IMG/VR virus record: IMGVR_UViG_3300010429_000387
Span: 224,001-288,000 of that record
Length of the DNA: 64,000 nucleotides
From: a virus
Lineage: Duplodnaviria; Caudoviricetes
Strand: one strand, 5' to 3'
Shown here: piece by piece, positions 1 through 64,000 of the stretch
Numbering within the stretch: position 1 is the stretch's first letter
How the letters are laid out: every line of letters starts with the position of its first letter
The notes under the pieces: model-generated
Told to the model about the DNA's origin: nothing
Database searches by the model: none
Seen by the model: the letters and a program-made list of their open reading frames with translations, nothing else
Translations under genes and position numbers: made by a program

Positions 1-1
1 T

Positions 2-1069
2 GGTTCTGGGGCGGCTTCGGCGGCAGCCGTTGGCTACTGGGATGAGAGTGGCCCCTTCACCTCGAACGCTTGGTACTTGTTTGAGTGGCGTACTGCCTCT
101 ACAACCCCAGCAAACCCCAGCTATGCTGGACCTCGAAACGAGCCGTTCTACGTTTTGGTCCAGTGGGTTCAGTACAACAACACCTGGAGCCTTGGGAACT
201 CCAACCCTGGACTGTGTATTGGTCAGGCCAACAACAACCAGTACGAACACTGGGTAGCGATCCAGATGGGGGTTGGCATCGGAGGGGACCAGATGCCCTG
301 GAACGGCACGCTGGGGACCTACGGGGACTCAGGATCGTTCGGGAGCCAGGCCAAGGGAAACCCGGTCTGGAAGGTCCCTACAGGAGGAACGGGCCTCTAC
401 GTCTTCCCCAGAAGCAACAACCTTGGGGGCACCCACTACACTTCCAAGCAGAACATGAACCTGGTGTTCACGACAGCCTACACGGCCACCCCAACCAGGT
501 ATCACTACCTCGCAGACCACGATGGCCTCTTGCTCTTGGTGGATGACGCAAACAACATCAACTACCATTTCTGCTACACAGGGGCCTACAAGCGTCGAGA
601 CAACCTGACGACCCAGGACCCTTACTGCATGATGGGTGGCCTGACAACCTCTATGCAGGGGTCCGGTGTGTACTTTGGAGGTGCTTCCGGCACTTCCACC
701 GATAACGGGGGCATAGCCTTCAACACCTATGGCTCTTACGAGGTTCGTAACATGAAAACCTCGTACCTTGATGAGTTCATGGGGTACAGCGGCAACCAGA
801 TGCAGCCGAATAGGCTTTTCTCCCCACCCACCTATGATGACATGCCTTGTCTCATTGGGGTTGGTGAATACTACGACGGGTTTGCCGGGGAGATTGACTT
901 CTTCCGGGTGGTCCAGAACAGTGCCAACCTTCAGTTCAACCTGGACAAGAGCAAGCTCATCATCGGGACGCCCACGGTCACGAACTACAAGCTGCTGGTG
1001 CCCTGGATCTCTTCGGTGAATCCGCTCTCTGGGACGTATCGACTTGGAGTCACAGGGGCCTGTGGTTGA
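2..1069 (+). CDS. 5'-truncated putative virion/tail-associated protein
   Basis: Frame is open from position 2, so the true start lies upstream of the window. Gly/Asn/Thr/Tyr-rich composition; located in the structural block. Confidence 0.6.
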   Translation, partial: GSGAASAAAVGYWDESGPFTSNAWYLFEWRTASTTPANPSYAGPRNEPFYVLVQWVQYNNTWSLGNSNPGLCIGQANNNQYEHWVAIQMGVGIGGDQMPWNGTLGTYGDSGSFGSQAKGNPVWKVPTGGTGLYVFPRSNNLGGTHYTSKQNMNLVFTTAYTATPTRYHYLADHDGLLLLVDDANNINYHFCYTGAYKRRDNLTTQDPYCMMGGLTTSMQGSGVYFGGASGTSTDNGGIAFNTYGSYEVRNMKTSYLDEFMGYSGNQMQPNRLFSPPTYDDMPCLIGVGEYYDGFAGEIDFFRVVQNSANLQFNLDKSKLIIGTPTVTNYKLLVPWISSVNPLSGTYRLGVTGACG

Positions 1070-1077
1070 GGTGATCC

Positions 1078-1560
1078 ATGACGGTCGCAACTGACGGACA
1101 ATGTGTCACAACCAGGTGGTACACTGATGCTGTAAGGGTGGATGCCAAGTACCCGGCGGACCCTCCTGCTGCAAACACCGGGTTCAACACATCCATGGTT
1201 GATAGGGTGGTCCCTACTTTCGCTCAGGACTTGAGGGCTCTCAACACGTTCTTCAACGTCTTGATGACCCTTCGACAGGTTGGGACCTCCCACCATGACG
1301 GTGCTTTTGTGGTTGAGGAGTTCTGCGACCGTACTGTGTCGAGGATCGGTGTGCAGCATCCCATGAGAACCATCGGAACTGCCTACGCTTCTGGCTCTGG
1401 ATACATCACCTACGTCAAGAAGAGGGCCAGAGATTCCGGGGCTCCAGGGGTTGTCTACGTCACTTGGGTCACGAACGTCATCACTCAACCCTACCCGTTC
1501 ACGCCTCCATACGGTGGCCCTCTTGTGGACACCATCATTGCAGAACTGTGGCAGGTGTGA
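1078..1560 (+). CDS. hypothetical virion-associated protein
   Basis: 160 aa ORF with GAGG upstream, tightly packed between structural genes. Confidence 0.65.
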   Translation: MTVATDGQCVTTRWYTDAVRVDAKYPADPPAANTGFNTSMVDRVVPTFAQDLRALNTFFNVLMTLRQVGTSHHDGAFVVEEFCDRTVSRIGVQHPMRTIGTAYASGSGYITYVKKRARDSGAPGVVYVTWVTNVITQPYPFTPPYGGPLVDTIIAELWQV

Positions 1561-1568
1561 GGTGACCA

Positions 1569-4500
1569 ATGTCTTACGGCAGTAGCCCCTTCGGTACGAC
1601 ACCCTTTGGTGGGCTGTCCCTTGAGTCCGGGGGCGTCTCCATCACGTCGGCCACCCCGGCCATTGATGGGACGGGTGCGCCGGTCAACACCCCTGTCCAG
1701 GTCGTCCTCCACAGCATCTCCGAGTTCGAGGCGTACACTCTCCAGTTCTTCCTGAACGGAATCCAGGTCATCCAGGATGCCTCGTTCCTGTCCCCGTTCT
1801 CTGGGACAGTCATCAACGAGGGGCAAGACCTCACCATCAACGTAACTGGGCACCCAGACTTCGCTGACGGGAACACCGTACAGGTGGACATCTCCGTCAT
1901 GACTCTGGCTGAGGAAACTGCGAATCTCAGCTACGTCTTCCACACTGGTGGGGCAGTCTTCGACGGGGCTGAGAACTTCTCCATCGGGGAGGACCTTCGG
2001 TTCGGTCAGCACGCTAGGGTGGAGGAGGCCCTGGTTGTCGAAGAGGGGATCTCCCCCTTCATCGCCAACGCAACTGAAACCCTCACCCAGACCGTCCAGA
2101 CCTCGTTTGACTTCAATGTCACGTTCCAGGTCGAAACCGTCCTACACCTCTTCGAGAGCCTTCAGATCGGCTCTCTTCGGTTCTACAGCATCAACGAAAC
2201 CACGGTTGGCGTAGAGTTCCCAGAGGTAATGGATATCGAGGGGGTCTCGGACCCTATTGCTTACCTCATCACGCCAAGGGAATCGAGAGCTTTTCCGACC
2301 CTCATCAGTTCAGCCATCCCCGTCCAGGATGTCTTTCAGGAGGGATCCTCTGGACAAGTGGTGCCCCCCGAGACGTTCGACTCCAGCAGGGCCGCTCGTT
2401 CTTTCGTCTTTGACACAGTAACCGGGTCGTTCACCCCTAAGAATATCGGGGACTACTTCTACATCGAGGGGGTGATGTTCAACTCCTCGATGCCCTACAG
2501 GATTCTTTCCTACTCTGGGTCCAAGGTGGTCCTGGACCGAGAGGTTCCCTACACAGGGCCAGACAACGGGACCTACATTCCCCCTGGCTCTTCATGGTCC
2601 CCAGGTACTTTTGTGCCTGGGACAGGCACCCTGAAGTGGTCTCACCGGGATGGGGCACGAGGGGCCATCCTGAAGGTCACTGAGACCTCTCTGGGTAGAA
2701 CCTACTTCGGGCAAGTCTTCTTGCTGACTAAGAAGGCTTCTCACACCCCCTACTCAGGAGGGGTCGAGTTCGTTGCCTTTGGGTCGAAGCCCAAGGTGGT
2801 GACCGCCTTCACCGTAGTGGATGATGGTTCGGTCATCGTGTCCTTTGACAAGGACATGCGGGTTGACCCGGATCTTCTCAACCCGAGTGAGTACCTTCTC
2901 CTCGGGCCAACCTCGGAACCCGTCAGGATTCGTGAGGTTCGGGCTATCGACCCCAAGACAGTCGTTCTCTTCACTTCTGGGATGGGTGAGGGGCTCCAAT
3001 ACCTTACGGTCAACGCCCTTGGGACTCCCAAGGATGAGGCTGGAAACCCTGTTGATCCCTCCTTCAACCAGCACACCTTCGTCGGTACGGTCCCCCTTCT
3101 TACCAGGTCTCTCTTCACTGACCGGGGACCAATCTCGAAACCTGCCCTGGACATTCAGACTGGGACCGGAGGGGCGATTCAGACGGCCCCCTCTTTGCAC
3201 TTCGGGAACCTGACCCTGAGCGAGGTGGTCCTTCCTGGTGGTTCGTTCACCTCAAGCCACGTTGGTCTGTACCTGGAGCTAAGTGGGTCCACCGTGAATG
3301 GGGGCTCCTATCGGGTGGTTGGTGTGGTCAACCAGACCCGGCTCAAGCTCCAGGCCAGCTTCCACCTCCCGGACCCTGCCAACGGTGCCCTTTCTTGGCG
3401 CCTGTACGACCCTAGGACAGGGGAGATTGCGGACAGCCCCTCCGATGTCACGGTCAAGATTGACGGCCATCGTGTAGCCGTCCAGGCCGTTGTGGGGCTG
3501 CTTGGGCAGGTGATCCTGGACTCCCCCCCTGCCCCCGAAGCCGATGTGAAGATCGACTACTCCTGGATCCCGGACCCGACTGTTGAGGTCCGGAAGCTCA
3601 ACTCCAAGGAGTTCAGGCTCAACAACTGGCTCAACAATGTGGGCGGTCAGTCTACATCTCAGCACACCTACCGATACCGGAACGTGCTGGTCTCCCCAGC
3701 TTCCTTCCAGACTGAGGGCATCCTCGCCAACCAGGCCCAACCACTGCTTCGGGAACTCCACTACCGAGCTTTTGAGCGGGCCTACTCGGTTGCTCTGAAC
3801 GACCCCAACCTCTTTGTCCTGAATACCCCGATCCATCGGATCGGGTACCCTCCTCTTTCGAGGCAGGTGGAGGAGGTATCCGTCTCCTATTCAGCGGACA
3901 CCCTTCCTGAGGTGGACCCGGTTGCCCCTTGGGTTCGTAGGGGGACTGGGACGGCTGTTGCTGTTGAGGGGGCTCTCCTGGTCGAGAAGACCTCCTCTGG
4001 TCCATTCCCTACAGGGGAGCCTCTATTCTGGACACGGGAGGTAGACCTCACCTTCCCCTGTGTCTACGCTGCAACCTGGCGCCTCAAGATCAACTCCACG
4101 ACACCAGATGGGGTCTACACGGGCATCTCTGTAGGCTGGTCTGACACCAACCGAGTGGTTGTTCTGGGCTACCTCATCGAGAATGGGGTGCGGAAGATCG
4201 GGTTCCTCAAGAATGGATTCGGGAACCGTCAAGCTAGCCTAGAAGCCTGGACGGGTGGGGTAGACTCCAACGGCAACCCCACCCAGCTACCGTTCGACTT
4301 TGACTGGTCTGTTCTCCACTCCTACCGGTTCTTCCGGGACCGAGATGGGGTGACCCGTTTCTACGTGGATGGGGAGGTGGTTGAGAGCCTTCGGATCACG
4401 GAAGAGGAGCTTCCTTTCCTTGAGGAGCTGGATGACCCCTTCAATGAAGTCCAGAATGCCTACTTTGGGTCACTGAGCCGGGAGGCTCAGAACTTGAGCA

Positions 4501-7271
4501 CTTGGGACTTCGTTCGGTACGTTGTCCTTCCAGTCAACCCCGAACAGAGCGCACCCTCGATCTTCGTGTCCTACGAGGGTGACATCTACCCGGAGACGGC
4601 CCTGACCCCCTGGACCCCTGTCGGGTACCATGGGAACGAGTCCCTTTCCAACGGGCTACTTCTTCTTGACTCCACTTCGGCAACGGATGCCTCGACCTCA
4701 AGTGCCGTCGGTCTCATGGGTGGGGACTTCCGGGGCTTCACCAGGATCGAGCCTCTTCTGGGAGCCTCTTCTGATGTGACCCTCGACCTTGGGGTTAGCC
4801 TTCGCACCTACACTCATGGGGTCTCGGCCAACTCAGTCATGGCGGCCATCGACGATGGGACTCGTCTGGTCCAGCTATGCTTCTTCCCCTCGAAGCCTCA
4901 ACCAAAGCTCAGCTACCCTGGGAGATCGCTTCCACAGGATGCAACTCCGAACCCCTGGTCCTCCCACGGGACGGCCCCTGCAACGATGGTTGGGAGGATC
5001 CTACGCATCGAGGACACCACAGTCGTTGATGGTCGGGTCTTCTCCATCAACGACCTGGCACCCATGGGTTCGGACGAGCGAATCCTTGAGGAGAGCCTGG
5101 ACTGGTACGCTGAGGCCAAGTTCCAGGTCGTCTCATACACGCCTGACGGGTCCCCCGACAACAACTTCTGTGGGGCCACTCTGGATGTCTTCGATGGGAC
5201 CCACACCCTTGGGATCATGACCCGAGTGGACCCCACCACGGGGGAACTTCAGATAGCATTCCACTCAGACGGTCAGATCAGACCCGTTTTGACGGCCCTG
5301 ATCAAGTTCAACTGGTTCGATGGGAAGGCCCACATCTACCGTTTGGTGAAGAATACCAGCGGAGACCTCGTGAGCTTGTTCATCGACAACAAGTTCATGG
5401 GATCCATTGCCTACTCCTTGTTCGATACAGCGAACGGGGACCCGACCTACTCCTTTGGGTCCTCCACGTTGACCAGCAGGGTGGCTCGCTCGGTTGTGGA
5501 GTGGCACTACGCCAACGTCTGGCGAGCACAACCGGCTTCTGGGGTTCAGCACTACCTTGGGATCTGGAAGGGTTCGGACCCGAACTCTCTTCTGGGTTAT
5601 CACTTGCCGATCCGGATTCAGGGGAACGGAGCAACAGCAGGCAACCAGCTCACGGATGCAGCAGCCGACTTCGTAGCGGCTGGGGTTCAGGTTGGGGACG
5701 ACCTGATCATCGACTATGGGGTCAACCGAGGAGTCTACTCGATTGCCTCAAGGTCTGGGGGCACGCTCACCATCACTGGGTCCTTCCCTCAGCCTGGGTC
5801 CCTGACTCAGGGGTACCGGATCCCTGCTCAGACTGATTGGCGGTCTTCAAGTCCGATGGCCTTGAAGGCAAGCGGTGGGGGCCTAGCGGTTGCAAACTAC
5901 CTGACGGACAACACCAAGGACTTCGTTGCTCTTGGTGTTCAGCCTGGTGACAGCATAGTGATCGAGGTTGGTCCAAACCAGGGGTCGTTCCCGATTGTCT
6001 CTGTGGATACAACCACACTCACGATTGCGGCCACTTTCCTAACAGTCCCTACTTGGTCTTTCTACAAGATATCGGCTGAAGGGGGTGGGACAACTCACAA
6101 GTTCCGGCTGGTCCGGGACCCAGCAGGGTTTGTGGCCCTCTTCCAGGATGCGATCCCCGAGCCACTTCTTCAGGTGGACTACAGCGAGGTCAATCTTCCT
6201 CACAGCTCGGTGGGACTGCCCTACACGATCAACCGTGGGCTGCCCTCTGTCTCATGGGGGGCCTTTGACCCTGAGAACCTCTCCCAGACCGCTTGGGACT
6301 TCGTCAGGTACGGGGTCACTCGTTCTCCAAGTGAGCTGAAGATTGCTCCGCACCATCAGTTCTTGAATCAGCGGAACGTCATGTCCTCCCCCGAGCACTT
6401 GTTCGGGAAAGTGAAGCACAACCACACCCAGTACACCTCCTCTTCTACAGGTGTGCCCTATCCGTGGGAGGAATACTCCAGCAGCCCTGACATTGTAGCG
6501 TTTACCAGGCTCAACGAGGGTACCCCCCTTGTCCCTCAAACGCAGACCTATGAGGTCCGTCGCCCCAGGCCACAGGTTACGTTCCTATCGACGCTCAACA
6601 ACCCCTCGGATGTCTTGAACACAGAGGGTTTCCAGTTGAATGACGCCTCCACTGAGGTGAAGATCGTTGTTCCAGACAACGTTCTCTACAACAGCCTACA
6701 GGTTCTTGAGCAGAAGTCTGGGGAGCCTGACCTGGTGGCGCCATTCTCCGATGAAAGCGGCCTAGTTCGGATCGGGAAGCTATCCTGGCAGAAGACGGTG
6801 TGTGCCGTCTATGAGGGGGACGTGCTTCCCGAGCAGGACCCTGGCTACGGGACCCCATGGGTTCTGGCTTCGGAGATCGAATCCGAGGTGACTACCACGG
6901 TTGCTGGAGGGGTTCTCACCTATGGGGTGGCTCCTGGCTCCACGACACGGACGGTCTACAGGAACGCAACCCCCATCACGGACCCCAAGGGCCTCTCGAC
7001 CAGGGTGGACTTCCGGCTTCGGCTCTTGAGTGACTCAACGCTCGGGACTGGGGACTCAGGGGTTCGCTTCGGGTTCAGTGCCCTTGGCATGACAGCGGCC
7101 CTGGCGTTCGTTTCTACGCCTTATGGCGAGCGAGAGGTGCGGCTGGTTGACTTGAACTCAAACGCTGTCCTGGGGTCAATCTCGTTCGACTACCTTGACG
7201 GTGATTTTCATGTCTATCGCCTGGTCAAGAATGTGGACGAGGGGGTCGTTGACTTCCTGATCGACCCATGA
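1569..7271 (+). CDS. large multidomain tail/baseplate protein (Ig-like and lectin/LamG-like repeats)
   Basis: 1900 aa, beta-rich. N-terminal YGSSPFGTTPFGG; four Y-x-[GA]-[DR]-x-x-P...PW repeats followed by H-x-[YF]-R-[LF] strands. Confidence 0.7.
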   Translation: MSYGSSPFGTTPFGGLSLESGGVSITSATPAIDGTGAPVNTPVQVVLHSISEFEAYTLQFFLNGIQVIQDASFLSPFSGTVINEGQDLTINVTGHPDFADGNTVQVDISVMTLAEETANLSYVFHTGGAVFDGAENFSIGEDLRFGQHARVEEALVVEEGISPFIANATETLTQTVQTSFDFNVTFQVETVLHLFESLQIGSLRFYSINETTVGVEFPEVMDIEGVSDPIAYLITPRESRAFPTLISSAIPVQDVFQEGSSGQVVPPETFDSSRAARSFVFDTVTGSFTPKNIGDYFYIEGVMFNSSMPYRILSYSGSKVVLDREVPYTGPDNGTYIPPGSSWSPGTFVPGTGTLKWSHRDGARGAILKVTETSLGRTYFGQVFLLTKKASHTPYSGGVEFVAFGSKPKVVTAFTVVDDGSVIVSFDKDMRVDPDLLNPSEYLLLGPTSEPVRIREVRAIDPKTVVLFTSGMGEGLQYLTVNALGTPKDEAGNPVDPSFNQHTFVGTVPLLTRSLFTDRGPISKPALDIQTGTGGAIQTAPSLHFGNLTLSEVVLPGGSFTSSHVGLYLELSGSTVNGGSYRVVGVVNQTRLKLQASFHLPDPANGALSWRLYDPRTGEIADSPSDVTVKIDGHRVAVQAVVGLLGQVILDSPPAPEADVKIDYSWIPDPTVEVRKLNSKEFRLNNWLNNVGGQSTSQHTYRYRNVLVSPASFQTEGILANQAQPLLRELHYRAFERAYSVALNDPNLFVLNTPIHRIGYPPLSRQVEEVSVSYSADTLPEVDPVAPWVRRGTGTAVAVEGALLVEKTSSGPFPTGEPLFWTREVDLTFPCVYAATWRLKINSTTPDGVYTGISVGWSDTNRVVVLGYLIENGVRKIGFLKNGFGNRQASLEAWTGGVDSNGNPTQLPFDFDWSVLHSYRFFRDRDGVTRFYVDGEVVESLRITEEELPFLEELDDPFNEVQNAYFGSLSREAQNLSTWDFVRYVVLPVNPEQSAPSIFVSYEGDIYPETALTPWTPVGYHGNESLSNGLLLLDSTSATDASTSSAVGLMGGDFRGFTRIEPLLGASSDVTLDLGVSLRTYTHGVSANSVMAAIDDGTRLVQLCFFPSKPQPKLSYPGRSLPQDATPNPWSSHGTAPATMVGRILRIEDTTVVDGRVFSINDLAPMGSDERILEESLDWYAEAKFQVVSYTPDGSPDNNFCGATLDVFDGTHTLGIMTRVDPTTGELQIAFHSDGQIRPVLTALIKFNWFDGKAHIYRLVKNTSGDLVSLFIDNKFMGSIAYSLFDTANGDPTYSFGSSTLTSRVARSVVEWHYANVWRAQPASGVQHYLGIWKGSDPNSLLGYHLPIRIQGNGATAGNQLTDAAADFVAAGVQVGDDLIIDYGVNRGVYSIASRSGGTLTITGSFPQPGSLTQGYRIPAQTDWRSSSPMALKASGGGLAVANYLTDNTKDFVALGVQPGDSIVIEVGPNQGSFPIVSVDTTTLTIAATFLTVPTWSFYKISAEGGGTTHKFRLVRDPAGFVALFQDAIPEPLLQVDYSEVNLPHSSVGLPYTINRGLPSVSWGAFDPENLSQTAWDFVRYGVTRSPSELKIAPHHQFLNQRNVMSSPEHLFGKVKHNHTQYTSSSTGVPYPWEEYSSSPDIVAFTRLNEGTPLVPQTQTYEVRRPRPQVTFLSTLNNPSDVLNTEGFQLNDASTEVKIVVPDNVLYNSLQVLEQKSGEPDLVAPFSDESGLVRIGKLSWQKTVCAVYEGDVLPEQDPGYGTPWVLASEIESEVTTTVAGGVLTYGVAPGSTTRTVYRNATPITDPKGLSTRVDFRLRLLSDSTLGTGDSGVRFGFSALGMTAALAFVSTPYGEREVRLVDLNSNAVLGSISFDYLDGDFHVYRLVKNVDEGVVDFLIDP

Positions 7272-7280
7272 CGGAGCCCA

Positions 7281-9137
7281 ATGTCCTACGGTAGCAAGCC
7301 ATTCGGAATGACGCCCTACGGGGGCGGAATTGCGCTCTTCCAACTGGTCGATGCCACAGCGATCAACCCGTACACCCTCGCCCTGACCTTCTCGGAGGAG
7401 CCCAACCTTGACTCTCCGGATACCAAGGACCCCTCCAACTACTACATCGAGCGGGTCCTTGGTGAGTCCACGGTCCTTCCAGTCAAGAAGATCGTACCAG
7501 ACCCGAATCCACTGTCCCTACGCCTCATCACGAGCGAGCAGTTCTACACACTATATCGTGTCCGGGTCAACGAGGTTGTTGAGAGCATCTTTGGATCTAC
7601 ACTCAACCCCCTTGTAAGCTCCAAGGAGTTCACTGGTTTCCCTCAGGTTGGGCGCCTTCGGGCTCAAGCAGTCCGGCCGGACGGGGTTCTCATCGTCTTC
7701 AACCAGGAGATGATCGGAGACGAGAACTTCCTCTCGCCTCTGAGCTATGCTGTTTTGGACCCGGACGGGGTTCCAGTGGAGGTCACGGAGGTTCAGCCGA
7801 ACCTCATGGTGAACCCAACTCGGGTTACCCTTCAGCTTGCATCCCCCTTGGTCGCTGGGATTGCTTACTCCCTCACTGTCTCGGACAAGGTGCTTACGAC
7901 CTTCGAGATGACAGTGGTCCCGGCCACCTCGAAGATTACCTGGTACAATCCTCAGCGTACTGCCAGGATTTCACTAGCCAAGTTCACGGGGGAAGTTCAG
8001 GCTCAACCCCCGGACCCCAACCGAACCGCCTCGGAAGTCTTCCGTCTTGAGGAGTCCCTTGCGGTAGAGCTGGTTCCGTACCGGATTGAACCAACGGTCA
8101 TATTCGATGCGTTCCAAGAGATTCTGAGCTTCACAGAGTCCCTTGTTGTAACCAGCGGAACACGATTTACCGAGTCTCTTCAGGCCGTCACGGTGTCTGA
8201 GAGCTTCGGCCTTGATGAGTTCGCCAACTTCACCAAGAGGGTTGACACCAGATCCTCGGTGGAGTTGAGCCTGTCTGATCGAGTGTACCTGTCCGAGGCC
8301 CTTGAGATCCTACCAAGGCTTGAGAGCCAGACTGAAGCTGTGGACGCAGGTTTGGGGGACCTGTTCGGAAACCCACAGGGACTTGTATTTTTCAGCCCGT
8401 CCCTCATTCCAGGTGGATCCCCGAACTCGATCCTTCAGGTAGACAGGGTCAAGACCTGTACCGAGGCACACGACACCTACAGGTTCCCACAGCCAGCCGA
8501 CCCAAAGCCCCTCTATACGCATGGGGGTGGTATTGTTGCCACCCCCTCTCCGTCCTCAACCCTGAACAACGCCTCTCTCTTCGTCGAGTTCTATCGTCTA
8601 GGAGAGGCAAAGTTCAACCTTACCAATCGTCCTCAAGAAACTGTCCCCTTGTTTGGGGACATCATTGCTGGGTTGACGCTCCGTGAGGAGGACCCGACAA
8701 GGACGGCGAAGCTGAACAGCCCTGGTTGGCTCATGTTCAAGAGCCCGATGCCACCGGTCGGGGACTTTATCCCTTTGGATGACCACACTTCCAGAGGTTG
8801 GCCTCAGTTTGATGCCTCAGCGGCGACGCCCTATCCGTTCATCACCGTGAACAACCTGTCTCCGTTGCCCGATCCCGTGGTAGAGCCAACTCAACACTTC
8901 GTCAGCCCGATGGAGGTCCTCGGATTGGTCGAAGAGGTCCACCCGGATCGGAGCGTCCTGGTAGGTGTGGATGAGACGGTGACCCGACAAGACGACTTCG
9001 ACCTTGTACCTGGGTCAACGGTGGTTCAGGTCAACTTGGTCGAGTCGATGACCCATTCGGAAGCACTGACTTCAAGCATTGGCATACGGCTCTTTGAGTC
9101 GATCACCTTGTCCGAGGGCTTGTCCCTGACTTCGTAA
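7281..9137 (+). CDS. baseplate/tail protein with Ig-like domains
   Basis: 618 aa. N-terminus MSYGSKPFGMTPYGG is similar to that of 1569; Ig-like LTFSEEP...NY and VFNQEM...SY segments; GGAG upstream. Confidence 0.7.
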   Translation: MSYGSKPFGMTPYGGGIALFQLVDATAINPYTLALTFSEEPNLDSPDTKDPSNYYIERVLGESTVLPVKKIVPDPNPLSLRLITSEQFYTLYRVRVNEVVESIFGSTLNPLVSSKEFTGFPQVGRLRAQAVRPDGVLIVFNQEMIGDENFLSPLSYAVLDPDGVPVEVTEVQPNLMVNPTRVTLQLASPLVAGIAYSLTVSDKVLTTFEMTVVPATSKITWYNPQRTARISLAKFTGEVQAQPPDPNRTASEVFRLEESLAVELVPYRIEPTVIFDAFQEILSFTESLVVTSGTRFTESLQAVTVSESFGLDEFANFTKRVDTRSSVELSLSDRVYLSEALEILPRLESQTEAVDAGLGDLFGNPQGLVFFSPSLIPGGSPNSILQVDRVKTCTEAHDTYRFPQPADPKPLYTHGGGIVATPSPSSTLNNASLFVEFYRLGEAKFNLTNRPQETVPLFGDIIAGLTLREEDPTRTAKLNSPGWLMFKSPMPPVGDFIPLDDHTSRGWPQFDASAATPYPFITVNNLSPLPDPVVEPTQHFVSPMEVLGLVEEVHPDRSVLVGVDETVTRQDDFDLVPGSTVVQVNLVESMTHSEALTSSIGIRLFESITLSEGLSLTS

Positions 9138-9150
9138 CGGACCTTGGTGG

Positions 9151-9162
9151 TTTTTCTTATAG
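9151..9162 (+). promoter_or_regulatory. T-rich putative late-promoter element (TTCTTATAG)
   Basis: Intergenic T-rich element; similar elements at 14731, 28323, 47001, 52196 and 58440. Confidence 0.3.
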
Positions 9163-9224
9163 CTCTGGCCGTTTGAAGCTCGGAGCCCTCTCTGAGGGTG
9201 GGCTAGACGAACAGACCGGAGCAG

Positions 9225-9872
9225 ATGAACATGCAGCTCAAAGAAGCGTTTGCACGAGTGGGGTCAGCAGTCTTCGGAGCCCTACGGCCCAAGTACGAAG
9301 AGCGGGTTGGCTGCATCGTCCGTGGAGACGTGTTCATGACGCTCCGGGATGGGCAGTCTGGAGAAATCCAGGCCAAGCGGGAGCACAGGAACCTCATCGT
9401 CAAGGATGCCAGCATCCTGGTTGCCCGCCTCATGAAGGACAACCAGGAGCCAGCCAAGAGCGTCTTCGTTCTGGCGATGGGTACAGGGGACTCTGGGTGG
9501 AACCCTCTATCCCCTCCGGCTCCTACGAACACTCAGCGGGCGCTCTACTCGGAGCTGACTCGGAAGACCTTTTCCCAGACCCAGTTCATTGACGCTGGAG
9601 GCATTCCTACGGCGATTCCAACCAACGTGGTGGACTACACGACGATCTTTACCGAGTCTGAGGCGGTTGGGCCACTGGTGGAGATGGGATTGCTTGGAGG
9701 GTACATCTCAACGAACCTTTCGGTTCGGAACCCGGTGACGCCCCCCAACGGACCCTATGATCCTCTGGTTGACCTCCGGGAGAGGGAGACCATGGTGAAC
9801 TACCTCACTTTCCCGGTGATCAACAAACCTGCCACTTCTACGCTGGAAATCGTCTGGCGCCTCACCTTCTGA
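9225..9872 (+). CDS. putative tail-collar/baseplate structural protein
   Basis: NLIV...MGTG...ELTRK...EAVGPLVEMGL...FPVINK...WRLTF pattern resembles phage tail-collar/fibre-attachment proteins. Confidence 0.6.
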   Translation: MNMQLKEAFARVGSAVFGALRPKYEERVGCIVRGDVFMTLRDGQSGEIQAKREHRNLIVKDASILVARLMKDNQEPAKSVFVLAMGTGDSGWNPLSPPAPTNTQRALYSELTRKTFSQTQFIDAGGIPTAIPTNVVDYTTIFTESEAVGPLVEMGLLGGYISTNLSVRNPVTPPNGPYDPLVDLRERETMVNYLTFPVINKPATSTLEIVWRLTF

Positions 9873-9888
9873 TTGAGGAGATCACGAG

Positions 9889-12540
9889 ATGCCTTCAGGT
9901 GGGAACGGACGAAACTTTGGACCGGCAGTCAGTGGCTACCTACTTCCAGATGGAAGGGCCTTTGAGACAACGGTCTTTCAAGCTGGTAAGCCAGTCTTGG
10001 ACAAGGAACTCAACCTTGCCCAAGACATAGACAGTGGGTACGCTCTTGACCTAGCAAGGTCGATTGCTCCTTCTGGGTGGCTCACCGACGTACACATCAA
10101 CTCCTCAGACCCTATGGGTGGGTCTGGGTCGATCTTCATCCCGAGCCCTATCGCAAACACGTTGCTCCTTGCGAACAACCTGAAGGCTCTGGTGAATGGC
10201 TGGCCCGTCTTGGTGGCTTACACCGGGAATGCCAGCTCCAATCAGTTGACGCTTCCCGTTGGCCCAACAGGGAACGGGGCCAAGCGAACGGACCTGGTCA
10301 TTCTGGAGGTCTGGCGTAGGCTCATTGGCCCCTCTACTGGGGATGGGAAGAGCCCTACCGGTCGTATTTGGAGGAACGGCAACGTCGGGGTGTCCTCTGT
10401 CGATGATGCCACCCTGAACTATCAGGACCAGATGCTCGACTCCGTAGTTGGGGCCGAGACCACCAAGAGGGTCCAGATTCAGTACCGTCTTCGGGTCATT
10501 GCTGGAGTGGACCTCTTTGGCTACCCCTACGGGATTGATGACCCTGTTGTGGTGGCACATTCGGTCCCAGCCTCCTCCTCTGCACCAGATGGAGTGGCCT
10601 CGACCTTCGTCTACTACAACCAGAGTGCCTATGGAGACCCTGGTCTATGGGTGGCTGGGGACGGTATTCCAAGCAATGCCCTTGGTACTGTGGATGGTTA
10701 CATGTATGCCATCCCACTGTGCGCAGTATTCAGGCGGAATACGACATCCTTCAAGAAGAACCTGAATCATAACGGGGGAGTGGTCTCTCCTGGACCGTCA
10801 GATCGTCCAGATGGCCTTCTCAGCGACATCTTTGTTGGCACTGACTTGGCGGATCTTCGCCAGGCAGTCTCCACCAGCGGGTGGGACTATCGAGAGGTCC
10901 TTGAGAAGAACTTTGGGATTCTACTTGACAATAAGTTGAAGACCGAGTGGGGGACAACTCCGAATGGCGGAGGGATCTCTGGGCACACCTACCTTTGGGC
11001 GGATGAGGTTGGGACCCTTCCTGGGGACGGGACCATCACAGGGGACACCCCTGGGGCTGAGTTCATCGGTCAGTTCGACTGTACCCGTAGGTTCTTCACC
11101 GACCGGCCCAACTATGAGGTCATGACGTTCAAGATCACTCCTGGTGATCCCAACGTCTCGACTCCGACTTGGCAGGTTGGGACCCAGGTGACGATCAGCC
11201 CCTCCCTGATCTCCCAGTACCCGTTCCCTGCAACCATCGGGTTCCTGACAAGGGCGCCTTCTGGGACACGGATCATCGACATCCTTCGGGCAAGGATTCA
11301 AGGACCACTGGGGACCCAGAAGGGTCTCGACATTGGGTTCTCCGCCTTGGGGAATACCTCAGTGGTCCCCTTCCCTGTCACCAACATCCAGGGGCTTTGC
11401 AGCTATCCTCCGGGGAACATCGTCATCACGCTGGGGATCCCGCCAGACTCAGCAACCACAGAGCCGATGTACATCGACCTCTTGATTGCCTACCCGCCAG
11501 GTCAGGGTTTGGCGAAGACACCAACGAACGACTACGATAGTGCCTCTTTCTCGATCAACAACCCCTCGGCGTTGTCGGCTTCTGCCCCGATATCTTACGC
11601 TGCCATCGACACCCAGGTTCTCGACTACACCCATCGTCAGGTTCAGCTCCAGTATCGGACAAGCCAACTGACGTTCACTACCACGGCTGAGTCCACCAAT
11701 CCGATGGACCAGCTCATCTTGCCGGAACGAGTGAAGACTCTGGTTGAGGTAAGGGTCAACAGTACCCCTGATCCGGGGGCACTCTTGGTGGGGGATGACC
11801 GTCGGAAGGTCCAGCTCAGCTCTGCTGCAACTCCGTTCGATGTGATTGAGGTAGACTACGAGGCCCTTCGCCCTATCCCCCAGTCTACGTCGATGGTTAC
11901 CCCTGGGGTGCAGTTCACGATCTACTATGAGACCAGGGCGCCCCAGACGATTCGAGGGACTATCCTTGGAACGGAGCTGGCCCTGATCCCGAGGTGGATT
12001 TCCCCTAACCTGTACTCCATCACGACTGGGTCTGGGTCTCAGGGGGAGGGCTACCCCTACCCCCAAGCCTACGTTCAGACCGGCGGCATCATCAAGAGCG
12101 TGGGTACCTTCGGTGGGGAGTACGAGCTTGACGGCTCGGAGAACATCTACGTAGCTGAGTTCAACGCTTCGACGGGCTTCCTGAAGGTACCGACCTACAT
12201 CCCTTACGTCCCTGACTCGGAGTCGGTGTCCTTCACCCGGAGCCTGAGCGATGCTGACATCGAGGACCGAACCTACTTCCCGACCTTCTCTGCTGGGTAC
12301 AAGCCCAATGCCTTCGGGCCACCACTCTCGGATGCTCGTGTCCACAAGGTCATCCTACCGACCTTGATGGAGACCGCCTCGGACACGACCCTGGGGAGGA
12401 AGGGGACGCTCCTTCTTGTGAACTTCGTTCGATGGGCGGAGTTTGATGCGGAGAACAGCATCAAGGTCCTCGACACCGACAACACGACCATTGCGAGTGT
12501 CTACCGGGTTTCCGGGAACCTCCTCAACCGGAGAAGCTGA
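9889..12540 (+). CDS. virion structural (baseplate/tail) protein, paralog of 23349..27968
   Basis: FQAGKPVLDKELN N-terminus; shares many motif blocks with 23349. Confidence 0.7.
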   Translation: MPSGGNGRNFGPAVSGYLLPDGRAFETTVFQAGKPVLDKELNLAQDIDSGYALDLARSIAPSGWLTDVHINSSDPMGGSGSIFIPSPIANTLLLANNLKALVNGWPVLVAYTGNASSNQLTLPVGPTGNGAKRTDLVILEVWRRLIGPSTGDGKSPTGRIWRNGNVGVSSVDDATLNYQDQMLDSVVGAETTKRVQIQYRLRVIAGVDLFGYPYGIDDPVVVAHSVPASSSAPDGVASTFVYYNQSAYGDPGLWVAGDGIPSNALGTVDGYMYAIPLCAVFRRNTTSFKKNLNHNGGVVSPGPSDRPDGLLSDIFVGTDLADLRQAVSTSGWDYREVLEKNFGILLDNKLKTEWGTTPNGGGISGHTYLWADEVGTLPGDGTITGDTPGAEFIGQFDCTRRFFTDRPNYEVMTFKITPGDPNVSTPTWQVGTQVTISPSLISQYPFPATIGFLTRAPSGTRIIDILRARIQGPLGTQKGLDIGFSALGNTSVVPFPVTNIQGLCSYPPGNIVITLGIPPDSATTEPMYIDLLIAYPPGQGLAKTPTNDYDSASFSINNPSALSASAPISYAAIDTQVLDYTHRQVQLQYRTSQLTFTTTAESTNPMDQLILPERVKTLVEVRVNSTPDPGALLVGDDRRKVQLSSAATPFDVIEVDYEALRPIPQSTSMVTPGVQFTIYYETRAPQTIRGTILGTELALIPRWISPNLYSITTGSGSQGEGYPYPQAYVQTGGIIKSVGTFGGEYELDGSENIYVAEFNASTGFLKVPTYIPYVPDSESVSFTRSLSDADIEDRTYFPTFSAGYKPNAFGPPLSDARVHKVILPTLMETASDTTLGRKGTLLLVNFVRWAEFDAENSIKVLDTDNTTIASVYRVSGNLLNRRS

Positions 12541-12543
12541 GAG

Positions 12544-14703
12544 ATGCCGTCCAACAAGTCACCCTCTTTCGTCAATCCTGGACCTGGAAAGCTCTCAGCC
12601 GGTCAGGTTCCAGCTTCGGCGCTATCCTTCCCGGTAGGGGGTGCTGGCGACCTTGAGGCCCACATCAACGACCCCGTGGATGCCCACATGTCTTGGGCGG
12701 TTGGCATCCCCGAGGTCAACCCGAATACGGGGCAGGCTCTCTTGGCTTCGGCTGGTGGACCCTATGACGGGGAGAGCGTCATGGACGCCCTCACGGCCCT
12801 GTCTGACCTCCTCCCAGTGAAGCCAGACAAGATCGGCTACGACTCGGGAGCCATCCCGAACTCCGGCCTCACCAACTGGACGCCAGCCTTGACGGTGGGT
12901 GGATCGGCCATCCGTGGAGGGTTCAAGTCTGGGACAGCCGCTATCGTGACGAAGTACCTGACCCCTGTCGGGAGCATCGGCACTCAGACTATTGGGGGAA
13001 TGGTCTTCCCGGCCGACCGAGGGGTCCTTGCTGTCTACCGAACGACCAACAGCGACTTCTTCAACCCGGCAGAGACCACCTTGATCTCGGCCCTTTGGTT
13101 GGGGTCAAGTGCTTCGGCTCCAGCGGGGGTCGCAAGTGCCAACTTCATTGAGGCCACCAGGTCCTCTGGGCAGACTAACTACACCCCCTCCGGGTCAGGG
13201 CTTGATGCCATCACCCTGATCGACAGGCTCCCCTACCAAAACAGCTACCCAGGCGGGCAGTACACAGCCTTCGGGTCCAACTTCTATGCCTACCAGCTTG
13301 GGAAGTATCGCTTCCCAGTGTCTATCACGGCTGGGAACTCTGGGAGCTACCTCCTGGTTCACTGGAAGGAGACCTACGCCACAACGCTTGCCTCCATCCA
13401 GCCTGCAAGCCTCACAGCGGGGAATCTGGTCACTTCCAAGTGTTACTCGGCAGTCCCCTCGGATGCAGCCGCCTACGACAATGTGATCAGGGCCAACGTG
13501 TTTACCGACACATTGAGTGGGTCTGGGCCTACTGGTGCCACCCTCACCACGTCCCCTGCTGGGACCACTACCACGATGAATCTCTCCGGGATCGCCTACT
13601 ACAACAGTACGGCATTCCAGGTGAACTTGCTGTCCACAGCAGCCAACGTCTTCAGCAACTCGTTCCTCACCAACACGTCCCCTTCAGTCTCGGTTCCCCT
13701 TGAGTATGTGTCGGCCCTCCCCGTGGTCCAGGCCATCATGTCCAACTTCAATGGGACTACCTGGACTTACCCATTGTTTGATGGGTCCAACGTCTCCGAC
13801 AACTCTGGGGGGACCCCGTTCTCCCTCTCCAACCCTCCGGACCCGGCCTCTGTTGCCCGACTCTCCAATGCAACTCAAGCAGCCCTCACGGTGGTCAGCC
13901 CGCTTCCGAAGCCGGTTTACCCCAACGCTCAGGTGACGGTTCGTTGGAGGGGTTCATTCAGTTCTGCTGTGGATGTGACCAGCACTGAGCGATACCTTGT
14001 CAACCCTGCCTACAACGAGGCCACCCTCACCACCGAGGTGAAAGAGTCCTTCGTCAGTGAGTCATATCGCTACATCAGCAGCTACAACGCTCCACTGGGG
14101 AGTGCTCCGATCCAGCCAGCGGGTGGAAACGTCTTTGACTCGGCTGGGGCCATAGCTTCAGGGGCTCTTCAAGTGTACTCTGGTCGTCTGGTCTACCCGA
14201 CCACCAACTTCTCGGCCTCCCAGTACAAGCCAACGCAAGCCGGAAGGGACTACTCTGCAATCTATGGGGCTGATGCGGCCAACACGAAGCGTCGGTACGT
14301 TCGTGCGTTCAATACGGGGATCTCAAGGAACAGTGGGAAGATCCTGCTCACCGGACTTTCAGCAGCCGCCTTCAATGCTGCCAACACTCCGGACCCCAAT
14401 GAAATCACGGACCACACGGGCGGGGCTGTAGTCCAGATCAAGATCCCTGGGGTTACCGGGTGGCTCGACCTTGGCCGGTCTGACGGAACTCCGGACAACG
14501 ACAAGACCCAGGACTTTCGTGGGTGTAAGGTTGGAGTGGTTGAGGCTGGGGGGGTCACAACGGTCACCTACAGCACAGGCGGGTCGATGACTGCTCCGAA
14601 CTCAGAGGGCAAGTACCTCTTGTTCGTTCGGGTTACACTCATCAAGAACGGCACAGGGGAGAGCCTGACTCTCCAGGGGATCGATTGGGCGGCACCTACG
14701 TGA
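12544..14703 (+). CDS. virion structural protein
   Basis: 719 aa, Ser/Thr/Gly/Ala-rich, in the structural operon. Confidence 0.65.
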   Translation: MPSNKSPSFVNPGPGKLSAGQVPASALSFPVGGAGDLEAHINDPVDAHMSWAVGIPEVNPNTGQALLASAGGPYDGESVMDALTALSDLLPVKPDKIGYDSGAIPNSGLTNWTPALTVGGSAIRGGFKSGTAAIVTKYLTPVGSIGTQTIGGMVFPADRGVLAVYRTTNSDFFNPAETTLISALWLGSSASAPAGVASANFIEATRSSGQTNYTPSGSGLDAITLIDRLPYQNSYPGGQYTAFGSNFYAYQLGKYRFPVSITAGNSGSYLLVHWKETYATTLASIQPASLTAGNLVTSKCYSAVPSDAAAYDNVIRANVFTDTLSGSGPTGATLTTSPAGTTTTMNLSGIAYYNSTAFQVNLLSTAANVFSNSFLTNTSPSVSVPLEYVSALPVVQAIMSNFNGTTWTYPLFDGSNVSDNSGGTPFSLSNPPDPASVARLSNATQAALTVVSPLPKPVYPNAQVTVRWRGSFSSAVDVTSTERYLVNPAYNEATLTTEVKESFVSESYRYISSYNAPLGSAPIQPAGGNVFDSAGAIASGALQVYSGRLVYPTTNFSASQYKPTQAGRDYSAIYGADAANTKRRYVRAFNTGISRNSGKILLTGLSAAAFNAANTPDPNEITDHTGGAVVQIKIPGVTGWLDLGRSDGTPDNDKTQDFRGCKVGVVEAGGVTTVTYSTGGSMTAPNSEGKYLLFVRVTLIKNGTGESLTLQGIDWAAPT

Positions 14704-14730
14704 TCGGCCTCTTCGCATTGTTCCCGGAAC

Positions 14731-14739
14731 CTTTTATGG
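14731..14739 (+). promoter_or_regulatory. T-rich putative late-promoter element (CTTTTATGG)
   Basis: Intergenic, upstream of the 2623 aa gene; followed by tandem CAAGGAC (SD-like) repeats. Confidence 0.3.
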
Positions 14740-14770
14740 CTACGGCCTAACGCAAGGACGCAAGGACCGC

Positions 14771-17700
14771 ATGGCTACTTCCCACACCTCGACCGGGGCA
14801 ACTTACTCGAACCTGACTCGCCGTGAGCTGGAGCAGCTTCGCAAGGCTGACTTCTTTGCTGGCGGGAAGGCTCTGACCGTTGGTGACGAGTCGAACGCTG
14901 GTTCGATCAACGATGAGAGGTTCTACTCCGGGCCAGCAGTTTTCCTGGACGACGTGTGGGCTATCCGCCCACCCACGACTCCCGTACCGTTCCTCCTCTC
15001 TTCCACTCAGCCGAGCAGTTTCGTAGCCGAGTCGGTCAGGTGGTACGGCCCCAAGTTCATCACCAGCGGGTCTACTGGTATTGCCATCGGAACCTTGGAA
15101 CTCCAGGACTCCAGCATTGATACTGACTTCAGTCTGGTTCAGAGTGGGGACCTTCTTCTCATCAAGAGCCGTCTGGATGGGAGTGATGGGAACGCCAATG
15201 CCACTGGCGTTATTTCCTATGTGGGCAACACTCCGGGGTCCTGGCCGATCTATAGCTTGGTCCTGTCGAGCGTACAGGCCCCCAACAACTCTCCAACCAC
15301 AGCTCTTGAGGTAAGCGCTGAGCCCTACTCCTATGCAGTGGTTAGGCAGGGTGCTGTCCAGCTCTTTGCGGTTCCTGGTTCTGGTCCGTTGGGTCGGGAG
15401 CAGACTTTCCTTGCAGTCAGCCCTGATTCTCTGCTGCATACCATCTCCGCCCCCACCCTCGATCAGATCAACATCGACCGGGTCACGGACCTGGTCTCAC
15501 CCTCGTTCTCAGGGGGTGAGGCAATCGACAGGGCGGACGCAATCTACCAGCCCCCAGCGGGTCCTGGTAGCTCTCTGGACCTGGTGGGCTACCGTCCCAT
15601 CATCTACCGGAGCTTGCCGGATGGTTCGGGTCCAGACTGGAACGCCCCCCTCCCGAAGAACCCCCGTATCGACGGTACGATCCCTGATGCCGATCAGCGG
15701 ATGACTATCGACTACAAGGCGGGTGTCTTCCGGTTCTCGACTCCACCCCTTGCGGGCAACGATGTGAAGCCCACTGGGGGCAACGGAGGGGTGAACACCA
15801 CGACTGGCCGTCTCCAACTCTGGGCGGTCTACTGGGCAGCAGACAAGACCTTGACCAAAGGGTCCGCTTCTTCTGTCTATGTCAGTCGGAGCAACCAGAA
15901 CAAGTATCAGACACCGGCTAGGGTCCGACTTGAGCTTTCAAGTGATGCGAATGGCTTCAATCCTGGAGCCCTCCTCCTTGGAACGACTTCCCAGGGGAAC
16001 GACTTCTACGTCCGTGCCTTGGACGCTGAGGCATCTGGGTGGGGGTCCAGTCCTAATGAGGACATCACCCCCAAGGTAGACTTCGGGGCTAGTAACGCTG
16101 TTCTTTGGTCTAGTGGCGATCCTTTCAGGGGTTTCCGAATCCGACAAGACGGCAAGATCCGGATGATTCAGTATCCGGGCTATGACTACCCCTTTGAGAC
16201 CCGGATTGAGGAGAAGACCAAGATTACCGTTGGTGGGATGACTCACCCTAGCGGAGACTACAACAACTCCCACGACGGGTCTGCCGCCTCATCGGGTCTC
16301 CCAAACACCTATATCCCGCTCCAGAATGCCCTTCTTGAGGCTTTTCAGCAGGGGCAGTATTCCACCGTTCACCTTCGTCGGGGTGTCTACCGGAATACGG
16401 CTGACCACATCTTCATTCCACCGGGTGTCACCCTAGAGGGTGAGGGGTATGGGACCGTCCTCGACCTGAACTCATGTTCGTTGAAGATCGGTCCTAACAA
16501 CCGCTATGGGACCTACGATCCCACAACTGTAGATGTCAATGGGACTCCGTACATCCCGATTTCTGGGTACGAGTTCCCTGAGTCCTTCAAGGTTGAGGGC
16601 TACTGCATCGTCTGGAACAGTGCTCGAAGGGTCTGGGGCACTTTCGTTGCGGATGCCACCTCCAACTCAATCTGGTTCAACGAGATCCGGTTGGATGGCA
16701 CCAGAGTTCTTCCTGGGCTAGGGATCAACGTGAAGAACTCCGCTGGGAAGTTCTTCACGTTGACCTCTCCAAACTCGTCAAACCTGACCTCAGGGCACTA
16801 CCCGAGGGCGGCTCACCATCCGGTGTTGGATGAGTATGTCTTCACTTGGACTGAGGAGTTCTCCGGGTCTTCTGGGGTTGGCCCACGAAGCTACTACGAT
16901 GCCCTAACCTATCGTGCCCAGGACACCCATCAGCCTGTTGCCCAGAGGTACTCTATTCGGTACGGATCCCCAAGGGTGATCTCTCCGTATGGGTTCCAAC
17001 AGTACACGGTTCACCCTTCCATTGCTGTTGGGGATATTCAGAGTTACAACTCATACAGCATTGCTATTGGGTGCTGGGGCTACAATGACCTCGCCTTCAG
17101 CAACACGGCTGCACTTCAGATTATCTATGACTCAGTCTCCGGTCTGACTACGTATGGGACCAGTAGCTACAATGCTGGGACGATCACAAGCTCGACCGAT
17201 GTATCTCTTGTCAGGAGGCGGTCTGCTGGTGGGGTCCAGTGTGACTTCATTTGGTGCTGGTCTGAGAGGCTCCACGCTATCATTACCGGAACAACTGGGT
17301 ACTTCAGTGGTGGCGGGTACCTCAGTGACTCAGCATATCCCAATTGGAGCACGGCTGGGGTACGGGATGGGGACCGGTTCCTTCTCCTCCATCAAACCGC
17401 TGGGGCAGACAACTACAAGGGGCGAACTGGGATAGTTCGTTCAGTCAGTGGTTCCGCCCTGTACCCCCAGTTTGAGGGTGCTGAGGGAGACCAGGCGGAG
17501 GTGTTCAACTCAGGCTCCTCCTTGAGGTACGCCATCTTCCCTGTCAGTCGGGTCTATTGCCGAGCAGGTACGAGCGAGAATCAGATTTATGCCTCGGTGA
17601 AGGTTGCGGGTCCCGACTCCCCAGTACCCAGCAGCACCAGGTTCCACTTCCAAGAGCGTGAGCCGGACTTCGTTCGGATCTCTGGTTCGTCCAAGGACCG

Positions 17701-20700
17701 AGCCATCATCGTTTATCAGAACTTCGACACTAGGGCGGCAGCGAGTCGGGCCTGGATCCCGAACTTCGACAACGGGAAGGACACCAACTACCTGGACAAC
17801 GCTGGGGTCCCAGGAAAGTCCCCGTACCCGGTAAGAGTTCATCTCTCGACCAGTTTCGTCATTGTCTCGCACAAGAACCTGACTGAGGGTTTTACTGGTG
17901 ACTATACCTATCAGGCGGTCATCGCCCCTTCTATGACCGAGGGGTACGAGAGTAGTGTCTCGATGACTGTCTCGACCGCTGACGGGTATCAGAGCACCTA
18001 TCCGTCCAACCTGGGTGAGCTGCGTAGATCCAATGACTTGGAGTTGATTCGCAGGTCTCTCGGAAGCCGAGACCCGTTGGATGTGTACCCCAACACTCAG
18101 GGGAATACCAATCACCCCTATGATGATGTCTCCCTCAGGAACTACTCGATGCCGATCAAGGGTGGTGTCGTGCCATCCTTCATTCCGGGGGTTACCTGGA
18201 ACGGGTCTGATTGGGTCATTGTCAGCCCGACGGTGGACCTCATTCGGTCTGACACGGGTACGCTTTTCGTTCAGAGCGGCACAACCCAGTATCTCTACGA
18301 TGCCACCTTCCTCTTCTCAACTGATACGGCAGACCCCCAAGGAAGGACCTACCGGAAGACTATCTCAGTGGGTGACCTACTGTACTTCCCGGCCTACGGG
18401 GTGTACCGGACGGTAAACGACAGCTACAGCGAGCACGTTGTGGCCCTCGATTCCCTCATTGGTGCCGGAACCTTCGCAAACAACGTAGAGTGGGTGCTGG
18501 TGCAACAGGGGGCTGGGTACGAGACCCAGCAGTCCAATGAGTGCCGTCCAAAGTGCCCTGGATTCAGGGTTGGGCTTGACGGGGAGATCATCGTCAGCTC
18601 GTCCTACACTACGTTTGCTGATGAGATCAACATCTATGGGTACGAGAAGCCCAAGCAGGAGGTCCTAAGCCGGAACCTCTTTGGGAACACTCTATTCAAC
18701 AAGATTCAGGTGAGGGTGGTGGCGAACACCAACGTGCCCAACCTCACTGGACTTGGAGTTACTATTGACGGAGTGGCCCTAAAAACCCCAGGGGACAAGG
18801 TCCTCCTTGCGGCTCAGTCAGTGGGTGCGATCAATGGGGTCTACATTGTCTCTGAGCACGATTGGGTTAGGGCCACTGAGTTCGCTGGTGGTTCCCATGT
18901 AGCTGGGACTCACATCTACGTAACAGAGGGTGATACCCTCTACAATAGAACCTGGACGGTTACCAACACAGCCCCAAATGATGTGGTCGGAACCGATGTG
19001 CTGACCTTCTCCTCTGCTGTTGGCGACCTTTACACCTATGCTGACTCCAAGTACGGTCAGAAGGGGATGGTCTGGAACGACCTGATTGAGGGTTCTCGTC
19101 TTGAGGCTGACCTCGGCTTCCGTGGTGTTGTCGTGGGGGCTCCTAGGAGGACTGGAAGTGGGATCCTCCACCCCACTGAGCAGAGTCATGTTGCAATCGC
19201 CTGGGGCGACAACATGTACGGGTTCCTGGACCGTGAGCGAGTTGACGGGCAGAATGTAAGGGTTCGATCCTTCCGGCAGAGCTTCGGACCCTACAACAGT
19301 GAGATCAAGAACCTCACTGTTCGTTCGGACATTGACACTGGGGACATGACTCTACTGAGTCGCAACCATGTGTACACACGTCATGGTGGGTCTGGGTGCC
19401 CCAACCCGTTCTTTGCGACGGACGGTTATCGGAACGTGTTTCTTCACATCGGGGTCTGGTCCTACGGGCAGTCTTGGGGTGAGAACAAGGTCCTGAATCC
19501 CCCAGTCTTGACCAACCACGACCCAAGGACGGTTGCTGGTTACAACACTAGCCTCTGTGCAGTCTTCACGGACATCACCGGGAAGTACACCCTCAGGAAG
19601 AGGCTCATTACCTTCCCGAACATCAGTAGACTTCAGCCCCCTGTCGTCTACGATGAGAATGATTCTGACTACAAGACCGGGATACCCGAGTGGCAAAGGG
19701 ATTACCTGATCGGGTCACTTCCTCAGGACATCCTCCTTGCCAAGTACCCAAGTAAGCGAAAGCCCACCTATGGTGCTCGGGCAATCTGGACCGGCTCAAC
19801 ATTCCTAGGACTCCTTGTGGTTCCTCGGGGCCTACTCCTTTTCGACCTTGGTTCCAGTGAAGAGGATGAGTTCCTCGACGAGGCAGTTGTGGGTGGGTTC
19901 GTTGTTCGAGACACCTCTACCTACAAGCAGTTCGAGCTTCCTAAGATCAAGGCTTTTGCCTACATCGGGAATGGCGGGGGGACACCCCCAGGGCCGAAGA
20001 CAAACGTCGAACGATTCCTCAACGAGTGTGTCGGGGACACCAGGTCTCTTGAGATCGTTGATGTCGTTCAGGTTGATACCTGCTGGGCAGAGGATACCCT
20101 GGCAGTGGTTTGGCTCGCAGGGTTGAACGGTTCTACCCTCAATGATAAGTGGGGGAACCCATCAGCAGAGGTGACCCTCCAGGAATTGGGCCGTCCTCTG
20201 CTCGGAGTAACCTTGTTCCGTAGGGGTCAGGGTGGGACTATTGCCGCCAAACAAGGGAGGTACAACTCGGCCTTCAACTGTACCTCGTACATCATTGACA
20301 CTACTCCGGTAAGCCCCTCCGACAACAGTCCGCTCCGAAACGGGAACATTCGTGACCCGAAGATCACTTGGAATGGTGATGGGTTCACGGTCACCTATCT
20401 CTTCAAGATGGAGGACGCTGGGGTATCTACCGCCTTGGAGCTGAAGACCTTCACCTTCCCGAAAGAAGGTCTCAAGTCGAACTTCCAGATTGTTTCTGCC
20501 TTTGGCCCAATGAACAGGGAGTCCCCACGGGGGTACTTCTCGGACCAGGCAATCGGAGGGATTACCAGTACAGGGAAGCTCCAGACCCGGCAACCGGTAC
20601 GAGCCGGGGACATCATCCTCATCACCAGAACGTCCAGGTACATCTCTGTTGGAGACACCATTGATGTTCTAAATCAGAGGAACAACAACAGTGCTGGTGA

Positions 20701-22642
20701 TAGTAACCTCGCAGGTGCCTACACTGTAGTACACTTTGATTCTGGAACCGGTGAGGCCGACCTTGGCGTCGATCTGAGGCGTCATGGTGTGCAGGTTGAC
20801 GCAGGGTGCGATGTTTATGGCATGGTTCTCTCCGGAGACGGGATTAGTCCTAGTGCCATGGACGCCAAGAGTGTGGACTACTCGACCAGTTCTGGAACGG
20901 TTCGGGAGGGTTCCATCCTCAAGACGGCCCACTCCATCCCTGGGATTTTCTACAACAATGCGTTCACGGACCTGTGGGGCAGCTTCTACGTAGAGAGCCA
21001 GGACAAGTTCGTTTTGTTCTACAACCGTGGCACACGTCTCGGGGTCACTTCCTTCAATAGGGATGGTATCCGCACGGCGGAGGTCAAGCTCTCCTCCAGT
21101 GGACCAAACCCAGACTTGTTCCTGAGCTTCTCGGTTGGTTGGAATGGGACCTACTTCCTGGTTGTAGGGGTGAGCGACACCAACATCGCTTACTGGGCTG
21201 TGTCTCCCGACCTTGGGGTGATGAGTCGAGGGTACCTCGTGAACTCGATCAACAACCTGATCGGGAACAGTGATCGGTCGTACATCCCTGGGCCTGGGTA
21301 TGGTGCAGTGTCCACAAGCTACCAGCCCACTTATGCCTTCCGGGCAGCCTCAGTCGTTTGGAACGACAAGCTCTGCAAGTGGCAGGTGGCAGCCTCCGTT
21401 GGGTGGTGGGAGGAGGCTACAGACCGGAGCAAGTACGGATCCTTGGAGGTAGCCCATAGGTCTGCTTCTACCATCTCAACCTATTCCGGGAACTCACTCA
21501 CTTTGAGTGCGTCAACCTCGTATCGTCAGCCTGGGGTGAGGATCCTAGCAACACGCTATTCCACCGTACACACGGTGAACTCCACCGATACGTTGGTGGA
21601 CACTTCCCCTCCAACGTTTGGTCAGCACTCACTTTCAGTTGGACCCAGCCTTAATGTCACAACTGATGACACGAATACAAAAACCACTGCAAGCATGACC
21701 CCGGCTTCAACGTCGGTTACAGTTGCAGACATAAGCCTACTTCCGAGTCCGACCTATTATGTGAGGTTCGGATCTGAGATTGCGCTGGTTACCGGTCACT
21801 CTGGAAGTACCCTCTACTTGGAACGTGCCCAAAAAGGCACGATTGCAGGAAGCTACTCAGCTAACTACACTGTCCGAGTAGAGCCCTTGTACAGTGGTAA
21901 CAAGGGCTACTTGGGTGGATCCACCCTGGCCTCTGTTCCTTCGAGCCTACTCTCCACTGCTGCTGGGGACTTGGTGCGGATGGCTGGGGTGGACAACTCT
22001 GACATCATGATGACCCATGCGGCCAGCGATGGGTACCGGTACCTCTGGCCTGGACGAGGGAACATCGACTACATTGAGCTAGAGGGGGCCTTGTATCCTC
22101 TGGACTTCCAGAACAAGGCAAGCTACCCAGGTGCCTCTGGGATCTACGTTGATCGGGTATGCAAGGAGTTTGTGTTCCACACCCTCCAGACACCCTCTGG
22201 GTCTTCTCTGGTTGTCAACCCTTCTGTGTCGGAGTTGACCAACACACCCAACACTTGGGCCAATCACGTCCTGTACTCGATACCACGGGAGGATGTGTTC
22301 CTCTTCACTCTCGGGGACTGGAACCCATTGGTTCAGCTTGAGGATGCTGATGGCGTCAACATCGAGGGTGTCCAGTTCCAAGGTGGAAACTCCGATGTGA
22401 GCGAGTTCTACCCAAGGATGTCTCGACCCTTCTGGAAGACTGGTGGGGTTCCTTACGGCATGACCTCAACGACCTTGGCTGGGGCCAAGATGGGACAGAA
22501 GCCGCACGTCGCACCTGTTACCCCGACCCCACTCGGAAAAGTCGAGGTTCTCCGATTCACCAATGTGAAGTCGAAGTCGAGAGGTAGGTACGGGTACAAC
22601 CCAACCGAGGCGGCCACAACCAAAGGCAAGAAGGGAGCCTGA
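14771..22642 (+). CDS. giant tail fibre/receptor-binding protein
   Basis: 2623 aa. Beta-helix-entry-like HLRRGVY...IPPGVTLEGEG; tail-fibre module TIDGVAL..GDKVLL..Q....NGVY...WVRA; recurring W(N/T)G propeller-like blades. Confidence 0.7.
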   Translation: MATSHTSTGATYSNLTRRELEQLRKADFFAGGKALTVGDESNAGSINDERFYSGPAVFLDDVWAIRPPTTPVPFLLSSTQPSSFVAESVRWYGPKFITSGSTGIAIGTLELQDSSIDTDFSLVQSGDLLLIKSRLDGSDGNANATGVISYVGNTPGSWPIYSLVLSSVQAPNNSPTTALEVSAEPYSYAVVRQGAVQLFAVPGSGPLGREQTFLAVSPDSLLHTISAPTLDQINIDRVTDLVSPSFSGGEAIDRADAIYQPPAGPGSSLDLVGYRPIIYRSLPDGSGPDWNAPLPKNPRIDGTIPDADQRMTIDYKAGVFRFSTPPLAGNDVKPTGGNGGVNTTTGRLQLWAVYWAADKTLTKGSASSVYVSRSNQNKYQTPARVRLELSSDANGFNPGALLLGTTSQGNDFYVRALDAEASGWGSSPNEDITPKVDFGASNAVLWSSGDPFRGFRIRQDGKIRMIQYPGYDYPFETRIEEKTKITVGGMTHPSGDYNNSHDGSAASSGLPNTYIPLQNALLEAFQQGQYSTVHLRRGVYRNTADHIFIPPGVTLEGEGYGTVLDLNSCSLKIGPNNRYGTYDPTTVDVNGTPYIPISGYEFPESFKVEGYCIVWNSARRVWGTFVADATSNSIWFNEIRLDGTRVLPGLGINVKNSAGKFFTLTSPNSSNLTSGHYPRAAHHPVLDEYVFTWTEEFSGSSGVGPRSYYDALTYRAQDTHQPVAQRYSIRYGSPRVISPYGFQQYTVHPSIAVGDIQSYNSYSIAIGCWGYNDLAFSNTAALQIIYDSVSGLTTYGTSSYNAGTITSSTDVSLVRRRSAGGVQCDFIWCWSERLHAIITGTTGYFSGGGYLSDSAYPNWSTAGVRDGDRFLLLHQTAGADNYKGRTGIVRSVSGSALYPQFEGAEGDQAEVFNSGSSLRYAIFPVSRVYCRAGTSENQIYASVKVAGPDSPVPSSTRFHFQEREPDFVRISGSSKDRAIIVYQNFDTRAAASRAWIPNFDNGKDTNYLDNAGVPGKSPYPVRVHLSTSFVIVSHKNLTEGFTGDYTYQAVIAPSMTEGYESSVSMTVSTADGYQSTYPSNLGELRRSNDLELIRRSLGSRDPLDVYPNTQGNTNHPYDDVSLRNYSMPIKGGVVPSFIPGVTWNGSDWVIVSPTVDLIRSDTGTLFVQSGTTQYLYDATFLFSTDTADPQGRTYRKTISVGDLLYFPAYGVYRTVNDSYSEHVVALDSLIGAGTFANNVEWVLVQQGAGYETQQSNECRPKCPGFRVGLDGEIIVSSSYTTFADEINIYGYEKPKQEVLSRNLFGNTLFNKIQVRVVANTNVPNLTGLGVTIDGVALKTPGDKVLLAAQSVGAINGVYIVSEHDWVRATEFAGGSHVAGTHIYVTEGDTLYNRTWTVTNTAPNDVVGTDVLTFSSAVGDLYTYADSKYGQKGMVWNDLIEGSRLEADLGFRGVVVGAPRRTGSGILHPTEQSHVAIAWGDNMYGFLDRERVDGQNVRVRSFRQSFGPYNSEIKNLTVRSDIDTGDMTLLSRNHVYTRHGGSGCPNPFFATDGYRNVFLHIGVWSYGQSWGENKVLNPPVLTNHDPRTVAGYNTSLCAVFTDITGKYTLRKRLITFPNISRLQPPVVYDENDSDYKTGIPEWQRDYLIGSLPQDILLAKYPSKRKPTYGARAIWTGSTFLGLLVVPRGLLLFDLGSSEEDEFLDEAVVGGFVVRDTSTYKQFELPKIKAFAYIGNGGGTPPGPKTNVERFLNECVGDTRSLEIVDVVQVDTCWAEDTLAVVWLAGLNGSTLNDKWGNPSAEVTLQELGRPLLGVTLFRRGQGGTIAAKQGRYNSAFNCTSYIIDTTPVSPSDNSPLRNGNIRDPKITWNGDGFTVTYLFKMEDAGVSTALELKTFTFPKEGLKSNFQIVSAFGPMNRESPRGYFSDQAIGGITSTGKLQTRQPVRAGDIILITRTSRYISVGDTIDVLNQRNNNSAGDSNLAGAYTVVHFDSGTGEADLGVDLRRHGVQVDAGCDVYGMVLSGDGISPSAMDAKSVDYSTSSGTVREGSILKTAHSIPGIFYNNAFTDLWGSFYVESQDKFVLFYNRGTRLGVTSFNRDGIRTAEVKLSSSGPNPDLFLSFSVGWNGTYFLVVGVSDTNIAYWAVSPDLGVMSRGYLVNSINNLIGNSDRSYIPGPGYGAVSTSYQPTYAFRAASVVWNDKLCKWQVAASVGWWEEATDRSKYGSLEVAHRSASTISTYSGNSLTLSASTSYRQPGVRILATRYSTVHTVNSTDTLVDTSPPTFGQHSLSVGPSLNVTTDDTNTKTTASMTPASTSVTVADISLLPSPTYYVRFGSEIALVTGHSGSTLYLERAQKGTIAGSYSANYTVRVEPLYSGNKGYLGGSTLASVPSSLLSTAAGDLVRMAGVDNSDIMMTHAASDGYRYLWPGRGNIDYIELEGALYPLDFQNKASYPGASGIYVDRVCKEFVFHTLQTPSGSSLVVNPSVSELTNTPNTWANHVLYSIPREDVFLFTLGDWNPLVQLEDADGVNIEGVQFQGGNSDVSEFYPRMSRPFWKTGGVPYGMTSTTLAGAKMGQKPHVAPVTPTPLGKVEVLRFTNVKSKSRGRYGYNPTEAATTKGKKGA

Positions 22643-22645
22643 TCC

Positions 22646-23305
22646 GTGAGCACGCACTACCTGGTTGACCTGTTCAACGACGACATCAACGATGTGGTGA
22701 CCCCACAGAATATCCCACCATCTACGGTCATCACTGGGAACTATGTGGTTCGAGTGGCGGATGACGTGGCAGTTCGGAACCCGATTGACCTGTCAGACCT
22801 TCTCAACAAGAAGTATCAGGCCATTCTGGGCACCCACGGGTTGTTCACTCAAGTCACCTATGACCCGATGTTTGACCCAGACAACGTCAACCTCTCTAGC
22901 AGTAGGGGTATCTTCACCGGCCTGAAGGGTCATGTTGGGTTGTATCCCGTGGACATGACCAACCCGGCTCCGATTCTTCAGACAGACCCCTATGGGATTA
23001 CCTGGGGAGGACCTGGGGCAGGTCCCTCACAGGCCCTTGTTACCTATGAGGTTTTCGCCTACGTGGACGAGGACCCAGCGGATGCCGCTTTTCAGCGACA
23101 CTACCAGGAACTCCCCCCAGATACCGATGTGATGGTGGAGGTCAGCTTCGATGGTGGAGCTACATTCCTACCTGTTCAAGACAAGGCACTCGTGTCCATC
23201 CCGATTTCGTCGAGGGGGACTCAGCTACTACTCAAGTTCACTAGGACTTCCTATGTGGATTCGGTGGCTAAGGTGCTCATTGGATCTTGGGCGGTTCTCT
23301 ACTGA
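22646..23305 (+). CDS. hypothetical virion protein
   Basis: 219 aa ORF, GTG start with GGAG upstream, in the structural operon. Confidence 0.65.
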   Translation: MSTHYLVDLFNDDINDVVTPQNIPPSTVITGNYVVRVADDVAVRNPIDLSDLLNKKYQAILGTHGLFTQVTYDPMFDPDNVNLSSSRGIFTGLKGHVGLYPVDMTNPAPILQTDPYGITWGGPGAGPSQALVTYEVFAYVDEDPADAAFQRHYQELPPDTDVMVEVSFDGGATFLPVQDKALVSIPISSRGTQLLLKFTRTSYVDSVAKVLIGSWAVLY

Positions 23306-23348
23306 TGCCCTGGACCTGACCAAGAACGGATGAAATCGGAGAAGCCCA

Positions 23349-26300
23349 ATGGCGGATAACTTCGGAATTGGCGTTAGCCGGGTCCTGGATCCTAAGAACT
23401 CTGCGTACCTGGAGGTCGTCTGGCAGCAGGGCAAGCCCCCGCTGGACTCGGAGTTGAACCTCATCCAGCAGCTTGAGAACGACTGGAGGCAGCAGCTTGT
23501 TCTCCGGGGGACCCCTTCAGGGTGGCTGGGCAACGATACCAACCCCTCGAAGGACTACGTCACCAGCTCAAGCTGGTCGAACTGGTTCCAGTTCGGTCGT
23601 CAGCGCTCGGGCGAGAAGAAGTCCATCATGTGGGCGGTGGTCAACGGGTGGCTCGTTCCGGTTGCCGGGACGAAGACCGGAACCCCTCCTGGCGCCCCCA
23701 ACAACACGGATGTGTGGAACAAGATCACGCTGGACCCCCCTCCGTCCAACAGCGGGGACTTCCGGTCGGACTTCGTGTTCCTTGAGGTCTGGAAGGCCCG
23801 TGTACCGCCCGGACCATCCAGCCTGAACAAGCCCAGCTCCTCGGCCGTCTACCGCTACGGAAACGTCGAGGGAGGCGCCAGCTACCTTCCTGACGACATC
23901 CAGGACCCAGCCATCGGGTTCGAGACCTCTCAGCGAACCCAGCTCCAGTACCGGATCCGGGTCATCAAGGGGCTCATCGGCCTGGCGAACTACCCCGACG
24001 GCTTCGACGCTACGGCAGTCAAGGCCCAGGGGACCATGGCTACCCCTCCTTCCACTGGGGGCTATCCCTTCGTCAACATGCAGGAGGAACTGGGAGACCC
24101 CGGCCTCTGGCGTGCTGGGGATGGGACGGTCAACGACCTCGGGACGGTTGATGGCTACGTTTATGCTATCCCTCTGTGCGTCGTCTTCCGTAGGAACGGT
24201 GTGGCTTGGGCGGGGGACCCCTCTCAGAACCTCAACGGAGGTCTGAATCGGAATCCTACCGCCATCGACCGAACTGGGGCCAAGACCTTCGCCCCCTTGC
24301 CAGTCCTTGCCACGGCCATCACGGACACGGCTTCTTCGATCACCGTGGTCTCAGCAGCGGACATCCCTCTCCCTGCCAACCCGGCCTCATCCGTCCTCAT
24401 CCAGATTGGGGAGGAGATTCTCTCCTACAACACCATCTCTGGGAACACCATCGGTGGAGTCGTCCGGGCCAAGAACGGAACCGTTGCCGAGGCTCACCCG
24501 GCAGGGTCCGTGGTCAAGGTGCTCTCAGGACGCCCTGACGGCCTCTTCTCAGATCAGGTGGCCCTGACGGACATCCTTGACCTTCGGCACGTTGTCACGC
24601 CCAATGGGGTGGACTACAGGGCCACTCTTCAGTCGAACCTCGACAAGCTCCTCAAGGGGCAACTCCGAGCCAACTGGAAGAGGTCCGGGAGCGGTACCCA
24701 GGGAACTTTCGTTCTGTATGAGGACAAGATCAGTGCCACCCCAGCAGGCTTGGGGATCACCAAGATCGATGCTCCTGACCGGATCAGGATGATCTACTCG
24801 GATGCGTCTGCCCAACAGCCTGTCGAGATCATCTGCACACCCTACACAGGGGTGGTGGTCAGCGGGTCTCAGCCAGTGGCCTCCAACTGGTCCCTGAACG
24901 TCATCAGTGCCACGACCACTCGTCAAGCACTGGGGGACAACTGGTCAGCAGATACTTCAGAACCAGCGGATAACACCGATCCAACTGGTAGGTCTGGAGA
25001 TCGGATTCGCATCCCAGTCGCCCCCTTCAAGAACACGACTCCTGGGGCAGATGCAGACCAGGTTCGTTTGCTCAACGAGGTCCCCCTCTCCAGCTCAACA
25101 GGGGTCTCAACCGTAGGCACTTCTTTCTCTGACCCAGGTATTGCCGACTTCATCGCATCTGGGGTGGAGCCGGGGGATTCCCTGGTGATCTACTACGGGG
25201 CTGCGAAGGGCACCTACGAGATCAAGGCAGTTGCAGCAGGAACCATCACCGTTGATCGTACAATCCCAGCGACCGCTGGGTGCTACTATGAGGTTCGCAA
25301 GGGTCGTGGGTCGGTTCAGATCCGGATTGACGGGTCTTCTGTTCCTCTTCCCCAGCACCGGTTCATCGTTCAACCCTACAATGCCACGTCCACCTCTGAC
25401 CTGACCCTCCAGTTCGTTGGGTCAGGAGCACCCTTCCCGATTGCGAAGAGCGAGAACCCCAATATCTACGTCACTGTCAACGTTCAGTATGGCGGGGGGC
25501 GTGGACTCTCAAGGCGTCCAGACTCGATCCACAACTTGGCGCTCTACAACCCCTATGCAGAGCTGATGATTCAGCCCTCTGGGGTCCCTCAGACCAACTT
25601 CCCGCTGAGAACTGCCTGGGCGATGCTCTGGTCCAAGTACCGGAACCAGCCCTACAAGAATCTCATCCCAGTGACGGCTGAAGCCTATGCTGACCTGGGG
25701 TCGAAGACAGTCATCCTGACCCCATTCCAGAGGATGGGCTTCCCAGCCACCTCTTCCCCAGTCAATGGGGCAGGCGAGAATACCTACGGTTCTGTCTTTC
25801 CAATTACCGGGACAAGAACTGCTACCCTATCGGGGTCTACGCTGACTGACTCCGGAGCTACGTTCACCGGACTTGGTCTTCTCCTAGAGAGTGATGTGAT
25901 CGAGATCACATCTGGCCCTGCGATGGGGATCTACGTGATCAAGGCCCTGGGGGTTGACGACAATCATCAGCTTGAGACCTACCAAGACTTTCCTTCTGTT
26001 TCTGGGACTGTTGAGTACGTCATCCGTCACGCCCAGGGTCTCATGCCCTTGAAGAAGGTGGACGGGGTGACCTCCAAGTGGGCGACTACCGATCCACTAG
26101 GTCACTTCTCAGGCTCTACTCAGTCAGAGGCAAATCTCAAGAACTTCTGTGTCACCCTCCCAAGGCACCTGGTCCCAGGATGGGGTGCGGTCTACCTCCC
26201 CATTCTCCCTGCCAATGGGACTGTGTTCCATCGTGGTATCAACTTCATGCTTCAGTCGCATGAGGGTGGCCCCACGGAGGTTACGGACTCTGACCACAAC

Positions 26301-27968
26301 AAGCAGTACATCAACTATGAGCCTGGGGGGAACTTCTCCTTTGCGGTCTTCTCCACAGGAAACCTGTCTCTTCCCTCGATCACAGAAGCCACCTACAACT
26401 CCACCTTCTCGTTTAGCGGGGATACCTACGCTGGAATCAAGTTCTTCGATGACACCCGAGGCTTGGGTCGTCAGGGGCTCCAGCTCCCACCGTTCTACGG
26501 GATTGCTCGTCTTTGGGCAGTCTATGAGGCGGCAGACTTCAAGGCAAATGGCAGTGCTTTCGATTCAGTGACTAGGGAGCCTAAGGGGTCCGGAGCCAAG
26601 AACCTGCTTCGGCAGAACTTCGACGGGCCGGTCTTCTGGATCGAGATCGATGATGACGGAGACAGCGTCTTCATTCTGAATGCAGATGCTTTGGATCTCA
26701 GCAAGTCGCCTACCCCGATCAGCACGTTCCGGTCGAAGCACTATGTCATCACGGCAAGCATCTTCGGGTTCGACCGTGGGTCCTTCGACCTGAACAAGCC
26801 CTTCAAGATGGTTCTGTCCCGAAAGCGGACGGAGGTCATTGCGGCAACCCGAACGGCTAACTTGACCGCACCCCTTCATGCTCCTTGGGCGATTCTCCCT
26901 GGTCCGTTGACCAGCTTCGACTCGGCTCTCATCAACTACAGCCGAACCCCCTACCAGGGTGACCCCTGGGGGTCTCAGTCCACCTACCTGGACTTGGGGT
27001 ACACGCCAGGGCCTCTGACGAGCGCTACAGCGTACCAGCTCAGCTCCTCGTTCCTGGACCTGGCCTCCCTCACTCGGCCCAACCAGAAGGCCCTGGAGGT
27101 GCTGGCATCGACCGGTTTCATCACGACCCTTGGAACGGGTCGCCTCTCAGGGGACTTGGTCCCACCGAACTGGAACGACTTCCGGAACGTTGGCTACGAG
27201 GACCCGACGGCATACCCTCCAACCTCCTCGATTGACAGCCGACCTGGCCTCATGACGGGAGCCCTGAACCCTGGTGGACTTGGGTTCGACCTCGAAGCCA
27301 GCCCTGAGTACCTGGGTTGCACCGAGAGGCTTCCCCTGGGGGCACTCTACCGGGACAAGGACTTCCACGGTGGCCGGTTCTCGAACGTGAACCCCTCTCC
27401 CCTCATCTACCTCGATGACACGGGCCTGGGTTCGGGCACAGGCAGCTTGGCTCGCACCAAGGTGTTCGAGCAGGACGAGATCACCCTCATGCCTGCTTCG
27501 GTCTCCTCGGGTCTTCCGAGCGATGTTCTGATTCATGTGGATGGTGAGCCGGGTCTCTACGAACTCCTGACCAACTTCCGGGTCAACCGGGGTGGGTCGA
27601 TGTTTGTTGGGTCTGGGGACCGTCCTGGTGGAGAGGTCTTTGCCACTTACTCCAACATCCAGGGGACTGGACGTGGAACCAAGGCCCTCGTTGGTCGGGC
27701 TTACCTGGTCCGGAATGCACCAACCAGCGTTGGTGCCAACAAGGCTAGTGCCGGAGACGAGCTGATGATGGCAGTGGTGACTCGTGTGGTCACCCTTGGG
27801 GTGGACGCTGAGGGTGCCACCGTCGTCATCGGGACGAACGGGACAAGCGAAGGGTCAGCAGCGGCAGACCTCTACCGAATCGAAGGGCACCCCCTCGTGT
27901 CGAACCGAACGAAGTACGAGGTGGACCCCAACTCGATTCAGCTCCCGAACAGGACCGAGGGCTACTGA
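23349..27968 (+). CDS. large virion structural (baseplate/tail) protein, paralog of 9889..12540
   Basis: 1539 aa. WQQGKPPLDSELN, FLEVWK, QLQYRIRV, GDPGLWRAGDG and TVDGYVYAIPLC blocks have counterparts in 9889. Confidence 0.7.
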   Translation: MADNFGIGVSRVLDPKNSAYLEVVWQQGKPPLDSELNLIQQLENDWRQQLVLRGTPSGWLGNDTNPSKDYVTSSSWSNWFQFGRQRSGEKKSIMWAVVNGWLVPVAGTKTGTPPGAPNNTDVWNKITLDPPPSNSGDFRSDFVFLEVWKARVPPGPSSLNKPSSSAVYRYGNVEGGASYLPDDIQDPAIGFETSQRTQLQYRIRVIKGLIGLANYPDGFDATAVKAQGTMATPPSTGGYPFVNMQEELGDPGLWRAGDGTVNDLGTVDGYVYAIPLCVVFRRNGVAWAGDPSQNLNGGLNRNPTAIDRTGAKTFAPLPVLATAITDTASSITVVSAADIPLPANPASSVLIQIGEEILSYNTISGNTIGGVVRAKNGTVAEAHPAGSVVKVLSGRPDGLFSDQVALTDILDLRHVVTPNGVDYRATLQSNLDKLLKGQLRANWKRSGSGTQGTFVLYEDKISATPAGLGITKIDAPDRIRMIYSDASAQQPVEIICTPYTGVVVSGSQPVASNWSLNVISATTTRQALGDNWSADTSEPADNTDPTGRSGDRIRIPVAPFKNTTPGADADQVRLLNEVPLSSSTGVSTVGTSFSDPGIADFIASGVEPGDSLVIYYGAAKGTYEIKAVAAGTITVDRTIPATAGCYYEVRKGRGSVQIRIDGSSVPLPQHRFIVQPYNATSTSDLTLQFVGSGAPFPIAKSENPNIYVTVNVQYGGGRGLSRRPDSIHNLALYNPYAELMIQPSGVPQTNFPLRTAWAMLWSKYRNQPYKNLIPVTAEAYADLGSKTVILTPFQRMGFPATSSPVNGAGENTYGSVFPITGTRTATLSGSTLTDSGATFTGLGLLLESDVIEITSGPAMGIYVIKALGVDDNHQLETYQDFPSVSGTVEYVIRHAQGLMPLKKVDGVTSKWATTDPLGHFSGSTQSEANLKNFCVTLPRHLVPGWGAVYLPILPANGTVFHRGINFMLQSHEGGPTEVTDSDHNKQYINYEPGGNFSFAVFSTGNLSLPSITEATYNSTFSFSGDTYAGIKFFDDTRGLGRQGLQLPPFYGIARLWAVYEAADFKANGSAFDSVTREPKGSGAKNLLRQNFDGPVFWIEIDDDGDSVFILNADALDLSKSPTPISTFRSKHYVITASIFGFDRGSFDLNKPFKMVLSRKRTEVIAATRTANLTAPLHAPWAILPGPLTSFDSALINYSRTPYQGDPWGSQSTYLDLGYTPGPLTSATAYQLSSSFLDLASLTRPNQKALEVLASTGFITTLGTGRLSGDLVPPNWNDFRNVGYEDPTAYPPTSSIDSRPGLMTGALNPGGLGFDLEASPEYLGCTERLPLGALYRDKDFHGGRFSNVNPSPLIYLDDTGLGSGTGSLARTKVFEQDEITLMPASVSSGLPSDVLIHVDGEPGLYELLTNFRVNRGGSMFVGSGDRPGGEVFATYSNIQGTGRGTKALVGRAYLVRNAPTSVGANKASAGDELMMAVVTRVVTLGVDAEGATVVIGTNGTSEGSAAADLYRIEGHPLVSNRTKYEVDPNSIQLPNRTEGY

Positions 27969-27969
27969 G

Positions 27970-28293
27970 ATGGGCATCCGAACCATCACCCTGTACGAAG
28001 TTCCGAAGGAGATTCGGGCTGTTGGGGCTGCTAGTGCAAGGCGGCAGCTCCAACTCCTTTTGAACAACCCACAGCTCACTTCGGAACAGCGGAGAGAGCT
28101 TCAGGACCAGCTCAAGTGGATCTCTCGCTGGGAGAGGCTTGATATCGAGAACGTGGTTCCACGGTTTGCAAAGCCAGTTGAACCCGTTCTAGCAGCCCCT
28201 CCTCCCGCCCCACCAGCTCAGGCCGAGGCACAGCGAGAGCCTCAACATCACACGATAGAAGTCACTGAATCACTCTCTGTGACCGAGCACTGA
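27970..28293 (+). CDS. hypothetical protein (helical, Pro-rich linker, C-terminal ESLSV strand)
   Basis: ATG at 27970 sits just after the previous stop and is preferred over the overlapping 27784 start; 107 aa. Confidence 0.6.
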   Translation: MGIRTITLYEVPKEIRAVGAASARRQLQLLLNNPQLTSEQRRELQDQLKWISRWERLDIENVVPRFAKPVEPVLAAPPPAPPAQAEAQREPQHHTIEVTESLSVTEH

Positions 28294-28322
28294 ATCAAGG
28301 TGGCCTTTGTCGGGTGAGGTTC

Positions 28323-28331
28323 ATTCTATGA
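28323..28331 (+). promoter_or_regulatory. T-rich putative late-promoter element (ATTCTATGA)
   Basis: Intergenic, heads the holin-like/J-domain operon. Confidence 0.3.
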
Positions 28332-28353
28332 GCCCACTTTGGATGGAGGCACC

Positions 28354-28836
28354 ATGAACCTTGACGCTCTGGCTCAGGCGGTATTCAACCCACAAACCCT
28401 CTTCATCTGCATGGCTGTCTACGTCATCACCTACTTCGGTAGGAAGGTGATTGAGGGCACCTGGAAGATTCTCGTAGCCAACGGGACTTTCAAGCAGACA
28501 GTGACCCTCGACCGGCTCTGGAACGAGGTCTTCCTGCCCGTGTTTCCCGTCCTTGTGGGTGGGCTCATGGGGCTCATGGCGAAGACTTTTATCTGGCCTG
28601 AGATCACGAATGGTACCCGTGGTGGACGCATCCTCTATGGTGCCATTTGCGGTATGTTCTCGTCTTTCGTGTACAATCGTGTCCGGGCCTGGCTCAAGAG
28701 TGCCCCGTCGAAGGGTGCCAATGCGGCTGAGGATGACAAGGCTCTCCCCCCAAGTGCTTCGGAGCCTCCGGCTGCTGATGGGGCCACTACTCCTGTTGTA
28801 GTGACCACCAAGAAGGACGAGACCCCCAAGCCCTGA
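28354..28836 (+). CDS. holin-like membrane protein
   Basis: About three hydrophobic segments and a charged, Pro-rich C-tail; GGAGG upstream of ATG 28354; follows the tail genes. Confidence 0.5.
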   Translation: MNLDALAQAVFNPQTLFICMAVYVITYFGRKVIEGTWKILVANGTFKQTVTLDRLWNEVFLPVFPVLVGGLMGLMAKTFIWPEITNGTRGGRILYGAICGMFSSFVYNRVRAWLKSAPSKGANAAEDDKALPPSASEPPAADGATTPVVVTTKKDETPKP

Positions 28837-28850
28837 GCGTGAGTTGAGCC

Positions 28851-30149
28851 ATGCACAATGATCTCCCTCTGATTCAGAAGGTCGCCCGTAGTTGGGCAAG
28901 ACTTTCCTTTGAAGACCGGTACGCACGCCTTCTCCTCTCGATGTCCTTGGAGCAGGCCAAGAGCATCCTGGGGTTCCCTCCTGGGTCCAACCCAACTCCA
29001 ACGGAGATCACCAAGGCGTATCGAGCAAAGGCTTTGGAGAACCACCCGGATCGTGGGGGTGACCACACGAAGATGGTGGAGATCAATGTTGCCAAGGACA
29101 TCTTGGAGGGGAAGGGTCGGGCCACCTGGACTCCCGAACCAGCCCCTCGACCCCCTCGTAGGGAGCCTCCGAAGGCACCTGAGCCAGACTTCGTGATGGA
29201 GGGTCAGACCTTCGATCAGGCTTGGTCTGGCAACTCGCCCCCCGCTGGGGTTGAGTGGAAGTTCGTCTCGGTTCCTGAATACTACTGGGAGAAGACCTAC
29301 TACCCAGGGCACCGGATCTGGACCCTCTACGGGCAGACCGACTCCAAGCACATCTTCCTCGCAATCAAGGAGCGTGGGGAGAGCGCTGGAACCATCCCTA
29401 CCGACAAGGGGATGTTCACCAAGATGATGGAGGACTGGCAGGTCTCCTGGGTGGACGTTCCTCTGTCCCAGAACATCTCCAAGATCGCTACGAAGTATCT
29501 CAAGTCGGTGAGTACCGGCTGGGCTGATGGCTCCAAGCCCAAGCCCCCCAAGAAGTTCATCGCTTGGCCTGGTGGACGCCCAACCGATCAGATCATCAAG
29601 AAGCTCCCTCGTTCTGGGGGGGCCGCTCTCAAGGACATCTTGGTTGGAACCGGCCTTCTCAATGACGAGGATCCCTCCATCGCAGGGAGGAAGAGCGTTG
29701 TTGAGATTTACACCAAGTACAGCAAGGAGAAGATCCAGCGTCGGAAGGCGGAGGGGGCCTTCAAGGACGGGGCGGACAGCTACGACTTCTTCGTCCGTGT
29801 CAACGGGAAAGACTGTCAGTTGTCAGATTCCACGGTGGAGAACCTCAAGAAGCGGTTCATCCCGTGGGTTCTCAACTGGGAGATTTCCGAGGGTCGCCCG
29901 AAGAACCTGACCCGGATGCGTGGTGGTGGTCTGAAGTACCCGGCCTCGGAAGCCATCCAAGCCCTGGCCGATGCTCTGACCAATGAGCCTTCCTGGCTTC
30001 ACCTGGCGCTCATCAAGGCGTCGGAGGAGTACGACTCGAACAACAAGTCGGCCTCGTTGGCTGAGATTCGGTGTTCAATGACACTGAAGCAGGCGTCGGT
30101 GATCACTGGGATCCCGATGTACGACCTGTTCATGGTGCTCCATGGTTGA
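28851..30149 (+). CDS. J-domain (DnaJ-like) protein
   Basis: AKSILG...EITKAYRAKALENHPDRGGD...EINVAKDIL is a J-domain with an intact HPD motif. Confidence 0.8.
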   Translation: MHNDLPLIQKVARSWARLSFEDRYARLLLSMSLEQAKSILGFPPGSNPTPTEITKAYRAKALENHPDRGGDHTKMVEINVAKDILEGKGRATWTPEPAPRPPRREPPKAPEPDFVMEGQTFDQAWSGNSPPAGVEWKFVSVPEYYWEKTYYPGHRIWTLYGQTDSKHIFLAIKERGESAGTIPTDKGMFTKMMEDWQVSWVDVPLSQNISKIATKYLKSVSTGWADGSKPKPPKKFIAWPGGRPTDQIIKKLPRSGGAALKDILVGTGLLNDEDPSIAGRKSVVEIYTKYSKEKIQRRKAEGAFKDGADSYDFFVRVNGKDCQLSDSTVENLKKRFIPWVLNWEISEGRPKNLTRMRGGGLKYPASEAIQALADALTNEPSWLHLALIKASEEYDSNNKSASLAEIRCSMTLKQASVITGIPMYDLFMVLHG

Positions 30150-30717
30150 TCCGACCCCTGCCCCGACCGAGAAGTCCTTCGGAGAACGCACCTGGGAAGC
30201 CTTCAAGGCTACCATGGGCAAGCTCTGGGACTTCATCCGCTGGCTCAGTCCCAAGACCCTTGGGGTGATCCTGGCTGTGGTGGTCGTGGTGGGGGCCATC
30301 CTTCTCATCTCGATGGGCTTCAAGGAGCTTCAGGTTGGTGGGCTCCTTGGTTGGCTCCTGGGCAAGAAGCCCGCTGACGGGTCCAAGACCATTGAGATTG
30401 CCAACACAGTGGACCCCAAGAGGGTGGACAAGGATGGGAATCTCATCCCCATCGGGAAGCCAGACTCGAAGGGTGATACTCAGGCAGTGGTCGTTCCAAT
30501 CCAGGAGCCTGGGTTGTTCTCGGACCCCAAGACGGTGGTCTTCACCCCTCCCGGAGAGACCAAGCCCATCGAGGTGGTTCTCCCAGATGGGGTCACCAAC
30601 AAGGACGTGGACCAGGTCATCGTGGTCACTCCAAGCGTGATTGCGGTTACGGTCAAAGACAACTCTGGTGTACCTGCTCAGAAGGTTGATGATCTTCTGA
30701 AGAAGTATGGTGGATGA
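30142..30717 (+). CDS. membrane-anchored protein
   Basis: Strong TM helix LGVILAVVVVVGAILLISMG followed by a soluble domain. Confidence 0.65.
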   Translation: MVDPTPAPTEKSFGERTWEAFKATMGKLWDFIRWLSPKTLGVILAVVVVVGAILLISMGFKELQVGGLLGWLLGKKPADGSKTIEIANTVDPKRVDKDGNLIPIGKPDSKGDTQAVVVPIQEPGLFSDPKTVVFTPPGETKPIEVVLPDGVTNKDVDQVIVVTPSVIAVTVKDNSGVPAQKVDDLLKKYGG

Positions 30718-30992
30718 TGCCCAGCTCCAGCCCCCTCGATCAGTTCATCGCCTCCCGAGTCAAAGCCCGGTTTGCAGCCAAGGATACCGAGGAGAAGGAC
30801 AAGAAGAAGCTCCTGATGGCTATCTACAAGCGGATGCCCATCGGGAACAAGCATCTTCGTGGTGGCAAGCACACCATCATGTTCTCTGGCTCGTCTGCCA
30901 AGGAATACGGGGTAGACAACTACACTAGCGTCGTCCTCGAAGAGCTTTCGATGGAAGAGCTGAAGAAAGCAGCCAAGGCCGTCGGGGCCTGA
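30714..30992 (+). CDS. small protein with N-terminal PLDQFIASRVKARF tag
   Basis: 92 aa, ATGA overlap with the upstream gene; N-terminus shared with 31002. Confidence 0.7.
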   Translation: MMPSSSPLDQFIASRVKARFAAKDTEEKDKKKLLMAIYKRMPIGNKHLRGGKHTIMFSGSSAKEYGVDNYTSVVLEELSMEELKKAAKAVGA

Positions 30993-31001
30993 AGGATCGT
31001 C

Positions 31002-31898
31002 ATGAAACCTGAACTCAATCCTCTCGATCAGTTCATTGCCGCCCGAGTCAAGGACAGGTTTGCCTCCTCAACCAAGGTGGCTGATGTCAACGACTACCCG
31101 GCAGCCTACAACGCCACCAAGTCGGCTGATGCTGCTATTGCTGGGCTCATCACCACCTCCAAGCGGTATGAGAGTGCAGCCAAGTCGGCCCTGGCGGACC
31201 TCGCCAAGGCGGTGGACGGCATCCCGGCTGGTCTGGAGAAGCTCGGGGTCAGCCCCAAGGGCCTTCAGAGGTACCAGACCCAGGCAGTGAACTTGATCAA
31301 GGCTGCTCAGAAGGGCCACCCACTACGGGCCTACAGCACCTACAAGAGTGATGCTCCGATCAGCAAGCTCCAGAAGGTCCTGGTCACGCTCGGGAGTGCA
31401 GCCTTGAAGTCTTCGGGGGTTGGGACCAAGATTCTCAAGCCGGTCATGGTCCAGCACCTCTTCAAGACGGACGTGGCTCCGTCTCTTGATGCCCTCAAGA
31501 GTGCCTGTGATGACTGGTACGAGTCGGCAAGCAACGCCTCTCATGAGATCGAGCGATCCATTTCAGCCGGTGGTTGGCTTGCTGCTGAGCCAACCCGTTC
31601 TGGGTTCGGACCAGATCCAGAGTGGGAGAAGTATGCCAAGGCCCAGAGGGAGTTTGCCAAGGAAGCTCACGACCTGGCAGACATCGTCCGCCACAATGCC
31701 ATCGGGCTCCCCCTGGCAGCCTCCTCGTTCGAGGATTGCGTGGATGTGGACGTGTGCCTCAAGACCATGGGCAAGGCTTGTACGGACCTCCTCAAGCTCC
31801 ACGAGAAGTTCGGCAAGGAGTGGGGTGACTTCCGGTCCAAGCTCCAAGACAAGGAGACCACAGGTCAGCGCTCCTTGTTCGCCAGATCGGAGGGGTGA
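31002..31898 (+). CDS. helical protein with N-terminal PLDQFIAARVKDRF tag
   Basis: 298 aa, Ala/Lys-rich, AAGGA upstream. Confidence 0.7.
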   Translation: MKPELNPLDQFIAARVKDRFASSTKVADVNDYPAAYNATKSADAAIAGLITTSKRYESAAKSALADLAKAVDGIPAGLEKLGVSPKGLQRYQTQAVNLIKAAQKGHPLRAYSTYKSDAPISKLQKVLVTLGSAALKSSGVGTKILKPVMVQHLFKTDVAPSLDALKSACDDWYESASNASHEIERSISAGGWLAAEPTRSGFGPDPEWEKYAKAQREFAKEAHDLADIVRHNAIGLPLAASSFEDCVDVDVCLKTMGKACTDLLKLHEKFGKEWGDFRSKLQDKETTGQRSLFARSEG

Positions 31899-32506
31899 TG
31901 GCTCGGATCCTGGCACTCTTGACGGTCCTTGGGTTCTTGCTCGGGGCTTCCCCGGTCATGGCCCAGGGGACCTGTGATGCAGGGTCAACCTGTGTCCCTC
32001 CTGAGGACCTGAAGGTCTTCGTCCAGCTCCTCAAGGACAAGAAGTGCCAGCAGACCACCCAACCCACCTTCAAACTGGACCCAGTCAACATCGTGGTGGA
32101 CCAGGATGGCCGGGTCTACTACTCCGGGGCTGAGCCCCACCCCTACACTCTTCGGATGAGCTGGTGCAACTACGAGGTGACCGCCACTGGGAAGGTGGAC
32201 CTCGTAGTTGCCAAGAAAGAGCCCCCCACTTGGGGGTTCCGATTCCGGCCCAAGTTTGCTGGGAGCTTCCTCTTCGTAGACGCTTTCGAGCGCCCTACCG
32301 CTGCTGAAGCTGTTGATGTCGGTTTTCTTTGGGAATTTCTCTACTGGAAGTCCCTGAACCTCAACCTTGCCACCGGATTCAGGTCGGCTGGTGCTGGGGT
32401 CGGCTTCGATGTGACCAAGAACTTCGGTGTCTATGGGGGTTACGCCTTTTCTTGGTGGACTCTGAAGCACAACCCTCAGGCCGGGCTGTACTTCGCTTTC
32501 TGGTGA
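31895..32506 (+). CDS. secreted protein with outer-membrane beta-strand-like C-terminal domain
   Basis: Signal peptide (MARILALLTVLGFLLGASPVMA); amphipathic aromatic strands; ends AGLYFAFW. Confidence 0.6.
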   Translation: MMARILALLTVLGFLLGASPVMAQGTCDAGSTCVPPEDLKVFVQLLKDKKCQQTTQPTFKLDPVNIVVDQDGRVYYSGAEPHPYTLRMSWCNYEVTATGKVDLVVAKKEPPTWGFRFRPKFAGSFLFVDAFERPTAAEAVDVGFLWEFLYWKSLNLNLATGFRSAGAGVGFDVTKNFGVYGGYAFSWWTLKHNPQAGLYFAFW

Positions 32507-32521
32507 ACTCGGAGGGTCATC

Positions 32522-32701
32522 ATGGGTGCTAATGAAAAGCAGCAGCTATCTGAGCTGAAAGTAGAGGCAGAGCAGTTCCGGAAGGCCGTCGAAGACCTCC
32601 ATGAAGTAGTCACCACCCTGAGCGAGGCATCTCCAACAGAATCCGGGTTGCGGCTCACAGGGTCGGTAAAGGCTCAGGATCCGGTGTATCAAGTGGCCTG
32701 A
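32522..32701 (+). CDS. small coiled-coil protein (59 aa, not in the ORF track)
   Basis: MGANEKQQLSELKVEAEQFRKAVEDLHEVV...; GGAGG at 32511; its TGA overlaps the ATG of the helicase. Confidence 0.55.
   Translation: MGANEKQQLSELKVEAEQFRKAVEDLHEVVTTLSEASPTESGLRLTGSVKAQDPVYQVA
32682..32688 (+). promoter_or_regulatory. CGGTGTA promoter motif
   Basis: 12 nt upstream of ATG 32701; recurrent oriented motif. Confidence 0.6.
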
Positions 32702-34440
32702 TGCCCGAAGCTACACCCACTGTTTCGCCCGCCGAACGGTTCAAGCAGGTCTACGAGCAGCTCCAGAAGGTTCGAGCGAGCAAGACCGTAGAGCTGAAGC
32801 CGACCAAGATGCTCCGTGAGACCATCACGGGTTTCGACGGAACCCTCCAGCCACTCAAGCTCAGGTACTACCAGGCCCAAGGAATCTACCACCTCTTGGT
32901 GGTCTCCCGGATGGTTCTGGGGGATGGGACCGGCCTAGGGAAGACCGTCCAGGCTCTTGGAGCCCTCTGCTACGTCTGGGATCGGGACCCAGAGTACAAG
33001 GTCATGGTGGTCTGTCCCAAGTCCGCCATCGGGCAGTGGGCTTCGGAGATCGACAAGTTCACCCTTGGGGTGAAGTGGTTCATTGCCTCGGGTACTGTTC
33101 AGCAACGGATTGCTGCTTACCAGGCGTGGGAGAAGCATGTAGGCCCAGCAGTCTTGATCGTGAACTACCACGGCCTGGTCCGAGACTGGGACCATGGGAT
33201 CAAGAAGGAGGCTCCCCCTCCTGGGTCGAAGCCAGGTACCCAGCCGACCTTGGGTCGAGGTCTTCTCGATGCCATGACGTTTCGATTCCCGAAGCTCACG
33301 GTCATCTTCGATGAGGCCACGGCATTCAAGAACCCGAGCACGAAGACCCACCAGACCTGCAAGTTCCTCTCCCAGAGGGCCAAGAAGGTCTGGGGTCTCA
33401 CGGCAACCCTCCTCAAAAACAACTTGATGGAGGGCTTCGGCATCTACAAGGTCATCCGACCGGAGACCTTCAGCACCAAGAGTGCCTTCCTCGACACCTA
33501 TTGCGTCACCGAGCTTCAGCGGGTCAAGGGAGGGGGCAAGATTCCCATCGTGGTCGGGTACCGAAACCTGGAGCACTTCCGAAAGACCATCGACCCTTTC
33601 TTCTACGGGAGACCCAAGCACGCTGTCTCTACTGAACTCCCGGCTCTCACCACCCGAGAGATCACCTGCGAACTGTCCCCAGTTGAGGATAAGAAGTACG
33701 CTGAGGCTCTTGCCGGAATCCTGGAGATGGGTGACGGAGAGCTTCGGGACTACACTGATACCAAGCAACTCACGAGCCTCATCTACGCCCAGGAGGTCTG
33801 TGACTCTCTCGGGCTTCTCAAGTTTGAAGATGGTGACGAGGTTGGGGACCATGCCTTCGAGGGTCGAAGCTCGAAAGAGTCTGCCTTGGTGGACCTCATC
33901 ACCGAGGAGTTCGACGGTGAGAAGGTCATCATCTACACCCGCTTCGAGAAGCTGGTGGGACGCCTTCAGAAGATCCTAGCCAAGGAAGGGATCAGGAGTG
34001 TTGCCATCACCGGCAAGGTGAACAAGGCGGCTGACCGAAAGAAGGCCCAGGACCAGTTCCAGGACCTCAACAGCAAGGTCTCGGTCATCTTCATCACTGA
34101 CGCCGGGAGTGAGGCCATCAACCTTCAGGCGGCCTCCGCCATGGTCTTCTTCGATACCCCTTGGAGCTGGGGGAACTACGTCCAACTCCTTGGCCGAATG
34201 ATCCGAATCGGGTCTCCCCACCAGAACGTTCTGGCAATTCACCTCATCGCTCGAAGGCCCGGTCAGAAGGGCAAGAAGAGTGAGACCATCGACCACAAGG
34301 TCGTCCAAAAGCTCCGCCGGAAGAAGGGGCTCATCGACCAAATCATCGGTGAGGCAGCCGTTGGGGCCTTGAAGTTCGAGCGTGGTGAAGGTGACCTCAA
34401 GGAACTGCTGCATTCCATCAAAGAAGACGCTCGGGGCTGA
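32701..34440 (+). CDS. SNF2-family (SF2) helicase
   Basis: LRYYQ, GDGTGLGKT, DEAT, LTAT, EAINLQ and QLLGRMIRIG motifs. Confidence 0.9.
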   Translation: MPEATPTVSPAERFKQVYEQLQKVRASKTVELKPTKMLRETITGFDGTLQPLKLRYYQAQGIYHLLVVSRMVLGDGTGLGKTVQALGALCYVWDRDPEYKVMVVCPKSAIGQWASEIDKFTLGVKWFIASGTVQQRIAAYQAWEKHVGPAVLIVNYHGLVRDWDHGIKKEAPPPGSKPGTQPTLGRGLLDAMTFRFPKLTVIFDEATAFKNPSTKTHQTCKFLSQRAKKVWGLTATLLKNNLMEGFGIYKVIRPETFSTKSAFLDTYCVTELQRVKGGGKIPIVVGYRNLEHFRKTIDPFFYGRPKHAVSTELPALTTREITCELSPVEDKKYAEALAGILEMGDGELRDYTDTKQLTSLIYAQEVCDSLGLLKFEDGDEVGDHAFEGRSSKESALVDLITEEFDGEKVIIYTRFEKLVGRLQKILAKEGIRSVAITGKVNKAADRKKAQDQFQDLNSKVSVIFITDAGSEAINLQAASAMVFFDTPWSWGNYVQLLGRMIRIGSPHQNVLAIHLIARRPGQKGKKSETIDHKVVQKLRRKKGLIDQIIGEAAVGALKFERGEGDLKELLHSIKEDARG

Positions 34441-34443
34441 CCT

Positions 34444-34450
34444 CGGTGTA
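34444..34450 (+). promoter_or_regulatory. CGGTGTA promoter motif
   Basis: Intergenic, 12 nt upstream of ATG 34463. Confidence 0.6.
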
Positions 34451-34462
34451 TAGGGGGTAGCT

Positions 34463-35410
34463 ATGAGCGAAGACCAACCTGTCTACTCGCCAGGGGACCC
34501 AAACTGCACTCTTTGTGGGGGTTTGGGTATGATCCGAAAGGGCCTCGACACCTTCCAGTGCCGTTGTGCGTTCGTCAAGAATGTGAAGCGTCGGCTTGGG
34601 AAGGACATCATGAACGCTCACCCAGCGGTCTACTCCTCTCCGCTGTACGAGCCCGCCAAAGACGGTGGTCTGCCAACTGTAGACCGGACGACCGAGAACT
34701 TGTTCATCCGTGCCAGGTGGGAGGATTTCCTCCCCCACTTCAAGTTGGCGGCAACCAACCTTCTGTCGAGGACCAGCTTTCAGTGGTACTTCCAGATCGT
34801 CACCGATGAGCGAATCAAGTCGGTCTACGTCGGGAACGAAGCCTACAATGCTCGGGCGAGGAAGAAGCGAGATGACGTTGTCACCTTCAACAGCCTGGCC
34901 GATCTGATCGGTGGGGACTTTGACTTGGTGGTCATTCAGCTTGGGTATCTTGGACACAAGAACGTGGCTGCCCCAGGGGCTTTGAAAGAGGCCCTTCTCA
35001 TCCGACAGGCTGCCAACAAGCCCACCTGGATTGTTGACCCAAACGAAGAAGCGGGCAGGTTCCAACCGGGGCACCATGCCTATAGCCAGGACTTGGCCGA
35101 GTACCTTGCCCTACGCTACCTGGAGTTGGACCTCAAGATCGAGAGAGAGGTCCCCTTGCCGAAGCGAATCGAGACCGGCTACCAGGGGGCTCCCATTTCA
35201 ACAGGGGACGAAGAGGGGCTTGCTTTGGATGATGCTGGTGACCCTCCCCCACCTCGCCAGGTCCCCCAGCGCATGAAGATACCCAAGGGTCCACCTGTAG
35301 ACCTGACCCCCTCTTCAACGGTTGACCTCAACAACGATCCTGTCCTGGGTACAGGGTCGGGAGCCAAGAAGAAGTACAAGGGTGGTCGTGGCTTTGGGGG
35401 TGACCAATGA
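34463..35410 (+). CDS. Zn-ribbon protein, possible degenerate DnaC/IstB-like helicase loader
   Basis: CTLCGGLG...CRC N-terminus; FDLVVI and R....KPTWI resemble the DnaC C-terminal half, but there is no Walker A; overlaps the start of dnaB. Confidence 0.45.
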   Translation: MSEDQPVYSPGDPNCTLCGGLGMIRKGLDTFQCRCAFVKNVKRRLGKDIMNAHPAVYSSPLYEPAKDGGLPTVDRTTENLFIRARWEDFLPHFKLAATNLLSRTSFQWYFQIVTDERIKSVYVGNEAYNARARKKRDDVVTFNSLADLIGGDFDLVVIQLGYLGHKNVAAPGALKEALLIRQAANKPTWIVDPNEEAGRFQPGHHAYSQDLAEYLALRYLELDLKIEREVPLPKRIETGYQGAPISTGDEEGLALDDAGDPPPPRQVPQRMKIPKGPPVDLTPSSTVDLNNDPVLGTGSGAKKKYKGGRGFGGDQ

Positions 35411-38166
35411 AGGGCCTTCTGCGAAGTGTTCTCGACATTGATGGGGGCATCACCCAAGAGAACCTGGTCTCCAACTTCCAGAAGCTCTTGGCCTCCAAGG
35501 TTGAGTGGACCCAACCTGCCGATCAGAGGATCTTCGACTTTGCCAAGGTCTACTTCCATCAAAGGCTCGAACTTCCTGCCCGGCAGACGGTAGCGGACTA
35601 TTTTGAAGCCAAGAAGGACTACGAGGCTCAGGAGAGACTCAAGGACTTTGATGGGGTCACGGCGTACATCCGGACGAACTACGCCCACCTTCTCAGCACG
35701 ACGGTCGAGGAACAGAACAAGATCAAGGCTCTAGCCATCCTCAAAGAGGCCCAGGAGATCATCGCCAAGGGCCTCGTGATCGGGGATGAGAAGAAGCAGG
35801 GCCTTCGGGATGGGATCCTGCACTTTACCCAGAGTGCCCATCAGCTTCTCGTGTACGAGCACAACTCCCGTCTCCAGGGGAACATCCGGGAAGACGGGCA
35901 GGCTGTCTGGGATGAGTACCTGGACGCCAAGTCGAACAAGGCTCTCGCCTGGGGCAAGTTCTGCGGACTCAACAACATCGACAAGGTCATTCGAGGCATC
36001 AAGAAGGGTGAACTCTGGCTTCACGCTGCCTTCACAGGTGAGCTGAAGTGCCTTCCTGGAGATGCCACTGTCTTTGACCACCGGACAGGTACCAGGCGTT
36101 GCCTTTCCGAGCTGTACGCTTCTGGTGACCTCCCCGTTGTGACTGCCTTGGACCGAGAAGGTGAGACTTTCAACCTTCTCCCTGCCCCTGCTTCCCATCT
36201 GGTCCAGAATGGGGTTCGTGAGGTGTTTGACCTCAATCTCTCGTCCGGTCGGAGGGTTGGGGCTACAAGCAACCACAAGTTCTTCACCCCCTCTGGGTGG
36301 AAAGAACTTGGTGACTTGCATGAAGGTGACTTCGTAGCGGTACCTCGTCAGATGCGGGTGGCCGCAAAGACATCACTCTTCACAGATGCAGAGGTGAAGG
36401 TCGTCGGCTATCTTCTCGGTGACGGCTCCTTCAAGGAGTACATCTCGTTCACGGCATCCAATGAGCACATTCGAGATGACTTCAAGGAGTGCCTCGTTGA
36501 GATGGGCCTCCAGGAGGGTTCTGCGGACTACGTCACAGCTTCGTTCAGAGATGAGTTTTCAAACGACCGGGCTCCTTGCATTCGTGTGAGCCACAGCACG
36601 GGAGTTGGGAACTCGGAGATGGTGTCCCCTGTCAGATTGCTCCTGGACTCACTGGGACTTTGGGGTCTTGGTGCTGGGGACAAGCGAGTCCCCAATGAGT
36701 TGTTTGGCTTACCGGAGAATCAAGTAGCCCTCCTAGTGGGGGCCTTGTGGTCAACAGATGGGTCATGCTGCACCGGAGATTACGAGATGGGTGATCGAGC
36801 TACCCCGTGTCGTCGAAATGACATCACCTATGCCTCCAAGAGCTTGACTCTGTGCTCAGACATCCAGTCCCTCCTTTTGCGATTGGGTATCCAGTCTTCA
36901 GTCACCCAGGTAGATACTACCTACAAAGGTGAGCCCTACACGTTCTACACGGTGCGGGTAGTCACCAACCACTCAAAGCGAAAGTTCGTGGAGACCATCC
37001 ATGTGGTGGGCAAAGACTCCAGGTTTGCAGTCTTGTGGGGTCGGCTTCCAGATACCGACGGGAGGGTAGTTCCGTCGGTATTTCTTCCAGATGACCGCAA
37101 AGTACCCATGTCACGGGGGTACTATCGCTACTCCAAGTTCGCTAAGGACCGTCCAACAGTTACTCTTGAGTGGGCTAGAAAGTTCTCTCAACCGGGGGAC
37201 ACCCTCCTCAATCATGCCCTTGATGGGGACTTGGATTGGGAGCAGGTCAAGTCAGTCACCCGTCGTGGAATGGAGATGACCTACGATCTATCTGTTCCGA
37301 AACATCACTCTTTCGTGGTGAATGACATCGTGAGTCACAACACCACGTTTGCCATGAACTGGTGCTACAACCTCGTTACTCGGTACCGTTCCAACGTCTA
37401 CTACGTCACGTTGGAGATGCCCTACGAGCAGGTCCGCAAGAAAATCTACGTCATCCACTCGGAGAACCCCATCTTCGAGGAGATGGGCTACAAGCCTCTC
37501 GACTACGACAAGGTCTGTGCTGGAACTCTGACTCCTGAAGAGGAGGCGTTCTACCAGATCGTCATCAAGGACTTCTGCAACAACCCGGAGTATGGCTCCT
37601 TCGATGTCTGGGGTCCGGATGAGGATGTCACCACCGATGACATCAAGATGCAGGCGGAACTCCGGCACCAGCAGGAGGAGATCCACCTCCTGGTCATCGA
37701 CCACGGTGGCCTGGTTGAGGCCAGGAAGCGCAAGAGGGGTAAGGACTACACCATCGAGCTGAACTCAGTCCTACGGGATGCCAAGAAGCTCGCCCTTCAC
37801 TTCAACCACGGTGAGAAGGTCCCAGTCTTGTTGCTCTTCCAGATCAACCGAGACGGCAAGGACTACGCTGACAAGATGGAGGGCCGCTACAAGCTCAGGG
37901 CTCTCTCCTATGCCAACGAAGCTGAGCGCTCAGCGGACGTGATCACCACCACCTACCTGAACGAGGACCACCGAAAAGCAGGTACCGTGCTCTTCGACTG
38001 CCTCAAGCGTCGAGACGGAGCGTTTTTCGCACCCTTCCTGGCAGCCGTCCACTGGCCGACACAACGCATCCTGAATCACGAGACGTTCCATGGGGCCAAC
38101 GACAAGGGCCTCTCGATGGATGAAAGTCGAGCTGTTCAGGACATGATGTTCCAGATCCAGGTGTAG
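35407..38166 (+). CDS. dnaB: replicative DnaB-like helicase with intein
   Basis: GLNNID...GIKKGEL, Walker A AFTGELK/TT, TLEMP, LLVIDH, QINR and ERSADVI; 488 aa after splicing. Confidence 0.85.
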   Translation: MKGLLRSVLDIDGGITQENLVSNFQKLLASKVEWTQPADQRIFDFAKVYFHQRLELPARQTVADYFEAKKDYEAQERLKDFDGVTAYIRTNYAHLLSTTVEEQNKIKALAILKEAQEIIAKGLVIGDEKKQGLRDGILHFTQSAHQLLVYEHNSRLQGNIREDGQAVWDEYLDAKSNKALAWGKFCGLNNIDKVIRGIKKGELWLHAAFTGELKCLPGDATVFDHRTGTRRCLSELYASGDLPVVTALDREGETFNLLPAPASHLVQNGVREVFDLNLSSGRRVGATSNHKFFTPSGWKELGDLHEGDFVAVPRQMRVAAKTSLFTDAEVKVVGYLLGDGSFKEYISFTASNEHIRDDFKECLVEMGLQEGSADYVTASFRDEFSNDRAPCIRVSHSTGVGNSEMVSPVRLLLDSLGLWGLGAGDKRVPNELFGLPENQVALLVGALWSTDGSCCTGDYEMGDRATPCRRNDITYASKSLTLCSDIQSLLLRLGIQSSVTQVDTTYKGEPYTFYTVRVVTNHSKRKFVETIHVVGKDSRFAVLWGRLPDTDGRVVPSVFLPDDRKVPMSRGYYRYSKFAKDRPTVTLEWARKFSQPGDTLLNHALDGDLDWEQVKSVTRRGMEMTYDLSVPKHHSFVVNDIVSHNTTFAMNWCYNLVTRYRSNVYYVTLEMPYEQVRKKIYVIHSENPIFEEMGYKPLDYDKVCAGTLTPEEEAFYQIVIKDFCNNPEYGSFDVWGPDEDVTTDDIKMQAELRHQQEEIHLLVIDHGGLVEARKRKRGKDYTIELNSVLRDAKKLALHFNHGEKVPVLLLFQINRDGKDYADKMEGRYKLRALSYANEAERSADVITTTYLNEDHRKAGTVLFDCLKRRDGAFFAPFLAAVHWPTQRILNHETFHGANDKGLSMDESRAVQDMMFQIQV
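36049..37341 (+). mobile_element. intein with LAGLIDADG homing endonuclease (431 aa) in DnaB Walker A
   Basis: Starts CLPGD; block B TSNHKF; YLLGDG and LWSTDG motifs; ends TYDL...IVSHN followed by Thr. Confidence 0.92.
38159..38165 (+). promoter_or_regulatory. AGGTGTA variant of the promoter motif
   Basis: 9 nt upstream of ATG 38175. Confidence 0.4.
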
Positions 38167-38174
38167 TAGAGGGA

Positions 38175-38390
38175 ATGAGCTGCCTTCTATGTGGGGGGAC
38201 CGGCCTGAGGGTTGTATCTCGGGCCGGTGACCCCGTGCCTGGATACCCTCAGAACGGACACACCCGAACGGTCTTTGCTTCGACTACCTACGTGACTTGC
38301 GACTGCCGCATTGTTCGTCTAGGCCCCATTTCACCGAGCCTTGAGGTTCCAGCCCCAACCAGGTTCGAGAGGGTAGTGGACCGTGCATGA
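38175..38390 (+). CDS. small Zn-ribbon protein with C-terminal PTRFER tag
   Basis: CLLCGGTG...CDC; ATGA overlap with the next gene. Confidence 0.6.
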   Translation: MSCLLCGGTGLRVVSRAGDPVPGYPQNGHTRTVFASTTYVTCDCRIVRLGPISPSLEVPAPTRFERVVDRA

Positions 38391-39019
38391 AGAAAGAGGA
38401 CTTCCGAAAGGCTTACGAGGATAGCCAGCAGAAGGGGACCTACCTCATCTGGGTCAACCAACGGAAGGAGACCCTGAAGTCTAGCGTCTCTGCTCATGAC
38501 GTTCTCCGGCACTTCGGGGTTGACCTGAAGTTCAGTGGGGAGCGAGAGGAGCAGATTTGTTGCCCCTTCCACGGTGACAAGGACCCTTCTGCCCGAATCT
38601 ACACGGCCCAGGGGGACAGTCCCTCGGGGGTCTACTGCTGGGTGTGTCGGAAGAGGTGGGACATCTTCGGTCTGTGGAAGGAGTTCCACGGGGACTCGGA
38701 GATGAAGTTCACAGCGGTCCTCCTCGGCTTGGAAAAGGCTTTCGGAATCATCACCCCCGAGGCTCCGGACATGAGCCGGGACTACGGTCCTCGGGGGCCT
38801 ACAGACGAGGAGCAGGCCGTTCTGGACCGGCTGGAGGTCTGTGAGCGACGGCTGAAGTTGGCGAAGCCCAGCTTCCAGTTCAAGGGGTTCCTCACCATCG
38901 GGAAGCTCCTCGACAACCTCCATTACCAGATGAAGCATGGGCTCATTGACGTAGACCTGGCGGACAGGAACGTACAGCTCATCCTCAACAAGATTGGGGA
39001 GAAGACAAGAGGTGGCTAG
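38387..39019 (+). CDS. stand-alone CHC2 (primase-type) zinc-finger protein
   Basis: CPFHGDKDPS...YCWVC; no TOPRIM domain. Confidence 0.8.
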   Translation: MKKEDFRKAYEDSQQKGTYLIWVNQRKETLKSSVSAHDVLRHFGVDLKFSGEREEQICCPFHGDKDPSARIYTAQGDSPSGVYCWVCRKRWDIFGLWKEFHGDSEMKFTAVLLGLEKAFGIITPEAPDMSRDYGPRGPTDEEQAVLDRLEVCERRLKLAKPSFQFKGFLTIGKLLDNLHYQMKHGLIDVDLADRNVQLILNKIGEKTRGG

Positions 39020-39440
39020 GAGACTGAAGCTCAAAACAGTGGAGCTGGGGGACCTAGAGTTGTTTCTCATCTACCAGTATGGGGACAAGTGGGAGTCCGA
39101 TTGGCTACCCCTCCAAGGACAGATAGTCACGGGCCTGCTGACTGTGGTTACCCAGGAGACGATGGACCATGCCCTTCGGGGGTGGACCAGTCCCCTGGTG
39201 AAGTCCCTCGGGGTCCCCCCTGAGGGGGCGATTCGGAAGCTCCCAAGTCAACTGTGCTACCGAAGGGATCCCTGCCCCTTCTACCAGAAAAAGACCTGCA
39301 TACCAACGCACCCCAAGATGCCGTGGTGCTTTGAGCCTGAAACCATTGAGGATCCCAACGCCAGAAGTCTTGCTGCTGAGTTGGTTCGGCTGTGGCGAGA
39401 AGGGGTGTACGTAGTGGTGGTGACCCATGCCGCTGAGTGA
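39012..39440 (+). CDS. Cys-rich hypothetical protein
   Basis: GTG start inferred; CYRRDPCPF...C...WCF cluster; overlaps both neighbours. Confidence 0.6.
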   Translation: MARRLKLKTVELGDLELFLIYQYGDKWESDWLPLQGQIVTGLLTVVTQETMDHALRGWTSPLVKSLGVPPEGAIRKLPSQLCYRRDPCPFYQKKTCIPTHPKMPWCFEPETIEDPNARSLAAELVRLWREGVYVVVVTHAAE

Positions 39441-42400
39441 TTTTCTTTCAGTTGGGGAGGTCCTTGGGATCTCTGAGTGGCTTCAGGGGGAAGAGATAGT
39501 CCCCCTGTCCCTCTCGTCCGTACTCGCCAAGCTACCACTCCAGGAACAGGTACCCACCTTGCCCTCGCCTTCTGAAGATGATGACGATCTGGCCCTTATC
39601 CTTGGGCAGATCGAGAACCCTTCCGCTCAAAGTCCAACCCCGGAGACAGAGCCAGCAACAGCAGAAGAGGACCTCCCCCTTCCCGTGGATGAACCTCAGG
39701 TCCTTCAGGCCGTCCCCTATCGGAACCTCGAAGAGGATGATGACGATGAGCCTGTGATGACCCCCGAGGCCATTATGGAGTCACAGGGGACTCAGAAAGA
39801 GGGGGGAGCAGCGGACATCGTCCGAGCTTGGATGCTTTACCACGAGTTTGTCGTGGTAACTAGCGTTGAGCAGCTAGACCAGATTGTAACGGAGGCCATC
39901 AAGGCTGGCCGATGCGCCCTCGACCTTGAGACAGAGGGCTTGGACAACCGAATCTACTACCGTGACCCGAACGAGATCCGGGGGCCTATCGAGGAATACT
40001 GGGAGGACATCCGGCCCCCTTCAGTGCCTCAGACAGTCCACAAGATCGTGGGTTACTGCCTTTGCTACGATGGGCACACTGGGTACTACGTTCCTGTCAG
40101 GCACAGCGGGGAGGATAGTGCCAAGGAGAACATCGACCCCATCGAAGCTGGGAAGATCATCAAGAAGCTGTGCTTGGCTGCCCAACCTGTCCTATCCCCT
40201 GAGGGAGCCAAGGTGGACCCTCTTGCGAGCCCGATCTTCCAGAAGCCTCCTCGGGTCAAGATTTACTTCCACCATGCGAAGTTCGACCAGGAGTTCCTGT
40301 TTCCGGTTACGGGCATTGACTACTGGCACCCAGACTCCTTCGAGGACTCCCTTCTCATCTACTACTGCATCTTCACTGGGGACAAGGGTCTTGGACTCAA
40401 GCACAAGAGTGAAGAGAAGCTGGTCGTCCTCGACAAGAATGGCACCCCAGTTCGAGGCCACATCCTCAAGGACCACAAGAACCCCCTTCAGGAGATCGTC
40501 AAGGAGGACCCCAAGGGCGGGACCATCCCCTACAAGATGATCGAGCTGAAGGAGCTTTTCCTTCGGGGGAGGAAGATCGACTTTGCCAGCCTGAGTCCAG
40601 AGGAGGCCAGAAGGTACGCCTGTTCGGATGCCATCTGCACCTTCCTTCACTGTGACAACCCGGTGCTTCTCTCGACGATTCGGGACAAGAAGTACGCCAA
40701 CACCTATCGCTTGGAAAAGCAGGTGGCCCAGGTGCTTCGGTGGATGGAGCGTCACCGGATCAAGATCGATCACGAGTATGTTCGGAGCCTCTTCACAGAG
40801 GCTCGGGCTGAGGCTGATGGGTATCGCCAGCAGATTCTCGAACTGGCTAACCAGATGGGTTGGGCCAATTTCGACCCGAACTCGACCCAGCAGCTCAGTG
40901 AGTTCTTGTTCAACCACCCCTCTGGGCTCAACATCGAGCCGAAACCGGACAAGAACGAGAAGTCTGGGCAATACAAGACTGACGCTGACACCCTCGAAAA
41001 GCTGGTTGAGGACCACCCTGACATCAACTCGGTGCTCCTGACTATCGTCAAGTACCGTCAGGTCGAGAAAGTCATCGGCACCTATCTCGAAGGGATGCTG
41101 AACAACTGTGACTCCAACTCAGAGTTGAGGTATCAGTTCAAGCAGACCGGGGCACCGACAGGACGCTTCACGGCCCCTGCTGGGGACCCAGAGCATGGGT
41201 ACGGAGGGATCCCCATCCACGGGATCCCAGCCACCTATGACGAGAAGAAGCCCAAGGTAGCAACGGCCCTTCGTCGGGCCTTCGTAGCCCGAGATGGCTA
41301 CACGATGGTCAAGGTGGACTTTGCTGGTGAAGAGCTTCGCATTGTCACCAACCTCTCGAAGGAACCCGTCTGGATCAAGGAGTTCAACGAGGGTACCGGA
41401 GACCTCCACACCATCACGGCCAAGGCTTTCTTCGGGCCGGAGATCACCAAGCAGCAACGGCAGATGGGCAAGAGCGCCAACTTCTCCCTCGTGTACGGGG
41501 GTGGAACCATGGCAATCATGCGGGCTACCAAGTGTACCCAGCAAGAAGCTGCCCGCCGTAAGGCCAACTTCGACAAGTCCCTCCCCCAGTTTGCCGAGTG
41601 GGTCAAGGCCCAGAAGCAGAAGGTCAAGAAGGATTGCGGGGTCTTCACAGCCTTCGGTCGCTGGATGGCGGTACCCGATGCAAACAGCCCGGACAAGGCT
41701 ATTGCGGCTGCCTGTGAGCGCTACTCCCTGAACTACCCGATCCAGGGCTCAGGCGCCGATATCATGAAGATCGCCATGGTTCTCCTGTACAAGGAGTTCT
41801 GGCGTCGGGGTTGGGTCCAGAACGCTACCGCTCGGTTCATGCTCACGGTCCATGACGAAATCGTCTTCGAGGTGAAGCACGAAGCCCTCATGGAGGTCAT
41901 GCCAGTCATCGAGCACCTGATGACCGCCCCTGGTCGAATGGCGGTTCCGAAGTGGGATGTCCAACTGGAGGTGGAGCCCCTTCTCGACCTACACTGGGAC
42001 CCGAAGTACGACTACCACAAGATCATGAAGGGCTACATCCCTGAGAAGGGGAAGAAGCCAGGGAAGAACGACATCCAAGTAGGGGACCGGTGGTATCAGC
42101 CAATCCCCAAGTGGTTGGAGGGCCATATCACGCCGGACTACATGCGGTCTGGTGAGAAGCCCGCCCCTCAACTACCCTCGGACCCGGTGGCCCCCCCGGT
42201 CCAGGTTCCAACTCAGGCCCCAGAGACCCCCAAGGAAGCGACTCCGAAGGCCCCCCCAGCTCCGACATCAGTGGCTCCCTCAGCCCCAGTACAGGCCCAG
42301 CCAGCCCGACCCTCACAGGTCCCACCCAAGACGAACGGCAATGGGAAGAGGGTTGATGTTTTCTCCTACGGCCTGAACCTACTCACCTCAGATACCGTGA

Positions 42401-42558
42401 GGCAGGTTGCATCTGTGTGCATCGAGAGCCATGACCCAGAGGGTCGGCTCCTTCAACTCTACGACCAGAGCAACAATGAGATCCTGATCGACCCGTCGCA
42501 AGGAATCCGAATAAATCCGGATACTTTCAAGGTTCTCATGAGGAGTAAGAACCTGTGA
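39427..42558 (+). CDS. polA: family A DNA polymerase with 3'-5' exonuclease
   Basis: Exonuclease motifs DLETEG, HHAKFD, YACSDA; polymerase motifs DFAGEELR, RQMGKSANFSLVYG, TVHDEI. No 5'-3' exonuclease. Confidence 0.92.
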   Translation: MPLSDFLSVGEVLGISEWLQGEEIVPLSLSSVLAKLPLQEQVPTLPSPSEDDDDLALILGQIENPSAQSPTPETEPATAEEDLPLPVDEPQVLQAVPYRNLEEDDDDEPVMTPEAIMESQGTQKEGGAADIVRAWMLYHEFVVVTSVEQLDQIVTEAIKAGRCALDLETEGLDNRIYYRDPNEIRGPIEEYWEDIRPPSVPQTVHKIVGYCLCYDGHTGYYVPVRHSGEDSAKENIDPIEAGKIIKKLCLAAQPVLSPEGAKVDPLASPIFQKPPRVKIYFHHAKFDQEFLFPVTGIDYWHPDSFEDSLLIYYCIFTGDKGLGLKHKSEEKLVVLDKNGTPVRGHILKDHKNPLQEIVKEDPKGGTIPYKMIELKELFLRGRKIDFASLSPEEARRYACSDAICTFLHCDNPVLLSTIRDKKYANTYRLEKQVAQVLRWMERHRIKIDHEYVRSLFTEARAEADGYRQQILELANQMGWANFDPNSTQQLSEFLFNHPSGLNIEPKPDKNEKSGQYKTDADTLEKLVEDHPDINSVLLTIVKYRQVEKVIGTYLEGMLNNCDSNSELRYQFKQTGAPTGRFTAPAGDPEHGYGGIPIHGIPATYDEKKPKVATALRRAFVARDGYTMVKVDFAGEELRIVTNLSKEPVWIKEFNEGTGDLHTITAKAFFGPEITKQQRQMGKSANFSLVYGGGTMAIMRATKCTQQEAARRKANFDKSLPQFAEWVKAQKQKVKKDCGVFTAFGRWMAVPDANSPDKAIAAACERYSLNYPIQGSGADIMKIAMVLLYKEFWRRGWVQNATARFMLTVHDEIVFEVKHEALMEVMPVIEHLMTAPGRMAVPKWDVQLEVEPLLDLHWDPKYDYHKIMKGYIPEKGKKPGKNDIQVGDRWYQPIPKWLEGHITPDYMRSGEKPAPQLPSDPVAPPVQVPTQAPETPKEATPKAPPAPTSVAPSAPVQAQPARPSQVPPKTNGNGKRVDVFSYGLNLLTSDTVRQVASVCIESHDPEGRLLQLYDQSNNEILIDPSQGIRINPDTFKVLMRSKNL

Positions 42559-43205
42559 ACCCTACGAATCGGAGAGACTGCCTTCGGGAGTGCAACAACC
42601 AGGGGGTACCCCTGGAGGACTTCCGCCTAGCCTTCTGCGTTCGGTGCTTGCAGCCAGAGTGTACTCGAAGTACCTATGGCTCCAGCAAGTTCGACCAACG
42701 GACCCAGACCTGGGTGGAGAGGCTTTTCACCCAGGTACCCAGGATGGACCCGACCGACCCCCGGTTCCAGGAAATCTCCGGGCAGGGGTTCAGCACCATC
42801 GATCTTGCTGCCAACCAGGACCCTGGTGGGGGCTCAGCCTGGCTTGACCCTCGGGATCTGAAGCCCGAGAAGACCAGCATCGTGGTCCCCGCTGGCTTCA
42901 TTCCGCCCCCACCAGAAGAGCCCGTCATCCAGGAAGCCCCTGCTTCTGGGCCTCCCGTCGAAGTCGAGGTACCCAAGGTTCAACCGGCCTCAACCGGTAA
43001 AGTGGGGTCGAACCTGCCTCGTGAGGTTCTTCTAATGAATACCGTGGGTCACGAGGGGGCGTACCTTCCAGGGGCACCCTCAAAGCCTGCGGTAGAACCA
43101 GTGAAGAGAGACCCATGGGCAGCCCCGGAACCAGTGGGGCCAAACGAGGTAATCGTTAAAAGAGGGGCCACCGTTCGATTTGGCGGTGGGTCCGGTGTAA
43201 AGTAG
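42555..43205 (+). CDS. hypothetical protein (Cys cluster, Pro-rich C-half)
   Basis: GTGA overlap with polA; CVRCLQPEC. Confidence 0.65.
   Translation: MNPTNRRDCLRECNNQGVPLEDFRLAFCVRCLQPECTRSTYGSSKFDQRTQTWVERLFTQVPRMDPTDPRFQEISGQGFSTIDLAANQDPGGGSAWLDPRDLKPEKTSIVVPAGFIPPPPEEPVIQEAPASGPPVEVEVPKVQPASTGKVGSNLPREVLLMNTVGHEGAYLPGAPSKPAVEPVKRDPWAAPEPVGPNEVIVKRGATVRFGGGSGVK
43193..43199 (+). promoter_or_regulatory. CGGTGTA promoter motif
   Basis: Upstream of the small ORF at 43238; reads CGGTG-TAAAGT. Confidence 0.55.
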
Positions 43206-43237
43206 GAAGCAACCCTGAGCGCAACGGAGAACCACTC

Positions 43238-43414
43238 ATGAGTCTCGAATACGATGCCATCATCTACCCGAACGGAAAGCTCGTCACCGAGGTGACCCAG
43301 CATGACGGAAACTGCTCCGAGATCGAGAAGATCGTGTCTCGGATGGGCACCGTCGAATCGGATGAACGCACCGGGGATGACTGCCAGCCCGTTCACGAGA
43401 CGGTCAACGGCTGA
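43238..43414 (+). CDS. DUF2997-like small protein (58 aa, not in the ORF track)
   Basis: MSLEYDAIIYPNGKLVTEVTQHDGNCSEIEKIVSRMGTVESDERTGDDCQPVHETVNG; GGAG upstream; sits next to DUF1257-like and AAA genes. Confidence 0.65.
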   Translation: MSLEYDAIIYPNGKLVTEVTQHDGNCSEIEKIVSRMGTVESDERTGDDCQPVHETVNG

Positions 43415-43415
43415 C

Positions 43416-43422
43416 CGGTGTA
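43416..43422 (+). promoter_or_regulatory. CGGTGTA promoter motif
   Basis: Intergenic, upstream of 43450. Confidence 0.55.
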
Positions 43423-43449
43423 GGACTACAGAACGAGAGAGAGGAACCC

Positions 43450-43791
43450 ATGTCCCATCGACACACCATCAACACTCAGATCACCAACAAGGAGATCGCC
43501 AAGCAGGCACTCCAGGCCGCCAAGGTCGAGTTCCGGGAGCAGGGGGATCAACTCTTTCTGACCTCCGGCAACTACCGTGACACGGTCATCGACACCCGCT
43601 CGGGTCGAGTGACCAGCGGCGACACGGATCATGTCCGTGTCAGTGCAGCCGAGATCGGTGTTCTCCGTCAGCACTACACTGAGGCACTCCACCGACACGA
43701 AGCCATGATCCAGGGAATCGAGATCCAGTCTCGGACCACCAGGGTCATCAACGGTGAGGAGTGCGTCGTTCTTCACTGCCGAATGGCCTGA
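43450..43791 (+). CDS. DUF1257/Ycf35-like protein
   Basis: MSH...TQITN...QAL...LRQHY...QG pattern; GAGAGG upstream. Confidence 0.65.
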   Translation: MSHRHTINTQITNKEIAKQALQAAKVEFREQGDQLFLTSGNYRDTVIDTRSGRVTSGDTDHVRVSAAEIGVLRQHYTEALHRHEAMIQGIEIQSRTTRVINGEECVVLHCRMA

Positions 43792-43815
43792 TCTACGCCG
43801 CTAGCCTCTCCTGGG

Positions 43816-43860
43816 AGCCCGTCTTTCTTCTGCGAAGAAAGACGGGCTTTCGGCTTTATT
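43816..43860 (+). terminator. intrinsic terminator-like hairpin
   Basis: Perfect 15-bp inverted repeat AGCCCGTCTTTCTTC-TGC-GAAGAAAGACGGGCT followed by TTCGGCTTTATT. Confidence 0.75.
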
Positions 43861-43882
43861 GGGGTGGGGAGTGAGTCACCTT

Positions 43883-43889
43883 CGGTGTA
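43883..43889 (+). promoter_or_regulatory. CGGTGTA promoter motif
   Basis: After the terminator, upstream of the AAA ATPase; reads CGGTG-TATGAT. Confidence 0.6.
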
Positions 43890-43926
43890 TGATCCACCAG
43901 ACGCTAAAACACGGAGCCCTTGAATC

Positions 43927-45504
43927 ATGTTGACCCCTGAGATGATCCACCACTTGCGCTCCCTCACTCGTCTCGTGTACGTGGTGACGGACGAAGAGGA
44001 CCGCTTCATCGTGGATTTTCACGAGCAGATGAAGAAGCATGAGGACCGGATCTGGGTGTTCAACGCAGCTCTGGGCCTGAAGCGAGTCACCGACCTCATC
44101 AAGGACTGGTCGAGTCGAGCCCATGCTGTGGAGACCTCGGCTGCCCAGATCAACGAAGCCCTCATCCGGGTCTACCAAGACGACCCCAAGGACAAGGAGC
44201 ACTTCTACCTGTTCACGGATCCTGAACGCTGGTTCAAGGATGAACACGTCATTCGTCGGGTGCTCAACATCATCCACCAGCTTCACCAGGACCTCCGGAT
44301 CGTCAAGTGCATGATCTTCGTGGGTCCCCGTCGGGTGATTCCGGAGAAGCTCGCCCGATACTTCGAGGTGGTACAGTGCTCTGGTCTCAGCAAGCAAGAG
44401 ACTACCGAACTGGTCGAGGGCTTCTGCAAGCAACTCCAGACCAAGGTACCCAACAATCCGGAGACCCTGTTCCGTGGGATGACCAGCTACGAAATCGAGC
44501 AAGTCATCACTCAGTCGGTGGTCAAGACCAAGAAGGATGCGGTCAACCCCAAGCGTGTGGACCCCACCTTCGTGGCGGAGTACAAGCGCAACCAGATCCG
44601 AAAGACGGACCTGGTCCAGATCATCGAGACTGAGGGAACCACCTTCGAGTCTGTGGGTGGGGCCGACCGTTTCAAGGAGTGGGTCACTGAGACTACCTCT
44701 TGCTGGTCTGAAGAGGGCCAGCGCTTCGGCCTCAAGCCTCCCAAGGGTGTGCTCCTGGTCGGGGTCTACGGGTGCGGCAAGTCCCTTTCGGCCAAGGCTC
44801 TGGCGGCTGAGTGGAAGCTCCCCCTCGTCCAGTTCGAGATGGGCAAGCTCCGTTCCTCTGGCGTGGGTGATTCCGAAGCCAACCTCTACCGGGCACTCCG
44901 GATCGTTGAGTCGGTCTCCCCTTGCATCATGTGGATCGATGAGGCTGAGAAGAGCCTCTCCGGTGGGCAGTCCTCTGCCCAGTCTGATGCGGGTACCACC
45001 TCCCGTCTCCTCGGGATTCTCTCGACGTGGGCACAGGAGTCCAAGTCTCCCGTCTGCCTGGTCATGACGGCCAACTCCCTGAAGACCCTTCCGGCTGAGA
45101 TGGTCAACCGGATGCCGGAACGCTTTTTCTTCGACATTCCGGATGAGGAGGCTCGCATCGACATCATCAAGATCCAGGCCAAGGCTGTGAGTCAGGATGT
45201 GTCGAACTTCAGCTTGGCTGAGCTTGCAGAGAAGGCCAAGCTCTTGGTCGGCCGTGAGATCGAGCAAGCCATCGCTTCGGCCATGACACGTAGCTTCAAC
45301 GCCAAGAAGCCTGCCTTGGATGAGACAATTCTGGGTGAAGAGTTGACCCGAAAGCCCCGGATCATCAAGACCATGGGTGATGAGATCAAGGAAATCATCG
45401 ACTGGGTTGGGTACGACCCCGAGGTGGATGACGGGATCCGTGCTCGCCTGGCCTCCAAGAACCGTTCGGAGTCCTTCCGGGTGATGGCGGGAGAGGGTGG
45501 CTAA
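43927..45504 (+). CDS. Ycf46-like AAA+ ATPase
   Basis: Inactive N-terminal AAA-like half; PKGVLLVGVYGCGKS, WIDEAEK, TAN and ERFFFDIP motifs. Confidence 0.85.
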   Translation: MLTPEMIHHLRSLTRLVYVVTDEEDRFIVDFHEQMKKHEDRIWVFNAALGLKRVTDLIKDWSSRAHAVETSAAQINEALIRVYQDDPKDKEHFYLFTDPERWFKDEHVIRRVLNIIHQLHQDLRIVKCMIFVGPRRVIPEKLARYFEVVQCSGLSKQETTELVEGFCKQLQTKVPNNPETLFRGMTSYEIEQVITQSVVKTKKDAVNPKRVDPTFVAEYKRNQIRKTDLVQIIETEGTTFESVGGADRFKEWVTETTSCWSEEGQRFGLKPPKGVLLVGVYGCGKSLSAKALAAEWKLPLVQFEMGKLRSSGVGDSEANLYRALRIVESVSPCIMWIDEAEKSLSGGQSSAQSDAGTTSRLLGILSTWAQESKSPVCLVMTANSLKTLPAEMVNRMPERFFFDIPDEEARIDIIKIQAKAVSQDVSNFSLAELAEKAKLLVGREIEQAIASAMTRSFNAKKPALDETILGEELTRKPRIIKTMGDEIKEIIDWVGYDPEVDDGIRARLASKNRSESFRVMAGEGG

Positions 45505-45536
45505 GGTTCTTCTCAGGTGTCCCCAGAGAGGAACCC

Positions 45537-45794
45537 ATGGGATCACGAAACTGGCAGATCATTCGAGACCTGGAGATTGCTCGTTCTGCTGGGAACGCTG
45601 AGCAAGTTGCGAGGCTTTCCGAGTTGGTCGAGCAATCCCAGCAGGATTGCGACCACCCTGCTGAGTCCAAGAAGGTTGGTACTTGTGCTCAGGACACCGA
45701 GACCAAGAACCGTGGCCTGGTTCGGAAGGGGGACCAGGTAGTTTGGTGTCTTGCTTGTAGCCGAATCCTTCGGCACACCCCAAAAAGGTCTTGA
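45537..45794 (+). CDS. small Zn-ribbon protein
   Basis: CDH...CLAC; GAGG upstream. Confidence 0.6.
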   Translation: MGSRNWQIIRDLEIARSAGNAEQVARLSELVEQSQQDCDHPAESKKVGTCAQDTETKNRGLVRKGDQVVWCLACSRILRHTPKRS

Positions 45795-45795
45795 G

Positions 45796-46998
45796 ATGCC
45801 TTCAGAACTGGTACGACCCGAGAATCAAGCCCAGGCCCTCAGCCGAAAGGTCGAGGTCGAGGTCCTTTCCAGGGCCAATCCGGAAGTGGCCCTCCTCCGT
45901 TTGGCTCGGGTTGTCGTCCAGCAGTCCCCCGAGGTCCGGGCTGTCTTCGATGCCTCCAGAGAAGACAAGTCGATGGGGCGCAAGGGACAGGTCAACCGGA
46001 AGCTCTTGACCGAACGCCTCAAGGATCACTTCCCCTTGGACGAGGGGATCGGTGAGGTTGCCTCCTACCTGGCAGATGAGTACGAGCAAATCGGGGATGG
46101 GATTCTCCTGGTTTCATCCGAGACCGGTCGAGCCATTGCCCGGTTGACTGAAGAGGACTTCTACATGCCCGCCCCGGTACCTAGGGAAAGCGGGAACATG
46201 GTCCAGCCTGGGGTCAAGATCCGCCCCGAGATCGAGGGGTTCATCGTCCACTGGCAGTTCGAGACAACTCGGGAGAGGGAGGTCCGAGAGAGAATGCTCT
46301 CTCGTGTCAACCAAACGGAGCTTCTTCGAGAGGAGGGTGACCGTCGAGTCTTGTCTCTTTCCAGGGGTGGGCGGCGAAACCTTGCAGCTCAAGTCCAAGA
46401 AGCCCTTCCCCAGCTCCTCCAGGGTGCCACGGGTATTGCAGGGGACTTTCTGGTCTTCTTCGCTCCTGGCAAGCCTCCTTCGGGAGAGGGGCTGGACCCC
46501 ATCAAGCTCGAAGCTCGAAGCTCTGTTCGTCGCCCGGTTCAGGATGCGCTGACCTCCAACCTCAAGCACGATGTCCTGGCCTCGACCCTAGCCTCAGTAG
46601 CAACGGGGTGGGTTCGGGACATGGCGGGGCAGCTTCTCACCAGGGGCCGAAGCCGTCTTGGGGATGCTGTGGTTCCGTATATGACCTTGGACATGGTCGT
46701 GGAGAATCGCAAGAGGGGTTTCTGGGTTGCAGAGTCAAGCCTTGCTCTGGCCCTCCAACGCCTCGGGTGCCGGGCTCTCCCCGTTCAGGGTCCGAGCAGC
46801 TTTGCTCTCTTCTTCCGAGGCCCTGTGGGCTTCCTGGAGCTTCCAGAAGGCCAGTCTGGGGTTCACAGCCGAGAGATGCACGACCGATGGACGTTGGAGT
46901 CCATGGTTGAGGCCACCCTCTGGGTGGACTGGGGTAGAATCGAGGTTCTTCCGGTTGGTGGGGTCTTCGACTCAGGGGTGAGCGTTGAGGTGCTCTAA
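45796..46998 (+). CDS. hypothetical protein
   Basis: 400 aa from ATG 45796, immediately after the previous stop. Confidence 0.7.
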   Translation: MPSELVRPENQAQALSRKVEVEVLSRANPEVALLRLARVVVQQSPEVRAVFDASREDKSMGRKGQVNRKLLTERLKDHFPLDEGIGEVASYLADEYEQIGDGILLVSSETGRAIARLTEEDFYMPAPVPRESGNMVQPGVKIRPEIEGFIVHWQFETTREREVRERMLSRVNQTELLREEGDRRVLSLSRGGRRNLAAQVQEALPQLLQGATGIAGDFLVFFAPGKPPSGEGLDPIKLEARSSVRRPVQDALTSNLKHDVLASTLASVATGWVRDMAGQLLTRGRSRLGDAVVPYMTLDMVVENRKRGFWVAESSLALALQRLGCRALPVQGPSSFALFFRGPVGFLELPEGQSGVHSREMHDRWTLESMVEATLWVDWGRIEVLPVGGVFDSGVSVEVL

Positions 46999-47000
46999 GC

Positions 47001-47009
47001 CTTTGATAC
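47001..47009 (+). promoter_or_regulatory. T-rich putative late-promoter element (CTTTGATAC)
   Basis: Intergenic, upstream of a structural-looking gene. Confidence 0.3.
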
Positions 47010-47024
47010 AGGGGCTAGGGTAAC

Positions 47025-47618
47025 ATGGCGATCACCATCACCTCCATTCGGGCGAACGCTGGGGACAACACTATCGTTCCAAACGGTACTGTCATAATTA
47101 CTGGGACCGGCCTAACGGCAGGGAACATGTACCTCACTTCCGAACTAGGGACGGTGGAGGTGACTGGACTGACCTGGACTGGAACCGATATTCACGGGAA
47201 CCCAGACTCCTTTCCGACCCTTGGGACTCTAGGCAGCCCCGGTCAGCTCATCATCGTGAACGCCTCAGGTGAGACAGCTATCCATGAGGTGACCCTCTTT
47301 TCGACAAGCGCTCCCGAGTCTAGGCACGGGTTTTTCTATGGTAACCTTGTGACAACCACGGGTACGCAGTCCACTCCTCGCTACAACTACCCTACCTATG
47401 GGTCCTACGGGAAAATCGAAACCTTCAACTGGGGTGGCCCGATGGGGGTAGTATTTGCTCAGGTGTTTCAGAATCCAGACGGAACTACAGACGTAGAGTG
47501 GTCGGATGAGGTCAGTGTACCATTGAACCAACTTGCTCGAATCGGAGAGCCAGTAAGGGCGATGTTCAAGTCCCTGGGGATCCTTGGTGTACTGGACCAA
47601 GGTGGGGGTGCATGGTGA
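47025..47618 (+). CDS. IPT/TIG (Ig-like) domain protein, possibly virion-associated
   Basis: ITITSI...GTVIITGTGL...WTGTDI pattern. Confidence 0.5.
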   Translation: MAITITSIRANAGDNTIVPNGTVIITGTGLTAGNMYLTSELGTVEVTGLTWTGTDIHGNPDSFPTLGTLGSPGQLIIVNASGETAIHEVTLFSTSAPESRHGFFYGNLVTTTGTQSTPRYNYPTYGSYGKIETFNWGGPMGVVFAQVFQNPDGTTDVEWSDEVSVPLNQLARIGEPVRAMFKSLGILGVLDQGGGAW

Positions 47619-47643
47619 ACCAACTCAAAGCCATGGACTACTG

Positions 47644-47988
47644 ATGCCCTTCTACTCCTTCAAGGTTCGGTCCCAAGGGGAGGTGGTTCTACCCACCTAC
47701 ATGCTAGCCCTGGGTGAAGGTGTTGACGTTTTCAACGCAACAGTCAACGATCTTGATGAGTTCAAACAGTCTCTCCTCTTAGAGGGGGTTGAAGTCCTTG
47801 AGGTGAACCAACTCGATGCCTTGGACCAGGTACCGCCAGACCCAGCGGTTCAGGCAGCCCTCTCAGGAAGAATCCCTCCAGAGCTTGTAGCCCTAGGCTA
47901 TGACCCTTTGATCGAGGAGAGCGACCATGGAGCACTGGTTCAACAAGAAGAAGCCCTCCTGGGAAGAGCAGAAGTCCAACCTTCTTGA
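47644..47988 (+). CDS. hypothetical acidic protein
   Basis: ATG 47644 chosen to avoid overlap; start uncertain. Confidence 0.5.
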   Translation: MPFYSFKVRSQGEVVLPTYMLALGEGVDVFNATVNDLDEFKQSLLLEGVEVLEVNQLDALDQVPPDPAVQAALSGRIPPELVALGYDPLIEESDHGALVQQEEALLGRAEVQPS

Positions 47989-48172
47989 GACTTTCTTCCG
48001 GGAGCCAAGCTACGTCTTGGTTGGTCCAGTAGCAGTCCACCTTCAGTGTTCCCTCAAAGAAGCAGAAAACGCCCTAGATCAGCTAGTTGAAGAAGGGCAC
48101 ATCAGGTACCTGACCCAGCCTGAGCTGAAAGTGAAGGGGTACTTGCACGGGTACACCAAGAAAACGGTGTAG
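47927..48172 (+). CDS. small winged-helix-like protein
   Basis: VAVHLQCSLKEAENALDQLVEEGHI pattern; GAGGAG upstream. Confidence 0.5.
   Translation: MEHWFNKKKPSWEEQKSNLLETFFREPSYVLVGPVAVHLQCSLKEAENALDQLVEEGHIRYLTQPELKVKGYLHGYTKKTV
48165..48171 (+). promoter_or_regulatory. CGGTGTA promoter motif
   Basis: 9 nt upstream of ATG 48181; no SD. Confidence 0.6.
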
Positions 48173-48180
48173 ATCCCCGT

Positions 48181-48480
48181 ATGGGGCTCCGGAAGCACAA
48201 GCAAGTCCTCACGCTTTCCCTTCAGCTCTACCAACGGGTGGGCCTTCTGACGGCTGAAGAGGCCGAGGGGTTCCGGCTCATGTACGCACGGGCCAGGACC
48301 CCAGCGGAACAGGAGCAGGTTCGAGCAGCCCTCGACCACCGATTCCACGGATGGAAGACCGAGCAGGACCGGTTCTCGAAGGTCCTTCGTGATGACGTTC
48401 TGGGGGATGACGAGGATGAGGACCCGCCTGAGCTGAGGGAGGCTTTGGAGCGTTCGAGGGTCCGCTTCGGTGTAGGGTGA
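48181..48480 (+). CDS. hypothetical protein
   Basis: 99 aa, motif-preceded; contains DRFSKVLRDD. Confidence 0.6.
   Translation: MGLRKHKQVLTLSLQLYQRVGLLTAEEAEGFRLMYARARTPAEQEQVRAALDHRFHGWKTEQDRFSKVLRDDVLGDDEDEDPPELREALERSRVRFGVG
48468..48474 (+). promoter_or_regulatory. CGGTGTA promoter motif
   Basis: 11 nt upstream of ATG 48486. Confidence 0.55.
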
Positions 48481-48485
48481 GGGGC

Positions 48486-49031
48486 ATGGTAAAGCCCCGT
48501 TTTCTTGTGGATGCTGACGAAGTTCTGTTCGACCTCCAAGGTCCTGTTTTGGACATCATGGCGGAGGTGACGGGGCGTCAGTACCGACCCGAAGACTTCG
48601 AGGTCTGGGACCTCTTCTCCGTTCTCACAGAGGTCGAGAAGGCTAGGGTCTTTGACCGGATGGATGCACCTGGTTTCTGTGACTCGCTTCAACCCTTTCC
48701 CGAGGCTGTAGCGGCACTTGAAAGGGTCCGAAGGCACGCTGAGGTGATTGCGGTCACGAGCCCGTATCACGGACCTCTGTGGGTCTACGAACGGAGCAAC
48801 AGTCTCAAGCGGCACTTCGGCTTCGCCAAGAACCAGGTTGTCCACACCTCGGCCAAGTACCTCGTTCGGGGGGCCTTCTTCCTGGATGACAAGCCAGAAC
48901 ACGTCACTTCTTGGGCGGCTGAGAACCCAGAGGGTTGCTCGATGCTCTGGCACACCCCCAACACCAGGACTCTCGGGCTTGACCATCTTCGGGTCTTCTC
49001 CTGGGACCAAGTCCTGGCAAAGGTTGCCTGA
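48486..49031 (+). CDS. HAD-family 5'(3')-deoxyribonucleotidase (NT5C-like)
   Basis: VDADEVL, VTSP, K and FLDDKPEH motifs. Confidence 0.85.
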   Translation: MVKPRFLVDADEVLFDLQGPVLDIMAEVTGRQYRPEDFEVWDLFSVLTEVEKARVFDRMDAPGFCDSLQPFPEAVAALERVRRHAEVIAVTSPYHGPLWVYERSNSLKRHFGFAKNQVVHTSAKYLVRGAFFLDDKPEHVTSWAAENPEGCSMLWHTPNTRTLGLDHLRVFSWDQVLAKVA

Positions 49032-49786
49032 TGCCACTCCCCCACATCAGAACAGGCATTGCCGAGCTTGATGTTGCCCTGGGTACCGAGTGTCCAGGGT
49101 TCCCTCGGGGGGCCTTGACCCTTATTTGTGGCGGGGTTGGAACCGGGAAGTCAACTCTGGTCCGGCATCTGGCCCACTATGCAGCAACCATAGGGCACCA
49201 ACGGGTGCTCTTCTGTGATGCTGAGGGGAACCCGCCAGGCCGACATTCAAGTCTCATCCGTGAGGTAGGGGTTGATGGTCCAGTCGATGTTGTTCCAGGT
49301 TCATACACTTCTCCTTTTGATTATCAACAACCAAGTGACCTGGTGGGGCTATTCAATGCCATCCGAGCTTCAGTTCACCTGTATGACCTCATCATAGCGG
49401 ATGCCGTCAGCGTTCTAGGGTTGCCTCCAACTCCAGGGCAGGCTCCACAGATTGCGGCTAGGTCTAGGTTTCTCGGGTCGGCTATTCAGGGGTTGCGGTT
49501 GGAGAACTGTGCCCTGGTGATGGTCTTCCAGAGCCCGAGGAGTGGTCCTTTGGATCGGGGAGTCAACTCCCAACTTGTGACCCACCATGCCCGGCTGATC
49601 CTCGACCTTAGTGGGTTCACCGAAGGGGTGTACTCAGCACACATCGCCAAGGCGACCTGGCCGGTACAGGACGAGGAGTTCGGGTTCCGATATGGGGGTC
49701 CGAGTCAAGTCATTGCCGTCCCAAAGGCCAAGCCCATCGACCGATCCAAAATCCCCACCCGCTTCAACCGAGAGGATCCCCTATGA
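49031..49786 (+). CDS. RecA/RadA/KaiC-superfamily ATPase
   Basis: TGIAELDVALG...GFPRG...GGVGTGKS and LIIAD; ends PTRFNREDPL. Confidence 0.75.
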   Translation: MPLPHIRTGIAELDVALGTECPGFPRGALTLICGGVGTGKSTLVRHLAHYAATIGHQRVLFCDAEGNPPGRHSSLIREVGVDGPVDVVPGSYTSPFDYQQPSDLVGLFNAIRASVHLYDLIIADAVSVLGLPPTPGQAPQIAARSRFLGSAIQGLRLENCALVMVFQSPRSGPLDRGVNSQLVTHHARLILDLSGFTEGVYSAHIAKATWPVQDEEFGFRYGGPSQVIAVPKAKPIDRSKIPTRFNREDPL

Positions 49787-50946
49787 AACAGTACCTCGAC
49801 CTCGTTCGTCACGTCCTTGCCCTGGGTACCAGGAAGGAGAACCGGACAGGCGTTGACACCCTCAGTTGCTTCAACTTCAACTACTCCCACGACATGAGTC
49901 AGGGGTTCCCCCTGCTCACAACCAAGTCGATTTCGTGGAAGAACATCGTCATCGAGAACCTGTGGTTCCTTTCCGGGCAGACCGATATTTCGATTCTCAA
50001 GCGTCATGGCTGCAAGTTCTGGGACCCTTGGGCGGATGAGAACGGCAAGGTCCCGAGCGCCTACGGGAACTTCTGGAGGCACTTCCCGGTTCACGGCTCG
50101 GATATGGTCGAGCAGGACTTCGACCCGGCTGGCCCAAGGGAGGTCCCGGTGGGTTGCTACAACGACCAGATCCGGTGGGTCCTCGAAGAGATGCGTCGGA
50201 ACCCGATGAGCCGACGCATGGTGGTCTCTGCCTGGGCACCAGGGAACGCTCAGACCTCGAAGCTGCCCCCCTGCCACTGCCTGTACGTCTTCAACGTCCA
50301 GATGGATGAGCCGGGCTATGGGGAGGACCCCTGGGAGGCTGTGGCTAGCTCCCACTGTGGGACGGAGCACCTCGGAGTCGTTTGGGCCAAGTCTCAGAAC
50401 GAAGCCTACGAGAAGGCCCTGGCGAAGTTCGGCCCCCAGCCAGAGGGGATGCCTGACGGGGAGAGCATTGATGCCCTGGTGGTCCGGAAGCCCATGGCTC
50501 ACAACGAGGAGCGGTACCGGAAGGAGCGTGGGGACAAGCCCAAGGATCCAGTCAAGAAGCTCTGCCTTCACTTGACCCAGAGAAGCTGTGACATCGCCCT
50601 CGGGGTTCCCTACAACCTGGCTGGGTACGCCTTCTTGCTCCAGCTCTTTGCCCAGATGAGCGGGATCGAGGTGGGGACGTTCGGTCACACCCTCATCGAC
50701 GCTCACATCTACACGGCCAAGCCAGACGGGACCAAGGCTGAGTTCGACCACGTTCCTGGCCTTCGTCAACAGCTTCAGAGGGAGCCCAAGGCGCTCCCAA
50801 AGCTCATTATCGATCCGGCCATCAAGGACCTGACGGACATCGAAGCCCTGATGGACCCCAAGGTCACGACGGAGGAGATCATGAGCCACTTCACTCTGGA
50901 AGGCTACGAACCCCACCCGGCCATCAACTTCAAGGTGGCCGTCTGA
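49783..50946 (+). CDS. thyA: thymidylate synthase with internal insertion
   Basis: NRTGV, FPLLTTK, SRR, LPPCH, QRSCD, VPYN and DAHIY motifs. Confidence 0.93.
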   Translation: MKQYLDLVRHVLALGTRKENRTGVDTLSCFNFNYSHDMSQGFPLLTTKSISWKNIVIENLWFLSGQTDISILKRHGCKFWDPWADENGKVPSAYGNFWRHFPVHGSDMVEQDFDPAGPREVPVGCYNDQIRWVLEEMRRNPMSRRMVVSAWAPGNAQTSKLPPCHCLYVFNVQMDEPGYGEDPWEAVASSHCGTEHLGVVWAKSQNEAYEKALAKFGPQPEGMPDGESIDALVVRKPMAHNEERYRKERGDKPKDPVKKLCLHLTQRSCDIALGVPYNLAGYAFLLQLFAQMSGIEVGTFGHTLIDAHIYTAKPDGTKAEFDHVPGLRQQLQREPKALPKLIIDPAIKDLTDIEALMDPKVTTEEIMSHFTLEGYEPHPAINFKVAV

Positions 50947-50951
50947 GGCAC

Positions 50952-51320
50952 ATGAAACAAGCCAGGATGCTGCATGAAGCCATCTCGGCCGCCAATCGTG
51001 GTGAGCGGGTGATTGTGACCGCTCACCACACGAGCCGAGCCCTTTGGATCAAGGGTGAGGCTCGCAAGGCGGTAGCCAATGCCCTCCTCCAACAGGAGGG
51101 TCAGGACTTCATGCGGTTCAAGTCTGGCGGAGAAATTCGATTCTTCGCCCACACCAAAGAGGAAAAGCTCCGAGGCTTCAGGGGTAAGGTCTACCAGATT
51201 CAAGTAGATAGCCCCTATGATGAGGGAGACTCTCTTGAGGACTGGGAGCTGGACTCAAGGTACCTTCCCCCGAGTGGGCCGCACCCAAGTAGGTTCGAGA
51301 GGATTCTGAATGAAGACTGA
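50952..51320 (+). CDS. hypothetical protein with C-terminal PSRFER tag
   Basis: 122 aa between thyA and folA; GAGG upstream. Confidence 0.65.
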   Translation: MKQARMLHEAISAANRGERVIVTAHHTSRALWIKGEARKAVANALLQQEGQDFMRFKSGGEIRFFAHTKEEKLRGFRGKVYQIQVDSPYDEGDSLEDWELDSRYLPPSGPHPSRFERILNED

Positions 51321-51849
51321 TCCCCCTCGTATCATCGTTGCGATCAACCCTCAGGGTGTCATCGCAGTAAATGGTCAGATGCCATGGAAGAAGCCCGAGG
51401 ACCTGAAGCGCTTCAAGAAGGTCACGATGGGGTCAACGATCATCATGGGTCGAAAGACTTGGGATTCGATTGGACGTAGGTTCCTTCCGGGGAGGCGGAC
51501 CCTGGTTCTCAGTCGGACCCACCAGCCAGACGTGGTGACAGCACCCTCCTTGGAAGAAGGGCTGAAGAAGGCTCGTGACCTGGATTGGGCCAATGGCACT
51601 TGGGAGAAGGTTGACTGGTCTGGGAGGGATGTCTGGGTCGTAGGTGGGGCGGAGGTGTATGAGCAGGCATTTCCGTTGGTTGATGAGGTAGACCTCACCT
51701 TGGTCCTGGATTCGGTAGTTGAGTTGAGTCAGCCAAACGTCATCCGGCTCCCCACTTTCGTTTGTGGGATGCCAGGGTTCAAGGTGGTGGAGACCTCAAT
51801 CAACCCCGCCGACACTACTCTTACTCACTGTAGGTATAGGCGCACATGA
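51310..51849 (+). CDS. folA: dihydrofolate reductase
   Basis: MPW..PEDLKRFK, IMGRKTWDSI, LPGR and VVGGAEVY motifs. Confidence 0.92.
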   Translation: MKTDPPRIIVAINPQGVIAVNGQMPWKKPEDLKRFKKVTMGSTIIMGRKTWDSIGRRFLPGRRTLVLSRTHQPDVVTAPSLEEGLKKARDLDWANGTWEKVDWSGRDVWVVGGAEVYEQAFPLVDEVDLTLVLDSVVELSQPNVIRLPTFVCGMPGFKVVETSINPADTTLTHCRYRRT

Positions 51850-52190
51850 AGCACTTCGCAGTTGAAACCTTGGGGAACACAAGCCTCCGTGTGGTCGAGG
51901 CAGTCGTTCGGGCAGCAGCCAGTTCGGGATACTCGTTCTCTCGGATCGAGTCACTTGACCGAACCAAAGTTGGCTCTACCGAGTTCCAGAGGTTTAGAGT
52001 GGGTGCCGACCCCACAGCCCTTCTTGAGGTCCTGTTTTCGGAAGGCCGGGGCACCATCAGCCCAGACTGCCTGGTGCGCTTGAAGTCGAGAAACGGAAAG
52101 GTCCCGTTTACCCTACTCCTTGCTGCCCCGAGGGAGCCGAAGGTTTACCGGGGTCCTGGGGACCCTTACTGGGAGCGTCAGTTCGACTGA
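51846..52190 (+). CDS. hypothetical protein
   Basis: ATGA overlap with folA; ends PYWERQFD. Confidence 0.55.
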   Translation: MKHFAVETLGNTSLRVVEAVVRAAASSGYSFSRIESLDRTKVGSTEFQRFRVGADPTALLEVLFSEGRGTISPDCLVRLKSRNGKVPFTLLLAAPREPKVYRGPGDPYWERQFD

Positions 52191-52195
52191 GAAGG

Positions 52196-52204
52196 TTTCT
52201 ATCA
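52196..52204 (+). promoter_or_regulatory. T-rich putative late-promoter element (TTTCTATCA)
   Basis: Intergenic, heads the 52254-56013 island. Confidence 0.3.
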
Positions 52205-52253
52205 GCCTTGCCTTGGTGACCCATCTGACGACGGTGCCAAGGGAGACCTTCTC

Positions 52254-54032
52254 ATGTTCCTACTGCTAGCTGCTTCCGGTAAGAGAGCCCGTGTTCTGAC
52301 CGCCTCTCTTGGAGACGACATCCTCATCAGCCCCGCTATGGATGAGGCTGATGAACTGGAGGAGGGTCTGGCTGACATCGACGAAGCTATTCGTCGGGAG
52401 AAAAACCCCAGGAGCGGACCCTACTGGCCCAAGATCAGGGCAAAGTTGCTCGAAGAGTCCTCCTCCCAGGACATCGACGAAGCCATCAAGGAATGGGGGC
52501 GAGATGGGCTCCCATACATCTCCCGTGAGTCCTGCCAGCTCTGTGGCAAGACCCCCATCAAGTTCTGCTTCCCGCTCAAGAACCGGATGAACGGGTCCCG
52601 GCTCGTTGTCGGGTGCGAATGCGTCCACAACTACCTTGAGATCGGTGGGTACGAATCTCCGGAAGCCCTCCGGAAGCTCTTGGTCGCTCAGCTCAACATC
52701 CTTCGGAAGAAGGAGAAGGGTGAGGCCACGGACGAGCAGGTGGAAGCTGCTACCAAGGTCTTCGAGATCGAGCACCAGATCCGTAGGCGGATTGCGGTGG
52801 TCTCAGGAGGGGCCACCGACTTCGACATCAAGGAGTACCAGGAGTCGCTCAACAGCGTCATCCTGGTGGCAAATCACCTTGAGGTGAAGGACGCCTCGAT
52901 AGCGGCTGCCCGAAGTGCCATGACTCTCATCAAGCCGGTTCTCTCCTTCATGGAGAAGACACGGGCCAAGCAGAAGTTCGTTGGGTTCGGCATCGGGGTG
53001 CTCACCACCACCATCATGAACCAGCGTAGCCCCGAGAAGAAGGCTGCCAACCTGGAAATCCTTCTCTCTGCGATCAGCAGGCTCTTCGACTGTGGGCTCC
53101 CCTCGGACACCCTTTCCCGAGCCTGGGGTTCGGTCAGTCTTGCCAAGAACAAGCTGGTCGATATCGTGGCAAAGAAGTGCGATACCGGGAAGGCAGAACT
53201 CCTCTCCGACTATCGGAACGAGATTGCCATCACCAAGCCCCATGAGCACCTGAGCTTCATGATCACTCAGGGGATTGATGCTCTCCGAAAGACCTTCGAT
53301 GCCCAACTGGAGAAGGTCAGGGCGGCAGTTGAGGACCCTGACTTCATTGAGAAGATCCAGTCCGAAGCCTCGGTGGTGGCGAAGATCCTCAACTTCAGCT
53401 TCTCCCCGGATCTTGCCAGCTCGGACAATGTCGTTCAACGGAACGCCTACAAGATCATCGAGTTCGTTCAGTCGGTGAACAAGGGCAAGGGTGCCGTTGA
53501 CGTTATCGTGGATGCCATCCAGGGGACCTATGCCTTGGAGGGTGCCATCAAGGACCGGGTTGGGGTGAAGGTCTCCATTCTCCGAGCAGGAGATGATGGG
53601 GTCATCGACCCGGATGTGATGGGTGACGATTCCATCCTCGACTTCGGGAAGCTCATCCGGGCCAGGGACCCCAAGGCCCTGGAGATCGTCCAGAAAGAGG
53701 TTGAGGACGTTGCCCTCTTGGTGAAGAGCACCAACAACCAGAGGGTCTTCGAGCTGATGAGTGACCAGCTCGACTTCGATGTGGAACGTGCGTTCAAGCT
53801 CTACACGGCGACCCCGAACCCCAACTCGAAGTCCCCTACCTTCGAGCTTGACTTCTGCACCTCCATCCTGAGTGATTGGGAAGCTGGTCGCCTGAGCAAG
53901 CTGAGCCCAGCTCGTATGGGCAACATCCAGCGGCAGATCGCCATGAAGGGACGGATGAAGGAAGTCCCCAACTCGATGTGGGAGAAGCTCAAGTCCAGGC
54001 TGACCGCCAAGGCCAAGTCTACCTTCCGCTGA
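52254..54032 (+). CDS. Zn-finger-containing helical protein
   Basis: CQLCGK...NG..LVVGCECV; 592 aa. Confidence 0.75.
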   Translation: MFLLLAASGKRARVLTASLGDDILISPAMDEADELEEGLADIDEAIRREKNPRSGPYWPKIRAKLLEESSSQDIDEAIKEWGRDGLPYISRESCQLCGKTPIKFCFPLKNRMNGSRLVVGCECVHNYLEIGGYESPEALRKLLVAQLNILRKKEKGEATDEQVEAATKVFEIEHQIRRRIAVVSGGATDFDIKEYQESLNSVILVANHLEVKDASIAAARSAMTLIKPVLSFMEKTRAKQKFVGFGIGVLTTTIMNQRSPEKKAANLEILLSAISRLFDCGLPSDTLSRAWGSVSLAKNKLVDIVAKKCDTGKAELLSDYRNEIAITKPHEHLSFMITQGIDALRKTFDAQLEKVRAAVEDPDFIEKIQSEASVVAKILNFSFSPDLASSDNVVQRNAYKIIEFVQSVNKGKGAVDVIVDAIQGTYALEGAIKDRVGVKVSILRAGDDGVIDPDVMGDDSILDFGKLIRARDPKALEIVQKEVEDVALLVKSTNNQRVFELMSDQLDFDVERAFKLYTATPNPNSKSPTFELDFCTSILSDWEAGRLSKLSPARMGNIQRQIAMKGRMKEVPNSMWEKLKSRLTAKAKSTFR

Positions 54033-54042
54033 GGCCAACTCA

Positions 54043-54804
54043 ATGCAAGTTGCAACCATTCAGTTTGCCCCAGTTTTTCGCCAGAAGGCGGAGAATCTAC
54101 GTCGCCTAGCCACCCTGGTCATTCAGGCGGCTGAGGCGGGGGCCAAACTCATCGTACTCCCAGAGCTGGCGACCACAGGCTACACGTACATGAGCAAGGC
54201 GGAAGCGGAAGCTGACGCTGAGGTCATCACGGAGTTCAAGCCCGGTTCGGGTGGACCTACCTCCACCATGAACGTCATGTGGGCACTAGCCAGCAAGTAC
54301 GACATCCACTTGGTTTGGGGCATGGTCCGCAAGGACTATGGGACCGGCAAGGTGTTCAACAGCCAGGTATACCTCGAACCAAGCGGGTACTTCGAGTTCT
54401 ATGACAAGGTGAACCGCTGGGGCAACGACTACATCTGGGCGACCCCTGGGCAGACCAATCCTCCAGTCATCACGGCTGAGGGTCTTGGGGGTCTCCGGGT
54501 GGGGATGCTCATCTGTCGGGACATCCGGGACAAGAAGGACGAGAACTGGAAGAACTTCTACTCCCCTGGGGATGCCGATGTGGTTTGCCTCTCGACCAAC
54601 TGGGGTGACGGGGGTTTCCCAGCGGTCTCCTGGATGGACTTCGTTGAGGACAACAAGGCGACCCTCATCGTCTCCAATCGCTACGGACAGGAAGGTCCGA
54701 ACGACTTTGGGGAGGGTGGAGTCTGTGTCGTCACCAAGAGCGGCGAGGTCCTGTGTGAGGGTCTTGTCTGGAGTTCTGATTGCATCGTCTACGCAGAGGT
54801 TTGA
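54043..54804 (+). CDS. carbon-nitrogen hydrolase (nitrilase superfamily)
   Basis: E-K-C triad motifs LPELA, YDK and ICRD; also NRYGQE. Confidence 0.88.
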   Translation: MQVATIQFAPVFRQKAENLRRLATLVIQAAEAGAKLIVLPELATTGYTYMSKAEAEADAEVITEFKPGSGGPTSTMNVMWALASKYDIHLVWGMVRKDYGTGKVFNSQVYLEPSGYFEFYDKVNRWGNDYIWATPGQTNPPVITAEGLGGLRVGMLICRDIRDKKDENWKNFYSPGDADVVCLSTNWGDGGFPAVSWMDFVEDNKATLIVSNRYGQEGPNDFGEGGVCVVTKSGEVLCEGLVWSSDCIVYAEV

Positions 54805-54805
54805 G

Positions 54806-55066
54806 ATGCCCCACGACTACGACCGTACTACGACTGCCGGTGTGAACTTCAACCAGATGGTTGGCAAGCCTGCTGAGGCGGATGAGGCCCTCACCAAAGC
54901 ATACCAGGCCCTCGTGAACTTCAAGCTGGGCATGGATGCCATGCACGAGATCCCTGCCACCCTGAAGCCTTACTACCAGCAGGTGATGAAGGCCATGGAC
55001 GTGGTGATCAAGGCCCAGAAAGAGTCCTACCAGCTCCGCATGATGATGAGGAAGCTCCCTCTCTGA
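54806..55066 (+). CDS. small helical protein
   Basis: ATG 54806 follows the previous stop (MPHDYDRTTTAG...); 86 aa. Confidence 0.65.
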   Translation: MPHDYDRTTTAGVNFNQMVGKPAEADEALTKAYQALVNFKLGMDAMHEIPATLKPYYQQVMKAMDVVIKAQKESYQLRMMMRKLPL

Positions 55067-56013
55067 TGGACCCGATCACCCTCACCGTCCTTGAGCGCTA
55101 CATCCTAGGGTACCCACCCCCTGGGATGGCTACACGGGTTGCCAGACGCTTCGTAGCTGGTCTGGCTGACCAGCTTCAGAGAATGATGGGCGACCTTCTA
55201 GGGAGCACCCTGGAGGCCAAGAAGGGCAAGGATGTAGCTGAGTGGCTGGAGGCCAACTTCCACTTCCTTGGGACCAAGACCCCCAAGGGCGGGAAGGTGC
55301 TCAAGGACCAGGTGAACAAGCTCCACTGGTTCCTGAAGTTCGGCCTCGGTCAGCAGCAGGATCCGGAGCGGCTTCGCCCTACCATCGAAGCAGCCTGGTC
55401 GGACATCCAGAAAGAGTTGGGTACCCTAGTCAAGCTCTTCTCCGAGGAGGGCGGGAAGGTCGTGCCCAAGGAGATGAAGGTTGGGGCCAACACCTACCTG
55501 AACATCTCGGGGTTCTCCGAAGACCAGCTCACCACCTACATCAAGAGCCTCGAACAGGTCTTCGCTGAGCTGAAGGGCTGGAGGAAGAAGGCCCTGGCCG
55601 GGGGACTCAAGGTTGCCCTGGCGGGACCCTCCGACTTCCGAGGCACCTCGGGCGGGAAATACAAGTCGAGCGAGGACACCCTCTATGTCAGGGCAACCCC
55701 CGCTGTCCTCAAGCGGACCCGTGGTTCCTACGGAGCCTTCGACTACATCATCGTACATGAGCTGGGTCACCGGTACGACTACAAGCGGAAGCCGGGCATA
55801 GACTTCGACCGACCCGAGTGGTGGACCAGCAGGTACAGCCGAACCGAGGGGGAGAGCTTCGCTGAGTTGTTCGCCCTGACCAACTTCGGGATCACCGGGC
55901 AAGGGGACCAGGCGGTCCTCGACAAGTTCGAGGATTACATGACCACTGGAAAGGTTCCCGAGACTGAGCCGGTGGAGCTGCCAGACCACCTGAAGCGGCT
56001 TCTCGGCAAGTAG
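55066..56013 (+). CDS. zincin-like metallopeptidase domain protein
   Basis: HELGH plus downstream ESFAE; N-terminal ATRVARRF tag. Confidence 0.7.
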   Translation: MDPITLTVLERYILGYPPPGMATRVARRFVAGLADQLQRMMGDLLGSTLEAKKGKDVAEWLEANFHFLGTKTPKGGKVLKDQVNKLHWFLKFGLGQQQDPERLRPTIEAAWSDIQKELGTLVKLFSEEGGKVVPKEMKVGANTYLNISGFSEDQLTTYIKSLEQVFAELKGWRKKALAGGLKVALAGPSDFRGTSGGKYKSSEDTLYVRATPAVLKRTRGSYGAFDYIIVHELGHRYDYKRKPGIDFDRPEWWTSRYSRTEGESFAELFALTNFGITGQGDQAVLDKFEDYMTTGKVPETEPVELPDHLKRLLGK

Positions 56014-56044
56014 TGTCGAATCGACCTCTAGTTTCTCGACGTTC

Positions 56045-56051
56045 CGGTGTA
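56045..56051 (+). promoter_or_regulatory. CGGTGTA promoter motif
   Basis: CGGTG-TATGAT, 9 nt upstream of the clpX ATG; no SD. Confidence 0.65.
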
Positions 56052-56060
56052 TGATCGGTC

Positions 56061-58388
56061 ATGCCTAGCCCGATCAAGTGCTCGTTCTGTGGCCGTCCTC
56101 GGAACGAGGTCAAGAACATCATTGCTGCCGACTCTGAGGCTGGCCCCTTCATTTGCAACCGTTGTGTGGAGACGGCAGCCAACGAAATCAAGGCTGGGGC
56201 AAAGAGGGGTGGCTTCGAGCAGAAGAAAGAGGATCCCCTTCGCAAGCCGAGGGAGATCCGGGACTACCTAGACCAGTACGTGATCGGGCAAGACCAGGCC
56301 AAGGTGGACATTGCAATCGCAGTGTACAACCACTTCAAGCGTCGGAAGCTCCGGGACGCCAAGCCTGAGGATGGCATCGATCTGGTCGAGATCGAGAAGA
56401 GCAACATCTTGCTCCTTGGGCCATCGGGTTGCCATCGTAAGGGTCAGCTTGTCTTGATGTATGATGGTACCCTGAAAGCGGTGGAGAACGTCCAAGTTGG
56501 GGACCAACTCATGGGGCCTGACTCCACTCCTCGAAATGTGCTGGAACTTCATAGGGGGGTGGAGGAAATGGTTGAGATTGTGCCCCTCAAGGGTGAGCCC
56601 TGGGTGGTCAACCGGGGGCACATTCTGACGCTGGTTCGTACTTGCTACAACGGTGGTTCTGGGTACCGTCCTGTAAACGAGGTCAAGGATGTACCCCTTC
56701 GTGATTGGCTTGGTTGGTCAAGGACTCAGAAGTCAGTTCACAAGCTGTTTCGTGTACCTGTCGAGTTCAAAGCACAGGAGGAGCTACCACTGGACCCATA
56801 CTTTCTGGGCGTCTTGCTTGGTGATGGGTCACTCGGTGTGACTCCCCGAGTCACCACCGAAGACCCAGAAATCCTTGAGGAAACTCGTAGGCAGGCGGCC
56901 AACTTCGGTTTGGTCGTCTCTATCTACGACTACAATGAGGAGAAGTGCCCCTCCTATGCCCTGTGTAAGGTAGAGGGTCCAGGTGGTCTCCAAGACGAGG
57001 CTTCTCGCAATCCTATTGCACAGAGGTTGGCGGGTCTGGATCTTCTGGAAGTGACGGGTGAGTCCAAGTTCATCCCTCACTGCTACAAGGTATCCTCCAG
57101 AGCAGATCGACTGGCAATCCTTGCGGGGCTCCTGGACACTGATGGATCCCTTGATGAGGACGGGTGTGGTTTCGACTTCATCAACAAGTCCAAAGAGCTT
57201 GTTGATGACCTGGCCTTCATCGCTAGAAGCCTTGGTTTTGCTTGCTATCCTCAGCCATGTGTGAAGGGGTGCCAGACTGGGGTGGAGGGCATCTACTACC
57301 GGATGTTCATTTCTGGTGACGTGGCTGAGATTCCAACCAAGGTTGAGAGGAAGAAGGCCCTTGCTCGGAAAGCCATCAAGAATGTGCTTCGGACAGGGTT
57401 CAAAACCCGTGACCTACCCCCGGAGGAATACTTCGGGTTTGTCCTCGATGGGGACCACCGTTACCTGCTTGACGACTTCACTGTGACCCATAATACGGGC
57501 AAGACTCACATTGCCAGGACCATCGCTCGGATGCTTCAGGTCCCCTTCCATGTTGGTGACGCCACCCGGCTGACCCAGGCTGGCTACGTCGGGGATGACG
57601 TGGAGACCCTTCTTCAGGGGCTCGTCCTGGATGCTGGGGGCGACATCGAGCGGGCACAGTGGGGGATCATCTTCCTCGATGAGGTGGACAAGATCGCCCG
57701 AGGTTCTGGCCGGGACAGGGCTGGGTACCGAGACGTGTCGGGAGAGGGGGTCCAGCAGTCCCTCCTCAAGCTCCTCGAAGGTTCGAGGGTCAACGTCCCC
57801 CGTGGTGGCGGAAAAGCTGGGATGATGATGGCATATGACACCATCGACACTACCAACATCCTGTTCATCTGTGCTGGTTCCTTTGCTGGGATCGAACCCA
57901 TCGTGGCCCAGAGGGTGAACAAGGGGTCGGCTCGTCTCGGGTTTGGGGCCAACACAGAGAAGAAGAAGCTCGACCTGTCGGCCTCCTACCTGGCTGCCAA
58001 CGAAGACGACATCATGGAGTTCGGCATCATTCCCGAGATGATGGGCCGTCTCCCGGTCATCACCACGACCATCGAGCTTTCCGAGGATGAGATGATTCGG
58101 GTTCTCACCGAGCCCCGGAACAGCATCATCAAGCAGGTGAAGAGCCTGTTCCAGATGGACGGTGTCTGCCTGGACTTCACGGAGGATGCTCTGAGGGCCA
58201 TCGCTCGGGAAGCCAAGAAGCGCCCAACTGGGGCACGGGCACTTCGGAGCATCGTCGAGAAGACCCTGAAGACCTTTGCCTATGACACCCCCAGCAACGA
58301 GACTATCGAGCGGATCCTTGTGACTGAGGACACCGTGAATGGTGGGCAGGGGGTTATCACTCTTCGGGAGCAGCGAGCAGAGGCGTGA
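56061..58388 (+). CDS. clpX: ClpX AAA+ unfoldase with intein
   Basis: CSFCG..CNRC zinc domain, VIGQ, GPSG/TGKT, GYVG, DEVDK, RDVSGEGVQQ, LGF loop and GARALR; 420 aa after splicing. Confidence 0.93.
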   Translation: MPSPIKCSFCGRPRNEVKNIIAADSEAGPFICNRCVETAANEIKAGAKRGGFEQKKEDPLRKPREIRDYLDQYVIGQDQAKVDIAIAVYNHFKRRKLRDAKPEDGIDLVEIEKSNILLLGPSGCHRKGQLVLMYDGTLKAVENVQVGDQLMGPDSTPRNVLELHRGVEEMVEIVPLKGEPWVVNRGHILTLVRTCYNGGSGYRPVNEVKDVPLRDWLGWSRTQKSVHKLFRVPVEFKAQEELPLDPYFLGVLLGDGSLGVTPRVTTEDPEILEETRRQAANFGLVVSIYDYNEEKCPSYALCKVEGPGGLQDEASRNPIAQRLAGLDLLEVTGESKFIPHCYKVSSRADRLAILAGLLDTDGSLDEDGCGFDFINKSKELVDDLAFIARSLGFACYPQPCVKGCQTGVEGIYYRMFISGDVAEIPTKVERKKALARKAIKNVLRTGFKTRDLPPEEYFGFVLDGDHRYLLDDFTVTHNTGKTHIARTIARMLQVPFHVGDATRLTQAGYVGDDVETLLQGLVLDAGGDIERAQWGIIFLDEVDKIARGSGRDRAGYRDVSGEGVQQSLLKLLEGSRVNVPRGGGKAGMMMAYDTIDTTNILFICAGSFAGIEPIVAQRVNKGSARLGFGANTEKKKLDLSASYLAANEDDIMEFGIIPEMMGRLPVITTTIELSEDEMIRVLTEPRNSIIKQVKSLFQMDGVCLDFTEDALRAIAREAKKRPTGARALRSIVEKTLKTFAYDTPSNETIERILVTEDTVNGGQGVITLREQRAEA
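56430..57494 (+). mobile_element. intein with LAGLIDADG homing endonuclease (355 aa) in ClpX Walker A
   Basis: Starts CHRKGQ; block B NRGHIL; LLGDG and LAGLLDTDG motifs; ends VTHN followed by Thr. Confidence 0.92.
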
Positions 58389-58439
58389 TTGACGGTTGAA
58401 ACTTTCTGAGCTGGGTCGTTGTAGAAGTACCTCTGGATC

Positions 58440-58448
58440 TTTTGATAG
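58440..58448 (+). promoter_or_regulatory. T-rich putative late-promoter element (TTTTGATAG)
   Basis: Intergenic, heads the 58475-59721 island. Confidence 0.3.
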
Positions 58449-58474
58449 AGACCTAGTGGTAGGAGACCCAGCTC

Positions 58475-59152
58475 ATGAGCCTTTCGATCATCGCCAACGT
58501 AGTGTCCCGCTACGCTGCCTCGACCCGCACTGCTGGGTTGAAGGAAGTGACCTTCAAGGAGTTCCAGCAGGCGCTCGCCAACGCTGGTTGGCCTTCCCCT
58601 GAATATGCCCACACGAAGCGGACCATGGATGCCTACTACAAGGACCGTGGGACCGAGGTGGCGCACAAGACCCAGATCCTCACCCGTGGCAAGGTGACCC
58701 AAGAGCACTTCTATGCCAACCCAGATTACCTTGGTGAGGGGAATTCCAAGGAAGCAGCCACGAACATCGTGGTCCTGGATGACGATGACCTTGAGGGCCT
58801 TGATGAGAAGGCCAAGAAGGCTTGGAAGGGCTACACCTACAAGATGACCTATGAGGTTGTCTCCCCGGAGTCGGCCGAAGAGGGTGACGCTGAGGATCGT
58901 GGGTGGGAAGAGGAGGGCTCGGAGCCCTACGACACCCTGGAAGAGGTCCTCAAGGCGGTGGATGACAAGTCCTGGCTTGAGTGGTCCTCCAGCAGCCCGG
59001 ACGGGAAGCGTGACTGGATCATCTCCCAGGCTGAGGAAGACTACAGCTCGGGGAACAACACCACCTATCACCTCTGGATCGAGCGCAAGGACGGCAAGCC
59101 TCTCGGAAAGGAAGAACTGGCCTACATCAAGAAGTCCCTTCGGCTTCACTGA
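58475..59152 (+). CDS. acidic phage protein with N-terminal IANVVSRY tag
   Basis: AGGAG SD; TYEVVSPESAEEGDAEDRGW segment. Confidence 0.75.
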   Translation: MSLSIIANVVSRYAASTRTAGLKEVTFKEFQQALANAGWPSPEYAHTKRTMDAYYKDRGTEVAHKTQILTRGKVTQEHFYANPDYLGEGNSKEAATNIVVLDDDDLEGLDEKAKKAWKGYTYKMTYEVVSPESAEEGDAEDRGWEEEGSEPYDTLEEVLKAVDDKSWLEWSSSSPDGKRDWIISQAEEDYSSGNNTTYHLWIERKDGKPLGKEELAYIKKSLRLH

Positions 59153-59166
59153 GTAGGAGCAGTTCC

Positions 59167-59646
59167 ATGCCGACTCCGGTTGACAAATACTACGAGGAAG
59201 TAAAGGACAAGAACCCTTCCTACAGTGAGGAACAGGCTTGGGCAACGGCTTGGAGCATCTACTGCAAGCACGTCAATCCAGGCTCGAAGTCTTGCAAGAA
59301 ACCACCCTCGGAGTACCTGAAGGGGAAGTCTGCCTCAGACCCACTCCAGGACTTCCAGGATGTGCTGATGGCAAGGAGAGTTGCCTCCAGATTCAAGGAA
59401 TCCTTCAAGTACGAGCAGAAGGAAACCAAGGAACACAAGGTCGAGAGAATCTCCAAGAAGATTCGAGATGCTACGGGTCTCTCGAAGGGGGTCTCAGAGG
59501 CCATTGCTGACGCCTTCGTCCGAGGGCGTGAGGTGGCTCGCCTTGCCATTCAGAAGGGCTGGCCCTTGGATGGGGACATCATCGAGGGTCCAACTGGGAC
59601 CCTCTCCTTGGAGGCGATCAAGACAGCTTCTCGTGAGGGAGAGTAG
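59167..59646 (+). CDS. ChaB-like domain protein with internal ARRVASRF tag
   Basis: EEQAWATAWSIYCK resembles ChaB; AGGAG SD. Confidence 0.6.
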   Translation: MPTPVDKYYEEVKDKNPSYSEEQAWATAWSIYCKHVNPGSKSCKKPPSEYLKGKSASDPLQDFQDVLMARRVASRFKESFKYEQKETKEHKVERISKKIRDATGLSKGVSEAIADAFVRGREVARLAIQKGWPLDGDIIEGPTGTLSLEAIKTASREGE

Positions 59647-59721
59647 ATGGCCCTCCCCTCACTGACCTATGCCGATTGGCGCTTCAATGTCAACCAGGAC
59701 TTGAACAGCCCAGCCAAGTAA
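59647..59721 (+). CDS. possible 24-aa peptide or truncated gene remnant
   Basis: MALPSLTYADWRFNVNQDLNSPAK; ATG directly after the TAG of 59167, GGGAGAG upstream. Confidence 0.3.
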   Translation: MALPSLTYADWRFNVNQDLNSPAK

Positions 59722-59727
59722 GAAGCG

Positions 59728-60405
59728 TCAGTCGGAGTCAGTGTCGATACTGATGCCGCTCGCTTCTTCATACCTTTCGGACTTGTCTGAGGGGATGTAG
59801 CTTTTTCTGTGGATAGGTGTGAGCCCAAGACGTTTGATTGCAGCATGGTGATCCGGGGTACCATACCCAGATGACTTGTGCAGCCCATAACCAGGGTACT
59901 TCTCGGCCAGGGTCCACATGTAGCGGTCGTGGAGGACCTTGCCGATGACGCTAGCAGCCATGACGGCTGGAACGATCCCATCGGCCTTGGGGAAGTGGAG
60001 GTGCTTGACCCCTGGGAGCTTGACCTCCCCGTCGAGGACCACCAGGGCCTCTGGCTTGACCTCCAAGACCTTTTCGATGCAAGTACGGAAGCACCTGTGG
60101 AGGGCAGCGATGACCCCGTCCCGGTCAATCTCGTCCGAGTGAGCCATCTCGACGGCATACGTCACCTTGGACCGAAGCATCTCGAACAGGTACTCACGCT
60201 TGTCAGGGCGGAGCTTCTTCGAGTCGTTCAGGTCCTTCGGGGGTCTCCAGTCCCTCGGGACAGCGACGGCACAGGTGACCAAGGGACCTGCCCAGGATCC
60301 GTAGCCACACTCATCGGCCCCGAGGATGAAGGGAGCCGTGAGGCGGAGCTTTTCGTACTCCGCCTTGTCATCCCGCTTGGGGGGCTCAGATTCTCTTGTT
60401 TCCAT
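59728..60405 (-). CDS. rnhB: ribonuclease HII
   Basis: GADECGYGSWAGP, DSKKL, LDG, KAD, AASV, GYGT and HRKSY motifs; start at METRES inferred. Confidence 0.9.
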   Translation of the reverse strand: METRESEPPKRDDKAEYEKLRLTAPFILGADECGYGSWAGPLVTCAVAVPRDWRPPKDLNDSKKLRPDKREYLFEMLRSKVTYAVEMAHSDEIDRDGVIAALHRCFRTCIEKVLEVKPEALVVLDGEVKLPGVKHLHFPKADGIVPAVMAASVIGKVLHDRYMWTLAEKYPGYGLHKSSGYGTPDHHAAIKRLGLTPIHRKSYIPSDKSERYEEASGISIDTDSD

Positions 60406-60961
60406 GGCGATGCGGTCGGGTCTTGTTGTATTCGGTCTTCTCGTCGATGGCAGCCCAGAGGTCAATCTCGAAACCCTGAGCCAGGTCGAAGGCGTACTTG
60501 ACCGATAGAGCCAGGAAGAACTCCTCTGACAGGGCGGTCTGGGAGTCAGCGTTCCAGGCCATCGAGATGGCCCAGTTCATACGGGCCAGGTACTCCTCGA
60601 TGTCATCGGCATTGGAGATGATGGGGAGCTTGACTACAGACCTCTCCAGGTCGTACTTCTGCTCTTCGGCGTAGTCAGCCACCCGGATCACGAAGTCAGC
60701 CAGCTCGATGGGGATTCCACATGGCTTGTCGCCCTTCTCACCCTTGGTTGTGTACTTGATGCCCCCTTCTGAGTAGGACTTCTCGTACCAAATCTCGGTT
60801 GGTTCGTGGTGCTCCCGGTGCTCCTCGATGACTTCCGAAACCTCGGATTGCATGAGAAGGGTGATGGCAGACCGGGACCGTGGCTTCTCCCACCAGCCCT
60901 TCTCGTGAGCGATCTTGTTGGCTATCTGGGCGAGTTGATTGAGGGACCGGGGAACTTGCAT
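60386..60961 (-). CDS. MazG-like nucleotide pyrophosphohydrolase
   Basis: SEVSEVIEE, ELADFVIR and EKTEYNKTRPHRHG motifs. Confidence 0.8.
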   Translation of the reverse strand: MQVPRSLNQLAQIANKIAHEKGWWEKPRSRSAITLLMQSEVSEVIEEHREHHEPTEIWYEKSYSEGGIKYTTKGEKGDKPCGIPIELADFVIRVADYAEEQKYDLERSVVKLPIISNADDIEEYLARMNWAISMAWNADSQTALSEEFFLALSVKYAFDLAQGFEIDLWAAIDEKTEYNKTRPHRHGNKRI

Positions 60962-60970
60962 GGAGGGAGA

Positions 60971-61399
60971 CTACACCGACTCGGTCTTCCGGAAGCGACC
61001 CCACCGGGCAATGACCTGAGTGGTGAGGTCTCGAAGGGTGAGCCGGTCCTCTTCGACCGAGCACCGCTTGTCGAAGGCTAGGTAGCCACGGTCACGGAGG
61101 GTCTTGTCGGCCAGGCCAAGGACGAGGGCCAGGGTGGCGAGAGCGTAACCCTCGTTGCACTTGTCACCCATCTCGAAGATGTTGAAGGCCACCTCGATCA
61201 GCTCCTTGCGGGTCATCTTGAAGTAGGGGCCGACCGGGATGCGCTCGGAGCCGACCTGAACCTCGTTTACATGTAGGCTGATCTCGGCCCGGACGATGCC
61301 CGCTCCAACGCAGCGGAAGCAGATTCCGCCTTGAACGTGGCTGTAGTGAGGGAGGAGACCCTTTCCGGAGCAGCGGGGGCAAACGATGTAGGCCATCAT
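60971..61399 (-). CDS. CxxCxGxG zinc-finger protein
   Basis: CPRCSGKG...CFRCVGAG; start trimmed to MMAYIV to avoid overlap with the DUF1848 gene. Confidence 0.7.
   Translation of the reverse strand: MMAYIVCPRCSGKGLLPHYSHVQGGICFRCVGAGIVRAEISLHVNEVQVGSERIPVGPYFKMTRKELIEVAFNIFEMGDKCNEGYALATLALVLGLADKTLRDRGYLAFDKRCSVEEDRLTLRDLTTQVIARWGRFRKTESV
60972..60978 (-). promoter_or_regulatory. CGGTGTA promoter motif (minus strand)
   Basis: TACACCG on +; 10 nt upstream of the minus-strand ATG at 60961. Confidence 0.65.
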
Positions 61400-61447
61400 G
61401 ATGGTACAACGTCTCAGCCACGATTTTTTCAACTTGAAACCGACCGA

Positions 61448-61454
61448 CGGTGTA
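61448..61454 (+). promoter_or_regulatory. CGGTGTA promoter motif
   Basis: 9 nt upstream of in-frame GTG 61464. Confidence 0.55.
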
Positions 61455-61463
61455 AAGATGATC

Positions 61464-62312
61464 GTGCGACCCCCTAGAGCGATCCGAAGTGGCAAGGAAG
61501 CAGGATTTCCGTATTCGCTTTCCCGCTGGACAGATGTGCCGGTAGCCAAGTGGGCCTGGTTCAAAGAGGCCCTGAAAGAGGGTCGGATGATCGGGTTCGA
61601 TCCCTCCACCGGGGTCCCAGCCCACTGGTCGCTTCGGCCGGATGATACCCTCGGGCTGGTATTCTGGACGAAGGACCCGACCAACCTCATCTTCGAGAAC
61701 CCCCAAGATCGTGGCTACAAGGTCAAGGTCCACATCACGGTGACCGGCTGGGAAGAAGTAGAGAAGGGGGCGCCCAGTCTTCGGGCGGGAGCCAACACCC
61801 TCGGGATGGCGGCCTCGGTCTTCAAGCCGGAGAACGTCTTCTGGAGGTTCTCTCCGGTTCCGATGGTCACGGACGTGGTAGAGAGGTTCGACACCATCCT
61901 GGCGATGGCGGCCTACCACGGTCTTCAGCGGGTCTACCTCTCGTTCCTTCAAGACAACGACCTGATGCCCGAGACCAGGACCGACCAGGAGCGGATCAAC
62001 GTGCTGGTCCAGATTGCCGAACGGGCGGAGCGTCGTGGGGTTCGAGTCCTTCTTTGCAACGAAGACCGGTTCCTCTTGGGTCACCCTGAGCTGCACCCGA
62101 ACCTCGGGTCCGGGGTCTGTGCTCCTCCCGAGGACTTTTCGATGCAGGGACTTCAGAAGCCCCCCTCAGAGGGTTGTGGGTGCGTACTCATGGTGGACCC
62201 CTTCACGATCAACGAAACGTGTACGATGGGGTGCTCCTACTGCTACGCTGCCGACAAGAGCCTGAGTCCGAAGCGTAGGAATACAACCCAAAGCCTCCCC
62301 GTGGTTTCATGA
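61464..62312 (+). CDS. DUF1848-family protein (radical-SAM-like fold, C-terminal Cys cluster)
   Basis: SRWTDVP, VFWTKDP, WRFSP and CGC...TCTMGCSYCYA motifs; start is 61458 or 61464. Confidence 0.8.
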   Translation: MRPPRAIRSGKEAGFPYSLSRWTDVPVAKWAWFKEALKEGRMIGFDPSTGVPAHWSLRPDDTLGLVFWTKDPTNLIFENPQDRGYKVKVHITVTGWEEVEKGAPSLRAGANTLGMAASVFKPENVFWRFSPVPMVTDVVERFDTILAMAAYHGLQRVYLSFLQDNDLMPETRTDQERINVLVQIAERAERRGVRVLLCNEDRFLLGHPELHPNLGSGVCAPPEDFSMQGLQKPPSEGCGCVLMVDPFTINETCTMGCSYCYAADKSLSPKRRNTTQSLPVVS

Positions 62313-62581
62313 ACTTCAAGCCTGCCCCATTCCTGACCCCAGAAGACCTGGGGATTGACCTCGAAGAAGACTCAGAGGGTGTTACCGCTGAGGAGGTCCA
62401 GGGTGCCATCGAGACCTATTCTCTTGAGGACTTCGTTGCCAAGGCCAAGGAGGCGGTCCTAGGGTCTCCTGGATTCGAGCCGGTGTTCAGCCTGAAAAGA
62501 AAGGGTGGGATCCTCTATGGACGCCTCACCCTCGGAGAGTCCCCCACCTACTTCAAAGCCGAGTGGCTGAGGAAACCATGA
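62309..62581 (+). CDS. hypothetical protein
   Basis: ATGA overlaps at both ends. Confidence 0.6.
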   Translation: MNFKPAPFLTPEDLGIDLEEDSEGVTAEEVQGAIETYSLEDFVAKAKEAVLGSPGFEPVFSLKRKGGILYGRLTLGESPTYFKAEWLRKP

Positions 62582-62916
62582 GCGACCCGAATGATCCCTG
62601 TGATGAGCAGCCCCATGGCATCGGCTTCGAGCCCACCCTCTGTGATGGGGACACCTCGAACAACGAATGGTTCGGGGAAGGCGTGTGCCTTCTCGACACC
62701 ATGACCAAGGACCAGGTCATCTACACGATCCAGAGGAACCCCAAGGCCAGGACGGACCTGGCTAGGGTCACGACCTGCGAAGAACTACACGAACTTCTTC
62801 GGGATGTTCCGTTGCTGCCCACCGTCCAGGAAGACGATGAGCAGCAACGGAGGCTGAATCAAGGTGACTGCCTCCCGTTCTACAACCTGTTTCGTGGGAA
62901 CTGCGGGGACCGATGA
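62578..62916 (+). CDS. hypothetical acidic/Cys-containing protein
   Basis: ATGA overlaps; GAGG upstream. Confidence 0.6.
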   Translation: MSDPNDPCDEQPHGIGFEPTLCDGDTSNNEWFGEGVCLLDTMTKDQVIYTIQRNPKARTDLARVTTCEELHELLRDVPLLPTVQEDDEQQRRLNQGDCLPFYNLFRGNCGDR

Positions 62917-63305
62917 GCAGTAGCCCGGCACGCAAGCTCCGGAGGGCAGGGGGCGGGGGTCAGGTACCTAACCCAGCCAAGGCCCTTGAGGGGCTGGCTC
63001 AGGTAGGAGACCTGGCCTCGAAGATCGACAGGTTCGTGGAAGCCTCAGAGCGGATGCAGGAGCTTGCCGAGGGGTATGCAGGTCTTGACGAGATCATCGA
63101 GACCTTGAAAACCGCCCAAGCGGCGGTAGAGTCTGTCCAGGAACGCCTTACTTCCATGGAGGCCCAGCAAGAGCTTCACCGGAAGACGGTTCTCCGAATA
63201 CTCTACTACTTCAAGCAGTTCTTCACTGAAGGCTCTCTGATTCCATCCGAGCTGGAAGCCCTTGAAGCCCAACTCACCCCGACCAAGGCAGATGAACCAG
63301 GATGA
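62913..63305 (+). CDS. coiled-coil protein
   Basis: Heptad-like helical stretch; ATGA overlaps. Confidence 0.6.
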   Translation: MSSSPARKLRRAGGGGQVPNPAKALEGLAQVGDLASKIDRFVEASERMQELAEGYAGLDEIIETLKTAQAAVESVQERLTSMEAQQELHRKTVLRILYYFKQFFTEGSLIPSELEALEAQLTPTKADEPG

Positions 63306-63523
63306 AGACCTCAAGAACTCACGAGCCGACCAAGCAGATAGCTCCGATAGGTCCTCTGGCTTGGGACGCCCTCCTGTCGAAGGCCATCAAGCGGGCCGAA
63401 GCCAAGGGGGACCCACGTTTGGAAGGTCTTCGGAAGGCCATCCGAGAGGGGAAGTCGGAGTCAATTCTCCGGAGGTACGGGATCATCTCCGAGCGGGACC
63501 TGGAGCGAGAGTTCCCAGGTTGA
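63302..63523 (+). CDS. hypothetical protein
   Basis: ATGA overlap; 73 aa. Confidence 0.55.
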   Translation: MKTSRTHEPTKQIAPIGPLAWDALLSKAIKRAEAKGDPRLEGLRKAIREGKSESILRRYGIISERDLEREFPG

Positions 63524-63816
63524 GTGACCCCTCAGAGGTACTTCTTCAGGCTTTTCTCGATGGTAACTTTGAGCGAGCCTACTCAGCAGCCCTTGAACTA
63601 CAGGTAGCCTATCGAGAAGCACTGGCCGAAGCCTCGAAAGTGAGATTCAAGCTGAACTTCGGGACGGGTATCTGTCAGAACTGCGAGGGACTCAAGGCAG
63701 GGCCAGGTGTCACTGCCACTTGTTTCCAGATTCAGCGGTGTGACTTCAAGAACATCAAGGAGGGGGACGAAGATCCACATCAGGCCCGTGTCATCGACAA
63801 GTTGACCTCCAAGTAG
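63520..63816 (+). CDS. Cys-cluster hypothetical protein
   Basis: TTG start overlapping the previous TGA inferred; CQNC...C....C. Confidence 0.5.
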   Translation: MSDPSEVLLQAFLDGNFERAYSAALELQVAYREALAEASKVRFKLNFGTGICQNCEGLKAGPGVTATCFQIQRCDFKNIKEGDEDPHQARVIDKLTSK

Positions 63817-63887
63817 AAGTTGACTAAATTCCGATGACACCACATCATACCTCCGACCCTTCTAAATTGAATGACCGGTACCGTACC

Positions 63888-63894
63888 CGGTGTA
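63888..63894 (+). promoter_or_regulatory. CGGTGTA promoter motif
   Basis: Intergenic, upstream of the final partial ORF. Confidence 0.55.
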
Positions 63895-63934
63895 CTGAGG
63901 CTAGAGCCTACCAGATGAGAAAGGACCAACACAG

Positions 63935-64000
63935 ATGAAAGAGAGATCCAAGAGCGACCTCCTTGCGGAGCAGTTGCTCACGGCGAAGGAAGCCGAGTTG
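63935..64000 (+). CDS. 3'-truncated ORF (MKERSKSDLLAEQLLTAKEAEL...)
   Basis: AAGGA SD; open to the window end. Confidence 0.5.
   Translation, partial: MKERSKSDLLAEQLLTAKEAEL

Follow-up and report, generated by a model that had tools for sequence, protein, structure and literature searches.

Two short peptide motifs of a huge-phage clade, each tied to one class of promoter-like element, and the link of one of them to the phage clpX gene

Judged from gene and protein sequences, two unrelated short linear peptide motifs serve a clade of huge phages as labels, each of them confined to one transcription class. The first, [LI]-x-x-R-V-x-x-R-[FY] (N-motif), occurs in units headed by a T-rich element and the second, P[TS]RF[EN]R (C-tag), in units headed by GGTGTA. 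The comparison of genomes supports the view that both labels are grafted on unrelated proteins, are mutually exclusive and are each tied to one promoter-motif class. The sole consistent genomic partner of the N-motif is the phage clpX gene, and by analogy the motif is best read as a ClpX-docking peptide. The window, i.e. the whole stretch of 64,000 nucleotides that was analysed (Table 1), is part of an uncultured huge phage with a record of 129 kb; a complete relative (G4) measures 512 kb. Genes were called with our own heuristic, and a second caller favours GGTGTA in its choice of starts. The phage was found in none of the RNA runs searched.

Table 1. Positions of genes and promoter-like elements in the window
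Start	End	Strand	Feature	Basis or remark
9151	9165	+	T-class element TTTTTCTTATAGCTC, ahead of structural operon	sequence
14731	14743	+	T-class element CTTTTATGGCTAC, ahead of gene for 2623-aa virion protein	sequence
28323	28334	+	T-class element ATTCTATGAGCC, heads unit 28339-32506	promoter-like
28851	30149	+	J-domain protein, degenerate N-terminal motif copy LIQKVARSW	Pfam DnaJ
30714	30992	+	N-motif protein (PLDQFIASRVKARFAA)	N-terminus paralogous to that of 31002
31002	31898	+	N-motif protein (PLDQFIAARVKDRFAS)	sequence
32682	32688	+	CGGTGTA ahead of SNF2 helicase gene	short-spacing (leaderless-type) geometry
34444	34450	+	CGGTGTA ahead of 34463	conserved in G1, G3, G4
38159	38165	+	AGGTGTA ahead of C-tagged 38175	sequence
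38175	38390	+	C-tagged protein, 71 aa, Cys-rich N-terminus, ends PAPTRFERVVDRA-stop	own AGGTGTA 15 nt upstream
43193	43199	+	CGGTGTA ahead of 43238	long spacing, 44 nt
43416	43422	+	CGGTGTA ahead of 43450	long spacing plus Shine-Dalgarno
43883	43889	+	CGGTGTATGAT ahead of AAA ATPase gene 43927	sequence
47002	47007	+	T-class-like TTTGAT, 23 nt before 47025	conserved in G3
48165	48171	+	CGGTGTA heading unit 48181-52190	unit: two C-tagged genes, NT5C, ThyA, DHFR
48181	48480	+	gene, no tag	RVRFGVG end is read-out of overlapping CGGTGTA
49031	49786	+	C-tagged KaiC/RecA-like P-loop protein, ends KIPTRFNREDPL-stop	sequence
50952	51320	+	C-tagged orphan protein, 122 aa, ends PHPSRFERILNED-stop	sequence
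51846	52190	+	gene, no tag	YWERQFD end is family sequence
52196	52207	+	T-class element TTTCTATCAGCC, heads unit 52254-56013	conserved in G3
55066	56013	+	N-motif zincin (gluzincin) metallopeptidase, two motif copies (ITLTVLERY, MATRVARRF)	homologues, AF2, fold matches
56045	56051	+	CGGTGTATGAT ahead of clpX	conserved in G1, G3, G4
56061	58388	+	phage clpX with Hint/LAGLIDADG intein	Pfam; intein-free G3 orthologue aligned to solved ClpX structures
58440	58453	+	T-class element TTTTGATAGAGACC, just past clpX stop codon	sequence
58475	59152	+	N-motif protein (MSLSIIANVVSRY) directly downstream of clpX	behind conserved TTTTGATAG element; sequence
59167	59646	+	internal motif copy (LMARRVASRF, residues 67-76)	conserved N-domain before, variable C-part after

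The C-tags which the earlier note had placed at 38175, 49031 and 50952 were confirmed at these positions. The strict pattern has no other match in the ~41,000 residues of the contig and was not met once in 500 residue shuffles. Two looser tags proposed alongside them were rejected, RVRFGVG of 48181 being the coding read-out of the CGGTGTA that overlaps it at 48468 and YWERQFD of 51846 ordinary family sequence. In G4 the orthologues of 49031 and 50952 end in KIPTRFEREDVI-stop and PRTRFERILEDDD-stop, respectively; the counterpart of 49031 in G3 is just a 40-codon remnant with the end EIPTRFNREGPV, and from the coordinates the DnaB-primase gap of G3 and G4 is too small for the 38175 gene. The gene calls of G4, G5 and G6 contain 49, 47 and 29 C-tags (58 in a six-frame census of G4), compared with ~0.5 expected in G4 from composition and a shuffle maximum of 1. 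Furthermore, the exact back-translated PTRFEREDVI is present in seven IMG/VR contigs. Tagged genes are spread over ~250 kb and mostly encode small orphan accessory proteins (median ~130 aa); a Pfam family was found for none of the ten tagged G4 proteins tested. Typically, a Pro/Glu-rich linker precedes P-T-R-F-E-R, which is followed by E-D-V-I-stop or I-L-x-acidic; P stands at position -1 in 88 of 127 tags, and exactly four residues follow the motif in 59 of the 127. Because every synonymous codon is in use (all six for Arg, both for Phe and both for Glu in 39 G4 tags), the C-tag is taken to be selected at the peptide level.

For the N-motif, the strict pattern [IM]A.[RKN]V..R[FYW] gave six matches against 0.006 in shuffles. 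The earlier note had described it as an N-terminal tag of six genes; the motif is real, but it is internal at 59167 (residue 68 of 159), a one-residue variant at 58475 (IIANVVSRY) and degenerate at 28851. This last copy is credible only because relatives of the family carry clean ones, two of them in the L094 protein encoded directly downstream of clpX. Within the first 40 residues the motif was found 15 times in G4 (1.7 expected) and eight times in G1 (0.4 expected), most copies lying at residues 4-16; other copies are internal, C-terminal or tandem. In the 59167 family its position is modular: of 90 homologues, 59 have it, some behind the N-domain, some N-terminally in split forms and some at the very C-terminus. 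The G1 orthologue of 31002 retains IAARVKVRF, and beyond the window the motif has two more carriers, at -46430 and 73980. BLAST sorted the carriers by body sequence into 20 groups or more, which supports the notion of short linear labels on unrelated cargo proteins. Those of nameable type are zincin metallopeptidases and J-domain proteins. As the earlier note had it, no protein combines an N-terminal N-motif with a C-tag.

The zincin 55066 exhibits HELGH at residue 231, its E263 and E267 are invariant, its weak fold matches are all zincins, and the alignment consensus of its 252 homologues begins RVAxRF. In the AF2 model both motif copies are located in a flexible N-terminal tail (pLDDT 46-50 for residues 1-30, >90 for the body). 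The 73980 protein is likewise an HExxH zincin, and a vWA protein (75714) adjoins it.

Of all upstream 6-mers, GGTGTA was the most enriched in each of the four records examined first (11 against 0.9 expected in G0, 83 against 8.7 in G4). It is usually found 15-19 nt before the start codon and without a Shine-Dalgarno sequence, a shortfall measured on 19 sites, all with spacings of at least 18 nt; 57 sites of G4 lie 15-19 nt from starts called independently of the motif. No -35 box was found at GGTGTA sites. The T-rich TT(n)AT(A/G)G-like element is weaker than GGTGTA. Sites of the promoter motif are kept at orthologous positions in relatives, and so is the T-rich element at orthologous gaps, with a GC content of 58% here vs 49-51% in the relatives compared; at the place of the 58440 element G1, G3 and G4 have TTTGAT(A/T). 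The T-rich element that had been noted before tail genes (9151, 14731) was borne out by downstream proteins matching tail or virion PHROGs, those behind 9151 among them. Since GGTGTA heads the SNF2, DnaB, PolA, thymidylate synthase/DHFR and clpX genes, this class is plausibly early/middle; the T-rich class, with tail-fibre and baseplate operons behind it, is plausibly late.

The pairing of label and promoter class holds throughout the window, where all N-motif genes lie in T-headed and 3/3 C-tag genes in GGTGTA-headed units. Genome-wide, across six records, it was found again: C-tag genes were assigned 65 times to GGTGTA and five times to the T-class and N-motif genes twice and 19 times, respectively (Fisher p = 4e-13), with ~45% of genes assignable to neither class and a T-class pattern partly tuned on the upstream regions of N-motif genes. 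Counting distinct unit heads gave 47/5 and 2/18. Independent of the tuning, GGTGTA heads 2 of 35 N-motif genes vs a third of other genes.

The phage ClpX has kept the zinc-binding N-domain and the GYVG pore loop, while LGF replaces the IGF loop and KAG the RKH loop; CGGTGTA is located 15 nt before its ATG. A phage ClpP was looked for and not found. In every lineage examined with a ClpX at least 55% identical, the N-motif clusters at clpX, with 5 of 12 neighbours carrying it in G4 (p = 3e-5), 6 of 9 in G1 (p = 1e-5) and 5 of 12 in G0 (p = 0.002). The motif stands at the start of the first gene downstream of clpX in G0, G1, G3, G4, L094, L095/L097, L096, L098, L099 and L112, and likewise, after a 213-nt gap, in L113, the bodies of these motif-first genes being different; in L104 the second and third downstream genes begin with it. 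In clade G010 the motif is present in the clpX-adjacent zincin and missing from the 55066 homologue at a distance of 37 kb. Adjacency to clpX could also reflect a co-regulated module whose members have another partner in common.

We tentatively propose an explanation, quite possibly the correct one, that combines two promoter classes, ClpX docking and a C-terminal address or disposal label. GGTGTA would be a -10-type promoter element giving leaderless early/middle mRNAs, as its usual distance of 15-19 nt from the start and the missing Shine-Dalgarno sequence suggest, and the T-rich element a late promoter common to tail and baseplate operons. The N-motif may dock on the zinc-binding N-domain of the phage ClpX and thus hold late-made peptidases and co-chaperones at the unfoldase, with tandem copies adding avidity for the hexamer. 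The C-tag would be directed to one shared partner, for which the ClpX pore, with its altered RKH loop, and the N-motif zincin peptidases are candidates; that this common partner is intracellular is a reasonable guess.

Alternatively, the N-motif might dock on another shared partner (host DnaK, a membrane or another phage protein), clpX being a co-regulated neighbour in a proteostasis cluster. An amphipathic Arg/Val/aromatic helix is a generic feature, in G4 some two thirds of the N-motif genes are far from clpX, and the clpX cluster also includes a CN-hydrolase and further conserved genes without the motif. We nevertheless regard this as rather unlikely, given that the gene directly downstream of clpX retains the motif despite its changing body, that the distant zincin paralogue lacks it and that the motif resembles the XB tail of SspB. 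More improbable is the virion address favoured by the earlier note. Under such a model the N-motif would be a capsid or virion targeting sequence, in analogy to that of T4, on late cargo such as peptidases and J-proteins packed for injection, and the C-tag would lead to an intracellular hub. Late expression fits such a role equally well, as the products of T-class units include tail and baseplate proteins; the N-terminal position of most copies agrees with it, R-[FY]-A-[AS] ends of ~6-7 of 22 motifs (our own count) would fit a basic-x-Ala protease site, and an Atlas feature search placed 59167 near prohead-protease-associated clusters at a score of 0.84-0.85, which the tool grades as no more than a lead, the domain being unconfirmed by Pfam. 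However, no recognisable structural protein was found to carry the motif, the nameable carriers are peptidases and J-domain proteins, copies are also internal, C-terminal and tandem, and the clpX linkage would be left unexplained. Hardly credible, finally, are non-functional motifs left over from common descent (paralogous terminal segments) or arising as by-products of Shine-Dalgarno or promoter overlap: the GAGAGG of the next gene does overlap the tag codons in 3/3 window C-tag genes, 30714 and 31002 are N-terminal paralogues and some G4 tag carriers form one Cys-x-x-[YF] small-protein family, but the free codon variation and the at least 20 unrelated N-motif bodies largely refute this, and the tags are found on either strand, whatever the downstream context, and persist in genomes of 49% and 58% GC.

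Among known systems, -10-only leaderless promoters of Actinobacteria and Deinococcus have TANNNT a few nucleotides upstream of the start codon. The single short GGTGTA element at a fixed 15-19 nt without Shine-Dalgarno is similar; it is the GGTG before the TA, however, that is conserved here, and the promoter role is predicted from sequence. ClpX degrons (ssrA LAA; MuA RRKKAI) resemble the C-tag in that its type-1 form, found on unrelated proteins of a phage that encodes ClpX, lies at a constant distance from the free carboxylate (FER-E-D-V-I-COOH), but the sequences are unrelated and the acidic ends of type-2 tags vary. The RKH loop of ClpX attracts ssrA; the phage ClpX is devoid of this loop and comes without a detected phage ClpP. 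Encapsulin cargo-loading peptides are likewise C-terminal and follow a flexible Pro-rich linker; they, too, sit on unrelated cargo in an HK97-fold-shell system, whereas their consensus (GSLxIGSLK-like) is unrelated to the C-tag, whose carrier genes belong to the promoter class of non-structural genes.

The capsid targeting sequence (CTS) of T4 IPI-III and Alt is strictly N-terminal and followed by a gp21 cleavage site. Like the N-motif, it is an N-terminal label of ~10 residues on unrelated large-phage proteins that are made late, presumably so in the case of the N-motif; the N-motif, in contrast, is position-agnostic, has no clear cleavage site after it and was found on no recognisable structural protein. 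Zincin metallopeptidases also accompany small fast-diverging proteins with a conserved C-terminal peptide of the FxSxx-COOH type (Kaur et al. 2020, PMC7159879). Here, too, zincins coexist with many small fast-evolving proteins keeping only a C-terminal peptide, and the vWA neighbour of the 73980 peptidase fits; the tagged genes, however, are dispersed and form no pairs with the peptidase gene, the motifs are of other types, and a radical-SAM or MoxR partner was not seen.

For the preferred reading of the N-motif as a ClpX-docking peptide the comparison is the XB tail of SspB, RGGRPALRVVK-COOH, which docks on the zinc-binding N-domain of ClpX (PMC3983244). The likeness extends over 4-5 residues and could be chance. 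The N-motif, whose docking is predicted, differs in being mostly N-terminal, longer (it ends in R-[FY]) and sometimes tandem, and in residing on peptidases and J-domain proteins instead of an SspB-fold adaptor. Both are short hydrophobic/basic peptides with an (A/S)LRV(V/A) core at a flexible terminus, the phages with the N-motif also encode a ClpX with zinc-binding domain, and some copies are, like the XB tail, extremely C-terminal (IISRVVKRYRG-stop in G1).

Two short peptide labels, a C-terminal P[TS]RF[EN]R sequence (C-tag) and an Arg/Val/aromatic sequence (N-motif), were found on mutually exclusive sets of proteins, and each label is tied to one of two promoter-like upstream motif classes, GGTGTA or a T-rich element (T-class). 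The record that holds the window (G000) is a 129-kb IMG/VR record, 27% complete by CheckV, and for one of its proteins a contig of 407,078 bp is listed in the protein database. Relatives were located via PolA and their records were taken whole, namely G001 (183 kb), G005 (229 kb), G006 (145 kb) and the complete G004 (512,571 bp, direct terminal repeats), except for G003 (87 kb), of which the first 80 kb were used. The GC content of the relatives is 49-51% vs 58% in G000, a gap which helps to tell conservation of the peptide from that of the DNA. The G000 contig is syntenic with 253-367 kb of G004 and so contains nothing that corresponds to the accessory arm of that genome. For the replication-region DNA a single match was obtained, a weak one to an uncultured 485-kb phage.

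The window corresponds to the minus strand of positions 15338-79337 of G000 (C1), and nearly all of its genes are located on the + strand of the window. Very large virion proteins are encoded in the left half, where the structural annotation is thin, with only a Baseplate_J protein just upstream of the window and Ig-like/tail-fibre PHROG matches; the 14771 protein (genes are named by their start positions) gave tail-fibre and Ig-like matches and the 23349 protein tail-protein PHROG matches. From 32.7 kb on follow the genes for a SNF2 helicase, DnaB with an intein, a DnaG zinc finger, PolA, an AAA ATPase, NT5C, ThyA, DHFR, a CN-hydrolase and ClpX with an intein.

Features discussed in the text (window coordinates unless another record is named)
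Position	Feature	Observation
28339-32506	T-class unit after the tail genes	Two predicted membrane proteins, one weakly holin-like (phrog_1299, E = 0.002) and the other 30142; 31895 with signal-peptide-like N-terminus; may be a lysis cassette embedding J-domain and N-motif genes
35407-38166	DnaB-like helicase gene	Interrupted by an intein with LAGLIDADG domain; orthologues in G001, G003 and G004 (~490 aa) appear intein-free
38175-38390	C-tag carrier	
49031-49786	C-tag carrier, KaiC/RecA-like	
50952-51320	C-tag carrier	
48001-58000	DNA with near-identical matches in metagenome runs labelled anaerobic digester or wastewater	At least half of sampled words present in seven runs (five studies, 2016-2025)
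51846-59646	Gene order kept in distant huge-phage clades (ClpX loci L094-L099, L104, L112, L113)	~120-aa protein, CN-hydrolase (nitrilase superfamily), N-motif peptidase (some lineages), clpX, N-motif genes
56061-58388	clpX	Intein in G004; G001 and G003 intein-free
56428-57495	clpX intein	Hint + LAGLIDADG
59167-59646	N-motif carrier	Ends otherwise than the third recurrent ending of its family
73980-75419	N-motif carrier beyond the window end	Zincin peptidase (HEIGH), the second with the N-motif, here in two copies
75714-78065	783-aa protein directly downstream of the 73980 zincin	N-terminal DCSGSM stretch that by eye looks like a vWA metal site
G003 14117-14239 (minus)	40-codon open frame ending in EIPTRFNREGPV	Syntenic with window 49031-49786
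G004 222294-223754	Divergent pair of C-tagged genes	One palindromic intergenic region
G004 274222-274701; G001 303-617	59167-family homologues	Examples of the third recurrent ending

Of all upstream 6-mers GGTGTA was the most enriched in each of the four records examined first, and its sites before the clpX, AAA ATPase and 34463 genes are conserved between orthologous loci. In G004, where start codons were called independently of the motif, 57 sites are located 15-19 nt before a start codon, and at these short-spacing sites no Shine-Dalgarno sequence was visible in the site listing; the Shine-Dalgarno frequency at GGTGTA sites was 0.05 vs 0.29, in a comparison of 19 sites only. No -35 box was found upstream of GGTGTA, and a Shine-Dalgarno sequence is present in a second spacing class of 33-47 nt. 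The spacing geometry fits a -10-type element which would give leaderless mRNAs. No phage RNA reads were found in the RNA runs: the depth of run X4, labelled 'RNA-Seq', is flat and looks like DNA, and X14 and X15 yielded none. The C-tagged gene pair of G004 is separated by back-to-back GGTGTA elements (attagttaccac…CCGGTGTA…), and this intergenic region looks like a bidirectional promoter.

The T-rich element occurs in the forms TTTCTATGAG, TTTTGATAG and CTTATAG, is weaker than GGTGTA and shows conservation in orthologous gaps; in G004, CTTATA and TTATAG belong to the upstream words that come next in enrichment. It heads the tail/virion operons at 9151 and 14731 as well as two units further upstream. 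A ZOOPS-EM search for this motif converged on a Shine-Dalgarno-like GAGG, and the motif was defined by a regular expression, a definition that is partly circular for the N-motif genes. By their gene content, the GGTGTA class would be early/middle and the T-rich class late.

For the pairing analysis each gene in the six records was traced upstream until a motif of one of the two classes was reached. As the earlier note had proposed from the window, C-tag genes fell into GGTGTA units (65 GGTGTA vs 5 T-class) and N-motif genes into T-class units (19 T-class vs 2 GGTGTA), compared with 511 GGTGTA and 244 T-class for all other genes, in a count that leaves about 45% of the genes without a class and uses heuristic gene calls. 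C-tag set against N-motif gave a Fisher p = 4e-13 for label vs promoter class, and counted by distinct unit heads the GGTGTA/T-class ratio was 47/5 in the C-tag group and 2/18 in the N-motif group. These values include a T-class pattern that was partly tuned on the upstream regions of N-motif genes; the part independent of this pattern holds, GGTGTA heading 2/35 N-motif genes vs 1/3 of the other and 1/2 of the C-tag genes. Furthermore, in line with the earlier note, which saw no protein with both tags, 0 proteins carry both an N-terminal N-motif and a C-tag.

P[TS]RF[EN]R matches in the contig precisely the three proteins named by the earlier note, each 4-5 residues from the stop, and gave 0 matches in 500 residue shuffles. 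Two 'looser' copies fell away, the end of 48181 arising by translation of an overlapping CGGTGTA and the C-terminus of 51846 ordinary family sequence. In G004 [TS]RF[EDNQ]R is located at most 30 residues from the C-terminus of 39 called proteins vs about 0.5 expected, and a six-frame census with the wider RF[EDNQK]R gave 58 reading frames. With a second gene caller 49, 47 and 29 C-tagged genes were obtained in G004, G005 and G006, respectively, and none in G001 or G003, whose records cover core regions only; in the three tag-rich records 7-12% of the called genes are tagged. An exact back-translation of PTRFEREDVI is present in seven IMG/VR contigs, and a full-text literature search for the string (PTRFER; TRFER + 'phage') found no paper. 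The idea that the tag is a by-product of the Shine-Dalgarno sequence of the next gene, whose GAGAGG lies across the tag codons of each of the three window carriers, was rejected because codon choice is free in the 39 G004 tags. All six Arg, both Phe and both Glu codons are used in G004; judged from these sequences, the C-tag acts at the peptide level.

Among 127 tags the motif is preceded by P at -1 in 88 and by a Pro- and Glu-rich linker, and two dialects can be distinguished: in type 1 (59/127) the motif is followed by exactly four residues, E-[DP]-V-I, and the stop, and in type 2 the motif is followed by I-L-x-[DE]-[DE] with variable ends 5-24 residues after it. The carriers are small (median about 130 aa), and no Pfam family was found for the ten that were examined. 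All three window carriers have the look of accessory insertions; between the DnaB and primase genes of G003 and G004 no space is left for a counterpart of 38175, and the G004 orthologues of both 49031 and 50952 keep the tag. The short open frame in G003 overlaps the thyA start exactly like the tagged KaiC-like gene in the window and appears to be what is left of a C-tagged gene after deletion. We infer that the C-tag serves as an address or disposal label for a putative reader.

The N-motif is likewise real, its strict pattern matching 6 times in the contig vs 0.006 in shuffles, and its general form, [LI]-[AI]-x-x-V-x-x-R-[FYW], is strongly over-represented among the first 40 residues of proteins in every record (G004 15 vs 1.7 expected, G001 8 vs 0.4). 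To this extent its description as an N-terminal tag was correct; as a rule of position it was too narrow, since internal copies (residue 68 of 59167, residue 353 of the -46430 protein), copies at extreme C-termini (for example IISRVVKRYRG-stop in G001 and VLASRVAARVKAQPSIR-stop in G004) and tandem copies (55066, 73980 and several relatives) also occur. BLAST sorts the carriers, with the motif removed, into at least 20 groups. Of 90 homologues in the 59167 family, 59 contain the motif, which follows the N-domain, lies N-terminally in split forms or stands at the extreme C-terminus, as is typical of a modular linear motif. Many homologues of this family share a third recurrent ending, …[DE]-x-[LF]-G-[DE]-L-G-V-[IV]-[IVL]-stop. 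A lead from the Atlas from 59167 to prohead-protease-associated clusters was not confirmed by an HMM search, and an Atlas feature search of 58475 gave nothing.

The carriers of the N-motif, which lies on their flexible tails, are zincin peptidases, J-domain proteins and orphans. The 55066 family comprises 252 proteins from huge-phage contigs, and 55066 itself has no match in GenBank phages; in the family alignment H231-E232-x-x-H235 (HELGH) and E263/E267 are invariant and the N-terminal consensus is RVAxRF. Foldseek matches were weak (E about 0.02), every one of them a gluzincin peptidase, and AlphaFold2 gave a mean pLDDT of 88 for the body and 46-50 for residues 1-30, which contain both motif copies. 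HExxH is also found in 73980 and at least four N-motif carriers of G004, and 28851 belongs with its relatives to the J-domain proteins. Pfam and PHROGs returned nothing for most N-motif and C-tag proteins, and none of the N-motif carriers is a recognisable structural protein.

N-motif genes cluster on clpX. Several of them flank it in G000, G001, G003 and G004, and for the 12 genes nearest clpX the enrichment gave p = 0.002 (G000), 1e-5 (G001), 0.09 (G003) and 3e-5 (G004). Twelve ClpX loci from viral contigs were then compared, one of which is G003 itself and two of which are near-identical: N-motif genes follow clpX in every lineage whose ClpX is at least 55% identical, and no such genes were found at the four loci with 42-47% identity. 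The gene directly 3' of clpX begins with the N-motif at L094, L095/L097, L096, L098 and L099, and at L104 the second and third genes downstream do so. The body of this downstream gene varies by lineage, being a J-domain protein, a zincin, a 59167-family member or an orphan. In the clade of G010 and G011 N-motif genes, including a zincin, again follow clpX, and a 55066 homologue located 37 kb from clpX is without the motif. The phage ClpX is canonical, with a zinc-binding N-domain (PF06689, E = 5.8e-11; C-x-x-C…C-x-x-C aligning to solved ClpX structures), GYVG and the LGF loop, and its RKH loop reads KAG. No PF00574 match, i.e. no ClpP, was found in G000, G001, G003 or the complete G004; as the LGF loop is kept, host ClpP could serve. 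An intein-free clpX allele was seen in a wastewater sample, where in a contig of run X4 position 56428 is followed directly, but for one extra base, by 57495.

With respect to function, the N-motif would dock its carriers on the zinc-binding domain of the phage ClpX. The earlier note had instead read it as a virion address, a less probable reading favoured by the late-type promoters and the mostly N-terminal position; this reading leaves the clpX linkage and the position-agnostic copies unexplained. Docking on ClpX could be extended to a scheme, to which we assign a low probability, in which both labels are halves of one phage-run machine disposing of early proteins. The C-tag would then be a degron that early accessory proteins carry from the start, zincin peptidases would be made late together with J-domain helpers and docked via the N-motif on the ClpX zinc-binding domains, and the resulting ClpX-metallopeptidase protease would clear the tagged early proteome on schedule in a phage without a ClpP of its own.

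Huge phages encode hundreds of orphan proteins, which the C-tag would sort into functional classes without homology; the N-motif would do likewise, marking ClpX-centred peptidases and co-chaperones. Both labels are direct pull-down handles. If the N-motif docks on ClpX, the phage would encode an unfoldase together with a family of enzymes tethered to it, and the promoter pairing would make temporal classes separable by sequence alone in uncultured huge phages.

Among known systems, the leaderless, -10-only promoter is matched by GGTGTA in its fixed short spacing without a visible Shine-Dalgarno sequence in G004. With the ClpX C-terminal degrons the C-tag compares differently by dialect, the register being fixed in type 1 and variable in type 2. 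A zincin-like metallopeptidase is shared with the system described in PMC7159879, in which the precursor gene adjoins the peptidase gene and the motif is FxSxx, RxD or acidic; in contrast, the phage tag is PTRFER and the tagged genes are spread over 0-250 kb of G004, away from the peptidases. The capsid targeting sequence of T4 is strictly N-terminal and cut at a prohead-protease site, unlike the N-motif with its internal, C-terminal and tandem copies, after which A-[AS] follows in only about 6-7 of 22 cases by our own count. A further likeness, as a lead short of proof, is to the tail of the SspB adaptor, whose XB peptide RGGRPALRVVK binds the ClpX N-domain (PMC3983244): the phage cores ALRVAARF, SLRVAARF and ISRVVKRY resemble its ALRVVK over 4-5 residues, the N-motif tail of 55066 has a pLDDT below 50, and the phage encodes a ClpX with the zinc-binding N-domain to which such a tether would attach.

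Follow-up and report, generated by a model that had tools for sequence, protein, structure and literature searches.

In phage T4, the internal proteins IPI-III and Alt carry a capsid targeting sequence, are loaded into the scaffolding core and are injected (PMC3012670; PMC5512222). In phage P1, an N-terminal stretch of about 30 residues of DarB suffices for capsid loading of an enzyme or a reporter (PMC9024508), and the Dar cargo includes the zincin-bearing DdrB (PMC9024508; PMC5512222). Encapsulin Family 2 cargo bears helical N-terminal motifs, of which LARLANEFFS is an example (PMC8049743). Finally, phages and conjugative elements encode polyvalent proteins (Iyer, Burroughs, Anand, de Souza, Aravind 2017), for which packaging, injection together with the DNA and cutting into modules have been predicted; in those of phages, zincin-like peptidases are the commonest domain (PMC5512222).

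The window analysed here is a stretch of 64,000 nucleotides (positions 224,001 to 288,000 of the IMG/VR virus record IMGVR_UViG_3300010429_000387) within a contig of 129 kb. A preliminary description had claimed that unrelated proteins in it share an N-terminal tag, which it took for a candidate capsid-targeting signal. Indeed, seven proteins of the contig contain a peptide of 14-18 residues with the consensus phi-x-x-phi-phi-A-x-[R/N]-V-A-x-R-[F/Y] (22-34 bits). A position matrix made from the tag instances was scanned over all six frames of the contig, and exactly seven sites reached at least 26 bits, each of them in frame and on the strand that carries the gene. Across 200 shuffled proteomes, the mean top score was 9.2 bits (95th percentile 13.7, maximum 22.9); correctly aligned instances scored 14-35 bits when left out in turn. 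Exact RVxxRF occurs six times in the six frames, each time on the plus strand: four of these are sites claimed earlier, another is out of frame within the gene 23349-27968, and the sixth falls upstream of the window. The tag columns are sharply restricted, with one position held by V or I and never by L or M, and an invariant Arg followed by F or Y, and the motif is strongly kept across tens of percent of body divergence. Since the codons of the conserved Arg and Val differ from copy to copy, the repeat is a protein-level feature and not a DNA or RNA element, and selection acts on the tag peptide. The sites in the window and the features that accompany them are the following.

28860..28901, plus strand: borderline tag-like peptide DLPLIQKVARSWAR, residues 4-17 of the J-domain protein 28851-30149; 12.6 bits
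30738..30779, plus strand: tag core DQFIASRVKARFAA, residues 9-22 of the 92-aa protein 30714-30992; 33-39 bits
31026..31067, plus strand: tag core DQFIAARVKDRFAS, residues 9-22 of the 298-aa protein 31002-31898; 31-38 bits
31074..31082, plus strand: K-V-A in the linker after the 31002 tag; [K/R]-x-A kept in 17 of 17 orthologues
52278..52319, plus strand: GKRARVLTAS..., claimed weak form of the tag in 52254-54032; rejected
55066..55107, plus strand: possible first, degenerate copy MDPITLTVLERYIL at the extreme N-terminus of the zincin 55066-56013; 8.7 bits
55117..55158, plus strand: tag core PPGMATRVARRFVA, residues 18-31 of the 315-aa zincin 55066-56013; 22-28 bits
56061-58388: phage-encoded ClpX, between tagged genes
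58478..58519, plus strand: tag core SLSIIANVVSRYAA, residues 2-15 of the 225-aa protein 58475-59152; 24-27 bits
58526-58534, plus strand: R-T-A after the 58475 tag
59326..59334, plus strand: K-S-A at the boundary of the two domains of 59167-59646, immediately upstream of the internal tag
59341..59400, plus strand: long-form tag PLQDFQDVLMARRVASRFKE, residues 59-78 of the 159-aa protein 59167-59646, between its domains; core 31-34 bits

By matrix score, five of the seven sites listed in the preliminary description are strong, that in the J-domain protein 28851 is borderline and that in 52254 is no tag. The 28851 score is close to chance, as about 1.8 proteins reach 12 bits randomly across four proteomes; a J-domain paralogue (G002_225709) has an N-terminal tag of 19.7 bits, and the orthologue of 28851 (G002_219353) a C-terminal one of 27.8 bits. 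The peptide in 52254 scored -28 to -45 bits at its claimed register, with a best value of -8.4 in the first 54 residues, and is unconserved in the orthologue G002_211756. Outside the window, the same contig has a tag at residues 12-25 of a 480-aa protein (73977-75419) and another at residue 350 of 426 in a J-domain paralogue (-46430..-45150).

The 31002 tag is nearly invariant among 17 orthologues. An AlphaFold model of this protein has a helix at residues 7-24 (pLDDT about 65), a linker below 50 and a helical-bundle body above 90 from residue 32, and the family ends in a conserved Q-x-S-L-F tail that resembles a sliding-clamp-binding motif; such a tail could serve an injected protein as well. 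In the zincin 55066, residues 1-30 have a pLDDT below 50 and the folded body, above 90, begins at about residue 31, so that in both models the tag region (pLDDT <50-65) is a flexible extension outside the fold. RVA[R/A]RF is retained by most close orthologues of the zincin, and at the position of its degenerate first copy the close orthologues P0143, P0145 and L083 score 24-26 bits, giving two tandem copies. The strong core of 59167 (residues 65-78) is internal; G002 and G001 encode its two domains by separate genes, the downstream one beginning with the tag. The 92-aa protein 30714-30992 and the 225-aa protein 58475-59152 have no orthologue in G002.

The tag is shared across a clade of huge phages whose capsid proteins fall into more than 2000 clusters at 90% identity and whose contigs reach 620 kb. 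Four related genomes hold 43 sites of at least 17 bits against a null of about 0.2-0.4, and independent scans found the tag in three related huge-phage genomes. With a matrix trained on G000 and G002 only, eight sites of at least 11 bits were recovered in the 485-kb phage LR745208.1 (null 0.8) and 14 sites in G001 (null 0.35). A different, C-terminal peptide of the present genome, [T/S]RF[D/E/S]R[I/V]L, was not found in LR745208.1 or G001, and the tag described here thus has the wider reach. The tag starts within 31 residues of the N-terminus in 29 of the 43 sites (67% vs 10.7% expected), while about one third of tags are internal or C-terminal; tandem copies occur, and orthologues may bear the tag at opposite ends. 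The residue that follows F/Y is Ala in 4/7 tags of G000 and 1/22 of G002 and W01 (P=0.007), and Leu in none of the 7 and 12 of the 22, respectively (P=0.02). Such drift by lineage across unrelated proteins suggests a common reader. The tag is absent from the cultured Tunturiibacter phage Tunturi_5, which has homologous portal, terminase, protease and capsid genes. Thus the central claim of the preliminary description, a real, portable and mostly N-terminal peptide on unrelated proteins, is borne out by the matrix scans, the AlphaFold models and conservation in the clade, and so is the claim of unrelated bodies, since BLASTP at E<1e-5 found no mutual similarity among them except between J-domain paralogues.

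Several carriers are zincin proteases of the lethal-factor type; the others are a type IB topoisomerase, J-domain proteins, a protein resembling RelA/SpoT, and unknowns. Most carriers are single-domain proteins of 90-580 residues, and some orthologues are fused with one additional domain. HExxH is present in 8/42 tagged vs 20/1127 untagged proteins (odds ratio 13, P=3e-6). In the zincin 55066, HELGH at residue 231 and an E-x-F-A-E helix are invariant in 56 orthologues; its model (pLDDT 88.7) has HExxH and the downstream Glu on a zincin fold, and Foldseek gave weak matches to lethal-factor, collagenase and M1 peptidase (probability at least 0.9, E 0.03-0.1). The tagged topoisomerase IB (PF01028, 3e-26) is encoded between the large terminase and the portal/protease in G002, G001 and LR745208.1; its tag is kept in all relatives with a readable N-terminus and has no K/R-x-A near it. 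A tagged gene of 129-135 aa lies directly upstream of the terminase genes. Within the window, the tagged genes stand among replication, nucleotide-metabolism, accessory and ClpX genes and not among head genes, and the scans found no tag in core replication enzymes.

The K/R-x-A tripeptides quoted in the preliminary description as possible cleavage sites are all present in the sequences, and K/R-x-A is statistically linked to the tag. The tripeptide follows the tag by no more than 15 residues in 15/40 cases vs a background of 12%, and precedes internal tags by no more than 14 residues in 7/14 vs 11% (P=4e-4); in close relatives, 6 of 7 internal tags have it just upstream. In the 31002 family the tripeptide is invariant 6-8 residues past the tag in 17 orthologues, sits in the low-confidence linker and has flanking residues that vary. 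At the boundary of 59167, G-K-x-A-[S/A] is conserved in G002_222101 and W01_462348, and G001_614 has R-E-A-A. The majority of tags have no K/R-x-A nearby. In the head module, [K/R]-x-A-[S/A] is enriched 1.9-fold (P=0.018), with six sites in a Q-rich scaffold-like protein and two within residues 1-27 of the capsid protein; this excess is modest, and K/R-x-A is a short motif.

Head proteins were scanned for the tag itself, as the preliminary description had proposed, and no tag-like peptide was found in the scaffold, protease, capsid protein, portal or terminase. The Pfam family of the T4 gp21-type prohead protease (PF03420) had no match in G000, G001 or G002, and none in control genomes either; the protease candidate of the clade is 39% identical to gp331 of Tunturi_5, annotated as head maturation protease. 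G002 and LR745208.1 share 83% identity in the capsid protein, where the median over 56 shared proteins is 35.5% and the next best value 56%, a conservation that parallels that of the tag.

Like the T4 capsid targeting sequence, the tag is short, mostly N-terminal, portable, borne by unrelated accessory proteins and found near a protease-type motif. Unlike it, the tag has another sequence of 14-18 residues, has K/R-x-A as its candidate cut motif instead of L/I-x-Glu, also occurs internally, C-terminally and in tandem, and has no cut motif beside most copies. The P1 DarB signal is N-terminal too, serves a large enzyme and belongs to a system with a zincin among its cargo, but it is described for one protein and not for dozens. 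Encapsulin peptides are likewise short and are tethered through a flexible linker to either terminus of enzymes unrelated to one another; they need not be cleaved off and are recognised by the interior surface of an HK97-fold shell, and LARLANEFFS loosely resembles the tag in its A-R-phi-x-x-x-F pattern. By contrast, the candidate shell here is a DNA-filled phage capsid, and encapsulin peptides have no counterpart of the invariant Arg before F/Y. With polyvalent proteins the overlap is one of repertoire, lethal-factor-type zincins foremost along with other effector-like enzymes, whereas here most modules are separate small genes, each tagged, and not parts of one giant polypeptide, and neither a shared tag nor a K/R-x-A junction belongs to the description of polyvalent proteins.

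By analogy with the T4 and P1 signals, we tentatively favour the reading that the tag is a capsid-loading label by which enzymes would be loaded into the head. It would be a portable docking address, an amphipathic helix with a fixed face (phi, A, V, R, F/Y) that a flexible linker joins to its host protein, and one conserved phage-encoded partner may read it. This reader would be part of the head, our first guess being the capsid protein; the tagged accessory enzymes would enter the procapsid and reach the next host alongside the DNA, and a protease may separate modules or trim the tag at adjoining K/R-x-A linkers. The interpretation offered in the preliminary description is partly supported, namely in the portability of the tag, its N-terminal bias and its link to K/R-x-A. 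A connection with the head is suggested by the tagged topoisomerase IB and 129-135-aa genes beside the terminase genes, by K/R-x-A sites that flank tags and are enriched in the head module, and by the conservation of the capsid protein; the excess of HExxH among carriers matches the zincin-rich repertoire of polyvalent proteins. Counted against a strict T4-type signal are the internal and C-terminal copies, the sparse K/R-x-A, the untagged head proteins, the non-head gene neighbourhood and the rejected 52254 and marginal 28851 instances; head loading is further opposed by the absence of the tag from Tunturi_5 and by the clamp-binding-like tail of 31002, which would suit a cytoplasmic job. A specific, rather doubtful form of head loading resembles the encapsulins: the HK97-fold capsid protein would read an uncleaved helical tag anywhere in the cargo, and the capsid protein would be frozen at 83-97% identity because it reads the tag. 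The protease would then cut multi-module cargo apart at K/R-x-A junctions, and the head would hold a kit for the next host composed of topoisomerase IB, several zincin proteases and J-domain co-chaperones, the latter perhaps recruiting host Hsp70 to refold cargo unfolded for passage through the tail.

It is also quite possible that the docking site is instead a hub in the cytoplasm, a conserved phage machine or compartment active during infection, and that helper enzymes are recruited there; the replisome, the packaging motor (terminase/portal exterior), a filament such as the phage volactin or an unrecognised compartment would be examples. A linear motif that is active N-terminally, internally, C-terminally and in tandem is typical of hub docking, many tagged genes lie amid replication and accessory genes, and topoisomerase IB adjoining the terminase is a plausible helper tethered to the packaging motor. 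The tail of the 31002 family points the same way, and about 65 genes of G002 are common to the tag-bearing LR745208.1 and absent from the tag-free Tunturi_5, which leaves many non-head candidates for the reader. However, no hub candidate has emerged so far, the association with K/R-x-A, which is enriched in head proteins too, would go unexplained, and zincins and effector-like enzymes, not replication factors, prevail among the carriers, the core replication enzymes themselves being untagged. A tag with no common reader at all, that is, a linker, recombination joint or self-association helix spread by module shuffling and kept for structure, is unlikely. Module exchange does coincide precisely with tag boundaries, since the domain pair of 59167 is one gene here, two in G002 and separate tagged genes in G001; the adjacent 30714 and 31002 tags use similar codons; and the zincin tag continues directly into the first helix of the body, with distant orthologues keeping only a degenerate G-A-R-V-x-x-A-G-L. 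Yet a mere linker would not be expected to be N-terminally biased (67% vs 11%) or to be conserved with position-specific preferences while bodies diverge by tens of percent, and the lineage-wise drift after F/Y across unrelated proteins and the placement of the tag outside the folded body in both AlphaFold models likewise speak against it.

The phage ClpX, which is flanked by tagged genes and conserved in G002 at 72% identity, brings to mind a degron or adaptor motif read by ClpX or by J-domain/DnaK that would time the removal or unfolding of accessory proteins. ClpX-recognised signals occur at either protein end, and A-L-R-V in two tags recalls the tail through which SspB binds the zinc domain of ClpX. 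We consider ClpX very unlikely as the reader because LR745208.1 tags its topoisomerase IB, zincins and other proteins although ClpX, a J-domain protein and a Ycf46-like ATPase were undetected there (tblastn, E<1e-4); moreover, internal tags at domain junctions cannot act as terminal degrons, and the J-domain proteins are tagged themselves. Least probable of all is that the tag binds membranes as an amphipathic helix or directs export to the cell envelope. Basic and hydrophobic residues are mixed in the peptide, and 30714 and 31002 are clustered with membrane-protein genes, but the position preferences (V/I not L/M; fixed Ala and Arg) are too specific for lipid binding and the carriers include topoisomerase and J-domain proteins. 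Nor is the tag a Sec or Tat signal, since what follows it is a charged or polar linker, as in AAKDTEEKDKKK of 30714, and not a hydrophobic core.

If the tag is a loading signal, sequence by itself would name the proteins that accompany the DNA into the host in a very large and widespread clade of uncultured phages. To our knowledge, a predicted cargo of proteases, topoisomerase and co-chaperones is of a type not described for phage heads. The tag would then be a second natural packaging tag for bringing foreign proteins into capsids, with rules unlike those of T4: position-independent, tandem and with an Ala-type junction. If instead the reader is not the capsid, the tag would mark an unrecognised protein-sorting hub of huge phages.

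The preliminary description had proposed that unrelated proteins of this virus share a short N-terminal tag, and each of the peptides it quoted was found at the gene to which it had been assigned. Scanning the whole 129-kb contig that holds the window (G000) in six frames with a position matrix revealed seven sites of at least 26 bits, every one in coding frame. The best score in shuffled proteomes (n=200) averages 9, with a 95th percentile of 13.7; the shared tag is non-random. Two of the seven sites lie just beyond the window, in a 480-aa protein at 73977 and in a J-domain paralogue at -46430 (upstream of the window on the same contig). The J-domain protein at 28851 is a borderline instance, and the peptide at 52254, formerly read as a weak form, is not a tag. 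The bodies of the tagged proteins are mutually unrelated by BLASTP, as had been claimed, with the J-domain paralogues as sole exception. The tag consensus reads phi-x-x-phi-phi-A-x-[R/N]-V-A-x-R-[F/Y], and there is a longer form, P-L-x-x-F-x-D-A-L-phi-x-R-N-V-x-x-R-F. DQFIA may resemble the T4 leader, and ALRV the SspB tail. A DNA or RNA repeat is excluded because synonymous codons vary from copy to copy; since those for Arg and Val vary among copies, selection acts at the peptide level.

The virus record around the window (129 kb, ~27% complete, GC 58%) encodes all its genes on a single strand, and this contig has no capsid gene. Three relatives, all uncultured huge phages, were fetched whole: G002 (363 kb, 76% complete), G001 (183 kb) and LR745208.1 (485 kb). 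Gene order is largely syntenic between G000 and G002.

Features of the window and of related genomes (all genes of the record lie on one coding strand)
Window 1-28 kb: giant fibre-like genes
Window 28-60 kb: J-domain protein, helicases, DnaB-like helicase, family A DNA polymerase, AAA ATPase, thymidylate synthase, ClpX-like gene
Window 49031-49786 and 50952-51320, and several G002 genes: C-terminal tag (a second, separate tag)
Window 32682, 34444, 43193, 43416, 43883, 48165, 48468, 56045, 63888 and beyond: [C/T]GGTGTA box
L013:16778-17650 (piece of G002) and L036:14936-15808 (another genome piece): capsid gene

The capsid protein of the clade (290 residues, HK97-family) shares 37% identity with gp27 of phage G; with its counterpart in Tunturi_5, a cultured Tunturiibacter phage, identity is 47%. 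Its clusters in public data number more than 2000, on contigs of up to 620 kb, and each of the best 120 database clusters is at least 86% identical. At 83% identity between G002 and LR745208.1, versus a median of 35.5% over 56 shared proteins, it is an extreme outlier and by far the clade's most conserved protein. Third in this ranking (56%) stands an actin homologue of the volactin type, encoded by the phage itself (PF25216, 2.5e-72; L014:15449-16501 in G002). The large terminase has 1119 aa in G002 (79359-82718) versus 664 aa in G001 (128371-130365), and the head protease 982 aa in G001 (118164-121112) versus 568 aa in G002 (92958-94664), lengths that suggest mobile insertions (inteins) in the G002 terminase and the G001 protease. 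The ClpX-like gene (window 56061-58388, 775 aa) is 72% identical over its full length to its G002 orthologue (215735-218077, 777 aa) and is absent from LR745208.1 and Tunturi_5.

With a threshold of 11 bits, a matrix trained on G000 and G002 alone found 14 sites in G001, against a null of 0.35, and 8 in LR745208.1, against 0.8; an iterated census gave 43 sites of at least 17 bits; a six-frame scan of Tunturi_5 found no tag. In the census, 29 of the 43 start within residue 31 (expected 10.7%), three lie right at the C-terminus and the other 11 are internal. Among 17 orthologues of the 31002 protein the tag is near-invariant, with bodies down to 38-68% identity. AlphaFold2 predicts the 31002 tag as a separate helix (residues 7-24, pLDDT ~65), followed by a linker with pLDDT below 50, a confident helical bundle (32-285) and a disordered tail; in the model of the 55066 zincin, residues 1-30 have pLDDT below 50 and the confident body begins at about residue 31. 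The tag is modular. The 28851 J-domain protein has a G002 orthologue tagged C-terminally and another paralogue tagged N-terminally; the domains of 59167 are two genes in both G002 and G001, the tag opening each downstream gene; in LR745208.1, where the topoisomerase has an added HAD-like domain, the tag separates the two domains; and close zincin orthologues bear two copies in tandem.

The small N-terminal domain of 59167 (window 59167-59330; ...E-E-Q-A-W-A-T-A-W-S-I-Y-C-K-H...) heads different proteins in G002, G001 and LR745208.1, each recurrence being followed by K-x-A and then the tag. At G002 220680-223717 (L029:10680-13717) the segment E-A-L-K-E-Y-L-H-x-H-P-K-A-D-K-S-K-H-T-V-K-K occurs three times after tag-like helices in two adjoining proteins, one of which weakly matches RelA/SpoT, and at G001 177402-182729 several small tagged genes are interspersed with tRNA genes, their upstream regions resembling tRNA 3' halves. 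A separate C-terminal tag, P-[T/S]-R-F-[E/N/D/S]-R-[I/L] plus acidic residues, closes a number of small, mutually unrelated proteins of G000 and G002; no RF-x-R-[I/L] tag of this kind was found in G001 or LR745208.1, and the two tags therefore differ in range.

The carriers include a topoisomerase of type IB (PF01028, 3e-26) whose gene lies between the large terminase and the portal or protease; its tag is kept in all relatives with a readable N-terminus. Also tagged are three or four J-domain proteins, a RelA/SpoT-like protein (weak match) and a protein of 129-135 aa whose gene immediately precedes the terminase genes. HExxH occurs in 8 of 42 tagged versus 20 of 1127 untagged proteins (P=3e-6). 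The 55066 model has the fold of a zincin and weakly matches domains of lethal-factor, collagenase and M1 peptidase type, and zincin-type peptidases are the dominant type in phage 'polyvalent proteins' (PMC5512222). Tag-like peptides were found in none of the scaffold, protease, capsid protein, portal and terminase, and the tag itself on no replication enzyme or tail protein. Pfam and PHROGs matched neither most tagged proteins nor seven head-module proteins, and ESM Atlas leads (M90- or lethal-factor-type peptidase; LPD1) were all below 0.9. For the 31002 body, Foldseek returned nothing at E<=0.001 and a VIA wide search only generic helical bundles, with a best Z of 11.3 that is below the meaningful level for helical proteins. 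At their C-termini, proteins of the 31002 family have a disordered but conserved tail, G-Q-x-S-L-F-A-R (window 31863-31898; Q282, S291 and L292 near-invariant in 17 orthologues), resembling the bacterial sliding-clamp-binding motif Q-L-[S/D]-L-F.

In G000, G001 and G002 a [C/T]GGTGTA box, likely a promoter element, stands 14-60 nt ahead of many genes of replication or early type; by raw count it precedes only one of 14 tagged genes having their own upstream gap. A second box, GTTGAAA, lies upstream of 58475, a tagged gene, and of many small genes in G002. A motif of late-promoter type was not found.

The preliminary description had also pointed to K/R-x-A as a possible cut site. This tripeptide follows the tag within 15 residues in 15 of 40 cases (background 12-13%), is invariant in the 31002 linker, and lies within 14 residues upstream of internal tags in 7 of 14 cases versus 11% (P=4e-4; 6 of 7 within G000-G002). 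It recurs in zincin orthologues where an added small domain meets the tag. In the G002 head module, [K/R]-x-A-[S/A] is 1.9-fold enriched (P=0.018), the sites clustering in a Q-rich scaffold-like protein and in the first 27 residues of the capsid protein. A search for the T4 gp21 family (PF03420) was uninformative, being matchless everywhere, controls included. Because K/R-x-A is a short motif that is missing from most tags, we go no further than to infer that cleavage may occur at K/R-x-A beside tags.

We propose that the tag would be read by one specific protein partner, and not by lipid or DNA or as a mere linker. Sharp residue preferences, flexible attachment, position independence and tandem copies all argue for a single protein reader, as does the lineage-specific drift, across unrelated proteins, of the residue after F/Y (Ala in G000, P=0.007; Leu in G002 and LR745208.1, P=0.02). 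Phyletic profiling left ~65 G002 genes common to LR745208.1 and missing from Tunturi_5, too many to choose among; in all, G002 and LR745208.1 have roughly 96 proteins in common. Co-folding that paired the G001 capsid protein with the first 48 residues of the 31002 orthologue scored 0.00 and gave no answer, which speaks neither for nor against binding.

Our favoured reading, held tentatively, is that the reader may belong to the head: the operon for packaging and head proteins contains two conserved genes with the tag, K/R-x-A connects tags with head proteins, the cargo resembles known packaged effectors, and the capsid protein stands out as the clade's most conserved. That conservation would fit a need to keep recognising dozens of tags. 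The T4 CTS (PMC3012670), the P1 DarB signal (PMC9024508) and encapsulin cargo peptides (PMC8049743) serve as precedents. Against it, replication genes surround the window's tagged genes, many tag copies lack a putative cut site, and the 31002 tail appears clamp-binding-like. The main rival, in which the tag docks on a cytoplasmic hub, seems to us somewhat less likely. A phage ClpX or J-domain protein is unlikely as reader since LR745208.1 is tagged yet has neither gene by tblastn at E<1e-4, and ClpX was set aside on this ground.

Capsid- and compartment-targeting peptides are already known as a class. What is unusual in this tag is its position independence, its tandem copies and its Ala-type junction, together with a putative cargo set that has topoisomerase IB, J-domain proteins and a number of zincins among its members; what is new is the tag sequence family itself, in an uncultured yet very widespread clade.
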